A stretch of 64,000 nt of DNA from the NCBI GenBank assembly GCA_048013815.1, contig CM106585.1, positions 7,626,001 to 7,690,000 on the forward strand, written 5' to 3'. Numbering within the stretch: position 1 is the first letter of the stretch; each line of letters starts with the position of its first letter. A program made the position numbers and the translations under genes. Below, piece by piece: positions 1-64,000 of this stretch. The notes under the pieces are model-generated. The model did no database searches, was not told the DNA's origin, and was given only the letters and a program-made list of their open reading frames with translations. Source of the DNA: Setoptus koraiensis (taxonomy: Eukaryota > Animalia > Arthropoda).

Positions 1-1932
1 ACTCTCGTTTGATACATAATGATCGCCCAACTCTGGCTACTAGCGCCAGTGCAGCCAGTGTGCCAATGGAAACAAACACCGGCTTGTTATCCGCCATTGT
101 GCTATCATTAGCGCCCTTATGCAATGCAAGCCTCACAACACAAGACTCGCTGATTACATAATATACATCTCGTATAATATTGTATTATAATGCATGCGAG
201 TTTGCTTGTTACGACGGCCGCTCAACAACGACGAAAATGATCAACGTACAACAACAGTTATATAATTTTAGTTTTTGACGGCTGCTTGTGATTTGCGACA
301 GTTTAATTGTAAAACTCAGCTCGTGATTGAGTTCCGCTGGCCACTTGAGCAAGTTTGTCAGTTAGTTAATCATCACTTGTCGCCACTACAGGCACCAGAC
401 AACGAGTCAACGAGACAACGAGTCAACGAGACAACCGGAGATTGTTATCAATTGGCAACAGTTTATTGTTGCCACTGTCGCCTTTGAATCACTGTCCACA
501 ACCACCGACGACAACTCGAATGGCCGCTACATCCGGTGTGCGCGATGTGTCGGCTGGCTCGCATTTGACTTGAACTGGCAAAATCGACAAGTTAACTAAA
601 CTTAAATTGTCCGGCAATTGCAGTTTGCAACACGGCGACCAACATAATATTTGAGAGAGTATTCGCAAAATACAACAAGGAGAAAAAATAATCTCTTCGG
701 CTCGCTCTGTGGCTGTTGCTCTCTAAATCAGCGATTCTAATGCAGAGTGAGTGCGATTCGCAAGTTGGCCCCGGTTTGTGAGCCGCACTAATCGCTCATT
801 TGATAACATGATAATTGGTAGATGTCAACTTGACAGCTCAACAGCAAACAGTCCGTTATTGGCTGACTATGTATTAGCGCTCGTTATATTAGCGCTCGTT
901 ATTGAGTGATGGCTCGGTTAGCTTGCATTTCACCTTGATAAGTGTGGTCGCAACTGGTAACTGGTCCATCGTTAGCGGGCATTCATTTAATTGAGTGTTT
1001 GATACAGTCAAATAGCGAGCGAGCGAGCGAGCGAAATCACCGCTGTGTAACCCGTGATAACGGCATTTATGTGATAACGGCATTTATGTTATAACCAGTC
1101 AAGTCGCGGCCAGAGAATGCAAACAGAGGACGCACAGAGAGAGACAAGTCAATCAATGTTATTGTTGATATATCAGTGATGGCACAATAAAACGAGACCA
1201 CACGCGCACCGTCTTCGATAGGTTAATTAACGGTTAACGTTAATTAACTAAACTATCACCTGTGCGCCGTAGAGCAGACACAAAGCGACAGGTGAACTGT
1301 GACTTGACTCTGTTCTCTGTGACTTTGTCTGTGATTAACTGGCATCATTAACTGCAAAGCTGATTTGTTTCAATCAGTGCTGATCATTAGGTCAGCTCGA
1401 GCCACTTTGATGCTGCCGCTCACTCTCATTTACCTGTGATTTAAGCTCACTGTCGCCGATTCGAGCAATTTAATTTAATATCTGTCTGTTGATATTTAGT
1501 GAGTGCATCCGTGCCAGTGCAATCAATCAAATCATCATCATCATCATTAATTGCTATTCGCTATTCACTGCGCTATATATTTGCCGTGTATTTGCCGTGT
1601 ATTTGCCGTGTATTTGCTAAAATCACGGCAAATATGTAGCCACGGCGCGCCAAACAAAAGCGAGCCCTGGCGGCCAGCGCCAGCACGACAGTTGGCCAGC
1701 GTCGGCTTGTCGGATTATCGGCTTCGAATTGAGCCGCTTTTGGGCTTTCGCGGGAGCCCTGTCGTGCGTTCGGCCCAACAGTGTCGGACGGACAGTTCTG
1801 CAGAGTTGCGCAAGAATTCCGTCGGTAATCCCACCGCCAACAGGTAGTTGGCGGCTCGTTGTGCGGCCCGTTGCGCGGCTCGTCGGACGGAGCCCGATTT
1901 TTGCCACCCCGGCGGGCGCCGTTCGACACGAC

Positions 1933-1998
1933 ATGGCGACATGGCGATATGGCGATATGGCGATATGGCGATATCGCGGTATCGCGGTATCGCCGTAT
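1933..1998. repeat. 8-bp minisatellite (ATGGCGAT)n switching to near-reverse-complement units
   Basis: Five ATGGCGA(C/T) units are followed by ATCGCGGT, ATCGCGGT and ATCGCCGT. Confidence 0.85.
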
Positions 1999-4900
1999 GG
2001 CGAAATCGGCGCAATGCAGCAGCGATCGCATGTCGGCCGCGGCACAGAGGCGCTCGCTCTCGTCAATGCAAATTGTATTTGCATTGTTGGCGTTGGCAAG
2101 CTCGACACGGTCGATGGCACACGAGACAGCGGCCACAGGCCAGCGAGACAGATACGGACTCAGGTGAGGCCGAGACAGAGCGCTCATTTGCATGGTGTGC
2201 GCAACAAGTGGCTGGCGTGCTGGTCAATAAAATCAAACGCTGTTGCGAGTGGCCAGTTGCTGTTGCGAGTGGCCAGTTGCTGTTGCAAGTCGCGAGTCGC
2301 TGTCGAACAACAACAACGCTTGTTCGCGTGTCCACACACACACACACACACACACACAACAAATGACGCAACAGTGGGCCAAATAAGGTAAGCGCACAAC
2401 AGCAGCGACACACTAGTGGTCAGCACATGCATTGTTGTCGGGGTAAATAGTTGCCGCGGCATCAGCTGGTAGTTGCCGCGGCATCAGTTGATAGTGGCTG
2501 CAGCATCGGTTGATAGTTGCCGCGGAATGGGCTGATAGTCGAGCACAATGCCAGTGCATAAAATGCACAAAATGCCCCAACTCGGCTTAAAACGAAGCCT
2601 CGCTCTCTGGCCGTGGCGTGTCGTGACTGTGTTGTTATTGCTTCATTGGCGCCATTTGTTCAATCTCAATTTCGCTGACCACTCACCTGTTCACCTGTTG
2701 GCAGCCTGTTGGCCATACTATACATACATACTATATGTACATGCCTGTATATGTCTGTATATGGTCACACTGTGGGGCTATTCTCAGTTGCAGTGGCACT
2801 GCCAGCGTGCCTACGGACAGCGGATTGTGTGGCTCGCATTGGAGCGACAATATCCATTCTAACTGCTGCCACTGGCTAACCTTTGATTTAATTTCTACAC
2901 GATGCCCTCAAACAATCACTTGTCGTGTAAGGGCGGCCGTGTGGCGCCAGTTGTTGCGTCACGACTGCGCGCATCTCATTAGCAGTGGTCATTTGTTTTT
3001 GGCCGCATCAGCCCGGCAGCCGGCTCAAGCATTTGTGACACGCAGCCACATTTAAATGGCCAGATCTGTTTGCGTCTTGTGTCATTTAGCGCTGTCACTG
3101 GCCAGCAGACGCGACTGCGGCCGATGCGCCGAGTCCGCCGAGTGAATCTCCGATTGTCGGACATGCCGAGCATCAGAGTCTCAGAGTCTGCGAGCATGAG
3201 AATCCGCGAATTTGCGAACATCACAATATCGGAATCCGTGCGCATTCTGTTCGAAAGGTGGCGTCCGTTTGCGCTCGATATTTGCTATTTGCTATTTGTA
3301 ACAAATAATTTGTTGCCAGCAACAACGATGCTCGCCGTCTCTGGCGCATGCATCGCTTGCGAATTCAATCATTGCGCATTCGCAACGCGTCTTCGAGATC
3401 CCGCAAAATCGCAAGCCCGCAAAATCGCGAGCCCGCTTGTTTCAGCCGACAACGAGCCGCTTGTTTCGGACCAAACCAAAGAATGCGCTCGCGTTTCCAA
3501 TCGGGCCGGCGAGGGAGCCGCGCCGACGGTGTACAACCGAGCTAAAAACAAAGCGATAAACTTGAACCCGAGCGGCCGAACGCGCTCGCAAAAAGCCCGG
3601 TGCGGCCGAAAACGGCGGACGCCAGCGAAGGGCACGCAGGCGGATGGGGCGGCGAGTCAATGGAGTCGGGATCGCTTTTAGCGCAATCACGACTCCCGTG
3701 TCGTGCTGTCGGCTAAACTCGGCCGATCGCTTTCATTATCACACACACACACACACGGGCGCGCACTGGAGCCAACATTGAACAGGCAACTTCCAACGGG
3801 CAACTTCCAACAGGTAAGTTCGAACAGGTAACTGCGAACGGGCAACATGACAGTATGAGCTAGTTGGCGAGTTGGCAGCTTCATTCAATTGGCGCAAATG
3901 AGAGATTGGCGAAAAATGACGGCCTCATCTGGCTGTTGCATCGTTGGCTGGCGAGCAGCAAGTTCGCAAGTGCAATTTCTCTGGCGGCTCGATTCGAGCA
4001 GCGGCGGCCGCGAACTCGCTGCTCGAATGGGCATGAATTCGCATGATTCCGCACAGCGAATTCGCAACGCTGACCAATTGAGCCAATCGACCAACATTGT
4101 GCCGACAGACGGCACTTTGTCTTAGGGAGAAACAAACACACGGCCCACTAATTGAATGGCCGCAAGCCATGCCCGCTCTCCGCTCTCCGCCCGACTGTCC
4201 CGGCCAGAGAGTCGCCGGTCCACTGGCCACTCTCGGCCTGGGAGTTTTCAGGCCATCCGATGGCCAGAGAACGACCAGAGAACGACCAGAGAACGTGCCA
4301 CCCCCACCGCTCGCCCCCCAGAAAAGAACCAATTGATGGTTCGTTTCTGGTGGCGCCGTCGCCGCTGTGCAACCTCGCAACCTGTTTACCGACTTGGCTC
4401 CAACGTTGGCCAATCCAGACAAATCGTGACAACCGATCCTGTTGCAAGTTGCGGCTCGCATGACGCCGCTTCCATTATGTGATATCATAAATATATATGA
4501 TATTCGTTCGAGCCTACAATAATATTGGACCAATATGCAAGCGGCCGGCTCGTGAGTTGCAAGCGCGAGTGTCTTCAATTGTTATAACTTATAAGTGCGC
4601 TATTGAGGCCCCATTGGTTTGTGAGGCCCCCACTGGGTGCCCCAGAAACTGTGACTTTGTGGCCGTGAAAATCAACTGCTGACATTGAGACTGTCAATTT
4701 GCGAGTGCGTGGCTTGACAAGCAGCCATTAGCAGCAATGGAGTGGATGTGGCCGATGAGCAAAATGTTGAACAAAATTGTGTCGTCGTGACGCCAGTTTG
4801 TGCGTCCCAACGAAAGCGACGACAACAACGACAACGACAACAACGACAGCAGCGGCAACTACATTCACATTTAGTTGCTCACCTGGTCGCTCGGGCGCCT

Positions 4901-5856
4901 GGGCAGTGTGGCGGGCAAGGTTTGGCTGTGCTGGGAGCTCGACACTCGACACTCGGGCCAATCCAATGTCCATTGTGGGCTGGCGAGACGGGGCTGCTCG
5001 CTGGTGCGCGCTGGCGAGCAATAAAATTGTGCCAAGCAGCCTTGATTTGATTTAATGAGCATCTATGTTAATTGTTGTTCATCATGAGCCTAATGATTGT
5101 CGCTTTTTTTGGCTGTTTTGGCCGTCAGTTGCCGTGAGTCGCCGTGAGTTGCCGTGAGTTGGTTGTTGGTTGAGCGTTCGCTAGTTGCAGCCAGCGCTCA
5201 CTAGTGAATCACTAGCGAATCACTAGTGAATCACTGGTAGTGATCAGGTTGCCATAACAACAGCAACAGCAGCAGCAACAACCACGACGACTGACTAGCG
5301 ACAGGTTGACATTATGACTTCATCACATGATGCGACTATCTGATTGTCATTATCAGCTGCTGCATTTTTAGTGACACAACACAGCAGCTGACTACTGTCA
5401 TACTATGACTGTCATAGTGTGCGAGTGTGCAGCTCGCCAGCGTTGTTCATGACAACGACGTTGTGAGACTGGCTAATTGAGTGACACTGGCAGTGCACTT
5501 GTGACAGAGGAATGACAGTGCACTGACAGCAGCATTCAATGAATGAACTATTCGCGGCCCAACAGGTATGATACAGTTTGATTAACTGTGCACTGGCATG
5601 CTAATTTTTGGCTGCTTGTCACCTGTGTTTGTGTGCACTGTTTGTGTGACTTGTCGCGACTCGGCGTCTCCCAAATTAATGTCTTTCTCTCTTGTTTTAC
5701 ACGCCAATTTATCAAGCGTGACTGTGTGCGTCGCTGGCCGGCCGCTGATTTATAGCGGCCGGCTAATTACACGACTGTGTATTATTACTATTACTATTAC
5801 TATCATCATTATTATTATTATTAGCATGGTGCTGTGCAGTGCTGGATTGTGCAGTC

Positions 5857-5941
5857 GGATTTCGTTGGATTTCGTTGGATTTTGTTGGATTTTGTTGAGT
5901 TTTGTTGGATTTCGTTGGATTTTGTTGGATTTTGTTGGATT
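5857..5941. repeat. 10-bp minisatellite GGATTT(C/T)GTT, about 8 units
   Basis: Directly visible tandem array. Confidence 0.9.
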
Positions 5942-7328
5942 GTGCGCATGCAAATTGATGGAAACGAACGGCTGACAAGGTGAGCGATTTTGGTTTTTTC
6001 GTGGACTGCTAGCCAGAGCTTATCAGCGTCATATCTGCGTCTGCGTCGCTTGCAAACGCGTTATCGCATCGCGCATTGGAATGGCCATTAGCCGTGCATG
6101 TGTCAGGCGCATTCAACACTCCGCCAGAGTGTGAATATCGCCAAGATAACATAAGCCAGATATATTATTTTATTTGCGCATGGCATATTTATAGCCGACT
6201 AGGGTCGCCATGGCACCGAAATAATGCCACCGTCATACTTGTGACACTTCAAGTCTGGCCGGCAATTCATCAGCCGGCCAGCCGGCCAGCGAGCCCCAGC
6301 GACTCGTTGCCGGCGACTCGCTGCCAGCCACTGGCCGTTAGTCGCTGGCAGTGAGAGTGGCCCCTTGGGCGCTTGTTGCAACAACCTGTTGCCAACAGGT
6401 GATTTAGTGGCGTCGCTCGCTGGCAAACTTTGCCAGGCAAAGTGTCTGGCGAGTCGTGCCAATATTATCATCTCGGTGCCAGATAATGGCGCTCAAAGTT
6501 TAAATCTGAGCATGAGTTTGATAAGCTCGCCATTTCAATTTCAAGTTTAAACTTGAACATTTCAATCGTTTCAATGCTGCATGTTGCTGCAAACGGTCGA
6601 GTTAAACAAGTTGTCGTTGGGTCACTGACAGTCAGTCGGCCGACGCCAGTCAGTCGGTGCCCAGACTCAGCCCACAAGACACAAACAACGAGCCAGCGGA
6701 CAGCGGGCGGTCGCGCGATATCATGCAACAATCCGTCGCTTGCTTGACCGCATTACGCCGGCTAATTTCGTCCCATTCTGGCACACCAAACACTGGCCGA
6801 AACTGCTCACTTTGCAACCAACATTTGCGATTGTTGGCCCATTGTTTGCACTAAATCACAATGTGTGTATTGGGCAATATTCAATGTACATTGCGCACAA
6901 TCAATTCAGTGTCAGTGTCATTGTTAGCGGCTTGTTACGCAACGACAAATTAATCTAATATTGCTCTCATGTGAAAACAATTAGCAGGCTGGCCAAATCA
7001 CTGTGCGCGCTGGCCATGCTAACAATTGGTAAATGCAAGCCAATTGACTCAGTCAATTTGACTGATGCCAGCGGCACTTGCAACTTGCGGCTCGTCTCGT
7101 AACGTGAGTCGCAAGTTGCAACGGAACTAACAGTTAGTTAAACAGACACAAAAATTGATTGCAGCGAGTGACCGATAAAAGTCAGTTAAATCGATCGCAT
7201 TTAAATTGATTGCGTGCCATTGTGGCGCCAGTGCGCGCGACATTTGACATTTTGTTTCCGACTGACCGACTTGTTCGAGTGACATTAATCAATTAATTAG
7301 TGACAATCATCGATTAACCATCACGATT

Positions 7329-7344
7329 GTCATGACGTCATGAC
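7329..7344. promoter_or_regulatory. 16-bp perfect palindrome centred on a consensus CRE (TGACGTCA)
   Basis: GTCATGACGTCATGAC is its own reverse complement. TGACGTCA is at 7333-7340. Confidence 0.4.
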
Positions 7345-7894
7345 TCGTGACGCAACTGGTGAGCGTTTGTGGCGCCTGACTGTTGCGCTTGTTCAAGGCA
7401 CCAAACCATTTGATAACTGACCACTCAAAGTTGTCAGTTATCAAATGCTAACCTTAGCGTTGTTACATCAGCTACTGACCAACCAGTACCAACAGTAAGC
7501 GTGATACAACGAGCACGGCATGCTGGCCGACACGCATTCTTATTTGGCAATTAGTGGCCATTTGCATGCCAACGGGCTTACTCGAAATGGCAAATGGCGC
7601 TGATACTAACAACTTGTGGCCATTTCATAGCGAGCCACTTGGCAGCATCAACACACATTAGCCAGCCAGTGAGACACTGGTGTAATTACCGGCAGCATTA
7701 ATGTTACGTCACTTGTTAACATTTGTTGGTTTGTTATTTATATCTTCGGTCAGTTGGCACACTGACCATCTTGGCGCATAGCAAGCAAACTATACAACTT
7801 ATGCAGTCGCTTGTGTGATGGTCAGTGTGCTCAAAGTCAGTTGGTAAGTTATGTGTGACCGGTGATCAGTCGTTGCAGTGATGTGTCGTCCAAC

Positions 7895-7973
7895 AACAAG
7901 CAGAAACAAGCAGAAACAAGCAAAAACAAGCAAAAACAAACTGAAACAAACTGAAACAAGCCGAAACAAACTG
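7895..7973. repeat. 10-bp minisatellite AAACAAGCAG-like, about 8 diverging units
   Basis: Directly visible tandem array. Confidence 0.8.
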
Positions 7974-8194
7974 ACAAGCGAGCGAGCAAAGCGCCAAAAG
8001 TCAACTATCGGACAGGTATAAAAGCTTGTTAGGTGTAATAATTAGCATGAGAGTGCCATTACGCCCAGCAACTAATGAGCCCCAGCTTGTCAGCTGACAC
8101 AGTGACAGTGTGTGTCAGGTGACAGTGTGCACTTGACAGTGAGCACTTGATAAAATTGATTTTAAATAAGTTTGTTGTTTGTTTGTTGCTCTGC

Positions 8195-8264
8195 ATACTC
8201 GACTGAATACTCAACTGAATACTCAACTGAATACTCAACTGAATACTCAACTGAATACTCAACT
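8195..8264. repeat. 12-bp minisatellite ATACTCAACTGA, about 6 units
   Basis: Directly visible tandem array. Confidence 0.92.
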
Positions 8265-8580
8265 AAAAACTAAAACTGTGACTCACTAATTATTGCTGGT
8301 ATCATCATCAGTTAGACCAACACTCAGAGATGTCAATGCTCTATCTATTACTGGCAGCCACTGACATAATATTATAGCTGGCATAAACTGTTTGCAAAAG
8401 AGTCTAGCCAGTTATTCAATGGCACAATCAATTAGTATGCCGATGGGCACATAAATAGGCAAACGGTTTGTGTGTTGTCCAATGTGCGCTTATGTCACTA
8501 CACAGCTGACTAGCAACTGACAGACACAATGACTGTGTGTCTTGTTGTGTGTCTAGGATGACATGACAAGTCATAATAGA

Positions 8581-8593
8581 CAACAACAACAGC

Positions 8594-8655
<62 letters not shown>
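8581..8655. repeat. (CAA)n microsatellite, about 25 units, apparently non-coding
   Basis: Nearly pure CAA with one CAG. The surrounding ORFs are short and lack a credible start. Confidence 0.95.
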
Positions 8656-10342
8656 GTGAACAACCGGCACCACTTGTTAGAGGACAACGCCCAACTAACC
8701 AGCCAGCATATACAATTACGTAACAATTCTTTTCGTTCGTCTCACATTGCGTAACGAGCAACATGAATGATATGCGATGGTGGCGACGATCATGACGACG
8801 AACATGACGATGATGACGAAGATGGCAATGATGACTACGATTATGATGGCCACGATGATGAAGTAAGGACACGATTAACGCAATCACGTCGGCCCGCAAA
8901 ATGACAAGCCAACAGCGAGTTGATACTTGAAGTTTGCATATTGTCTTGGCGTTACTTGCGCACGTTTGGCATGTTTTCACAACGAGTTTGTTGTCGCTGT
9001 CGTTGTTGTTGTTGCTGTCGTTGTTGTGCAAATGGTGCTGTCAATTGTTTGTTCGAGGCTCGAACAGAGAATCGAGCCAGAGCCAGAGCGAGAGAATGTC
9101 TCACCAACTAAAAAGGACAACTGAAAAGGCTAACAACAGTGTAACACGACTCGCGACATTGCCAAGACACGACGATGCGCCCACACCTAACTGACCACTG
9201 CAACCAGCGAGCGGCTGTCCCACGCTTCCTGTCGCTTCTTTTCACTTGTTGATCCTGTCGCTTCTTTTAGCCTCTTGTCGCCTCTTTTGTCGCCTCTTGT
9301 GCCCTCCTCTTGTTCCCTTTTCTCACTTCTTTGGTGCGTCTCGCTGGCTTCTTGGCTTTCTTCTTTTCGCTCGAGAGAATATCCAGTTCACGTTATGGTC
9401 ATTATTACCATTACTATCGTTATTATTATCGTTATTAATAGCGTCTCTGTCAGCTGTGTGTCGTATTCGTGTGTCGAGAAGTAGGGAAATTTCAAACTCG
9501 AATAAGTAGCGAAATATCAAACTTGATCACGGCTACAATAATGTCAGCTAATAGTCAGCTGTAGCCATGTTTACTATTCGGCGTTTACTATTCACGGTTT
9601 ATTACTCGGCGAGTGCGTTCGGCCATTCGGGCCGTCGGGCAAATGCGCTGGATGGTGTGCGAAATAGAAGCGGCCAGAGATACAAGTGGTTAAAGAAGAC
9701 ATTGAGAGACACTTGTCAAAAAGAGACGACGGCCATCAATCAATAGGCTCGCTCTTGAATGAGCGTTGTCGCTGTTGGCGAGATCAACTACTCGTCTGGT
9801 GGCTGGTGTGTCGTACTGGCACTACTCGCCCATCTCGTCTCAATGTTGCCACTTGTTTCTCACGCCAACAACCACGACAACAGCAACAGCAACAACGACA
9901 ACAGCAACAACGACAACAGCAACAACGACAACAGCAACAACAACAACAGCAACAACGAGTGCACAATACGTAACAACAGCTTTGTTTGCTTAATTGAAGG
10001 TCTCACGCTAACGAGTGCGCAACAGGCCGCCTCGTTATTTGTCTAGTGGCCAGCGTCATTATCATAATACATTGGCCAGTGCCATAGACGGTACAGGTGA
10101 CAGGTAGTATCAGCTGGATATTGTGCCATTGGTAGTACCAATTTAATACCAATTCAATATGAAGCTTGTCAGTACAGGTGGTGTGAGAGTGCGCATTGCG
10201 GAAAGAAGCGTTCGAGAGGAGATTTTCAAACATTTTTTGCCGTTTTGTGTTTGCTTTTTGTTGGCTTCCATCGCGCTTGTCGCTGTTCATGGCCGTTTCT
10301 CATTAGGAAACAAGTATTGCCAATTATTGTTTGCGCTGATGC

Positions 10343-10440
10343 ATTGATCCAGTAAATTGATCCAGTAAATTGATCCAGCCAATTGATCCAGCCAATTGAT
10401 CCAGCGCATTGATCCAGCGCATTGATCCAGTAAATTGATC
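10343..10440. repeat. 13-bp minisatellite ATTGATCCAG+NNN, about 7.5 units
   Basis: The variable trinucleotide runs TAA, TAA, CCA, CCA, CGC, CGC, TAA. Confidence 0.92.
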
Positions 10441-11463
10441 ACTCACTCACTAAATTGACTTGGTCAATTGATTTAGTAAATTGATCGCTCGCAAATGGCA
10501 CTGATTTATTCACTCGTTTTATTCACTCCATTCACCCATCGGCCGGCCAGTCGCTATTTCACAAGTCACTGGCAGCCGGCAGTGATTTGGAATCACAATT
10601 CACAAGAATTCACAAGTTGCGAAACAGCGTTATCGCTCATTATTGTGCATTATCATGCCGCTCAAATCGGCGCCATTGCCAAATGCGCTCACATAACACA
10701 CTCACAATGCCAGCATTAGTGGCTTAATGGCTCGGCGCACTTTTTAATAAGCTTGCTGGCCACTTTATAAATTATAATAAAGCGCTTGGCGGGATTAGTT
10801 GAGTGCGAGGGGGCGACTAGTTGAATGCGATCACAACAGGATGATGCTAAGTGAGTGCCATCAATCAACAGCCTATGACACAATCTCATCTCTGGCCATC
10901 TCGTCTGCTCGTCGGCTCGCTTGTATCGTCGGCCCGCTTGTATCGTCGGCTCGTCTGCCCCTTGTTGCACTTGTCATATCAAATATAAATGGTATCATTT
11001 GAATCATTTGCTATCACACAAACAGCCAATAACAAATATCAATTTGGCACAAGCGTCGCTGTTGGTGTTGGCGTCAGTGTCGGTGTTGGCGTCAGTGTCG
11101 GGCCGAGGGGTCAGTCACCGAGCTTGAAATATTGAGCAACATCAAGTGCGATCTGGTGACAAGTGCGCACTGTAACAAGCTGTAAACAAGCGTGTATCGC
11201 TTTGTTTTTGTGTGTGTGTCGTTATTGTTGTTGTCGGCCGCTCGGCAGGCCAACAGCGACGACAACAGCGACGACAACAACGACGACAACAATGACGACA
11301 ACAACACACACAGCCATTCATCATGACGAGGCCGCTTGACAAGACAGACGATATGACCGATTGTCGAGTGACTCAATTGGGACGAGTCAATTGGATCATC
11401 ATTTCACTTGCGCACAGTGATGAGCTTTGTTGCTCGAGTTTTGTGTCGCCATAAAGGGGCCAC

Positions 11464-11553
11464 CTGAAACAGCTGAAATAGCTGAAACAGCCGAAACAGC
11501 CGAAACAGCCGAAACAGCCGAAACAGCCGAAACAGCTGAAATGGCTGAAATGG
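11464..11553. repeat. 9-bp minisatellite C(C/T)GAAACAG, 10 units
   Basis: Directly visible tandem array. Confidence 0.92.
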
Positions 11554-11719
11554 CGCCACCACTGGCTAAATGGGTCAGCGTTTCTATTTCGACCATAACT
11601 CTCACACTCGCTTTCATTGCGAATAACAACATGATGACATAATAATGATAATAATATCGTTGCGTAATATTACCGTTATAAAGTGACGATACTGTCGCGC
11701 TTGTTGTTTGCAACCATAG

Positions 11720-11948
11720 GCAATGGGATCAAATTGAGAATTGATCGGGCCGCTCGTTGCGCTACTGGCGGTCGCGCGCACCCTGTGAGAGCAGATGCAT
11801 CAATCGACCGATCAGTCGGCAGTGAGAGTGTCGACTCGAGATTCGAGCGATACTCGTCGACAGTGATACTCGGCTCGAGCGAGACAGCGATACTCGGCTC
11901 GAGCGAAACAGAGGCCGATTCGAAGGCAGATTCGCAGCCGTTGGCAAG
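11720..11948 (+). other. Candidate upstream exon of the PDZ gene
   Basis: Flanked by CCATAG| (11719) and AAG|GTGAGC (11949). Its open frame ends in phase 2 and would join in frame at the AG| before 12987. Confidence 0.35.
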
Positions 11949-13017
11949 GTGAGCATTGTGTGCCCTTGCCGGTGTGTCGCCAGCAAACATGCAGTTATCA
12001 GTGTTGTGTCAGATATACGAACAAAAGTCGGTGACGACAATGCGACTCAGTTGCCGTTTGCGACTATCCTAATAGATGCACAGCCTAATAGATGGAACAG
12101 ATTAATAGATAGACAGTGGATAGAAAAAGCGAGTTCCTTCTTTTTGTCAGCGTTGCCGTTACTTGCGCCGCGCACCGAACACCAAAAACAAGCGCAACTA
12201 ACAGAGCGGAAAAGTAACGGTAAACTGCAACTTGTACTTTTTGCACTGATAATATCGCACAAATATATGATATTTATATGCTGGTGCAATTCGCAGAGTA
12301 CAGAGTTCGAACGGCAACTTGTAGCGGCAACATTGAGCGGCGACATTGGACGGCAAGCTAGCAAATGTCAGACAGAGAATGTTGTGACAACTTTCTCTGT
12401 GTGTCATTGGCAGGCTGTCAAAGTCGCACAAAGTCGCTGCAGATATAGTAAAACAAGTGAACAACCAATTGTCAGCAACGACAAACTCAATTACAATTGA
12501 TCCACAAGTGCATATATTGTGACTGACACTCGCTCACTGTCACTGCAACGCAAACTGACAAATAACGGTAATTCACTGACACACATAGCCTGTTATTATT
12601 ACATAATATTTAACCTTTACCTTCATCATCTCACTGTGTGCCGGCTACCTGTTACGCCCTGCCTAAGCGCCCATTTTATTTATAACTGTCTCACTGTTGC
12701 GAGTTCATTGTCAGCTGTGTCAGTGTTGCCGGCGTTGTCGGTGTTGTCGCTGGGCAATACCCTCGGGTTGCGTCATGATCGGTAGCACCAGTTTAGTGCC
12801 ACACAGTGCGGGCTATAGAGCGGGGCACAGGCAAGCTCGAAATACCCCAGCAGCGTGTATTGCGTTATCCATTCTTATCCGTTCTTATCCGTTCTTATTT
12901 ATTCCATTTATGCAGCTGCAACACACAAAAGCACTTATACAGAACAGAAGCAAGCGAACAGAAATTGCCAACCGATAATTGAATAGACCAACGACAACAA
13001 CAACAACCACACCAACA

Positions 13018-14290
13018 ATGACAGAGGAAAGCCTAGGGGGCGCCACCAGCCATTACAAAGTACCTAAGAGGGCGGTGTCAGCGTTGAGAGAGGCAGTTAA
13101 CTACAACGACACTCAACTACAACCTGTTGCCGTGCCTACAGCCACTGGCCAACAGCAGCAGCAGCAGCAACAACAACAACAACAACGACAGGACAACAAC
13201 AAGTACAAGTCAAGAAAAAGAATTCAAAGTCAAAGTCACAAAGTTAAGGCGCCGCCCGGTGGCCAGATCATGGCAACTAATGGAACTGTTGTTGCCCGTT
13301 CCAACTCGACTACAACCACAACAACGGCAACAACATCACCGGCAACAACAACTGCAACTGCAACTGCAACTGCAACAACACAAACAACAACAATGGTAAC
13401 TGGTGCAAATCAAGCTGGTTGTGCTGCCGCCGCTGTTGTTGTTGTTGGGTGCTCTAAATTAGTCAAGACAAAGGAGCCGCAATTGTGTCGTGAGTTGCAA
13501 CAGCAGCGATCCAATCAAACCACTAATCACTCATTAGCCATTGCAGCCAGACTAGGTGGTGGCGCCGAAATTGCAATCAACCAACAATCAAGGCCTATTA
13601 ATGACGACGACCAATTACAAAAAGACGAAGACGAAGAAGAACACAAATTGATTTTAATAGACTCGTCAGACAGCGATGAAACGAGAACAACAGCAACAAC
13701 AACAGCAACTTACTGCCAGTTACAGTTGAGCAAGTTGCGTCATCCCAATCAGCGCAATCAGCACAATCAGCATCTCAATCAGGCGCATCTTAATGAGCGC
13801 CTACCAACAACAACAGCAACAACAACGACAACCGATAGCCATCATTTGATGCACACAACAACTACAGACAACAATCGCAAGCAAGCGACCATGTTCACCA
13901 GTAGACAGCCGCTGATGATAATTAACAGCAACAGCAACAACAACAACAACAATAAAATGGATTATTCAACAGTGTCTACCAACAGCGACGATACCGACAC
14001 GCACACATTGATGAGCGCAGCCAATAATAGCAACAGGTTGAATGTTGATTTCGACGACGCGTTCGACTTGGATCTCAGCGAGCAGAACATGCGAAAGTCC
14101 TGCAAGAAACTCATGCAAGATCTCTATGCAAATCAGCAACAGCCACCTGTCAAAAGTAATAACACTAATCACGCCAACCGCCACTGCCAAGACACAAAAA
14201 TAAATAATAATAATAATAAAATGATGGCGAAATCAATCAAGCTTCACCACGGCCAGTCCGACATGAGCTATGCGACGCAGCAGCAGCAGC

Positions 14291-14361
<71 letters not shown>

Positions 14362-17300
14362 GTGCAGTCTAGTCAACAATTAGAGTCAGCAAACAGCAAT
14401 CAACAGCCAGCAAAGTGTCGCCGCGGCAATAGTCACAGCAGCAGCAACAACGGCAACAACAACAACAACTCATCAGATGCAGCAGAACAGAAGATGCTAA
14501 TGAACAAGACAACAGCGCCAATCAACAGGATTGGCAGCAACAAGAATAGTCAACAGTTTGATATTAACGATTGCGTAACAATAGCGCACAATCACGAGAT
14601 TACCAAGAGAAAATTCTTTGAGAAATTGGCCGCCAGAGAGCGTGCCTTGGAGGGCAATCAGAATGGTTGCTATTTTGATAATGGGGACAGCAGCGGCAGC
14701 AGCAGTGTTGACAATGATGAGCACATAACAGCAGTGGCAAAGGACGACAAGTCAAAAAGGTCGCAACGGCAAGAAATAAACAACAGTCGTCATAACAACG
14801 CTGCCGATTATGCAAGCCATCAATGTCAACTGACAACCGTCGAGCTACCAGCAACAACAGCGACAACAACAGCGACAACAACAGCGACAACAACAGCAAC
14901 AACTATCAACGACGACACGGAGCAATGTCGCAGCATTGAGGCCGCCGACGAGTGCGAAAAAGAGCTCCTTATCAGAGCGTATCAGTCAATTCTGTTGAGA
15001 AGGGGCCTACAAACAACAAGCAACACGGTCAATCATCACAACAAGACTAGTGGTCACATGCATATGCAACGAGTGCACGTGAATTGCAGCTCACCTGTTG
15101 CTGGTGGCTGCATCATGGTGAGCGATCAAAAACAAACACCAATTGCGTCATCGAATCAAATTTTAACTACTAATCATGTAATAGCATCGTCATGTTTATT
15201 GTGTGCCGATAGTGATAGCCAGCCGTTAAAAAGCAAATTATGTAATCATCATCACAAGCGACAATTGTCGGCTTTTGTGGCCACTAGAGGTCGTGTTGTG
15301 GGCGCCAGTTCGTCCACTTCATTGTCGTCGTCGTCGGGTTCGTCGCTGTTCAGTAGCGAGGACAACGGAGCCGACGACACAAGCAGCGACAATCACATCA
15401 CTACCGGCAGCACGACAATAGCAACAAGTTGTCAACGATATGCTAATGATAATTGTTCGCGTGTTTGCATACAGTACAATCCAGTTGCAACTAATGCCAA
15501 TCACACTGCTAATTACAGCACACACATTATATCAGGCCAACGAGACGACAATGATGACGCAATAGCCAACAAAATAACAAGCAGCTCGGCAGTTGATTTG
15601 TCGCCCCTGGCGACGACAACAGTGAAAATAGAGCCACCACCATCAGACGGTTTCAACAATCAGTTTGATTGTGGCTCGCGTCGCAACTGCTCATCGGTGA
15701 CAGCGCCAACATCGGCAACAGCGACAACATCGGCGACAGCGACAACAGCAAACTTAATGACAACTTATCATCAGGTGGATATAAATAGCAGCATAGGTAA
15801 TAATAAATATGGCACAGATACATTAATACAGCAGCAGCAGCGGCGGCAATGCGCTGGCAACCCGATGACTGACAGCATGTCAGCTGACAGGCAGACCACC
15901 AAGCGAGATACTTACAATTTATCTTGGCTTCATCAGCACACTGATGAGGCCATTAAATCAAGTGGCTCGATGACCTCTAACGGAGCTAACAAACACTTGT
16001 TGCTGGCGGTGGCACCGTCAGCCATCAGCAGCGATCGTACGACAGATAATAAACAAGATGTTGATACAGTTTGTTGCAGTGAGAGAAATATAATTGATAC
16101 AACAACAACCAGCGATGATACAACAACAACAACCAGCGATGATACATCAACAACAACAACATCAACAGCACAACAACAACAGCAAGTTGCGCAACATTAT
16201 TTGCAGCATGACAGTGTGGACGATTGTTGCGAAATGAGCTCCATTATTTATACTTTCGCTAAGCCAATGCGTGTGCTTGACTGTGACACCGACTTGACAA
16301 GTGACGCCGATGCTGAATTAAACAATCACGCTGACAAGTGGCAACAGGCTGCAACACACCAACTAATGAGCGGTTGCTCGCTAATTAGTGGAGCCAACAA
16401 AACAAAAATAGAGCCACACGAAAACAAAGCAACAGACGACAGTGCATCGGCCAGATCAACTGAATCGACTCAATCAGCGAGATCAACTGAATCGACTGGA
16501 TCAGCGAGATCAACTGAATCAGCGAGATCAACTGGATCAAATCGATGGGCTCAATCAGATAGCCAGCAAGTGACAGCAGCAAGCGAGCAGCCAGTGGTAA
16601 TTGGAGTAAAGTCATCAACCAGTGACAATGGCAACAACCAACAACCACAACTGCACGCCGACAAACAACATGAGCTGATTGTGCTGGCTGACGACGATGA
16701 TCTAAATGATGGCCGCTGTTTCTATGCCAACGGCGACAGTGCAGCCAGAATAACTTCACATAATCACAATTATGATGACAAATCAAACGGACGACAACAA
16801 CAACATTTCGCTCGTCTATCGTGCTCGCCATCGATAGACGACAACAACAGCGCCTCTCGTTGCCACTCCAGTTACTACTACTCCAGTAGCGGCGACCGAC
16901 AACAACAGCAACAACAACACGAAAACAATTATATCAACTGTTGTGTGACAACAACAACAGAGACAAACAGCCAACAGCAGCCAAGCAATCGTAAGCATAA
17001 TTACAATTACAATAAATACAATAATAATCATAATTATAATTGCAACGACGACAATTGTTGTTTGCATCGTCATCGTCATCACTCGAGCATCGACAGTTTG
17101 AGTGACGAAATGCAACACGACGACCACTACACAGGTAGCGACAAGGAGCGTGCACTTGTTGCCGCCAGCAACCACCAGCAACAACAGCAACAACAGCAGC
17201 AACAACAGCAACAACAACAGCAGCACTCGATGATGACGCCGACAAAAAGCGCACCCAGTTGCAACAATTTGTCACCATCAGCAACAAACAACAAACAACA

Positions 17301-18450
17301 GAGCCAGTTAGACCTTGATTGGCGCAAGTCGGCAGCAGCGTTATGTCACAGCGCGCAACAGGTTGCCAGTGTCACCAACGACAAGCTGCCATTTGATCGC
17401 GCAACCTTGATCGCGAAACATTTGTCATTTGAGCCGGCCGAGTTAGTTGTGCCAACAGTTGATGTGAGTTGTTTAAATCATCAACAAACAGCAACAGCTT
17501 GCCAGTGTGTCAGTGGCAACAACAAGCAAATCGACGGGTGTCACAAGCGTGACCACACATCACATAATATGATGGGATTGATGGATCGAGCCGATCAGCA
17601 ATCGTCGGCAATCGCGCCCGATGGCTGGCCAACAACAACAACAAAAGCGACAAAAGCGACAACAGCAACAACAGCAGCAACGACAGCGACAACAACGACA
17701 ATGGCAGCAAAATCGCCTAATTGTAACGAGCAGTCGATAACGCCCGACAGCCTGTTGTTGATCGACATTGGCGAGCAATCGCTAATGGAGGCCAATAATC
17801 GCAACACAACAATCAACAGTGTGACATCAGCAGCATCGTCCAGCAACGAAGATAACGGCGCCCATTGCATCATTACAAACAACGATGACATAGTGGCCAG
17901 TTCCACTAGCAGCAGCAGCAGTAGCAGTAGCAGCAGTAGCGGAACTAGCGGCTTGGGTGCAAGTGCCTGTGTCAGTATAAATTCGTCATCGTCGTCTCAT
18001 GCCGAAAGTAGCGAAGATTCGTGCAATGAACACGACACGCACCAACAACAACAACAAACAAAATTGCCAACAGCAACAACAACAACAACAACAGCAACAG
18101 CGACAACAACAACGGCAACAGCAACAAGCTGCAACAACGACAACGACGCAACACAAACAAACAGACACAAATATAATGTTACAGATGACAATGACGTAAT
18201 ATGCGCGACAGGTGATTATCGCGAGCAACAGCAGTCACTTTCAGTGAGCGGTGGCGTTGCATTGAAAGTGCCTGTGAGTGTGTCGAAAAATGACAACAAG
18301 CTGGCTCCGCTTGAGCCCGATCAGATATATCCAAATGCCAATGCAAACACCAACGCCAAGACAGCCAATAAAAGCCAAGTTGCGTCTGATCAAACACGAT
18401 TGAGTGCAGACGATGATGCGCTTACTCATCATCAGCAACAGCAACAACAA

Positions 18451-18481
<31 letters not shown>

Positions 18482-21400
18482 GACAACAACAACAAAAACA
18501 ACGAGCCGCAACGCAACAGGTGTATGCGACTGTTGACAGACAGAAAACGGCGAGCAGAAACGTAATAACAGAACAGCAGCAGCAGCAGCGCCAGCAACGG
18601 ACAATGCAATTGCCTAGACTGGTTGTGTCGAAGGAGCCCTTAATTAGCGACTTGGACACGGCCGACAATCCCAGCGCCAAGTGCAACTCAATTATATACA
18701 AGAAATATCAGAGCGATATGGCGCTCTTCAGCTCAACAACAACGTCGGCCGACAACAGCAACAACAAGAACAACACAAACAACGACAACGCCGCCAGTAG
18801 CAAGGCTTCGAATTGTGCCAACAAGAGAGATCACCATTCGAGCAGCCATAATTTGCAGTCAGCTCATAATCATAGGTCATTGTTGAAGAAGTTTGGAAAA
18901 TTAGTTTCGCGCGCATTTGCCGTGTCCACAAGCGACAACAACAACAGCCACCATGTTGAGCAACATGACACCACCAATGGTCAAGCACGACAACAACAGC
19001 AACAGCAACAACAGGATAATCGTAATAACGAGCTCGGCCAAGATCATCCGCAGCACCCGCAACAGCAGCAGCAGCAGCAAATGCTGGCCGCCAACGGCCA
19101 TGAAACAAGCACCAAGCAGCTTAACAGTCAGTCCTCACCTGTTTTGAGAAAGAATTGCGTGGCTAGAAAATCGTTCATGTCTCGTTTTATGTTGCATCAT
19201 AATAGTAATAGTAATATTCGGCCATCGTTGCATAAAAGGAACTCGCTGACGCGTCACAAGAGCATCAAGTTGAGCAAACAGCAATTGTCAAATAGACCCT
19301 CGCTCACGTCGTCAGTGTCACAAACAACTGATACGGAGCAACAGCAACAACAACAAGCAAACGATAGCGGCCAATTGAGTGCCAGTCACAGAGCGTCGCG
19401 TGTAATGGTGCTGACAAGTGCAAGTCGTAAGGGTGCCAGCAGAAGGGGCTCGCACGCAGACAAAAGGCATCGCAAGTCGTCGAGACGGGCCTCTTTGGAG
19501 GCCAGTTGTGGCCAGCATGCGAGAAGGGGCTCCTCGGCCAGGAAAAACAAACACAACATTAACGATAATGATGCCAGCGGTGATAGTAGTGATGGCAATG
19601 CCAGTGACAGTAGTGGCAGCAGTGATAGTAGCGACAATGGTTTCAACAACAACACTAAACAACAACAACACAAAAAACAACAAAATTTAGATCTCATTAT
19701 ATTGCCGCCTCAAGACGGAGCCGGCGTTTTAGTCAACAGTCATAATGATAGATTGCGAGCGTCACATCATCATCACAAACAACAGCAACAACAACAACAC
19801 ACCACAAACAACCGACACACCAAAGTGCAATACAAAGAGCTGTCCAATCATCATAGTCATCATCATCATCATCACAACAATAGATCTCAGCATGATAACA
19901 ATAATCAATTAGGCCACACAAAGGTGACGCAACAGCGAGTAGCGGTCGAGGGTTGCAATTTAAATGATTTGGCCATAGTGACCAGTGTGCCGGCAGCACC
20001 AGCAACGGCCACCAACAAACAATCGCCAACAAACAATAATAATTCGCATTCGTCTACCTTTTTGCATAATGTCAAACAAAGAATGAGTTTCCGACGCCTC
20101 AAATCATCTCAATCGTCTGGCGACAATTGCAACAGTTGCCAATGCAAAAACAAGAGAGCAACAACTTTGGATGCAAGACAACAGCGTTGTTGTGCCAGCA
20201 ACAACAACAACAACAGCAAACAACAACAATACGATGCCGGTGACAATAATCTGGCTAATAATAACAAGGCGAATTGCGTTGTTTTGGACGACAAAGATCT
20301 CAGAGTGATCGTCACTAATAACCACAAGCCACATGCCTACGGTAACAGTAGCGCCAGGCGGGCCAACACACTGTCTGCCACCAAGATCACAAATGAAAAA
20401 TTGAAAGCGTAAGTACGCCAGGTGACCCAGTTGTGGGCAACATTGAATTTACTTTCCACTGCCACAACACCGTTCTAACTTCTTCTCCTTTCTCTGGCAT
20501 CGATATTAACTGATATCAACTGATATTGACTGATGTTGACTGATATTGATATCAACTGATGTTGACTGTGCTGTGTACGCATGTATGGTTATGTAATGTC
20601 TATGTTGGTTGTTGGTTGCATGTAAGCAGTCAGAGCTTGGGCAAAAAGAATGGATCTCGTCAATTGGAACAGTTGGTCAGTCTGACAAACGATCCGACAA
20701 GTTATCATGAACGAAAATCGAGCAGCCTGAGTTATAACAACGTTGCAAACAACAGCAACACCAGCACCAGCAGCCACAAATCTTTGCTTTCTCATGTCAA
20801 GGCACTCACTAGAAGCAACACAAATTTGGCCACAAACGTATTACAAAGCGTAACAGGTTCACCTAATAAAGGGCAAGATTATCATCATCATCATCATCAT
20901 ATTGTTGATTTAATTCTTGTAAACAACAGCAACAACAACAACAAAGATGGAAACAATAACAACAACCATAATAAAAACAATCAAGCCCAACAATCAAACG
21001 TGTGGGGCAGGCTAGTTAAAATGAACAAATCAGAGGGCACTAGCACCGTAGAGTTGTGTCGCACCTCTGGAACACCTTGGGGCTTTTTCGTTGCCATTGG
21101 TACTTCCAACAACGTCAAAGGTAAGCCAATATCCACCACTGTTGTGTTGCCCTGCCAACATTAACTGTTTCGAGCTGGTCAACAATTGGCCGACCACACA
21201 CTTTGGCCATTGTTTGTCTCTTGATTGTGCTTGTTTGCAATGACTGCATCTCTCTTGCTCTGCCATTGACATATCACCAAATATTACACTGTCCTATGCG
21301 ATATCAGTCTCATATTAAGCGACCATGTGATGCTGTGTGATAGCCCATGGCTAACAACTGAAACTAGTGCAATGTCTCATCGCATGTCAACCAAACGACC

Positions 21401-22678
21401 TCTATACTTAAAAGTTGCAACGACACTTGACCAGTTGGGCCAGTTATACAGGTAAATGGCAGCTATGATAATGCACACTTGTTGCACTTGTTGCTCTTGC
21501 TGCTCTTGTTAGCACAATGTGCGTGCCGCTCGAAATCACAGTTACTATACACCGACCTCCACATCACCTACAAACACAGCAACACAGATTCGCTTGACCA
21601 GTCCTCACTCAATCCACTGACTGGTCAATCCATTTGACTGGCGCAAGTGACGTTCGTGACCACCCACATGACATATTATATCGCTCTGGCTCTCTTTTGC
21701 ATTGACAGCAATGGCGTGCATGCCGCCACCAGTATCACTTTCAATTGGCTCACATCGGCCTAAAATAACAATGACAGCGCCAGCAAACTAACAACTGACC
21801 AAACGAGAGAGTAATCACTCTTACTTAGCGATATCTGACAACAGTGCAGATAGTTGCAGCCACGATCAAGGTGTATTGTTGCTGCTTGTTTCAGGCTTTT
21901 TTCTTCTGTCAACCATGAAACAACTGCCACTTACACTTGCTACAATCGCAAGAAATGGCCGCTTGATACGATGATGCTCCAGTTGACTCGACACAGATAA
22001 ACACAGGGGGAGAGAGAGAGAGCTGGCAATTTTGTCAACTACCGAGCCAACTATCGATTTCAAGGTTGTTTGTGTGAGCTGTTCCATCGGTCTATATTAC
22101 CTATTCCTTTTCGAGAGACAATATCGACCACACACACAAATAGACATCATCATTATCATCATTAAGTGAAAGATTTGCGAACAAGTGTGCGATGATTATC
22201 TACCATTGCCCTACATGGACACCCCCTCTAAATGACCAATCCTAAACAGACTGTTTTGCCATACACTCGAACGAGATAATCGTTTCTCTGTCATGAATGA
22301 CTTCAATGGTCCGAAGATCAAGTCCACCGACCCCCATTCATAGTGACCAATATAGAGACCAATAACACAGACACAATTCACTTGAGAATTATAACTGACT
22401 TATTTATTTATATATATTATCTGCTTTTCTTTATTATCCCCCTGCTCCAATCCACCACAAATTTCAACTTATACACAGGAGTCTATGTATCGAGAATGTA
22501 CGATGGTCCAGCTACGGAGTCACTGTCCGGACTTATATTTCCTGGTGATCGTATAATAGCAATTAACGACAAATCAATAGAGCACCAACCAGATTATCCC
22601 ATATCTGAAGTGAACAGACAGATAGGGAAGAGCGATAAAATATTGCTTAAATTAAAACTTTACAACATAGATCAATAA
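13018..22678 (+). CDS. Giant low-complexity (Q/T/N/S/H-rich) protein with one C-terminal PDZ domain, KIAA1614-like; 3 exons, ~2693 aa
   Basis: Exons 13018-20408, 20630-21120 and 22479-22678 total 8082 nt (2694 codons). Donors are GC|GTAAGT (20409, phase 2) and AAG|GTAAGC (21121, phase 1). Acceptors CAG|T (20630) and CAG|GA (22479) restore frame. Joining exons 2 and 3 gives VELCRTSGTPWGFFVAIGTSNNVKG-VYVSRMYDGPATESLSGLIFPGDRIIAIND, a PDZ fold (GF loop, GDxI). The 7.4-kb open first exon argues for real coding. First ATG is at 13018; the ORF track starts at TTG 12979. The KIAA1614 resemblance is from memory only. Confidence 0.8.
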
Positions 22679-22759
22679 ACATGATGTTACACAACATCAT
22701 CACTATTATTATTCCCCTGTTCTGATTACTTGTGTCATATACCGTATGTGTTATCTCAA
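22016..22759 (+). repeat. Direct repeat A (end of intron 2, PDZ last exon, short 3' flank); partner at 25931-26669
   Basis: Same sequence at a constant offset of 3915. ORFs 22343-22678 and 26258-26593 are identical. The left edge falls in a (GA)n tract. Confidence 0.95.
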
Positions 22760-25700
22760 TATCATGTTCCGAGTCTCTTCTCAACGTATGCTACACGATG
22801 TAGCCTACAACCAACTAATAATCGTCAGATAGCTGTTACTATTAAAGGGATTTTGAGAAGGCGTACAAAACAATTATCATAATAATTAATCTGTTCAGTA
22901 GCGATAGGTCTAATACGAAGTAATAAGCAAGCTAATATATTCAACTAACTGACTAGACATAAGTGACTCGATAATTCTTCTCTACTTTCCTAGCTCAAGT
23001 ACTACGCTATCAGTAGAAAGTGTTAGCAATAGCGCTTGCGATTACTGATAGCAATCTTCAAATTTGCTATCTCGATTAAGTCAGCTACATCAAGTTTCCG
23101 GTTCAAATTATCCTACAAATAACCCACATAATCAATTAGTAATGGTAACAGATAATATCGCGATACTATGGCATTGTAATGACAACTGACCATCAATAAA
23201 ATCCAAACTGCACTCTTTTGATGAAGTATTAAATATTTGTTAAAAAATGTTTTGTTTTTTACTATTGTAATTAAAAATCGCTTGTAGCTAGAAATGAATA
23301 TATATTTATATACAATGATACATAAGTAAATATAAGACTCAGATTGTCTGTGGTGAAGCTTGTCCATGTGTGGGCTCCAGTGATGAGTCGGTTGACAAGG
23401 TTGTTCAAGAAAATATTACCTAGAGGTGATTTGAATGTTATTTACAAGTGCTATTTCCATTACTGACGATTGCATCACTAGTTTTTAGCACGGTACGGAC
23501 ATTTAAAATGTTTGACATATAAGTGAGACTCTTTAGGCAAGTCTGCAGATTTCAATTTTATGAATGTCACAATTTGCGGCTCAATTTTAATCACAATACG
23601 TTCATCGCTTATTCTTGACACCTCCCTGACAATCGTCCAGGGGCCGTTTTCTTTGTCGTTTGATATACTCACAGTGTAGGATGATAAACCAAGATGACAG
23701 TTAGATTGGTTGAGGAAGAAAGCGAACGAATCAATTCTAAATGGCTGAGCAAATTGAAATGTTATTTCGCCTGGGTCACTCCAAAAAGTGCTACCACGCG
23801 CAAAATCAGTTCTGCAATAGAGGTTAGGATTGTTATTTTCGCTAGCGGGACTTGCAGGGCTTACGTTGCAAATATTGGAGGATACTGACGGCGATGAAGT
23901 CTGCTGTGGTGGTGATGAAGATGATGATGAAGATGATGATGAAGATGAACTGCTTGTAGACGCTGCCCTTGCACGACTAAAACTTTCAGGACGAGGACCC
24001 TTGGGACGAGGACTTTCAGGACGAAGACGGAAGTGACGTTTCCAGTAAAGGGGTCTATGGATTCTAAGGTTATGTATAGTAGGCGAAAGGTCGCCGATAA
24101 TGGATGACTTAGGGCATATTATTCCGTCCAGCTCGTCCGCATTAGCACATTTTTTGCTTGTAAGTGTATACACTTCGGCATCAATTGTGTTGTACATACA
24201 CTCAAAATAAACTAACAGTAGCAACATCTCAGAATCTGTTTGGCAATGGTCTAGACATCTAGTACCTGTAATCCGGACATACTTGACGACACGTTTTTCG
24301 AAAAATAAGTGCTGCCAGGACCTGCACCAGTAGTTTGAGTAATCAATTATTTTAGTCCAATTCTTAGAGTCCGTTGATACCTCTATAATGTAGGAGAATG
24401 AGTGTCGATTGTCGTCCAATAAAAGCATCCTTATATTGTTTACAATGAAAGGACGTCCGAAAGCAACTTGAATACATTCCCTCCTTGCTTGGCCTGGCTT
24501 TGCAATAGTATGATTTGTGCATGTTCTTGGAGTATAGTTTCGGTCGCTAGAATCAATCAAGTCTTGCTTATGTCGACCTTTTTGAGTTTCAGCATAGTAT
24601 TCCCAAGTTGCGATGTTGCGATTATGTATAAGATAACCTCTTATTGAGTCCTCCGTTGTGGCATTACCCTGAGAGAGTGTAGACAAAGTAGCTAAAGGTG
24701 TCCTTGCGTCATTCGATCCCGTGTTAGGTGACTTTATGCCGAGAATTTTTCTCTCACTTAAGCTAGTATTGATATTATTGGGGCTAGGAACATGTTGCTT
24801 CAGAGAAGATTGCCTCCGCTAATGAATTATTGAATAGGAAAAGAGTAATGATTCACGATAAGAATTAGTAAAAAAGTTACTAAATTTGAATTGGAATTTT
24901 ATTCTTTTGCTGATGTGCCATACTACTCACCTTGCCAATTTTAGTTGCCATTTGTGCCTTGTTGTAAGGTATTTTGTACTCGCAGAATATTGCTTTTATT
25001 TCTGATGATTTAAGTAGTGATAGCCGCACGGATGCGAGTAAATCTTCAAGAAGTTGTGCTCTGACAACTGGAGATCCAGTGGCCCTCTTACTGTAATAAC
25101 TGCATATGGCCCTGAGAATTATAGGCTCGGGGGCATAAAAAGAGTTACGCTTAACCATTGTTTTTATCTCATCTACATCTAGGTCTAAAAATTCCTCGTG
25201 TTTAAGGATACTCTCAGCGTTTTTATCAAAATAGCGCTCGCACGAGATTAATAATTGATTGAGATCATACATTTTAGCCGCCCTGTAGATGGACCAAATA
25301 TTCTCTTGATCTATGTGTAGCCTAAGGTATTGTGATATATCGCAGACTAGATTGTTGAAACAAAATGTTCTTGCAGTACCCAATAGATCGATAATATCAC
25401 CCGAAGATAGGTCATGAAGTGTCAATCTTCCAGAATAAACATATTTAAGTAATAATCTAAATGATTTCAAATCTGTATCAGGTAATTCAATTCTAGTTAG
25501 GTCTGATTCTCTCATGCCATTGTATAATAGTGCGTTGAAGTAGTCGCTCCTAACAGCTAATATGCCTCTATTAACTTTAACTTCTTGTCCTTCAATGATG
25601 AGGGTGAGATCACTCATGTGCGATTGTTCATAAAGGGATGAAATATCGCCATTGAACTCTTCTAAATGCTCTATCGTTTCCATTTCGTCAATATCTGTGA

Positions 25701-25848
25701 TGGAATAGTAGGTGTGATAATAGTCGTGGTATAATACTAATAATAATGGTTTAAGAAATTGTGTGGATATATAGAGTTTGGTTGTTGTGTTTTTCTTTGA
25801 GGTATCAATTATATTGTATTGGGTGATGTGATAGTAATAGTATATACT
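22759..25848 (-). repeat. ~3.1-kb inverted duplicate of 32028-35051 (whole BTBD9-like cassette with flanks)
   Basis: The reverse complement aligns by eye from the upstream intron (ctattatcacatcacc..gatacctcaaagaaaaacacaacaacc) to gagactcggaacatgatat. The right boundary is approximate because of low complexity. Confidence 0.93.
23478..25683 (-). CDS. BTBD9: BTBD9-like BTB-BACK plus two discoidin/F5-8-like domains, copy 2 (derived, inverted); 2 exons, ~697 aa
   Basis: Exon 1 is 25683-24931 with donor AAG|GTGAGT. The intron is 24930-24819 and ends TAG|CGG. Exon 2 is 24818-23478, phase 0. BTB motif SDLTLIIEG...ILAVRSDYFNALLYNGMRES. C-terminal motifs RGYLIHNRNIAT, SFSYIIEVSTD..NWTKIIDYSNYWCRSWQHLFF and HFKCP match BTBD9 (RGMLIP.ENIAT, CRSWQ, HFECP). 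Confidence 0.85.
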
Positions 25849-25930
25849 TAATGATAATGATATGTGTAGCCTAACGTAGCCAGTTTAGTTCAAAATTGAA
25901 AAGTTTTGCGACCACCCTTTATACAGTTGT

Positions 25931-26669
25931 GAGAGAGCTGGCGATTTTGTCAACTACCGAGCCAACTATCGATTTCAAGGTTGTATGTGTGAGCTGTTCC
26001 ATCGGTCCATATTACCTATTCCTTTTCGAGAGAAAATATCGACCACACACACAAATAGACATCATCATTATCATCATTGAATGAAAGATTTGCGAACAAG
26101 TGTGCGATGATTATCTACCATTGCCCTACATGGACACCCCCTCTAAATGACCAATCCTAAACAGACTGTTTTGCCATACACTCGAACGAGATAATCGTTT
26201 CTCTGTCATGAATGACTTCAATGGTCCGAAGATCAAGTCCACCGACCCCCATTCATAGTGACCAATATAGAGACCAATAACACAGACACAATTCACTTGA
26301 GAATTATAACTGACTTATTTATTTATATATATTATCTGCTTTTCTTTATTATCCCCCTGCTCCAATCCACCACAAATTTCAACTTATACACAGGAGTCTA
26401 TGTATCGAGAATGTACGATGGTCCAGCTACGGAGTCACTGTCCGGACTTATATTTCCTGGTGATCGTATAATAGCAATTAACGACAAATCAATAGAGCAC
26501 CAACCAGATTATCCCATATCTGAAGTGAACAGACAGATAGGGAAGAGCGATAAAATATTGCTTAAATTAAAACTTTACAACATAGATCAATAAACATGAT
26601 GTTACACAACATCATCACTAGTATTACTACCATATTCTGATTACTTGTGTCGTATAAGTGTTATCTCAA
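25931..26669 (+). repeat. Direct repeat A' (second copy of the PDZ last-exon segment)
   Basis: Matches 22016-22759 from gagagagctggc to ttatctcaa. It ends 5 nt before the SYVN1 stop codon on the opposite strand. Confidence 0.95.
26394..26593 (+). pseudogene. Duplicated PDZ terminal exon (orphan or alternative last exon)
   Basis: Intact acceptor (ATACACAG|GA) and a coding sequence identical to 22479-22678. It encodes only the C-terminal half of the PDZ domain. Confidence 0.6.
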
Positions 26670-26674
26670 ATTCA

Positions 26675-28624
26675 TCAAGTAAATGGACCAGTTTGTTGTC
26701 CGCTAGTGGCAGTGGGGCCAGTTGTGGGACGAGCTACGGAACTTGTTGTCGGCGCTGTTGTCGGCGCTGTTGTCGGAGCTGTTGCTGATGCCGTTGTTGG
26801 TGCTGTTGTTGGAGCTGTTGCTGATGCTGTTGTTGGTGTTGTTGTTGGAACGCTGGTATGAGCAGTAGAGGAGGTAGTGGGAACAGGTGGAGCAGCGCTG
26901 GTAGTTGAAGTATTGATACTTATAGTCGGTGCCATAGTAGCACCATGCTGAAGGAGAAATTGGGAGAAGGCTTGCATTAGTGCAGCTGAGGCAGCGTCTG
27001 GAACGGGACAAAGTGGAGGGTTCAATCCAGGTTGCTGTGGACCTGTCGGTCTCGCATTGGTGGTATTCGATGTAGATCCACTTGATGTTGGGGTGCCGGT
27101 TGTAGAAGAAATGTTTGTTTCTGTTTTAGGTTGTCCAGACGAATCGGGTTGCTGTTGTTGCTGTTGCTGCTGCTGTTGTTGCTGCTGATGCTGTTGTGCA
27201 AGGTTTATCTGAGCTGTCTGTAACATATTTTGAACGTTCAAATGAGTCACCATGGCTTGAACAAACATCTGAGCGAAAGTTTGCATCATTATAACAGGCA
27301 TCTGATCATACATAATGATAGGATCCTGATTTGGATGAACATTGTTGTTTCCTGGGGCCGGTCTCGCAGCCCCAATATTTGGAGCCGCTGGATGAGCTCG
27401 AGGGCCAGCTCGCGGAGGCACAGCTTGTCCTTGTTGATGATTATTCTGTTCGGCGGGAGTACGTAAGATGTCCATACGACATGTGGGACAGGTCTGCTGC
27501 CTTTGGAACCACGATCTCAAGCATGACACATGGAATATGTGATTGCAAGGCAGTTTTTTAGAAGTTCCATTGCCTATCATCTCTTCGCGACAAATAATGC
27601 ATATATTATCTGAGTTGGCCAGTTCCTCTGGAGTTGCATTGGGGTATAAAGTATTCATATTCCGGATAGCTCTTCTAGACATTATAACATCACTAAATGC
27701 CTTCTTCAATGTTCGCATGCTAAGATACATGGGCCGGATAGCGAACAAAGGAAAATTGTGGAATTTGATCATGACTGCAATAAATATTATATATAATAAC
27801 ACCTTCATGATTCCCATGACTAGCTCTGTGTAAAGAAGGCACACTGCTTTCTCCTCCCAGGGGTTGTCACTAGTCAAGTCAATCCAATGCAGTACATATT
27901 TCATCAGTATGTTAAGTGTGACTACAAACAGTATTGCGTATTCAAAACCAAAGACTAAATGTACGCCAGCTCCTTTTATCAGGGTGCTATTGTAAGCAAA
28001 GTAAATGAATGTGCAATCACAAGTTGCTAGTAGACTCAATAAGGACAGTATTCTTATGTGGAATAGCACTGAGATGTTTGGGCTCCGTTCCATGAAATCT
28101 ATTCTATCATCTGCTAACCAATGGAAACATTTGAGGAATAATAGTAGTGCAAATAATCCGATAAATCTGGGACTAAGTTCGTCTCTGAACACTGTAAATG
28201 CAAGACAGGTCTCTGTTAAAGCGTACCAGCACCTCTCTATAAGATGCTCAAGTTCTGCTGCTCTCAGATTTCCAAAGAATATCTTGCGAAATAGCTTTCC
28301 TAACAATAGGATCATCACTAGAGATTGTATATAAATAATCTGGTTGGTGTGAAGACAGACACATAATAGTAGACATAGTGGACGCATGGTGATTTTGGTT
28401 AGGTGGGATAGAGAAAATTTTTAGTTAGTATCGAACATATGATAACGAAGAGAATGGTTTTATGTTTTGTTTGCAATCAATCGAATGTTACTTACAGCCA
28501 TAGAGGGATTGGATTTGGTGATATAGACCACAGATGGATAAAATTGTTTCTTCTGATAGAAGGCATTGCCAATGACGGCTGTGGTCATCAGGACCGATCC
28601 AGTTGTAATCAATGCTGCCTTCAT
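26675..28624 (-). CDS. SYVN1: E3 ubiquitin ligase synoviolin/HRD1; 2 exons, ~597 aa
   Basis: Exon 1 (28624-28496) encodes MKAALITTGSVLMTTAVIGNAFYQKKQFYPSVVYITKSNPSMA. Intron 28495-28340 has GTAAGT...CAG and a TACTAAC inside. Exon 2 (28339-26675) starts IIYIQSLV and contains FFGNLRAAELEHLIERCWYALTETCLAFTVFRDE and the RING-H2 CIICREEM...CNHIFHVSCLRSWFQRQQTCPTCR. Confidence 0.96.
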
Positions 28625-29368
28625 TGTAACAAACTATTTGATTTACCCAATAAATCGAGTAGTTAGATTATGTCTATTCAACAAATTGTTTTAATTATTT
28701 CATCTTTACTGTTGTAATCAAATGTTTTAATACAAATAAATAGATGAGTAAGGGCCGGAATCTATCTTTTCCATCTTCACTTCCCAAATTTAGTAATGCA
28801 GAATCCTCGCTCTCGCATGATTCATCATTTGTTGTCATTTATACCACGATGAAACACCCTGTAACCAGTGTGTGAAACACAATAGGAACGAATGTGTTTC
28901 TATGAAGATCCGATAGGCGCTTTGTGCTTTCTCAACTTTTAAATCAACGAAACGGTTATCATTGATGAGATGGCCTTATTGGTGTTGTCACTATACTGTT
29001 GTGGCATTCCCATTCTCTGCGCCTCTCGCGGACATTCAGTGAAATGCCTTCACTATCATTAGTAGGGCTAACCAAATCGGCGGTTATTTTCAAAAAATCT
29101 TCGTCAAGTTGACGACGTCAACCAAACCAACTTGTTACTAATTTTTACTATTTTTTCTGTGTCCCGGTGCTCTTGATATGATCCAAAATCCTAGATCGGA
29201 AATGATCCGTTTTGTAATTAATAGTTGCCACAGATAATGCCACAGATTTTACAAAACAACTCATTTCCTTTTGAAATAATGCACTTGTATTCCTTCTTCA
29301 TTAACTCTAGTTTGTGCAATAGTTTTTGTCACATCTAATCATAACAATTATTATTTCACTCGGCATAC

Positions 29369-30110
29369 CATGCTTTTTCCGAGACATCCCACCATTTCGG
29401 TTCGAGATGCGGTTGCGATACTTGTTATAGGCCGAGCATCATTACGAAAATGTGAGAAGAAGGGTGGCATCATCAGGAGAAATCGACAAAAGGCTCCTCT
29501 ATACCCTGAAAGCCAAGTGGAGAGATGCAAGGAGGCCTGAAGACCAATTAGTGAATAAAACTGCTCCGGAATATGGCTCAAAAATAATGATCATGTATGA
29601 TGAAACCTATCTCAAGAAAAGCTCGCAAGGAATGCCGATCAAATCATTTTTTAATATTGTCCCGGATTTTGACAATTCATCAGCATCATTGTTTGTACCA
29701 ACTAGCAAGTAGCCTGCAAAATGTGGCGTGTGGCAAGCGATCTCATCGGATGGCAAATGTTCTCCGTCTGTCATCAGTAATGGCTGTCAGAATGGCCAAA
29801 CTTACCTTGACAGGTGTACCAAAGGTGTTCTGCTGCCTTGGATTAGAGAGTACTTTGACATCGGAGATTGCTTGTTCTGGCCAGTCATGGATACTTACCA
29901 TTCCCTATGCTATATGGTCCCTATGCTCTTTCGAGAGCCAAACATATTCAATCTCTCAGTTTTTCATCACTCCACCGAAAAATGCCACCTAGCTGATAGA
30001 CGAAGAAATGAAGGGTGATGAGATTGAAAAGCATGTGTTAAGAATGAAGTTCCGAACACGCCCACATCAAATCTACATTTGTCGAGCCAACTTGATTCTG
30101 GAGACCCTTA
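29369..30110 (+). mobile_element. Degraded Tc1/mariner-superfamily DDE transposase remnant
   Basis: An HTH-like stretch PTISVRDAVAILVIGRASLRKCEKKGG..RQKAP is followed by a frameshift. Then come IMYDETY (first catalytic D at 29599), an in-frame TAG at 29710-29712, K*PAKCGVWQAISSDG, TYLDRCTKGVLLPWIREY and FWPV (second D lost). Further frameshifts follow. No terminal inverted repeats were found, so the boundaries are approximate. Confidence 0.75.
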
Positions 30111-30644
30111 TTGCAAGTTTTCATTTCATATTTCACTAAAAAAGACGTCGTTTAAGACCAGAATTAACCTTGTATTTCAACTCTCCCAGGTTAGAACACG
30201 GCCTCAAAATTAGAATTCCGCAAAAACGGGCGTGGCTGGTGAATGTCAAAGCGGAAACAGGAATGAGTCAGATTTCTGGATTTGCCTGAGAGAGATCTAC
30301 CTCATCATACCTTACTTTTGGAAATGGAGGACCCAACCGATAAATAAAAACACCCCGAAATGGGACTACCCCTTTGCCTATCAATTGTCACTAATGATTA
30401 ACTAGATTAACTAGCCTTTTTTTGTGAATTGAACAGAACTACATTGGGTCTACAATATAACTTACAGCATCAACAACAACACCAGCAACAATGTTATTCA
30501 TTTAGGCGCAACAAATTCAATTGGCTCACTTTTGAGGAATTGCGCCGCACAATGTGCCGTTATCTGTTCGCAATTGTATCATCATTTGGAAGACACCCTA
30601 GAGTAGATCCAACATGACCGGTCGTTGGCTTCGTTGTTGCGTGT

Positions 30645-30808
30645 GCAATGGACATTGTGTGTGTGTGTGTGTGTTTCCTTTTGGTTGGTTCGATTGAATT
30701 CGATCTATATTTCTGTGCATGGTTATGCGAAAAACTATAGCAACAACAACAACTAAAGCACAGTGTAAAATAAGAATTGAGCATAAAAATAAGTTTGTTG
30801 CGCTTTTG

Positions 30809-30839
<31 letters not shown>

Positions 30840-30959
30840 CAAGATACACACATAAATAATGGAGGAACAACAAAAAAGTTAAGTTTTATCTGCTCTGCTC
30901 TGTACAGCGCTTGTGTAGGAATGTGTATGTGAGTATGCGAGTGTGTGTGTGTGTGTGTA

Positions 30960-30997
<38 letters not shown>

Positions 30998-31065
30998 CAG
31001 ATCAAGCTTCGGCCCTCATTCCTCTGGTGCAATTATGCTGAGTGTGTGTGTGTGTGTGTGTGTGA
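30645..31065. repeat. Cluster of (GT)n microsatellites
   Basis: Several GT runs near 30655, 30810, 30940-30995 and 31042. Confidence 0.9.
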
Positions 31066-32027
31066 GTCTTTGCGTCCGTCGTAAACGAACCAGCAACACA
31101 AACAGACAGACAGACGGACATACACAACACAACACAGCTAGTGAGTGGAACATACAGACAGACACACGATGATATTACTCTGCTGCCTATTGCTGCTGCT
31201 CCTTTTAAATGCACCTTCGCTCCATAGGAATAGGTTCAGATGTTCTCTTCCCTATTCCCCCCTCGCTCTCTCACTATTTCTATTGCCATTGCCTATATTG
31301 CTCATGATGATGACGGCGATGAGAGTGTATACAGTAGTGTGTGGAGTGAGGGTATTTGTAGAAAAATCATTACCGTAGTCTCTCTCTCTCTCTCTCTATT
31401 TCTATAACAACAATTATAATATCATCTCATACACACACTTATTGTATCAATCATATCAATGTCATTAATATTGATAATCAGACAGACATATATATATATT
31501 TTAGACAAAAAGGAAATAATAATAAAATAATTATAATGAGGATTCATTAACACAATACATGGATGCTTTCATATTACTGGATTAATATTATACTATAATT
31601 TATATTATTGGATCAACAGTAACAGCAACAACAACAACAATAGCCCATCGATATTGTTACAACAACAACATCGATAGAGACACATTGAGCACATTTGGCC
31701 AACACTCTCATGAGTTATTTTTATCCGGAACAACAGCATCACTAGATAACCGGATAATTGATTACAATATATCATTATTACATAATTAGATTATTGGGTA
31801 GATTCGATCTGATTGGATCAGATTTGATTGAGTTGGATTGGATTGGATCTTCCGATTGAGTCATTATCGTAATAGATAACTCTAATTTGGAGCACACTCA
31901 AACACACGCAAACACTATTACTCTACAATTATTTCACTATTACAATATTACAACAACAATATCACAATTACATATTACACACCCACACACATCATCATTA
32001 CTATTATTTACTATTATTACCTGAATA

Positions 32028-35000
32028 TATATATATATTACTATTATCACATCACCTGATACAATATAATTGATACCTCAAAGAAAAACACAACAACCAA
32101 ACTATATATCCACACAATTTCTCAAGCCATTATTATTAATATTATACCACGGCTATTATCACACCAACTATTCCATCACAGATGCTCATAGATATTGACG
32201 AATATGATGACGAGATAATAGACAAAATGAAATGGTGCCAAACGATAGAGCATTTAGACGAGTTTAATGTCGACATTTCATCCCTTTATGAACAATCGCA
32301 CATGAGTGATCTCACCCTGATCATTGAAGGACAAGAAGTTAAAGTTAATAGAGGCATATTAGCTGTTAGGAGCGACTACTTCAACGCACTATTATACAAT
32401 GGCATGAGAGAATCGAACCTAACTAGAATTGAATTACCTAATACAAATTTAAAACCATTTAGATTATTACTTAAATATGTTTATTCTGGAAGATTAACAC
32501 TTCATGACCTATCTTCGGGTGATATTACCGATCTATTGGGTACTGCAAGAACATTTTGTTTCAACAATCTAGTCTGTGATATATCACAATACCTTAGGCT
32601 ACACATAGATCAAGAGAATATTTGGTCCATCTACAGGGCGGCTAAAATGTATGATCTCAATCAATTATTAATCTCGTGCGAGCGCTATTTTGATAAAAAC
32701 GCTGAGAGTATCCTTAAACACGAGGAATTTTTAGACCTAAACGTAGATGAGATAAAAACAATGGTTAAGCGTGACTCTTTTTATGCCCCCGAGCCTATAA
32801 TTCTCAGGGCCATATGCAGTTATTACAGTAAGAGGGCCACTGGATCTCCAGTTGTCAGAGCACAACTTCTTGAAGATTTACTCGCATCCGTGCGGCTATC
32901 ACTACTTAAATCATCAGAAATAAAAGCAATATTCTGCGAGTACAAAATACCTTTTTACGACCCGGCACAAATGGCAAGCAAAAATACTAGGGTAAGTAGT
33001 GTGGCACATCAACAAAATTTCTAATTCAAATTTAGTAACTTTTTTACTAATTCTTATCGTGATTCATTACTCTTTTCCTATTCAATAATTAATTAGCGGA
33101 GACATTCTTCTCTAAGGCAGGATGTTCCTAGTCCCAATTATAGCAATACTAGCTTTAGTAAGAGAAAAAGTCTCGGCATAAAGTCACCTAACAAGGGATC
33201 AAGTCACACAAGGACACCTTTCGCTAATTTGTCCACACTCTCTCAGGGTGATGCCACAACGATGGACTCAATAAGAGGTTATCTTATATACAATCGCAAC
33301 ATCGCAACTAGGGAATACCATGTTGAACCTCAAAAAGGTCGACAGAAGAAAGACATGATTGATTCTACCGACCGAAACTATACTGTAAGAACATGCACAA
33401 ATCATACTGTTGCATATCCAGGCCAAACAAGGAGGGAATGTATTCAAGTCGCTTTCGGACGTCCTTTCATTGTAAACAATATAAGGATGCTTTTATTGGA
33501 CGACGGTCAACGCTCATTCTCCTACATTATAGAGGTATCAACAGACTCTAGGAATTGGACTAAAATAATTGATTACTCAAACTACTGGTGCAGGTCCTGG
33601 CAACACTTATTTTTCAAAGAACGTGTCGTCAAGTATGTACGGATTACAGGTACTAGAAGTCTATACTATGGCCAAGTAGCCTCTCAGATGTTACTAGTTT
33701 ATTTTGAGTGTATGTACAACACAATTGATGCCGAAATGTATACACTTACAAGCAAAAAATGCGCTAATGCGGACGAGCTGGACGAAATAATATGTCCCAA
33801 GTCATCCGTGATCGAGGATAATTCCATCGCTATAGCTCGTTCGCCCATTAGCACAATGCGTCACTTCCGTCTTCGTGCTAAAGGTGCAGCGTCTACAAGC
33901 ACTTCATCTTCATCATCACCTCAGCAGTCTTCATCGCCGACAGCATCCTCCAATATTTGCAACGTAAGCCCTGCAAGTCCAGCTAGCCAAAATAACAATC
34001 CTAACCTCTATTATAGAACTGATTTTGCGCGTGGTAGCGCAAATTGGAGTAGTCCAAGTAAAATAACATTTCAACTTGCTCAGCCATTTAGAATTGATTC
34101 GTTCGCTTTCTGCCTCAAGCAATCTAACTGTCATCATGGTTTATCATCCTACACTGTGAGTATATCAAATGACAACGAAAATGGTCCCTGGACGATTGTC
34201 AGGGAGGTGCCAAGAATAAGCGATGAACTTATTGTGATTAAATTTGAGCCGCAAATTGTGACATTCATAAAATTGAAATCTGCAGACGTGCCTACAGCGT
34301 CTCAATTATATGTCAAACATTTTGAATGTCCCTACCGTGCAACAACTAGTAATGCAATCGTCAGTAATGGAAATAGCACTTGTAAATAACATTCAAATCA
34401 CCTCTAGGTAATATTTTCTTGAACAACCTTGTCAACCGACTCATCACTGGACTCCACACATGGACAAGCTTCACCACAGACAATCTAAGTCTTATATTTA
34501 CTTATGTATCATTGTATATAAATATATATTCATTTCTAGCTATAAAGAATTTATAATTACAATAGTAAAAAACTAAAGATTTTATCAGATCAGACTCAAT
34601 CATCAAACGAGTGGAGTTTGGAATTTATTGATGGCCAGTTGTCATTACAATGCGATAGTATCGCGATATTATCTGTTACCATTACTAATTGATTATGTGG
34701 GTTATTTGTAGGATAATTTGAACCGGAAACTTGATGTAGCTGACTTAATCGAGATAGCAAATTTGAAGATTGCTATCAGTAATCGCAAGCGCTATTGCTA
34801 ACACTTTCTACTGATAACGTTGTACTTTAGCTAGGAAAGTAGAGAAGAATTATCGAGTCACTTATGTCTAGTCAGTTAGTTGAATATATTAGCTTGCTTA
34901 TTACTTCGTATTAGGCCTATCGCTACTGAACAGATTAATTATTATAATAATTGTTTTGTACGCCTTCTCGACAGCCCGTTAATATTAACAGCTATCTGAC

Positions 35001-35051
35001 GATTATTGGTTGGGCGTAGCAGACGCTGAGTCGAGACTCGGAACATGATAT
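32028..35051 (+). repeat. Forward copy of the ~3-kb BTBD9-like cassette (partner of the inverted 22759-25848)
   Basis: Homology covers the upstream intron end, both exons, the intron and ~660 nt of 3' flank. Confidence 0.93.
32182..34389 (+). CDS. BTBD9: BTBD9-like BTB-BACK plus two discoidin/F5-8-like domains, copy 1 (probable parent); 2 exons, ~700 aa
   Basis: Exon 1 is 32182-32991 with donor AGG|GTAAGT. The intron is 32992-33096 and ends TAG|CGG, conserved in the other copy. Exon 2 is 33097-34389 and is open in frame with ORF 33229-34389. It has the same BTBD9 motifs and ends YVKHFECPY. The ATG directly follows a CACAG acceptor, implying an upstream non-coding exon. Confidence 0.85.
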
Positions 35052-36400
35052 GATTCATTTTAACTGTGTGTATTGCCTGTTCTTTCTTTTCATTAGGAAA
35101 GGTTTTATTGTGGTTGTTTATGTTTTCTTACCATGCACGTTCGAAAACACATGTTGTTGTTCTTTTAGATGTTGTTTCTGCAGATAGACAGAGCAAGCGA
35201 ATAAAGTGTTAATACTAGGATATAACACACTGCAAAGCAACAGATAAATATAACCAATCAAGTTTTGTTTGAACTGCCACAACAACCAAAATCATTGTCT
35301 TCTGAGTGATTGTTACTATCTTATAGACCAGTAGCGAATCGCAACAAACATTGTCTGACACAACAGTGTCTAAATAACTATGAATTTCGGAAGAACAAGG
35401 GAGGAGATTTTCACGGTGATTTTTTCGCTCAAGTTAAAGTTGTTGTAATAATTACAATGCATGTGATTGTAATTGTTAGATTGTTAATCACGACTTTCGA
35501 CAGATGCAATACAGGCGAACATGATGCTCACATGTACTATCCTGGTGCATGCTTGTTGGTTAACTTGATGGATATTTTCATAATAGCTTTCTACAGATAG
35601 CATTAGTATATTGTAATAATCGATAGAGTTTCGAAACTGCAACAAGATGGCCATCGGTGTCACCCAGCAGTGGGCTCTGTTCGACTCTTTGCCACTGGTT
35701 GGTTTGCATCAATTATGGGTTAGATCGATCGGGAGGCTTTTGAGAGTGTATCGCCAGTATCAGTGCCGATGTCAAGTTCAAACTTGTTGATCTATGAGCG
35801 AGAGAGTTTGCCATAAATAGTGTAGCGGTGATTACATGCAACCACCCACTCGTTCTAGACAACTAACCGACGAGCTTCAATCAGTTCCTTCTTTGCGTAA
35901 ACAGCTTGTATATTGAGTGAGACATAAATATATATGTGTGTTTAGGCTAAAAATGCTGAACGTTTTCTATTATTCATCTCTGGTGAAAGTTTGTGGGATT
36001 TTTACCTGCGATATCTCAATACGCTCGTCAAATGATTGAGAGTGTTGAGTCAGAACACTACAGTTATCATGAGTATCGTATAGTTTGCATCATGACTCTC
36101 GAAGCCATTCTCTTCAGCACTCTATCATCTGAAAAACAGCAACAGAAACAACGGCAAATCAACACAAAATGATAAACAACACAAAATCAACAAATCAACG
36201 CGCTAACCCAATCAAAGCTCCACATTCATCCACTACCTAGTGATCCAATTGAACATTCCAACGTGATCATTGATGTATTTTCCTGTCTATTTTGCATCAA
36301 TTACAACAATTGGGCCGCAAAAGAACAATATTCAAGACTGAAAGCTTCAAAATTTCACAACAACCACCTCAAGCTGTGATAAATTAAGAAACAAGCTACA

Positions 36401-39400
36401 ATGGCCAAAGTTAATTCTAGATTTGAACGTTCATGCATTACTTATGTTGTGACTTTTGTGTATGTCCTATCATCAATTGTGATATTAGCAACAACAGCAG
36501 CAACAGCAACAAATGATGTAACTAAAGCAATATCGGGCCCCCAATATACGGTGGTGGCTCTCAAAAAGCTGCGGCCAAACGATGTCTACCCAATAAGTGT
36601 AACAACGAACAACATAGATCAGATAGTTGAGTTCACTGTCAGTATTACTGGTGGCCGTGACTCTAATAGAGAACAAAGCAAGGAGGTGTCGTTTAATGTG
36701 GAACCGAACAGGACAGAGCATGTGAGTATTAAAATAGATGATTGGCCCTCATTGAAATACACACTGACAATCATGGGTAGGTCGGTGCAAGACGATGGAC
36801 GCACGCTTAATATATCGCATGAGATAAATTTGCAATATGAGGCAAGAAGTTTTCTTGCGTTCATACAATCAGACAAGGCCATATATAGAGCAGGAGAAAG
36901 AATTCAATTTAGAACAATCTTCGTGACGACCTCGTTGAGGCCAAAAATAATCAAACAAAATGTCAGCATTACAATAGAGGACTCTAAACAGAATATAATA
37001 AAACATTGGACAAAATTGTCAACAACAAAGCATGGAATAATAGGCGAACAGTTACAATTGTCCGAGCACGCAAATTTAGGCGACTGGACAATAATTGTTG
37101 AGGTCAACGATGAACAAGTGGCGAGAAAGCAAGTGCGCCTGGCCGAATACACTCTGCCCAAATTCTCTGTCGATGTCAAGCTACCAAAATATGCCACCTA
37201 CAACAAGTCCAGCATTGTGGCCAATGTCAAAGCCACCTATACCTACGGGAAACCTGTACAAGGTCAGGTGACGCTAACGGTGCAACCGTTGGTTCGTTTC
37301 AGCAACATTAGTGCCAGGCCGTTGAATCAGTTACAATATAAGGCAAAATTAACTGATGGTTACGCAAGTATTCCAGTTGACATAGTGAAAGATTTGTCAT
37401 TGGAACGAGATGACTTTGAGCGAGAAATTGAATTCTTTGCCCTCGTCCAAGAGGAACTAACTGGACACAAATACAACAAGAGCGAAGTGATGAAAATCTA
37501 TAATAAAGACATCAAGATACAGCTCATAAAAACGAGTGACACCTTCAAGCCGGGTCTCAATTATCCGCTATTGTTGAAGGTGGCCCATCAAGACAACACG
37601 CCAGTAGAGGACAACGGGGCCGGCGTTAAGTTGAGATATCACTACAGGAACTCAGATCAAGATTCGGCTATTGTGCAATTAAAATTGAGAAAGGGTCTGG
37701 CCGGGCACACGTTGAGCGTGCCGAGCAAGGTAAATTTTAAGAGCAGTCCGGGTAATTTCACACCATTCAGTTTGAATTTGGTGGCCGAATACAACAATCA
37801 AATCTATTCATTAGAGGAGATAATTAAATCAGAGTCGCCCAGTGACAACTTTATGCAAATAACTCACACAAGTCGCAACGATAACCAACTGATTGACCCC
37901 ACCGACAGTGGCGTCAACGTGGGCGACGATGAAGAGTTCACAATTCAGTCTACCGAGCCAATGCAACAGGTTATTGTTGAGATAATAGCCAGAGGAACCA
38001 TCGTGTATCACACAATTGTTGATGGTCGCGGCAAACGAGAGACCTCATTCCGAGTGACAATCACACAGTCGATGTTGCCAACAGCGAGAATAGTTTGCTA
38101 TTATATGCGCTCGCAAAACAGAGAGATTGTGGCCGACGCAATTAATTTGTCGGTGTTAGGAGTGTTCAAGACAGACGTCAGAATAGCAACAAGTGAGCAA
38201 GTTTTGGAGCCCGGAAAACCGATTGAGATCGATGTCAGAACGAAGCCCAGATCTTTTGTGGGCATATCGGTGATAGATCAGAGTGTTTTACTGCTCAGAT
38301 CGGGCAACGACATCACCAAGGGCGATGTGCTCAAACAAATGAAGCAAGCCTACGAGGGCACCCACGACGGCCGTCTGTCGTCGTTCAGTGCCAAGAGTAT
38401 ATTTGACGACTCCAATTTGATTGTTATAACAAACGGCATTTTGTACGATGGCCCTGAGACGCGCGAGGGCAAACTACTGAGTTGGCAGGGCGGTTTGGGC
38501 ACAACGTCGGGCAGCAAGGCACCCAAAAATGGTTTTATCGCGTTGGATCAATTAATTTTAGAGGACAGACTGTTGGCGCCCGAGTTTCACATTGACCGTC
38601 CGCCATCGGATAGCATCACCATCCGGCAGATGTTTCCCGAGACGTGGCTGTGGGCCAATTCAACGTCGGACAGCGACGGCGTTGCCCGATTCAAGAGTCA
38701 GACACCGGACACTATTACGTCGTGGTCAATTAGCGCCATTAGCATCAACGATTTAGAGGGTTTAGGTCTGGTGGACAGGCCGGCGAAATTGAACGTCTTT
38801 AAGCAGTTCTTCATCCGGCTCAATATGGCCCCGTCGATAATCAAGGGCGAGACAATGAGAATCCAGGCCATCATACACAATTATTCGAAGCGTTCCACTA
38901 GGGCCGTTGTTAGCCTGGACAACAGAAACGGTGACTTTGAGTTTGTGGAGGCGGCCAATGTTGTGGAGGACGAGAAACGGTCCCAGGACCAACAGCAAGT
39001 GGTGAGGATCGAGATAGGCGCCGAAGAGGGCAAGGCAGTGTCGTTTTTGGTGACACCAAAAAAGTTGGGCCACTTAGATGTGACAGTGAGGGCGCAAGCG
39101 GAGCGATTCAGCGACGCAATACGCGAAACTGTCCTCGTCAAGCCAGAGGGTCAAACGCAATATTTCAACAAGGCCATACTGGTGGCAGTGGACAATAGCA
39201 ATAGTAACACCAATAATAATAATAATAACAACGGCAATAATGACAGCAATGACAGTGCTGCGGGCAGCTACAAGAACAATGTGACCATAGATGTTCCTGC
39301 CAATGCCGTGGCCAATTCAACGAGGGTTCAACTTTCGGCCGTGGGTGACATTATGAGCTTCAGTCTGAACAATTTAGACAGCGACTCGTTGTTGCGGTTG

Positions 39401-41562
39401 CCCATCGACGGCGGCGAACAGAACACCATGCGATTGCTGGCCAATTACATAAGTTACGACTATTTATTGCGCTCGACAAACACAGACAAATCCACAAGAG
39501 ATTATTTGCGACGCCAAGACAAAATATTGCGCAACATTGAGAACGGATATCAGCAACAGCTCACCTACAAGCGCCAAGATGGCTCATTCAGCGAGTTCGG
39601 CGACAAAGACAAACACGGCAGTACCTGGCTGACGGCCTACGTGTTGAGGGCACTGTCTCAGGTGAAGGATGTCATAACGGTGGACAGAGCGGTTATGCAG
39701 CGCGCCGTGGCCTATTTGGCGGACCGTCAACAAACGGACGGATCGTTCGAGGAGCTGGGCCAGATGCACAATGGCGATCTGAGGCCCGTGGCGTCGTCGT
39801 CGCGCCAACCGGAACGCGAGCCAACAACATCCATTTATTTGACTGCCTATGTTCTCATAGCGCTCATACACAACAAAGACCTGGCACAAAAGCCAGAGAT
39901 TTCGCTGGTGCCCATAAGGGATATTTTGGACAAAGGCTTGAAAAATCTGCAACAACAAATCGACACCAGCAACGATCCGTTTGAGCTGGCCATCGTTAGT
40001 TACGTGATGCAATTGGCGTCCAACAACGACATTGCAACGGGCAATTGGCACGACAACCAAGACTCTATTATCTATTCACGACTCAAACAGGTGGCCAAAC
40101 AAACTGACCAGTTCACCTGGTGGCAGTCAGCGACGGCAGCCATAGGAACTAGCACGGGTCAACTGGATCAACGTCATCAGTCGAGGCCGGTGAGTGGGCC
40201 GAGTGACTCGCTGGAGCGCGAGTTTGACTTCACTTCATCATCGTCATCGACGAGCCAAAATCACGACCACCAAGTGCCGCCACTGAAACCGCTTGCAGTG
40301 ACCACAAAACACTCTGAGCATTTGTTTGTGCCGGACAGTGTCGCTGTCGAGATGACCTCTTACGCACTAATAGCCATTCTGTCCAGACAAAAGCCCGAAC
40401 TGGATTATGCACTTCCGGTTGTTCGTTGGCTTGTGTCGCAACAAAATTCACACGGCGGCTTTGCATCGACACAAGACACAGTTTTAGCGCTTGAGGCCCT
40501 CAGTAAATATCAGTTAATGGCTGACAATGGTGCCAACAATAACAAGGCCACCTCTTTGGACATTGATTTCAGTTATGCCAATCCGGACAAGGACCCCAAG
40601 CGTCTTCAGTTGAGGCCCGTTGTTTTCGATCAGATGCTGGTGAAAAAATCCAACAGTTTGGTGCATCAAACCAAAGAGCTACCCAACAACGCCACATGGG
40701 TGAACATTGAGGCCACTGGACACGGCTCGGCAGTGCTGCAGCTATCGTGGCAATACAATCTGTTGGTGTCCGCCGAGGCGCCCAGTTTCTTTTTGAATCC
40801 TCAATTGGACAAATCATCCACTGAACACTATCTGCAATTGAGCATTTGTAGCTATTACAAGGCTGGCGAAAGCTCAAACATGGCCGTCATGGAGATAGAT
40901 CTGCCCTCGGGCTATGTGGCCGAAGTGGAGGCTCTGCCCAGCATAACACGAACCAAACACATCAAACAGATTTATTTGTCGCAACAAGACACCCATTTGT
41001 CTGTCTATTTCGACAAGGTGAGTAGTGACAGTAACACGTTATCTTATCCTTATTATCATTGAATTCCGGACGATTATCTAATGTCGCTCTCGTCTATCTT
41101 CGTCCCATCTGGCAACCCCCCGCCCCCCCGCACCGCCAACTGGATAAACAGATGACACGAGAGGAGATTTGTTTCACTGTACCCGCACACAGGAACTCAT
41201 TTGTGGCCAACAACAAGCAAGTTGCTGTCACCATTTACGATTATTACAATCGTCACAAAGCGGCCAGGATATTCTATGAGCCTCACATGTTGAGCACTTG
41301 TGAGATTTGTGATAAAAAGGATTGCGGAACACAATGCGCCAAGGTGAGAAGGAGCTCAAAGCTACTGGATGGCGATGACAATCGCAAGACCAACGACAAA
41401 ATCAATGGACAGACAAACAACGGCGCAGCTACCAGCAAATTTGGCCAACGGGCGACCATCACAACATTCAACTATTGGACAAGCCTGTTGGTTGTTGTTG
41501 TTGCCAGTTGTTGCTATCAATCAATTATGTCGACAGTCCTTCACACAATGTCATTCATTTAG
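36401..41562 (+). CDS. Thioester-protein family member (alpha-2-macroglobulin/CD109-like TEP) without the thioester Cys; 2 exons, ~1675 aa
   Basis: Exon 1 is 36401-41017 with donor AAG|GTGAGT. The intron is 41018-41151. Exon 2 is 41152-41562, phase 0. It has an N-terminal signal peptide, FIQSDKAIYRAGE, FPETWLW, TPDTITSW, DGSFSEFG, STWLTAYV, GGFASTQDTVLALEAL, MAVMEIDLPSGY and IYDYY, and a hydrophobic C-terminal tail. The thioester position reads PIDGGEQ. Confidence 0.92.
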
Positions 41563-41850
41563 ACACTTTTGACATTGTCTATCAATTTGTTGTCTATCAA
41601 TTGATTTAATCCTGAATTATTGAATCATCTCGAACATAAATGTTGCAATTATCTGATAACAATCACAGACAGACGATAGATCACGTAACAGACTAATACT
41701 CTCTCAAAACCCAATTCATGTAAGCCAAAAGAAATAAATTAATAACACAAACGATATCAGTGCCCACGATATAGTTAGCATATTTGTGTCAATACATTGC
41801 TCAGAATGTTTTTTCCTCGTCGATCTAACTTGGGAGACACTTCCTGTGAG
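41192..41850 (+). repeat. TEP 3' tail (most of last exon, 3' UTR, AATAAA at 41733); direct-repeat partner at 46105-46785
   Basis: Alignable by eye from ggaactcatttgtggcc to acttcctgtga, with scattered substitutions and indels. Confidence 0.92.
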
Positions 41851-42812
41851 AGGCCCCCTGTGTTTGTGTCTACGATTGACTAGTATTGTAGCTGCAACTG
41901 CACATTGATTAGCTATTATTGTCATTTGCTTGTCTGACGATATATGATTGTCATGCTGCTTATACTGTGGTCGTTGATGCCGTCCTTGTCTCATAATTAA
42001 TTCCATTAGAAGAAAATGATGATAATAATGTTATCATCGTGATGGTTGTCGTCGTCTCAACTTGCATTTGCTTACGCTCTCTTGAACGTTATCACCGTCA
42101 CAACTACTATCACACTTCTATTGCTACTTCACAGATAATTATGTACGAATATGGAGTTCTTAGATAATCCAACTAATACTAACTACTAAGTGCAGTAAAT
42201 TAGCAACTGAAATCGGAAAAGCATGGTATTGTGGCAGCTACATTGGCGTCTAGGCAACAGCATCAGCTCGTGATTATTATTTTTATTAGTAGTATGAGCA
42301 ATAATGTTCATTGCAGACAATTATCGTTTATCATTATTATCATACCAACAATTACTAACGTTGCACCCAGGTCACAATGAGGATACTGTTATCAAGATGA
42401 TGCCGATTCTTGCTATGATTGTCACATGCATGCAATCGAATAATATTCTCTCAAACCGATAGAATCATCATTAAAAGATAGACGGACCGATCAGGAGATC
42501 AGCATTAATTGAATTCCGACTATTAATATTAAAAATACTATTATTATCGTCACTGATACCATACCAAAATATTATTATTTTTGTTACTAACACTTTAATA
42601 CACGTTAAAAGCGAGTATTATTGGTGACAATCCGGCAGCAACAAGCGCAGCAACACTGCTTGATCAAGGTGCAACAAGACTCCGCCATCGAGCAAAATAA
42701 ATCGATCCAAATATATGCACAACTGGTGGCCTTTTCAATCAATTAATCAATCCCCTTTTTTGATTCTAATTAATCGCAAACTGCAGTGAGCTACGTGTAG
42801 TACTTCTCCATC

Positions 42813-45800
42813 ATGGCGACAGTATTGGCGTCTTCAATAATAAGAGAGAGCTCGGACATTGAGAGCTTGCTGTCTCTGAATCCAAAGTCGCGAGGCTATG
42901 CAAGTGTTGTGCCCACGGTGCAGACTAAGGTGGCTAAAAAACATTGGAAAAGAAACCAGGATAAGGGCTCGAGCGTTGTTAAAAAAGAGTTAATTGTAGC
43001 CAATTTCGACGACATAAAACATACGACATTGAGCGAAAGAGCCGCTCTCAAGGAGGCATCTAGGTGCCTGAAATGTGCCGATGCACCGTGCTCCAAGAGT
43101 TGTCCCACCCAAATTGACGTGAAAGCTTTTATTAGCATGATATCTAGCAAAAATTATTATGGTGCCGCAAAGATTATTCTCTCGGACAATCCGCTTGGCT
43201 TGACCTGTGGAATGGTGTGTCCCACTAGCGATTTGTGCGTCGGTGGCTGTAATTTGTATGCAAGCGAAGAGGGGCCCATCAATATTGGCGGTTTGCAACA
43301 ATTTGCCGTAGAGATGTTCAAGCTAATGAATTTGCCCCAGGTGAGATCGCCTCAGGTGCAGGCTCTAGTGGACGAGGGACCCGAAGAGTTGAAGCAAGCC
43401 TTCAGAGCGCCCATCGCCCTGTTGGGCTGCGGTCCGGCCAGCATAAGTTGTGCAACTTTTCTGGCGCGATTAGGTTACCAAAACCTGACCATATACGAGA
43501 AGAACGGCTTTGGCGGTGGCCTGTCGCTCACCGAGATACCCCAGTACCGGCTACCGTACAATGTGGTGGATTTCGAGATACAATTCATGCAGGATCTAGG
43601 CGTTCAAATTAAATACAACAGCCCGTTGAGTGCCAAGTCGCAATTGACAATTGACAATCTGCTACACAGAGACAAATATGAGGCCGTGTTTGTGGGAGTG
43701 GGCAAGCCCCAACCTAAGATAGCGTCCACATTTCGCCACTTGACCAAAGAGAACAGATTTTTCACCTCGAAAGAGTTTCTGCCTTTGGTGTCACAAGCGA
43801 GCAAGTCCAATTTCGAGCTTCGCACGGCCAGCTCGGCATGCGGCGCCAGAAAACAAAACGGCGCTGGCTGCTGTAAATCGTCGTCGCCAGCAACAGGTTG
43901 TTGCGCTGCGATAAAGCTCAATGTCAATGTGAATCAATTGCCAAAATTGTACGGCCGAGTCATAGTGCTGGGCTGTGGCGACACAGCCTTCGATTGTGCC
44001 ACCTCGGCAATCAGATGCGGCGCCACCAAGGTTTTCGTTTGTTTTCGGCGAGGATTTAGCCACATACGGGCCGTGCCAGAGGAAATGAGTTTGGCCATAG
44101 AGGAGAAGTGCGAATTCATGCCATTTATGACGCCCAAAGAGGTTATTTTGTCTGGCGACGGCAAAATAGTTGCAATGGACTTTTACAAGACAGAGCTGAC
44201 GGACGACGCGTCGGACAGAGTGACAATAGACGAAAATCAAATTATTAGATTGCGCGTGGACTTTATAATATCGGCCTTCGGGTCACAATTGGACGATCCC
44301 GACATGCTGGCCGCACTCAGGCCCATCAAGCTGGACGACGAGACGGGCATTCCCGTTATCGATGCGCACACAATGATGAGCTCGCAGCCGGGCGTCTTTT
44401 GCGGGGGCGATCTGTCTGGGCACACCGAGACAACAGTGGAGGCCGTCAACGATGGCAAGACGGCCGCTTGGAATATCCACAAGTATATCCAGGCTAAGCG
44501 TCAGGTGAAATTGCCGCTAGAGGTGGCAAACTTGATGCCGCAATCGTTGCCCATCATGTACACGCCCGTCGACATGATCGACATAAGCGTTGAGGTGTGC
44601 GGCATAAAATTTGAAAATCCCTTCGGTCTTGCCAGCGCACCACCGACCACTAGCTCGGCGATGATTAGGCGCGCCTTTGAGGCGGGCTGGGGCTTCGCCG
44701 TAACGAAAACGTTTGCCCTAGACAAGGACAATGTCACCAATGTGTCGCCGCGCATAGTCCGCGGCACCACCTCGGGCCACAGCTACGGGCCGGGCCAGGG
44801 CAGCTTTTTGAACATAGAGCTAATTAGCGAAAAGTCGTGCCAATATTGGCTGACCAGCATCAGAGAACTGAAGAAGGTGCATCCGACAAAGGTGCTCATA
44901 GCGAGCATTATGTGCGGCTTCGTAGAACAGGACTGGAAAGAATTGGCAAGCCGGGCCCAAGAGTCGGGCGCCGACGCCCTAGAATTGAATTTGTCCTGTC
45001 CGCACGGAATGGGCGAGAAGGGCATGGGTCTGGCCTGTGGCCAGAAGCCCGAGTTAGTGCGCCAGATATGCGCCTGGGTGCGCTCTGTCACAACCGTACC
45101 CTTCTTCGCCAAGCTCACGCCAAATGTCACCAACATCGACGCCATTGCCCGGGCGGCTTACGAGGGCAAAGCCGACGGAGTCACCGCCATCAACACAGTG
45201 TCGGGCCTCATGACCATCGGGCCGGACGGTCGGCCCTGGCCAGCGGTGGGCCACGAGGCCAAAACTACATACGGCGGTGTGTCGGGTAACGCCATTCGGC
45301 CGCTCGCCCTCAGAGGTGTCGCCTCGGTGGCCAAGGCACTGCCCGGATTTCCTATTTTGGCCACCGGTGGCATTGATTCGGCCGAGACTGCGCTCCAGTT
45401 TATATATGCGGGTGCCAGTTGTGTTCAAGTGTGCAGCGCTGTCCAAAATCAAGATTTTTCCGTCGTTAGCGATTACATTTCCGGTTTGAAGGCGCTATTG
45501 TATTTGCGCGCCTCAAAGCAATCACACAAATGGCTTGGACAGTCGCTGAGCAAACTGCCCAAACATCAGAAGGGGCGCCCTGTGTTGCCCGTAGAGGGCG
45601 ACTTGCCCTTCTTCGGTCACTACAAGGAGCAGCGTGAATTGTTGATGTTGGAGGCTCGCAAGAAACAACTAGCAGCAACTGACGCTCATCCCATTCCAAA
45701 CGAACAACAAAACATTGAGCCCGTGAATACATTGGTGGAAAATAAACGCCTCAAGGATTATATTGGTCTGAGCAATAGTCGTATCGGACCATATAAGGAG

Positions 45801-46070
45801 CTGGACAATCGCCAGCAAGTGGTGGCAGTGATAGACAACGATATGTGTATCAATTGTGGCAAATGCTATATGACTTGCAACGATTCCGGCTATCAAGCGA
45901 TTGAGTTTAATTCAGAGACCCACATACCTAAGGTCAACGATGATCATTGCACCGGTTGCACTTTGTGTGTCTCTGTTTGTCCCATAATTGATTGTATTCA
46001 GATGGTTGAGAGAAGCGGGCCACTGTACGAGCCAAACAGAGTGAAAATTATTGTTGACGACTGCAAATAA
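42813..46070 (+). CDS. DPYD: Dihydropyrimidine dehydrogenase (NADP+), intronless, 1085 aa
   Basis: [64 protein letters not shown], the catalytic loop LNLSCPHGM, and the C-terminal ferredoxin motifs [11 protein letters not shown] and [12 protein letters not shown]. Metazoan-type N-terminus. Confidence 0.98.
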
Positions 46071-46104
46071 CAATAATAATCAATATTGCACCATCTTATA
46101 TACG

Positions 46105-46785
46105 GGAACTCATTTGTGGCCGACAACAAGCAAGTTGCTGTCACCATTTACGATTGTTACAATCGTCTCAAGGCAGCCAGGATATTCTATGATCCTCACA
46201 TGTTGACAACTTGTGAGATTTGTGATAAGAAAGATTGCGGAACACAATGCGCCAAGGTGAGCAGGAGCTCAAAGCTACTGGATGGCGATGACAATCGCAA
46301 GACCAACGACAAAATCAATGGACAGGCAAACCACAGCAAATCTAGCCAACGGGCGACCAACACAATATTCAACTATTGGACAAGCCTTCAAGTTGTTGTT
46401 GTTGTTGTTGCCAGTTGTTGTTATCAATCAATTATGTTGACAGTCCTTCACATAATGTCATTCATCTAGATAGCTTTGATGCTATCAATTTATTGTCTCT
46501 CAGTTGAGCTTATCAACCCTGAATTGAATTGTCGTGAATATGAATGTTGCAACTGATGACAATCACAAACAAATGATGAATCATCTTACAGACAAATACT
46601 CTCTCAAAACCAATTTCATGTTAGCCAAAAAGAAATAAATCAATAACACACAAATGATATCTAGCCAACGGCGACAATCCTCATAATATAGCTAGTGTAT
46701 TTGTGTCGACACATTGCTCAAAAGAGTACTCGCGTGGCAAATGTTTTTTCGTCATCGGTCCAACTTTGGTGATACTTCCTGTGAA
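46105..46785 (+). pseudogene. 5'-truncated duplicate of the TEP last exon plus 3' UTR, directly behind DPYD
   Basis: ORF 46086-46469 re-encodes NSFVADNKQVAVTIYDCY...MSFI*. It lacks the first 40 nt of the exon and the acceptor. YDYY has become YDCY. AATAAA is retained at 46634. Confidence 0.85.
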
Positions 46786-49700
46786 GGCACCCAATGAGCC
46801 CTGTTGTTACATAATGACTCTATAAAGATGAAACACCATCGACACTCAAAGCACACTTAATATAACGAAAGCGCGATTTGGCTAGTCTGTTGATTGCAAC
46901 AATTAATAATGATAGAACAAGATTACACTGACAGTCTCTACACCTCTATCCAGACTAGGTAGAGGTTAGTTGAGTTTCTCGAAATAATGATGATCTAGTA
47001 GATCAGATCCAAGATAAATCCTCCACTCACTCGCAATCATTTTCAGTTGAGCCTAAAAGGAAACTCATTGAAAGCACCAGATACACCGATTAGAAGTCTA
47101 CAGTCCTACAATTCGGTGTCAAGTTTATTTCTCCTCTCATAAACTCATATATAACTCATATATAAATGTTTATGTATATAACAGCAATGTTGTTTGTATA
47201 TTTTACGAGTTGATATTTATCAAAGGCAATGATGAGTATGTTTTATCTTGCCGTTGGTGATGCTGTTGTTGCCGATTCAATTGTTTGTCGGACAAACAGG
47301 CATAGACAATTTGTTGTTTATCATCAGTTATCAATTATTGAAACAATTATATTTGTTTACAAGTAGTAATAGCGTGATAAGGCAAGATTGTTTTTTGCCT
47401 AGATCTTTATTCAATTTGCAATGAATAAAAAGTATAAAAGCTTGCCAACATTTAGCCTTATTAAGACAGCTCATTGTGGTCGTTCATGTTGATGTAATTG
47501 ATATTATAGCTTGATATTAACAAGCCGCAATGGACTTGAAAATAACAACGATCAAGTGTACGATAAATCTTTGTTAGGGTACTCATATTATCAAACGACC
47601 AGAGAAAGATTATATGGCATTTTATGATAGATGCCATATCATGTTAGACCATATAGTATGGCGGAGCTAACTATTCACACTGATTTGTGTTAATAGTCAG
47701 ATTGTTATCCTAACTATGCTACGATGATATGATGCGATGATTTATCTTGTTGATATGCTATAATAGCTAAATACCGGGCACTAATGTTTGAACTATCATC
47801 TAGAAAGTCATCAATACAACTACATATTGGCGCGGGTATGTAATATTATTCCTAATGAAGGTCATCTGATTGCAAGATGACTCAGAGCTCGCTGCTTTTA
47901 ATCCACGACTCAATCTATGCTGTTCAAATGGTCACCAGTTTTTTAAGGATTTCTCGAACAAAATTGAAGTCAAATGCCAATACGAGTGGATCTATATGGA
48001 TTTGACAGGCCCAGTTGAGCATTGCAATTACCGATTTCTTCTAAACGCCTAATGCGTACGCGCGCGCTCTATAGGTAGACACAACCCTTTGCCTTCAATT
48101 ATCTTAAAAACTTGGCTGGCTTCGTAAAGACGACAAAAACAACTGGGTTAATGTTTAAACTAACCTACACGCTCACTGATACAATTTGGCATGTCTCTCT
48201 ACAGGGTGCCTAACATCAATGAATTAATACAATGCAAAGATAATCGTCGTCGTTGTCGTCGTCATTTAGCTCTGTAAAATATAGTTACGAGTTGGGAGCA
48301 ACTTAAGATTCTCAACTTGAGAAGTAACAACTGCCTGCGCACATCTTGACATGAATTAAGAGCTAGTGGACTTATAAATGAGATACTCATAGTTGAACCT
48401 GGCTTGCATCACAATCAATCGTGCAAAGTCTATCCAAGTTATCTAGCCAATCACGAATACATAGTGTGCGTATTGAATTAAGCAAATGACATAGGAAGTA
48501 AACATGAGGCTTGGCCTGTTGTTGTTGGTGCTGTTGCGCCAGAAGTGCGAGTTGTAAGACTACTATAAATTAATAATGGTGAGTGCCACATCTAGTTGCT
48601 AGATGTGGTTAGATTGCCTTTTGTTTACATATTTATCCCATATATTCATGTATAAATAACTATGTGCATGTTATATAGCTTCTTCCTAGATAGGTTGTGT
48701 ATCCTATAGAAAGAGATAAGAGCGTGCACAAGGTTGTAAGTTGAACAGCCCAAACGAACTGTTTCAGTGTTAGTGTCTTTACAAATAATGAGAGAGAATT
48801 ATTTTTATTTATCTCTCTAGACGATCCAGCGTACGCCTTGCTGGCTGTGGATCATTGACGGCTGTTGTTGTTTCCATTGCAACAGCAGCCATGTTGTTGT
48901 CGTTGTTGTTGCTGGCGCTGTTGCTGTTGCTGTTGATGGAAGTAGAGGTTGTGTAAGTCGCTTATCTTACGCCCTCGCAATGATAGTCGATGGATCACAT
49001 TGGCCAGATGTGGCGCTACATTTAGTTATATTATCAGAACTTGTGATTCACAAGTTTATAATATTACATGTATATCTAGTTGGTTTAATGTGCTTTGAGT
49101 CCCGTCATGGTGCAATACAGTGCGGTGTGCAGGGTTCGGCGGCAGTCTGTTGAGATATTGGTCGGATGTTTGAGTTGCTGTCGTTGAGACACAATTAGGC
49201 GCGCGCAATAAGAGAGAGACAAAGAGCGAGCGAACGAAAGGGAGAGCGGGCCATGCAATATGTTGAATTGATATATGAAAAGTTGAGTTTATGAGTAGCC
49301 GTTGTTGCCGATGTTATTGCTGTTGTTGCTGATGTTGTTGCTGTTGTTGCTGATGTTGTTGCTGTTGTTATTGCTGTTGTTGCTGTTGTTGTTGCTGATG
49401 TTGTTGTTGTTGTTTTCGTCACAGCGAGCGTGGCAGTCGTCTTGCTGCACGCTCGCCAGCCTCACTGTGCCATGCTAGGCCGTTCTATCATAGAACTTCC
49501 ATGGCACACCAATGCAGTATGCTGCTGCTGCTGCAATAGAGTGAGCGCCATCGAACTGCTACCATGGGTGAGCAATGGCGCGCCCGGCAGCACTGGCAGC
49601 GTTGCCAGCAGCGCGACCAGTGCGCGTCTTGGCGCACCGTCTTCAGCACTACTGTGTGCGCAGTGCGCACCGATCCCCGCCCTGCCGTCGGGACCTCTTT

Positions 49701-50072
49701 CCCCCCAATGGCGTGCCCGTGTGATGGCTTGATTACGACGGTTTCATGTCCAGACACATGACAATGCGAGGGGACATGCGAGGGGACGCACGGCAATAGA
49801 AAGCGGAATGTTTGCCAATGGCTGAGTTTGTGGTGTGGGCTGGCTACAGTAGGCAGCCTAGTGTAGGCAGTGCCATTGTGTGGTACCAGCATACGCCGCA
49901 TTAGTGGCATGGAAATGATAATAAAATAAAAATAAGGACAACACACTACGGCATAGTGACTGGCTGTGTACAATGCAATATGGGATGTAGTGAAAAATAA
50001 AATGAAATAAAATGTTCGTCAGCGCAACGGCCAGCCTGCAACGCTCCACTGTCGCCCCCCCTGAAATTGTGT

Positions 50073-50114
<42 letters not shown>

Positions 50115-50407
50115 AAAAGAGCGTGCAAAACAAGTGAATATTCGCAACGTTCCATGTGAATACACTAACCACAGCGCGTTGAGCGAATTGCTCTGGTGCG
50201 AGCATTGCCCATGCAATAAATTCGATGTTCGCACTGCTATCCAGTGAAATTCACTTGTGAGTGAATAGTATTCACAGCGCACACACACACACACGCACGC
50301 TGAGAGTCTTCAAGTTAGAGACACACACATTCTCGTAAACAAGATTTGCGTTTCGCTGTTGCAAGCTGCTTTGTGCGCCACACACACACACGCACTCGCT
50401 CACTTTC

Positions 50408-50623
50408 GATCAGTCGATTTCATTTGTTAATAACAGAATTGAAGAAGCAATCGAATATTCATTTGGCAACCTCATTACCGAAGCAATCGAACGACAATTA
50501 GTAATTACCCATTGGCACCAATTAATAAACGGCAAACAAACACTTCAGACAAACGAACAATATTTCCCAGCGACTCAAGCGAAATCGAATCAGCGAAATC
50601 GAACCAGCGAAAGCCTCTAACAG
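50408..50623 (+). promoter_or_regulatory. Candidate non-coding first exon (TCAGTC initiator-like start, strong donor)
   Basis: TCAGTC at ~50408 resembles the arthropod Inr. AACAG|GTAAGT lies at 50623/50624. The next + strand CDS is the 4-TM gene at 52192. Confidence 0.4.
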
Positions 50624-52191
50624 GTAAGTTGTATTTTAATCGAATTTTGTGTTCGCGTTAGGCGAAAGTTCCTCTCTGCCGACACAAATCGCAATTGCGT
50701 TTGTTGCATTCGTGTCACATGCAAACGGCACAAATAACATAATATAAAAAATATATTCATTTGTAGCCAGCACATTCAAACTCAGCAACTCGTCGCAATG
50801 AGAGAGCGTCAAAAGAAGCGTCCCCACCCAACAAGTTCGTCGCGAGCTGCTCGCGAACGCAACACATGCCATTGTTAGAGCGAACTCCATTAGAAACCAT
50901 GATGGTGCACTGTTTATAGAATTGGTCCCACAAGCCAGCCACAAATGCCATCACTGTGTCGTCCGATGGCGAGCCAATGCTCATGCAGTAACAATGGAAA
51001 GCGAATTGTTTTCTTGGTGGCCTTGTGAACTATATTTGCTGCCACTAGCCACCAAACGAACACACGAAAAGCGCCAACAAATAATACACCGATCTCATCC
51101 ACCACTGCGACAACAACAACAACAACAACAACCACACTACAAACTGGCAACAACGCTGCAAACTGGCAACACACTCGAACGGAACGAAAGCATCCAACAT
51201 CGTGCACTAACCAACTAACTGCCGCTCACGCATGTTGTTGCAACCACCAACAGTTAGCGCTTTCTCGCAACCACCAATCGAGTAGAGGTAGGCCCTAAAC
51301 GAGCTTGCACCTCTCACTCTCAGGTGAACAATATTATCGCACAGCAGCCTAGCAACGCTTGAATCTCTCTCACGCGCCTTTGTTGAGCTTCCTCGCACAA
51401 CGCTTGTTCTTTTTGCATTGTTGTTAGGTAGCTGTTGCTATATATTTTTGCCAGTGTGCTGCTGTTGCCATCAAAACATGTTACAACAACCATTCCGGTA
51501 TTAGTGCCCTAACCACCAGTGATAAATGATGAGAACGAAGGCTGAGAGTAAAACATCATCATAGTTAAATTGTGATGTATGTATTTACCATCTCTAACCA
51601 TCATGAGCGCCATAAGAAGTCGCCAACGATGTATTAACGACGCTAACATGTCGTTTTTGTTGTTGTTGTTGTTATTGGCTTCCTATCAAATCACCGACCA
51701 ACTTGTGCCAACTGCTTGCTACTAGTCCGCTTAAACCTCATGTATATACCCCGTATACATTTACACCTCCATGAAACAAACTGGCTCGCTATATTGTTTG
51801 CACAAAAACTTAATCTTGATCGTGTGATCTATGCAAATACATCGCTTCTTCTCTTACTTGTGTTGTAACTAAATATCTTTTGATGAGCATCAGTCATCGG
51901 CTTTCACACTTATTGTGCCAGCCACGTTCTTCTTACACAACTAAAGATCGAGTTTGCTCGTTTTCGATCCTCCCTCACCGCCAGAAAAAAGGGAACTCTG
52001 TCTATCGCAACACTTATTGCAACAACTATTTTTAGATACACATGAACTCAAATGTATTTTAACGCATTTTTTTCCTGAATTTTCTCTTCACTCCATTAAT
52101 ATATTAAATCACAAATAACAGAGCCTACATTATCATCAAATTCAGCTAGTTACTATTATTCTAACTAACAAATTCTACATAAACTCCAAAC

Positions 52192-52779
52192 ATGGGTCAT
52201 CACTGTAACTCCTATGGTTTCGTCGGAGGCTTTGCCGCCATATTCTCAGGAATTGCCTGGTTTCTGGTACAAGATCGCGCTTGTAAAATCAACATTTCAA
52301 ATGCTCTTTCAGACACCTTTAGTAAGTTACTTAGTACCAAATCAGTACCCTCTCCATTTACGCTTGCTACAAAGCTATGAAGAAAGTTTCTCTAATCAAT
52401 TCATTATTTCCATTTTGAAACGTCAACAGACACAGATCATTTGCAAATGTTTCATTACATTGCAATCATTGTTGGTACTGTTCTCTTTGTACTAAGTTTC
52501 TTTGACTTCGCAGGCATCTTATACGAAGTAGCCATACTATTTTACGTTGCCGTTCTAGCTGTACTTGCCGTCGGTTTATCAATGTTCTATGCCACATGGA
52601 TGTCATTTAACATGTCATGTAAGAGCGCAATCAACAACTTTTTAGATACAAGCAGTCTACTTGGGAGGAAGAATGTCATTGAGGCCCAAGATGAAGTAGG
52701 TATTGCGATAACAGTTTTGGATCTACTTGCTGCCTGTCTTCTACTATCTGCAGCCATCAGTTTTGGAAGAAGATATTGA
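52192..52779 (+). CDS. Small orphan four-transmembrane protein; 2 exons, ~159 aa
   Basis: Exon 1 is 52192-52321 with donor A|GTAAGT, phase 1. The acceptor CAG is at 52427-52429; an in-phase alternative lies 6 nt downstream. Exon 2 is 52430-52779 and joins ORF 52441-52779. Four hydrophobic segments, one Cys in each of the two putative outer loops, C-terminus GRRY. Confidence 0.7.
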
Positions 52780-55454
52780 ATATTCTTGGACGCCGTAATA
52801 CCATATTATCTCGCACCATAATTCTTGCGAATGACACAAAGTATCATGACACGTTTCTAGAAATATCTCGTTCGACACAGTTAAACCTTAAATGCGACCT
52901 CAGAATAAATCAAAATCACATTTAATCAACAGATCCAACAGGATTTACCTCGCCAAATTTGATAATGGATTATCTCTACAGAATAGAAAGAGCCCTTTTG
53001 ATCATCCTCAATTCGAGTTTTTCAACTAGCAAGTGGCATTTTTCTAATTGTAAAAAACTACAGCAGACAATTTAATCTGCTACAATATAATTAAAACGGT
53101 CAATTGATTTGAGTGCGGCACTCACTGTTTGACATTCTAATTGATTAAACTAGCGAACAAAAGGCCAGATGTTACTCAATACGTATTTAAGGCGCATTGT
53201 ATGATTTATTGTGTGTACTATTTTGAGAGATATTGTAATGATATAATTTCAGACTATTAAAACAAGATTACTGATTGAGTGGTCGTGCAGACTATAATTT
53301 TTTGCTGTTTATACAACTAGCAGAATTAGCCTAAACTAGATATGTAGCACCTGTTTCAAATCTAACTCGAACTGGAGTGAGTGTCAAGAATTCTAACAAA
53401 GAATCAATTGTTTCTAGAAGTTGTGAGCAATCCAATTATTACGATCGGAAAAACTGGTATATTACTTGAGGCAACAAGTTCAATGAGATAGTAATCGCCG
53501 CCGGGTCTTGCTTAGAGATCAGAAAGGGCACACCCTTATGGGATCGTTAAGAATTCACTGATTCATTTTATTAGATTTAGATTCAATAATACATGTGGAC
53601 AGGTGATTTCTCTGTAGATGTTCTACAATAAATTGTGTGATTTAATACAGTTTGTTGGCATATATGCTGATCTTGAATGCTCCTTATTTCAGTCATCGAG
53701 TTCTTCAAGTCTTGTAGGGCAATAGTTCATGGACGTGGACAGAATGATAAACAGATAAAATAAAAATGAATATATAACAGGCTTTAAATGGACTGAGGCA
53801 GTCGATTTGTGCTTCGGCTAGAAATTGCTTCCATTTATCCGTGGTGCCCATGTTGGTGCACATAAACTGGGAAGTGGTAGTCTTTGCCGATCAATGCGCC
53901 CAATATTAAGCCTTTGATGAATTTTTTGCCCAATACTGTATTGCTGATGTACAGCATCAGCATTACTACCATGAGGGCTATTCTTATGAAGAGCTTGTGA
54001 TGCATTTTTGTTGGATTTCTCTTAATATGAATAACAATTACTGCACTCGCTGAATATGAGGGGCGATCTTCTGATGTAATGTCGTTATTGATTGCTTCAC
54101 TATAGATTGTTTCTAGATGGATAGTTTATAAAGTTCTCTTTTGCATCACTCGTCCACTGTCTAACCATTATATACCCTCCGTCGATTTTTCACGAAACCT
54201 TTTTTCTCTCGGGTAACTGACAGGTTGGTAAAAGATAGACAGTCAGGGAGAGAGAGAGAGAGAGAGGGAGAGAGAAAAATTTTCGGATAGAAGGAATGTA
54301 TCACCCTGTACCAATTGTAACACAAATATAATTATGAGAATATAATTATGAGAATTATTAGGTGTTAACATAATCATAACAATTAAGAAATTGATATTTC
54401 TTTTATTTTTTTGATTTTTTCAGTGTGCAACATCCAAACATAAGTTCAGTGAACTCTCTAATTAACTCGCCGTATCTTTGTCACTATCCTATCGCTAGAC
54501 ATATTGTGCAAGATTGTTTTGTGTTAGTTGCATCAATGGCACTGTTGTATCAATTGATCAAGTAGTGGCAAGTTGTAGCGAGTGTTGATTGTTCAGTTCT
54601 CATTATAACACCTTGTATAGTGACAACTAGGGCCATTGTTTTGAGTTAGGCGTAAAAAAGATCTTGCATTTTTTATCGTCGACATAATTTCTATGAAAAA
54701 ACATTCCAAGAGTTCTGTCTTGATTGCCAGAACTATCAATACCATAGACCAGAGGGAGATATTACCCCAGAAGATGTCAAGGCCTGTGAAATGAGAATGA
54801 GATTTTCAAACTTTGTTTTGTATCGTATTTAAAGTCAAGGGAGTTTAACGCTCGATGGCGAACGATAAATTCCATCAACTGTTAAACTGTTTCATCTGAG
54901 AGTCCAACGACGACGACAGAACAGTAGATGGAAGTGTCATGAGGGTCCATATGAAGCCTGCATTAAACAGCATTGACGTAATGATGCCGCTATTGATAAT
55001 GCAGCAAACACTAGCAACATCAGTTATTAGCTACGAGCAAGATTTTGATAAAACAAATCTGATTGTTGCAAGCGTTGTTATGGCGACAGTCCGCTTCATC
55101 GCTATATTCTCCGTGGGGAGAGATCCTTCTGAAGATAGCTAGCCTTATGATTGGTATACAGGCTAAGATTCAACGTGGTGGCCTTAAAACGATAATTCTA
55201 ATATGTCATAGATTCTGGCCCAATATTGAATCATGTGCTGCTATAACACCCCAAGCCTAGATGGTAATGCGATGACGCCATAATTCTTATCTAAAAGATG
55301 ATCGCTAACATTCCAGGCAACGCATTCATTAAAAAAGTTTTGAACGGTTCTCAAAAATGTTATTACTCATTTGGATTACTAATTATTCAGATGTTGACTA
55401 TTAAGTAAACGCAAGTGTGTAGTGCAATGTTCTGTTAGATTAACCCAGACAACT

Positions 55455-56513
55455 ATGGTATACATAAATCATATTGAGACCACATTGGCTAGTTCGTGCT
55501 TAATTTTATTAGGCACTCTGATAGTATTAAAGGACATTCAACAGGTATTGGCTTCCTGTGAGGATTCTGAAGCAATAAAGCCATGTAGTTGCAATGAGGA
55601 AGGCCTATTATGCATGAACGTGGAAGATTCTGATCTGCTGAGAGTATTTAGAGTGCCCACAGAGAGAGCTGTCATTAGAAGTGTTTGGCTATATCAAAAT
55701 AAATTCACTAAATTGGTCAAAGAAAACTTTGGCGATTACGTTATGGCCAATATATATTTAGATGTTAATAAAATAAGCTCAATCGCACCTGGTGCCTTTG
55801 GTAAAGCCTCGAGTACGTTGAAGGATGTGAGTTTATCGCGCAATCATCTAACTACTTTCCCCTGGGCCGATTTGAAATCAATGAGCAAACTAAAAAGATT
55901 TAGTTTGAGTCACAACAAAATTCAAGATATACCAGAAAAAGCGTTTGCTCAATGTAGTAAGATCGAGATGCTTGATTTGGGATCAAATGAAATTCAAAAC
56001 ATAGGAGCCCATGCTTTCGAAGCTCTCGAATCTGTCCAACTGATTGATTTATCTGTTAATAAATTGAATCATCTGCCTTCAAACTCAATGAAAATTCTTT
56101 CAAGAAATCCGCACGAAGTATCTATATTGTTGCGTAACAATTCAATATCCAGCGTTGCAATTGATGCCTTCTCTGATGGAAATGGTCCGGGTTTTATAGA
56201 TCTATCGAATAATAGACTAACTTACTTAGACGAAGTGCCTTTTCATAACTTGATCACTGGCAACACAAAACTGAATGTGGATAACAATCCTTTTGATTGC
56301 CGTGGCTGCCAACTCTACAAGTGGATGGTGAATCTCGACCACAAACAAAAGAGTAATATTCAAAATTTTAGGTGCCCTGACGGAACAGATTTAAGAAATC
56401 TTACCCTCAAGAAAATCGGTTGCAGAGAAGAAACTAACCTGAATACTAACTATAGGCTGGAAACTATTCTTATGTCTAAAGTTAGCCAAAAACCTATTGT
56501 TCGGATTGAGTAG
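55455..56513 (+). CDS. Secreted leucine-rich-repeat protein (LRRNT, about 8 LRRs, LRRCT), ~352 aa
   Basis: First ATG is at 55455. A hydrophobic signal segment precedes the LRRNT CEDSEAIKPCSC. Repeats follow LxxLxLxxNxI (e.g. LKRFSLSHNKIQDIP, IEMLDLGSNEIQNIG). The LRRCT is NPFDCRGC...W...FRCPDG. No TM segment. Confidence 0.88.
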   Translation: MVYINHIETTLASSCLILLGTLIVLKDIQQVLASCEDSEAIKPCSCNEEGLLCMNVEDSDLLRVFRVPTERAVIRSVWLYQNKFTKLVKENFGDYVMANIYLDVNKISSIAPGAFGKASSTLKDVSLSRNHLTTFPWADLKSMSKLKRFSLSHNKIQDIPEKAFAQCSKIEMLDLGSNEIQNIGAHAFEALESVQLIDLSVNKLNHLPSNSMKILSRNPHEVSILLRNNSISSVAIDAFSDGNGPGFIDLSNNRLTYLDEVPFHNLITGNTKLNVDNNPFDCRGCQLYKWMVNLDHKQKSNIQNFRCPDGTDLRNLTLKKIGCREETNLNTNYRLETILMSKVSQKPIVRIE

Positions 56514-57622
56514 ATCCCCGATCAATTGTACTGTAAATTAAACACTTCTTTTCGGTGCGCACCGTTTAGTTACTTTGTAATTAATTTATCGCTTTGTCTA
56601 CGACAGAAATGTGGCTCTGACTGATATTATAAATGTCAGAATTTGCGATCCAGACTCAGATTTTCATTTTATACTGTTTTACATGTTACAGTTACCGGAT
56701 CTTTATAAACAAGCTTTCTGTAGTTGTGGGCGAAGACGGTTTACGGATTAGCGACAAACAGAGTCTTTCTGTACTAATGGAGCTAAGATAAATAGATAAA
56801 AAGAACAGAATACGAAGAATTCTCGCATCATTTTATTGAATGCAGATTTGAGTTATCTGGATGTTTTTTTTTTCAGAACCCAGACTCATCTTATCAAATC
56901 TTGAAGAGAATAATATGTCACTGATAACAATTTGTTGTTAGCATTTGTTGTTAGTGTAAAATAGCACCCATGAATATTGTATGCCCTACTGGACTGGAAT
57001 GTGAACGATAACGGTTTAATCTAAAATGACTGGCTCAATAGACGGAAGATCACTAACAGTTGCGTCAGTCCAAAACAGTTATTGCGACTCAAGCTGGTAT
57101 AGTGACACTCATACAAGATCAAGAGGAATGGCATAATAACTTCGAACGTCATCAAGTTTGATGGCTATGTCCGTGGATATTCATTGATTTTATTGAAACT
57201 CTGCGCTAACAATTCTTCATCTTACGTGTACTTGATATCAACAGTTGTCACGTTATATTATTTATCTTAGTCACTGAAGAAGCTACGCTCAGACAGGAAG
57301 GCGTCTGTATCAATCTCAGGACACATACCGCCGTTGGAGGGCAAGAATGGTTCGAGCTTAATAGAGAACAGGTGCTAGCATGGGGACCGGAGAATTCCAA
57401 ACCTGTTTTCCCTTCTTTTCTCTTCCTCACCAAGAATGGGCGAAAATACGTCTCATACCTCTTCAGCGGTTTTCCAAACATTGTGCTAGGTGCTTCATTG
57501 TTGGATAATTCATTTCATGCCCATCGCGTCTTTGTTTAGGATTTGATCTTCATCGTTTACGTCATCCATTTGACATATCTCAGGATGCAAGAATAGTAGC
57601 TCATATATCAATATGTTTGCTC

Positions 57623-59329
57623 TCATTCCTTAATTGATTTTTTATTTGTAATTAAATCTAAAGCATTTTTCGCGCCTACAATAGAACTTAACTGAAGTAG
57701 ATCAAATCTTGAGAAGAGTAATGTGCTGCTCAGAAGTTTCTCCTCGTCGTGGTACCGCTTGCCTTGCATCTCTAGACTCAACATATTATTTAATTCACTG
57801 TAGAACTTTGCAAATAAAGGAGTCTCGTAGAATATTATATGTCTGACTCCCTTGAATTTGTAACGATGATAGTAATGGCACCTTTCGGTGTAAAGAAGAA
57901 AATGTCTAGCTCCGTGATAGAATAGATTACGAGCTTTGGCTACTTTGCCTTCTTCGCTGTATTCGCAAACTTGTGTGAAACTAATATTGTTGTTACGAAA
58001 ATGGTTCCTAAGACGAACGTAATCGAAATAAGAGCTGCAACAAATCAAAGTTTGTTTCATATGTTCTTCTGTGAACTCAGGCAAAATTTCTTCGATGAAA
58101 AATTTGAATCTTTCATCAGCCAACTCAGATGGAGTGGTCGCTTCAAAGAAAATGAACTGTTGTCTACATTCAGTGAGTATATCCATGACTGCAGGACGCC
58201 CAATTTTGTCCTTCCAAACGATAGATCCTTCGTAGTTCGAAGAATGTTTTTGAAAAAGGCCGTAAATTAACGGCGCAGATATTGAGCTGAAGACCATCAA
58301 TTGCCGGTAGAATTTGTAAAATCCATCTAATGCCCACATTCTAATTCTAAACATATCTGCAGTTAGTTGCTTCGATCTTTTGTTTGGACTTAAATTCAAA
58401 TGTTGCAATATATCTAGTACATGCTCCCAATTCTGCATCAAAAACATGTCGGTTTGATCCAGAATGACGAGCTCGATAGATGACAGGAAATCATGATCGC
58501 TCTTTGTCGGATTCTCAGCGGCTACGACCGTTTTGAGACCCAATGGCGAGGCTAATATAATATCACTATTATAAAATTCGGTGTATAATAAAAGATTTTT
58601 CTTAGTCAATTTCATGCCGACTTTGAAGGCATCATCTGAGTTCCCGTGGAATGTCTCGTAGTAGTCCCTTGGCTTACTTAGATTCTTCGGTAATATTAGA
58701 GACCCATCTTCATTGGTGCCGTCGCATCCATCATCATCCCTAAATTCTTTTTCAAGCTTATCCATTTTTGATATAGCAAATTTCTCCTCCAGCATAGAGG
58801 TCAATTTACGGGCAATTCTTAAGGCAACATTCCTAGTAGGTGCCAGAAAAAGTATCTTCGGTCTAGTGAATCCTTGATCTCTTGTATCCTCCGGCACCTC
58901 GGTATACTTATGTTCCTCATAAATTTTATTGTTTTTTATTATTCTGGATCTAGCTCTCATCAAATGTGTTAAGGCATGCAAACAATAAACAGTGCGTATA
59001 TCTTCAGAGTTGGAGAACGTCTGGCGAGTGAATAGTATATCTTTGTAACTTTTAATGATACTGTATAGTTCAGTCTGGAAGTTGTTCAAATTGAATTTGG
59101 TTGGGTTTTCATGTTTGTTTAAACGATCTAGCAATTTTCTGTTAGACTTCTTATTCTCTTTGATATCTGGAACACGCAAAAAGAATTCTCCTAACTCAGG
59201 CCAACGGTTGTTGGAAACAACTAATGGTTTTTTCATGGACTGCTGCTGCAAGATATCCTCCAGAGTCTTGGCTGATTCCTGTTCGAGGCATGGCTCAAAA
59301 TGTTGATCTGATTCGCTTTCCCAAGACAT
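57623..59329 (-). CDS. UTP25: U3 snoRNA-associated protein 25 (UTP25/DIEXF), intronless, 568 aa
   Basis: RDQGFTRPKILFLAPTR, FHGNSDDAFKVG, FYNSDIILASPLGL, DFLSSIELVILDQ, QNWEHV, LLYTERCHYYHRY and GVRHIIFY. An in-frame TAA lies three codons upstream of the ATG. Confidence 0.93.
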   Translation of the reverse strand: MSWESESDQHFEPCLEQESAKTLEDILQQQSMKKPLVVSNNRWPELGEFFLRVPDIKENKKSNRKLLDRLNKHENPTKFNLNNFQTELYSIIKSYKDILFTRQTFSNSEDIRTVYCLHALTHLMRARSRIIKNNKIYEEHKYTEVPEDTRDQGFTRPKILFLAPTRNVALRIARKLTSMLEEKFAISKMDKLEKEFRDDDGCDGTNEDGSLILPKNLSKPRDYYETFHGNSDDAFKVGMKLTKKNLLLYTEFYNSDIILASPLGLKTVVAAENPTKSDHDFLSSIELVILDQTDMFLMQNWEHVLDILQHLNLSPNKRSKQLTADMFRIRMWALDGFYKFYRQLMVFSSISAPLIYGLFQKHSSNYEGSIVWKDKIGRPAVMDILTECRQQFIFFEATTPSELADERFKFFIEEILPEFTEEHMKQTLICCSSYFDYVRLRNHFRNNNISFTQVCEYSEEGKVAKARNLFYHGARHFLLYTERCHYYHRYKFKGVRHIIFYETPLFAKFYSELNNMLSLEMQGKRYHDEEKLLSSTLLFSRFDLLQLSSIVGAKNALDLITNKKSIKE

Positions 59330-59645
59330 ATTGGGTTAATTGTCTGAATAGTGCGATGCTTCAGATAAAAAAAACTGGGTTGTTTCAGTATATGGATAGA
59401 CAAGTGAAAGCCGTCGACTTGCCAGCTGCAAGAGCACGTGGTCGAAAATACATGTGCACTCACAACTGTTCAACCTGCAGGACAGTGCAATAAACTGCAG
59501 GACTGCGACCTCGTGTTTATGAAAAAGAAAAATATGCTCGGATGCACATGATGAGGAGATATCTTTTTTTCTCTTAAATCAATGTTGTCTTATAATAGGT
59601 AATCATCTTTAAGCTTGGAATTAAACTATGAATAACTACATCTAA
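59330..59645. promoter_or_regulatory. Probable bidirectional promoter shared by UTP25 and ELAC2
   Basis: Only 316 bp separate the two divergent ATGs. No specific motif was identified. Confidence 0.6.
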
Positions 59646-62217
59646 ATGAGGCTCTTGTCATATCTACGTGCTAGCATTTTACCACATAGGAACGCCAAAC
59701 TTCGAACACTTTCCATCATGCCGATGGACAGGCCATCCGTCCAGGCGACGCGCAATCAAAGATTATCAAAAGCCAAAGCAAGGAATAAAGACCTTGCTGA
59801 CAATAAATTCTTCTATTTTCAAATTCTTGGAAACGCATCGAGAGGAAATCCAGGAACGGTCATGGTATCGTCTGAAAATCAAAGCTATCTATTCAATTGT
59901 TCGGAAGGATTACAGAGGCTGGCATGTGAAAATAAATTCATCAAGCTAGCGAAAGTTCAAAACATATTTGTAACCAGTTTAGATTGGGCACAAATAAGCG
60001 GCGTTTTTGGTCTCAGTCTAACTCTACATGAAATGGGTCTACCTGAATTGTGTCTACATGGCCCAAAAGGTATAGGCAGTTTATTCACATCCATTGCTGG
60101 ATTTGTAGATCAATCTCAAGCCAGCATCACAAGTTGGAGTCTCACAACAAGGACACCAGACCAAGGAGACTTCAGTGATTCTGTACTCAAAGTGAAATAT
60201 GTTCAAATACAGCCATCTTCGAATAGTCAAGACAACTTAGTGAATCAATACAAACGACTAAAAACTGACAAAATATCACTAGCATACATTTGCAGAGCAC
60301 CAGATACAGTTGGAACTTTAGATATAGCCAAATGCAAGCAACTCAAAATTCCTATCGGTCCTAAGTTGGGTATGCTAAAAAGTGGTCGAGATATCACTCT
60401 TGATGACGGTAGGCTTATCAAATCGACGGACGTTGTTGAAAAAACAAAACCAGGTGAGTTGACTATTCTCGTAAGGTGAATTTTGAATGATAACTCGCAT
60501 TATGGACTAATGAAGAAAAAATTCTAATCTAATTTCAGGCCCCCTATTCCTGGTGCTCGAATGTCCAAGCATATCCTACATCGACTCATTAGTGAGCAAC
60601 CTTGATATTGAAGAGGCTGCTTCCTTGAGAAATTCAGACACTACCGGAGAAGTTTCTTTCATCATACATTATTGTCCCAACGATGTTTTGCAAGATCAAA
60701 GATATATTTCCTGGATGAAAAAATTCCCGTCTGATTGTAAGCATATCGCTATGAACAATTCAAATAGTTCGGTCAATTTTTTGGCCTTACATCGCATGCA
60801 AACACAGTTAAATATTCTTGACCCACAGATATTTCCGAGGCTAGCAGAGGATCTCAACGCTGAATCCGAGAATATATCTCCTCCAGATAATTCAAACTTC
60901 GTGATTCGACCCAAAAATCTAGACAGACATAGAGTAAAGCCGTCAGCTGACCTTGAACCTAGCAATATTATTCTAGACAGAAACTTATATCGAGAGGAGG
61001 CCTTTGCGATAAGAGATTTCAACGAAAATCTCGAGAGTCTACACAAGTTACATGAGAAGATGAAAGTTGATTGTAACCAAAGTGGGGAACCTGAATTGGT
61101 ATTTTTCGGTACAGGTTCATCTATGCCTAGCAAATATCGAAATTGCAGCTGCATATATCTCAGAATGAGCGGTGAAGATTCCATGTTGATGGATTGCGGC
61201 GAGGGATCTTTCGGACAGATGTTTCGCTTTTTTGGAAATACAATCGGTGACGTGTTGAGCACCTTGAGATTAGTTTTTATAAGCCATTACCATGCTGACC
61301 ACCATCTTGGTTTAATCGAAATTATGAGACAAAAAAGGATGTATACTGACGAGCCGCTGTTGATTGTTGGACCTCCACAGATAAAGGCTTGGCTGGAACA
61401 TTTCTGTCGAACTTTCGAGGATTTGAGTGCTTATTATAGATTCTATCTCTCTCACGTATTTGAAAGTATTGATCAAACTAGAACAACATCTAAAAAGTTG
61501 CTGGATTATTCCTTGAAAAATAAAGACAGGTGGGTAGCTCCATTATCTCCCCAAGCCATAGATCCGGGAGTAGCTCAGGAATCACTATCAAAGCGAGAGT
61601 TCTTGGATCGTTTATCAATTTTGGACGACATTCAGTTGATAAAGGTTAGACACTGTTCGAATTCTTACGCGATATTTTTCCGTGTTAAATTACCCACGGG
61701 TGACACCTATTCCTTGGCCTATTCTGGAGATGCCATGCCGAGTAATGAATTCATAGCTAGAGCTCAAGGCTGTGACTTGTTGATCCATGAGGCAACATTA
61801 TCAGATGATTTAGACTCAGATGCTCGAATGAAGCGTCATAGCACATTTTCTCAAGCGATCGATGTGGGCAAGCGAATGGGTGCAAAATTCATACTATTGA
61901 CACATTTCAGCCAACGGTACGCTAAGATTCCAATATTCACAGAGAAGTTTGATGCCAATGTTGGATTTACATTTGACAACATGAGGTTAAGATTGCCGAG
62001 CGATCTGAAACGCATACCCATGCTAAAGTCCGCATTGAATACACTGTTCTGTGAAGAGGTTGCAGCTTTGCAAGATAGGGGGGAAAGGACAAAGATGAAA
62101 CAAGAACTTATCTCCAAGTATTTAGAAGAGCATCAGAGTACAAGCAAGCTTAATGCCAAAGAAGTGTCGCAAAGAATTCAAGAGGATATAGAGGGTAGCC
62201 TATCTAATAAAATCTGA
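59646..62217 (+). CDS. ELAC2: Long-form tRNase Z (RNase Z/ELAC2); 2 exons, ~828 aa
   Basis: Exon 1 is 59646-60453 with donor CAG|GTGAGT, phase 1. The intron is 60454-60538 and ends TTTCAG. Exon 2 is 60539-62217 (PG-PLFLVLECP). Motifs: YLFNCSEGLQR, FFGTGSSMPSKYRN, MDCGEG, SHYHADHHLG (HxHxDH), YSGD, LIHEAT, HST and THFSQRY. Confidence 0.96.
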
Positions 62218-62350
62218 AAACTATGAATGTGCACAAATTTATATAGTCATGCTAATGTTGTCATCTTCCGGTTTTTTATTTACATTGGAACTTAATTAAT
62301 TAAAAATATACAGTTAAGTAGACATGCTTATGCATTGCGATAGTTCTTGT

Positions 62351-63838
62351 TCACTCATCAACAGTCTCGACGGCAACGCTATGCTTGTCTTTGTCCCTAA
62401 AGAAGCCGCGCTCTGTTTTACATTCACATATACTTATAGTTTGATTATTTACAGTAACATCTGTGATAACAGTACCTAATATAGCTGCATCAGACAGATA
62501 AAGTGAATGTTCGAGAGAGTTCACGGGTGTATGCTTGGGTGACGGCGGTGGTTCTGATGCTTGATTTAGATTGTCCACCGATGTTGGAGCTAATATTAGA
62601 GCTTGTGAATGTGTTGGTGTGCAAGTGAGTATCTGTTGGTTATTTTCTGATGTTCTTTTAGTCTGAGTGAGTGCTTTGGGAACAGTTCGGCGTGGCTGCA
62701 TCCCGAATGCAGCCTCTATGGTAGGCATAGTTCGGCGTGGCTGGATCCCGAGGGCCGTCCTCATAGTTGGCACAGTGCTGCGTTGTTGCGTACCAAAATT
62801 AGCGCTCACAGTCGCCACGGGGGTGCCCTGTGGGATTCCGAAAGTGGCCCTTAGAGTGGGCATGGCTTGACTTGACCTAGGTTGTAGATTGGGCTGGACT
62901 GTGGCCACTGTGGATACTGGTGCAGCTTTGATTGCAGGTGGACGTGCGGGTTTAGCTGCATATGCGCGTACTGATTTGGGTGTAGACGTGGGTGCTGGTT
63001 TCGTTGCGGGAGCCGGTATGGATACTGGTCTCATTGCTACTGTTGGTGTTGGGGCGACCAAGGATGGGGGCGTAGGTGTAGATTTCGGTTTGAGTTCTGG
63101 TACCAATACCGGTGTGGATGTGGGTGTGGGTACTGATGTAGACGTTGATGTGGATGTGGACGTGGACGTGGTACAGACATATGTTGGTGCCGATGTGGCA
63201 GCTGACACAGCTGGTAGTACCGGTGTAGATGCTGTTGGAGATACAGTTTTCGGTGCGGTTGAGGAGGCAGGTGAGGTTGCCAAGGTGGTTTTGGGTTCAG
63301 ACACATTATTGAGTATGGGCGCCGATGTCGTTGGCGTGAGTGTAGGTGCTGGTGCGGGTGATTTTATGGGACTTGAGGCCGCCTCTGATGATGGAATTGG
63401 CTTCAAATCAGCTGATTTCGAGGTAGAACTAGATTCAGGAGTCTTGTCTTGGTCGATTTCCACAATATGAGATAACTCGGTGTCACCGGATTTGGAGGCA
63501 GTGGTTGCATTCAGAGTTTGATCTAGATTTGTTTCTAAATTTTGAGTCGGCTCGGTATCATCTGACCTAGGGGCAGGAGTTGAGTCCAAAGTTTGGTCCT
63601 GATCTATTACTAAGTTTTGATTTGATGTATCTAGGGTTTTAGATATATTAGAGGACTTTTTTCTTTCTTTACTCTTTTTGCGTTCAAAGGCATCAAAGAG
63701 TCTCCTATCCAATACATTTTCAGCTGGTTCCCAAGAATTGTGTTTACTGCTCCAGCCCTTCCATTTGATTAGATATTTCATTTGACCATTTTCTTCTTTC
63801 TCTTCCAGAATGCGTTCGGCATCATAAACGTCATCCAT
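62351..63838 (-). CDS. Pc: Polycomb-type chromobox protein (N-terminal chromodomain, C-terminal Pc box), intronless, 495 aa
   Basis: Chromodomain VYDAERI...YLIKWKGWSSKHNSWEPAENVLDRRLFDAFE with an intact Y/W/W aromatic cage. P/T/S-rich linker. C-terminal Pc box VITDVTVNNQTISICEC. Confidence 0.88.
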   Translation of the reverse strand: MDDVYDAERILEEKEENGQMKYLIKWKGWSSKHNSWEPAENVLDRRLFDAFERKKSKERKKSSNISKTLDTSNQNLVIDQDQTLDSTPAPRSDDTEPTQNLETNLDQTLNATTASKSGDTELSHIVEIDQDKTPESSSTSKSADLKPIPSSEAASSPIKSPAPAPTLTPTTSAPILNNVSEPKTTLATSPASSTAPKTVSPTASTPVLPAVSAATSAPTYVCTTSTSTSTSTSTSVPTPTSTPVLVPELKPKSTPTPPSLVAPTPTVAMRPVSIPAPATKPAPTSTPKSVRAYAAKPARPPAIKAAPVSTVATVQPNLQPRSSQAMPTLRATFGIPQGTPVATVSANFGTQQRSTVPTMRTALGIQPRRTMPTIEAAFGMQPRRTVPKALTQTKRTSENNQQILTCTPTHSQALILAPTSVDNLNQASEPPPSPKHTPVNSLEHSLYLSDAAILGTVITDVTVNNQTISICECKTERGFFRDKDKHSVAVETVDE

Positions 63839-64000
63839 TTTGAATAATAGTGTGGCTTGGTATGATTAAATTTTAAATATGGAATAGAGGATAATAATAA
63901 TAATAAATAAATCCTATAATAATGAGGATAAAATCACGTTCATGAATACTGTAATGCGAGAAGATACATGTAAATCCCATTCACAGTGAAAACGGCTGTA

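Follow-up and report, generated by a model that had tools for sequence, protein, structure and literature searches.

Cycles of templated insertions are a PCAWG somatic class of rearrangement, recognised in human cancers through copy number and read pairs (PMC7025897), in which a distant template is copied in and a segment of the host is re-replicated. The donor is kept, mostly two junctions are formed and inverted segments are allowed. All of these features are shared by the two loci described here, although the templates in the cancers are usually much larger and the present loci are fixed germline events of gene size that have had time to diverge and carry intact genes. Constitutional complex chromosomal insertions attributed to FoSTeS/MMBIR (PMC5120786) likewise have a duplication at the inserted site and, as here, junctions with 1-3 bp microhomology or short templated insertions. 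The human cases are pathogenic or rare and measure from tens of kb up to Mb, whereas the present inserts of 3-4 kb come with a target duplication of 0.7 kb, and both products look functional.

Transposed-duplicated genes in Arabidopsis (PMC2869330, in which Drosophila is also cited) are, like the genes described here, non-transposon genes copied to new sites. They are flanked by direct repeats of host, often genic, sequence that is single at the orthologous empty site. The Arabidopsis repeats are mostly 15-400 bp and some also occur at the donor site, whereas the present ones are 0.67-0.74 kb, purely target-derived and consist of the terminal exon and 3' UTR of the neighbouring gene. Transposon target-site duplications, Pack-MULEs and Helitrons also place a foreign gene-bearing segment between direct repeats of target sequence, but the present repeats exceed any transposon target-site duplication 10- to 100-fold in length and are found without element ends or transposase. 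This type of scar is already described, and the two loci match cycles of templated insertions in layout. A sequence-only reading had known of no described system with this signature, a view that fails in the light of the layouts in the cancer, constitutional and Arabidopsis studies (PMC7025897, PMC5120786, PMC2869330).

Architecture of the two loci

The single repeat–gene–repeat architecture that had been claimed for the two loci was confirmed by BLASTN self-comparison of the window (the whole stretch of 64,000 nucleotides analysed), a repeat search and gapped alignment. The repeat coordinates first given differ by 3-8 nt from the present alignments, and every gene name was upheld by Pfam searches, which were run on exon open frames one by one. 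Each repeat includes the last exon of the left-hand gene (all but its first 37 nt at locus 2), its stop codon and an AATAAA, the left-hand genes being a PDZ-domain gene and TEP respectively. All four repeat copies carry the AATAAA, as had been noted, at 22674, 26589, 41733 and 46634. Between the repeat copies lie 3171 bp at locus 1 (22760-25930) and 4243 bp at locus 2 (41859-46101). Chance similarity of the repeats is ruled out because the E-values of the two pairs are 0 and 1e-163. Further copies of either repeat were found nowhere in the 48.8-Mb assembly, which consists of two chromosome-size contigs. The features of locus 1 are as follows.

12979..22678, plus strand: host gene 1, a large PDZ-domain gene (ORF list and Pfam, exon joins putative), with a 2477-aa open frame at 12979-20412, an exon to ~21140 that begins the PDZ domain and a last intron of ~1.3 kb
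~22451-22678, plus strand: last exon of the PDZ gene (Pfam PDZ profile positions 25-79 in ORF 22343-22678)
22016..22759, plus strand: A1, left copy of direct repeat 1 (against 25931-26669: 744 nt, 97.7% identity, 2 gaps)
22760..25846, minus strand: B', inverted copy of the BTBD9 region, matching 32032-35051 at 88-98% by segment
23478-25683, minus strand, and 32182-34389, plus strand: BTBD9-type BTB-BACK-F5/8C genes (Pfam)
25847..25930, no strand: junction filler of 84 nt between B' and A2, without homology to A or B
25931..26669, plus strand: A2, right copy of direct repeat 1, an orphan copy of the PDZ last exon
26675..28387, minus strand: SYVN1/HRD1-type E3 ligase gene (Pfam TPR_SYVN1_N 2e-91, and RING), convergent with the PDZ gene
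32032..35051, plus strand: B, donor BTBD9 locus, with exon ORFs 32182-33024 and 33229-34389

The left edge of A1 falls in a (GA)n run, from which the repeat extends through the final ~430 nt of the intron and the last exon of the PDZ gene to the stop codon (a TAA overlapping the AATAAA at 22674) and ~80 nt of 3' flank. The junction of A1 with B' is base-precise, with 1 nt of microhomology. B' contains an intact gene of two exons (ORFs 24880-25683 and 23478-24686) with the Pfam domains BTB, BACK and F5/8C, and it retains the intron together with flanks of ~160 nt (5') and ~660 nt (3'). The donor BTBD9 locus is the sole other copy in the genome and has no flanking repeats. At the other end of B', positions 25856-25923 of the filler match four scattered places in the genome at 79-87%, which identifies the filler as a fragment of a short dispersed repeat; a search of the genome gave only these matches and no exact template for the 84 nt.

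The last-exon ORF of the PDZ gene (22343-22678) and its copy in A2 (26258-26593) are identical at 111 of 111 amino acids. A2 ends 5 nt from the SYVN1 stop codon (26675), and poly(A) hexamers of the minus strand, which read TTTATT on the plus strand, occur in it at 26345 and 26318. As judged from this position, A2 probably supplies the 3' UTR of SYVN1 on the opposite strand. The second locus has the following features.

36401..41562, plus strand: host gene 2, a thioester-containing protein gene of the TEP/A2M family (Pfam MG2, MG3, A2M_BRD, A2M, TED, A2M_recep)
41189..41858, plus strand: direct repeat 2, left copy (gapped alignment, motif positions)
41859..46101, plus strand: inserted DPYD segment, with an intact intronless CDS at 42813-46070 and the full DPYD Pfam architecture
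46102..46793, plus strand: right copy of direct repeat 2, with an orphan remnant of the C-terminal exon of TEP and a copy of the TEP 3' UTR with AATAAA at 46634

Splice sites read from the sequence place the last TEP intron at 41018-41151 and the last exon at 41152-41562. The left copy of the repeat starts 37 nt inside this exon, passes the stop codon (41560-41562) and the AATAAA at 41733 and continues for ~125 nt. The two copies (41189-41858 and 46102-46793) share ~670 bp at ~85% overall, with 94% in the first 230 nt and ~78% in the 3' UTR part. The TEP remnant in the right copy has an open frame at 46086-46469 with a dN/dS of 0.56 against the TEP exon, a value at which the remnant is read as evolving under relaxed constraint. 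An alternative last exon for TEP was rejected, as the copy has no acceptor, begins 37 nt inside the exon and has this dN/dS, and read-through of the DPYD stop codon into the remnant was rejected since three stop codons lie between the frames.

The DPYD insert brought along ~930 nt of its 5' flank and no more than 31 nt of its 3' flank, and the right copy of the repeat probably serves as its 3' UTR. The donor DPYD lies on the other chromosome, at C2:18766483-18769752, and is 96% identical in amino acids. Donor homology (C2:18765637-18769764) covers 41884-42408 of the window at ~75% and 42805-46070 at 92%. It begins 25 nt past the left repeat copy and stops at most 31 nt before the right copy, at the DPYD stop codon. 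No TEP-derived repeats were found at the DPYD locus on chromosome 2. The pair has a dS of 0.35 and a dN/dS of 0.056, and the two paralogues are closest to each other, with P0001, the nearest foreign DPYD, equally far from both (~92% aa). One metagenome scan gave two eriophyoid-like contigs of more distant kin (65-67% aa), on which DPYD adjoins a DEAD-box helicase, actin and RPL19 and not TEP, and no likeness was found between the window and the DPYD flanks of these distant relatives. Gene gain by DNA-level copying with a target duplication of ~0.7 kb, which had been suggested together with gene relocation, stands with both donors identified, whereas DPYD was not relocated but duplicated from chromosome 2. 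The proposal that the duplicated 3' ends kept the neighbours functional is also plausible, since the edge of A lies so close to the SYVN1 stop codon and DPYD is followed by the copied TEP AATAAA.

An assembly or haplotype artefact, in which two alleles of one sequence were wrongly placed in tandem, would account for the 2.3% difference between the copies of direct repeat 1, as this is within the allelic range. Between the copies of direct repeat 2, however, the difference is 15% and indels are numerous. Divergence amounts to 7-12% between B' and B and to 8% between the DPYD paralogues, and the frames have stayed intact under purifying selection; the inserts are therefore genuine, distinct genes, which must have a place somewhere in the genome. 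The junctions are also unique, and the two chromosome-size contigs contain no extra copies. We consider an artefact extremely improbable.

Origin of the repeat-flanked inserts

Three classes of origin were rejected. Gene capture by a DNA transposon (Pack-MULE or Helitron) does not agree with repeats of 670-744 bp or with the lack of terminal inverted repeats above the shuffled background, and the inserts are made up solely of donor-homologous host sequence. The original argument that the repeats are too long for transposon target-site duplications is borne out, and transposon ends are absent from the insert ends. Retrocopies were rejected, as the BTBD9 intron and 5' flank are preserved in B', while the DPYD copy came with ~930 nt of 5' flank and has no A-run behind its stop codon. 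Non-allelic homologous recombination was rejected because the donor edges and target edges have no homology beyond 1 nt.

We consider each locus likely to record a single duplicative insertion that took place at the DNA level and belongs to the templated-insertion cycle type. A replicating end that had broken or stalled would have departed from the host chromosome 80-125 nt beyond the poly(A) signal of the PDZ gene or TEP and would have copied 3-4 kb from another template. At locus 1 this template would be BTBD9, 6 kb downstream and copied in reverse, and at locus 2 DPYD on the other chromosome. The end would then have re-engaged the host chromosome ~0.7 kb behind the departure point, which would leave the insert between two copies of the host terminal exon and 3' UTR. 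As expected of templated insertion, the donor is still found elsewhere at both loci and the insert lies between two copies of a host segment (744 bp and ~670 bp). The junctions of locus 1 show the very short microhomology (1 nt) and the short filler that such events leave, while those of locus 2, which is older, are blurred by 25 and 31 unassignable nt. The homology of insert and donor abuts the repeats within 0-84 nt, and these coinciding boundaries suggest one event per locus. A tandem duplication followed by an unrelated insertion at its junction is very unlikely because the insert ends are the repeat ends at both loci.

Replicative template switching, fill-in of a staggered break with capture of a fragment, and homologous integration of a chimeric circle would be expected to look the same in sequence alone. 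A staggered double-strand break, with opposite-strand nicks ~0.7 kb apart, could have been filled in while an extrachromosomal copy of the donor was captured by end joining. This would give the same final layout, and end joining would suit both the 84-nt filler and the blunt junction with its 1 nt of microhomology. It also speaks for a staggered break that breaks with long complementary overhangs are documented to produce tandem duplications (PMC8355091). Such a route nevertheless demands overhangs of 0.7 kb and a free donor copy of 3-4 kb with the donor left intact, in one case from another chromosome, and we regard it as unlikely. Alternatively, a chimeric circle joining a copy of A with a copy of the donor gene could have been integrated by a single homologous crossover with the chromosomal A (Campbell-type). 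This would yield exactly A-insert-A with both novel junctions pre-formed on the circle, and a circle-and-homology model was proposed for the repeat-flanked transposed genes of Arabidopsis (PMC2869330). The construction of the circle demands two prior steps of copying and joining, while neither an independent trace of circles nor donor-target homology that would bring them together was found, and the chance that circles were involved appears slim. A replicative template switch (FoSTeS/MMBIR or polymerase-theta-type synthesis) would seem preferable to the other repair routes.

The divergence values stand against a single-step view. The repeats of locus 1 are 97.7% identical whereas insert and donor are 88-93% identical overall, with a dS of 0.15 in the F5/8C exon, and at locus 2 dS is 0.12 in the TEP remnant and 0.35 in DPYD. 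As the repeats are more alike than insert and donor, either gene conversion or uneven rates are needed or the repeats are younger than the inserts. The latter would be the case if the inserts are older (e.g., the BTBD9 copy nested in the last intron of the PDZ gene) and the 0.7-kb repeats arose later with no common mechanism, which the lower divergence of the repeats at both loci favours. At each locus, however, the later duplication would have to fall within 0-84 nt of both boundaries of the insert-donor homology, and the gap in divergence is explained more simply by gene conversion between close repeats. Such a coincidence is in our judgement very improbable. With one templated insertion per locus, we infer that later gene conversion has held the flanking repeats more alike than insert and donor.

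Repair genes and gene order in eriophyoid mites

No Ku domain was found in the genome, and a Pol-theta-type polymerase is present. A streamlined genome without Ku-dependent end joining but with a polymerase-theta-type enzyme may favour templated insertion. In Oikopleura, a tentative link has been drawn between genome scrambling and the loss of canonical end joining (PMC11067885), and loss of C-NHEJ is described in compact parasite genomes (PMC6635534); if the present reading is true, the gall mite would parallel both convergently. In a genome this compact, selection probably keeps mainly those events whose target duplication leaves complete 3' ends to all neighbours. Were templated insertion the dominant route of gene duplication in these mites, the sites just past the poly(A) signal would be either fragile termination zones or the only places where insertions are tolerated by selection.

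Gene order is nearly wholly lost between eriophyoid genomes (10.64898/2026.08.24.746826; PMC11879100), and templated insertion could underlie this nearly complete loss. That templated insertion with variable target duplication is the dominant route of gene duplication and movement in eriophyoid mites, favoured by the loss of Ku-dependent end joining, is a tentative and rather doubtful extension. If such events are frequent genome-wide, they would provide a concrete mutational mechanism, tied to the DNA-repair gene set, for the scrambled gene order and the numerous genuine gene duplicates reported in eriophyoids, while as two isolated events they are ordinary complex duplications. Natural examples as clean as these two loci, with donor, target, junctions and outcome all readable, are unusual. 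At locus 1 a gene was copied in reverse between convergent genes with neither apparently harmed, and at locus 2 a whole gene was duplicated across chromosomes and probably borrows the 3' UTR and poly(A) signal of its neighbour.

Of the 314 kb of genome sequence that was read, one randomly chosen block of 200 kb yielded no clean further example. The same block contains a pair of paralogues that differ by an internal indel of 2.2 kb (152884-156102 and 160309-161330 of the block) and two candidates with short repeats (105 bp and 230 bp), for which no clear donor was seen. An AMP-binding open frame was also observed at C1:7579400-7580962, 42 kb upstream.

Duplicated gene ends around two inserted genes

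Both of the direct repeats from which the sequence-only reading had drawn its picture of intact genes sandwiched between duplicated 3' ends of their neighbours were recovered by self-comparison and alignment, and Pfam scans agree with its gene names. The two loci are real, well-resolved duplicative insertions with long target duplications, and contain the following features (C1, which carries the window at 7626001-7690000, and C2 are the two chromosome-size contigs of the assembly).

22016-22759 (A1) and 25931-26669 (A2): first repeat, 744 nt, 97.7% identity (BLASTN self-comparison and repeat search of the window); 3' part of a large PDZ-domain gene, comprising ~430 nt from the end of an intron, the terminal exon with the stop codon overlapped by AATAAA (22674), and ~80 nt of 3' sequence
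22760-25846: copy, in inverted orientation, of the BTBD9 gene lying 6 kb downstream (32032-35051)
26675-28387, minus strand: SYVN1 gene
41018-41151: intron of the thioester-containing protein (TEP) gene
41189-41858 (DR2a) and 46102-46793 (DR2b): second repeat (gapped alignment), from 37 nt inside the TEP last exon to ~125 nt past AATAAA (41733), stop codon included; identity ~94% over the first 230 nt, down to ~78% in the 3' UTR part
42813-46070, plus strand: DPYD coding sequence

Neither repeat was found to have further copies elsewhere in the genome in a whole-assembly search. An assembly artefact is unlikely to have produced this layout, as it is opposed by the 7-15% divergence, the unique junctions and the absence of spare copies.

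The BTBD9 copy carries the intron of the gene together with flanking sequence, ~160 nt on the 5' side and ~660 nt on the 3' side, and no third copy of the region was found in the assembly. Its junction with A1 is exact to the base, with 1 nt of microhomology, and the junction with A2 holds 84 nt of filler matching neither the repeat nor BTBD9; part of this filler (25856-25923) resembles a short (~60-nt) dispersed repeat, present at 79-87% at four other places (C2:19429196, C1:3072343, C2:11915944 and C1:10337683). On its left side the duplicated segment begins inside a (GA)n run. Its right edge lies only 5 nt from the stop codon (26675) of the convergent SYVN1 gene, so that the SYVN1 3' UTR most likely runs antisense through A2, in which minus-strand poly(A) hexamers occur at 26345 and 26318. 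Donor and copy are 97-99% identical in the BTB exon and 3' flank and ~9% diverged in the F5/8C-domain exon (32916-34600 vs 23300-25003; dS 0.15, dN/dS 0.7), a pattern that points to patchy gene conversion, to one copy evolving fast, or to both.

DPYD is not single-copy, as a second gene with 96% amino acid identity is located at C2:18766483-18769752. DNA homology between the pair covers window positions 41884-42408 (~75%, 5' flank) and 42805-46070 (92%), beginning 25 nt past DR2a and ending with the DPYD stop codon, no more than 31 nt short of DR2b. The insert has almost no 3' flank of its own, and the copied TEP 3' UTR follows directly with its AATAAA at 46634. Because TEP-derived repeats were not found at the C2 locus, the window gene is read as the inserted copy and chromosome 2, or its ancestor, as the donor. 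Strong purifying selection acts on both genes (dS 0.35, dN/dS 0.056), which are nearer to each other than to the nearest foreign DPYD. In two more distant eriophyoid-like species, represented by plant and environmental metagenome contigs, the neighbours of DPYD are a DEAD-box helicase, actin and RPL19; the order RPL19-actin-DEAD-box helicase-DPYD is common to both, and no part of it survives in this genome, where the orthologue of the adjoining helicase is at C1:5.54 Mb. Since DPYD has other neighbours in these two species, comparison of gene order indicates that its position adjoining TEP is derived, albeit in mites whose gene order is generally poorly conserved (10.64898/2026.08.24.746826).

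Although the TEP remnant behind DPYD shares its frame, read-through was rejected as three stop codons intervene, and use as an alternative exon was likewise rejected since the acceptor is missing and dN/dS is 0.56. On these grounds the remnant is best described as a decaying exon copy.

The C2 DPYD gene itself sits between ~200-bp direct repeats of sequence from upstream of a CERT-like PH-START gene (C2:18765637-18771566). The downstream repeat lies ~230-420 nt upstream of that gene, whereas only 38 nt of the upstream repeat are left in C2, with a fuller version in the window copy (42347-42531). This arrangement may represent a third, older event of the same kind.

Origin of the insertions

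Neither terminal inverted repeats nor element ends were found at the inserts, which hold only donor-homologous host DNA, and transposon capture was rejected. Retroposition was rejected as well, because the copies include intron and promoter flanks and lack a poly(A) tail.

Homology between insert and donor ends 0 and 84 nt from the inner repeat ends at locus 1 (BTBD9), and 25 and at most 31 nt from them at locus 2 (DPYD). Had the 0.7-kb duplications been separate, later events, they would have had to match those boundaries at both loci, and we therefore infer a single event per locus. This reading is complicated mainly by divergence, which is lower in the repeats than in the inserts: A1 and A2 differ by 2.3% whereas the BTBD9 pair is ~91% identical in the F5/8C exon, and the TEP remnant has a dS of 0.12 against 0.35 for DPYD. 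The UTR part of the second repeat (~78%) is, however, similar to the DPYD 5' flank (~75%). These values would be reconciled most simply by gene conversion, acting between repeats 3-12 kb apart.

We favour a replicative template-switch route, in which a copying 3' end would leave its own chromosome, copy a stretch elsewhere in either orientation and from either chromosome, and then return behind its departure point, thereby giving repeat-insert-repeat with the donor retained. It is favoured because the donor was copied without loss and because inversion, a template on another chromosome and the filler as a small third template are all naturally accommodated. A widely staggered break filled in with capture of a fragment, and Campbell-type integration of a chimeric circle, would each leave the same scar and are less favoured.

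The sequence-only reading knew of no described system with this signature, a statement that fails as published precedents match the layout. Transposed Arabidopsis genes are often found between direct repeats of host sequence that is single at the orthologous target, and Woodhouse et al. discussed both long target duplications and circle integration (PMC2869330). The two loci are thus further members of a known rearrangement class.

Gene ends, recurrence and genome setting

Both departure points are located 80-125 nt beyond a poly(A) signal. The duplication at locus 1 appears to let the PDZ gene (A1) and SYVN1 (A2) each keep a full 3' end despite their overlapping 3' regions, and that at locus 2 leaves TEP intact and would provide DPYD with a 3' UTR. 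The earlier proposal that such events survive through working 3' ends fits these retained ends, but two cases do not separate it from a break-prone termination zone. Our recurrence survey covered 314 kb (the window, a 50-kb stretch containing the C2 DPYD gene, and one arbitrary 200-kb block), and no clean further case was found in the arbitrary block. Recurrence of the pattern across this genome is probable, but is offered as a lead.

The assembly measures 48.76 Mb in two chromosome-size contigs, with almost no introns in the window genes. Mites are the nearest named relatives of the window DPYD protein, the best named mite match being the eriophyoid Fragariocoptes setiger, and many Logan and JGI contigs match it at 64-91%. 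A very small genome, poor in introns and carried on two chromosomes, is consistent with eriophyoid gall and rust mites (compare PMC11879100, PMC7738191).

A six-frame HMM search of the whole genome, run without a eukaryotic positive control, gave no match to Ku core (PF02735) or Ku_N (PF03731). In the same search DNA_pol_A (PF00476) matched strongly at C1:19995096-19996301, with a domain of Pol-theta/nu type, and weakly at C1:17151385-17152101, where the match is probably POLG. It may be that this genome has lost canonical end joining, which we note only as a lead; loss of Ku-dependent end joining accompanies compact genomes in parasitic eukaryotes (PMC6635534) and has been tentatively tied to scrambled gene order in Oikopleura (PMC11067885).

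Several other features were observed. A fold-back inverted duplication at C2:18773939-18784600 (block-local 28939-39600), with arms of ~4-5 kb at 84-94% identity and a palindromic centre (block-local 33022-33573), yields two inverted HMG-CoA reductase genes. At C1:2152776-2161873, paralogous frames of 1257 and 508 aa, 4 kb apart and 94-96% identical, differ in that the first has a 2.2-kb internal segment which the second lacks; the interval separating them contains an unrelated minus-strand frame of 584 aa. An AMP-binding open frame lies upstream of the window (C1:7579400-7580962). Finally, a simple-sequence-like repeat of ~75-90 nt (80-98% identity), probably a low-complexity coding repeat, recurs within long open frames of the window at 8572-8664, 9866-9966, 14277-14366, 18039-18164, 18427-18518 and 49295-49419.
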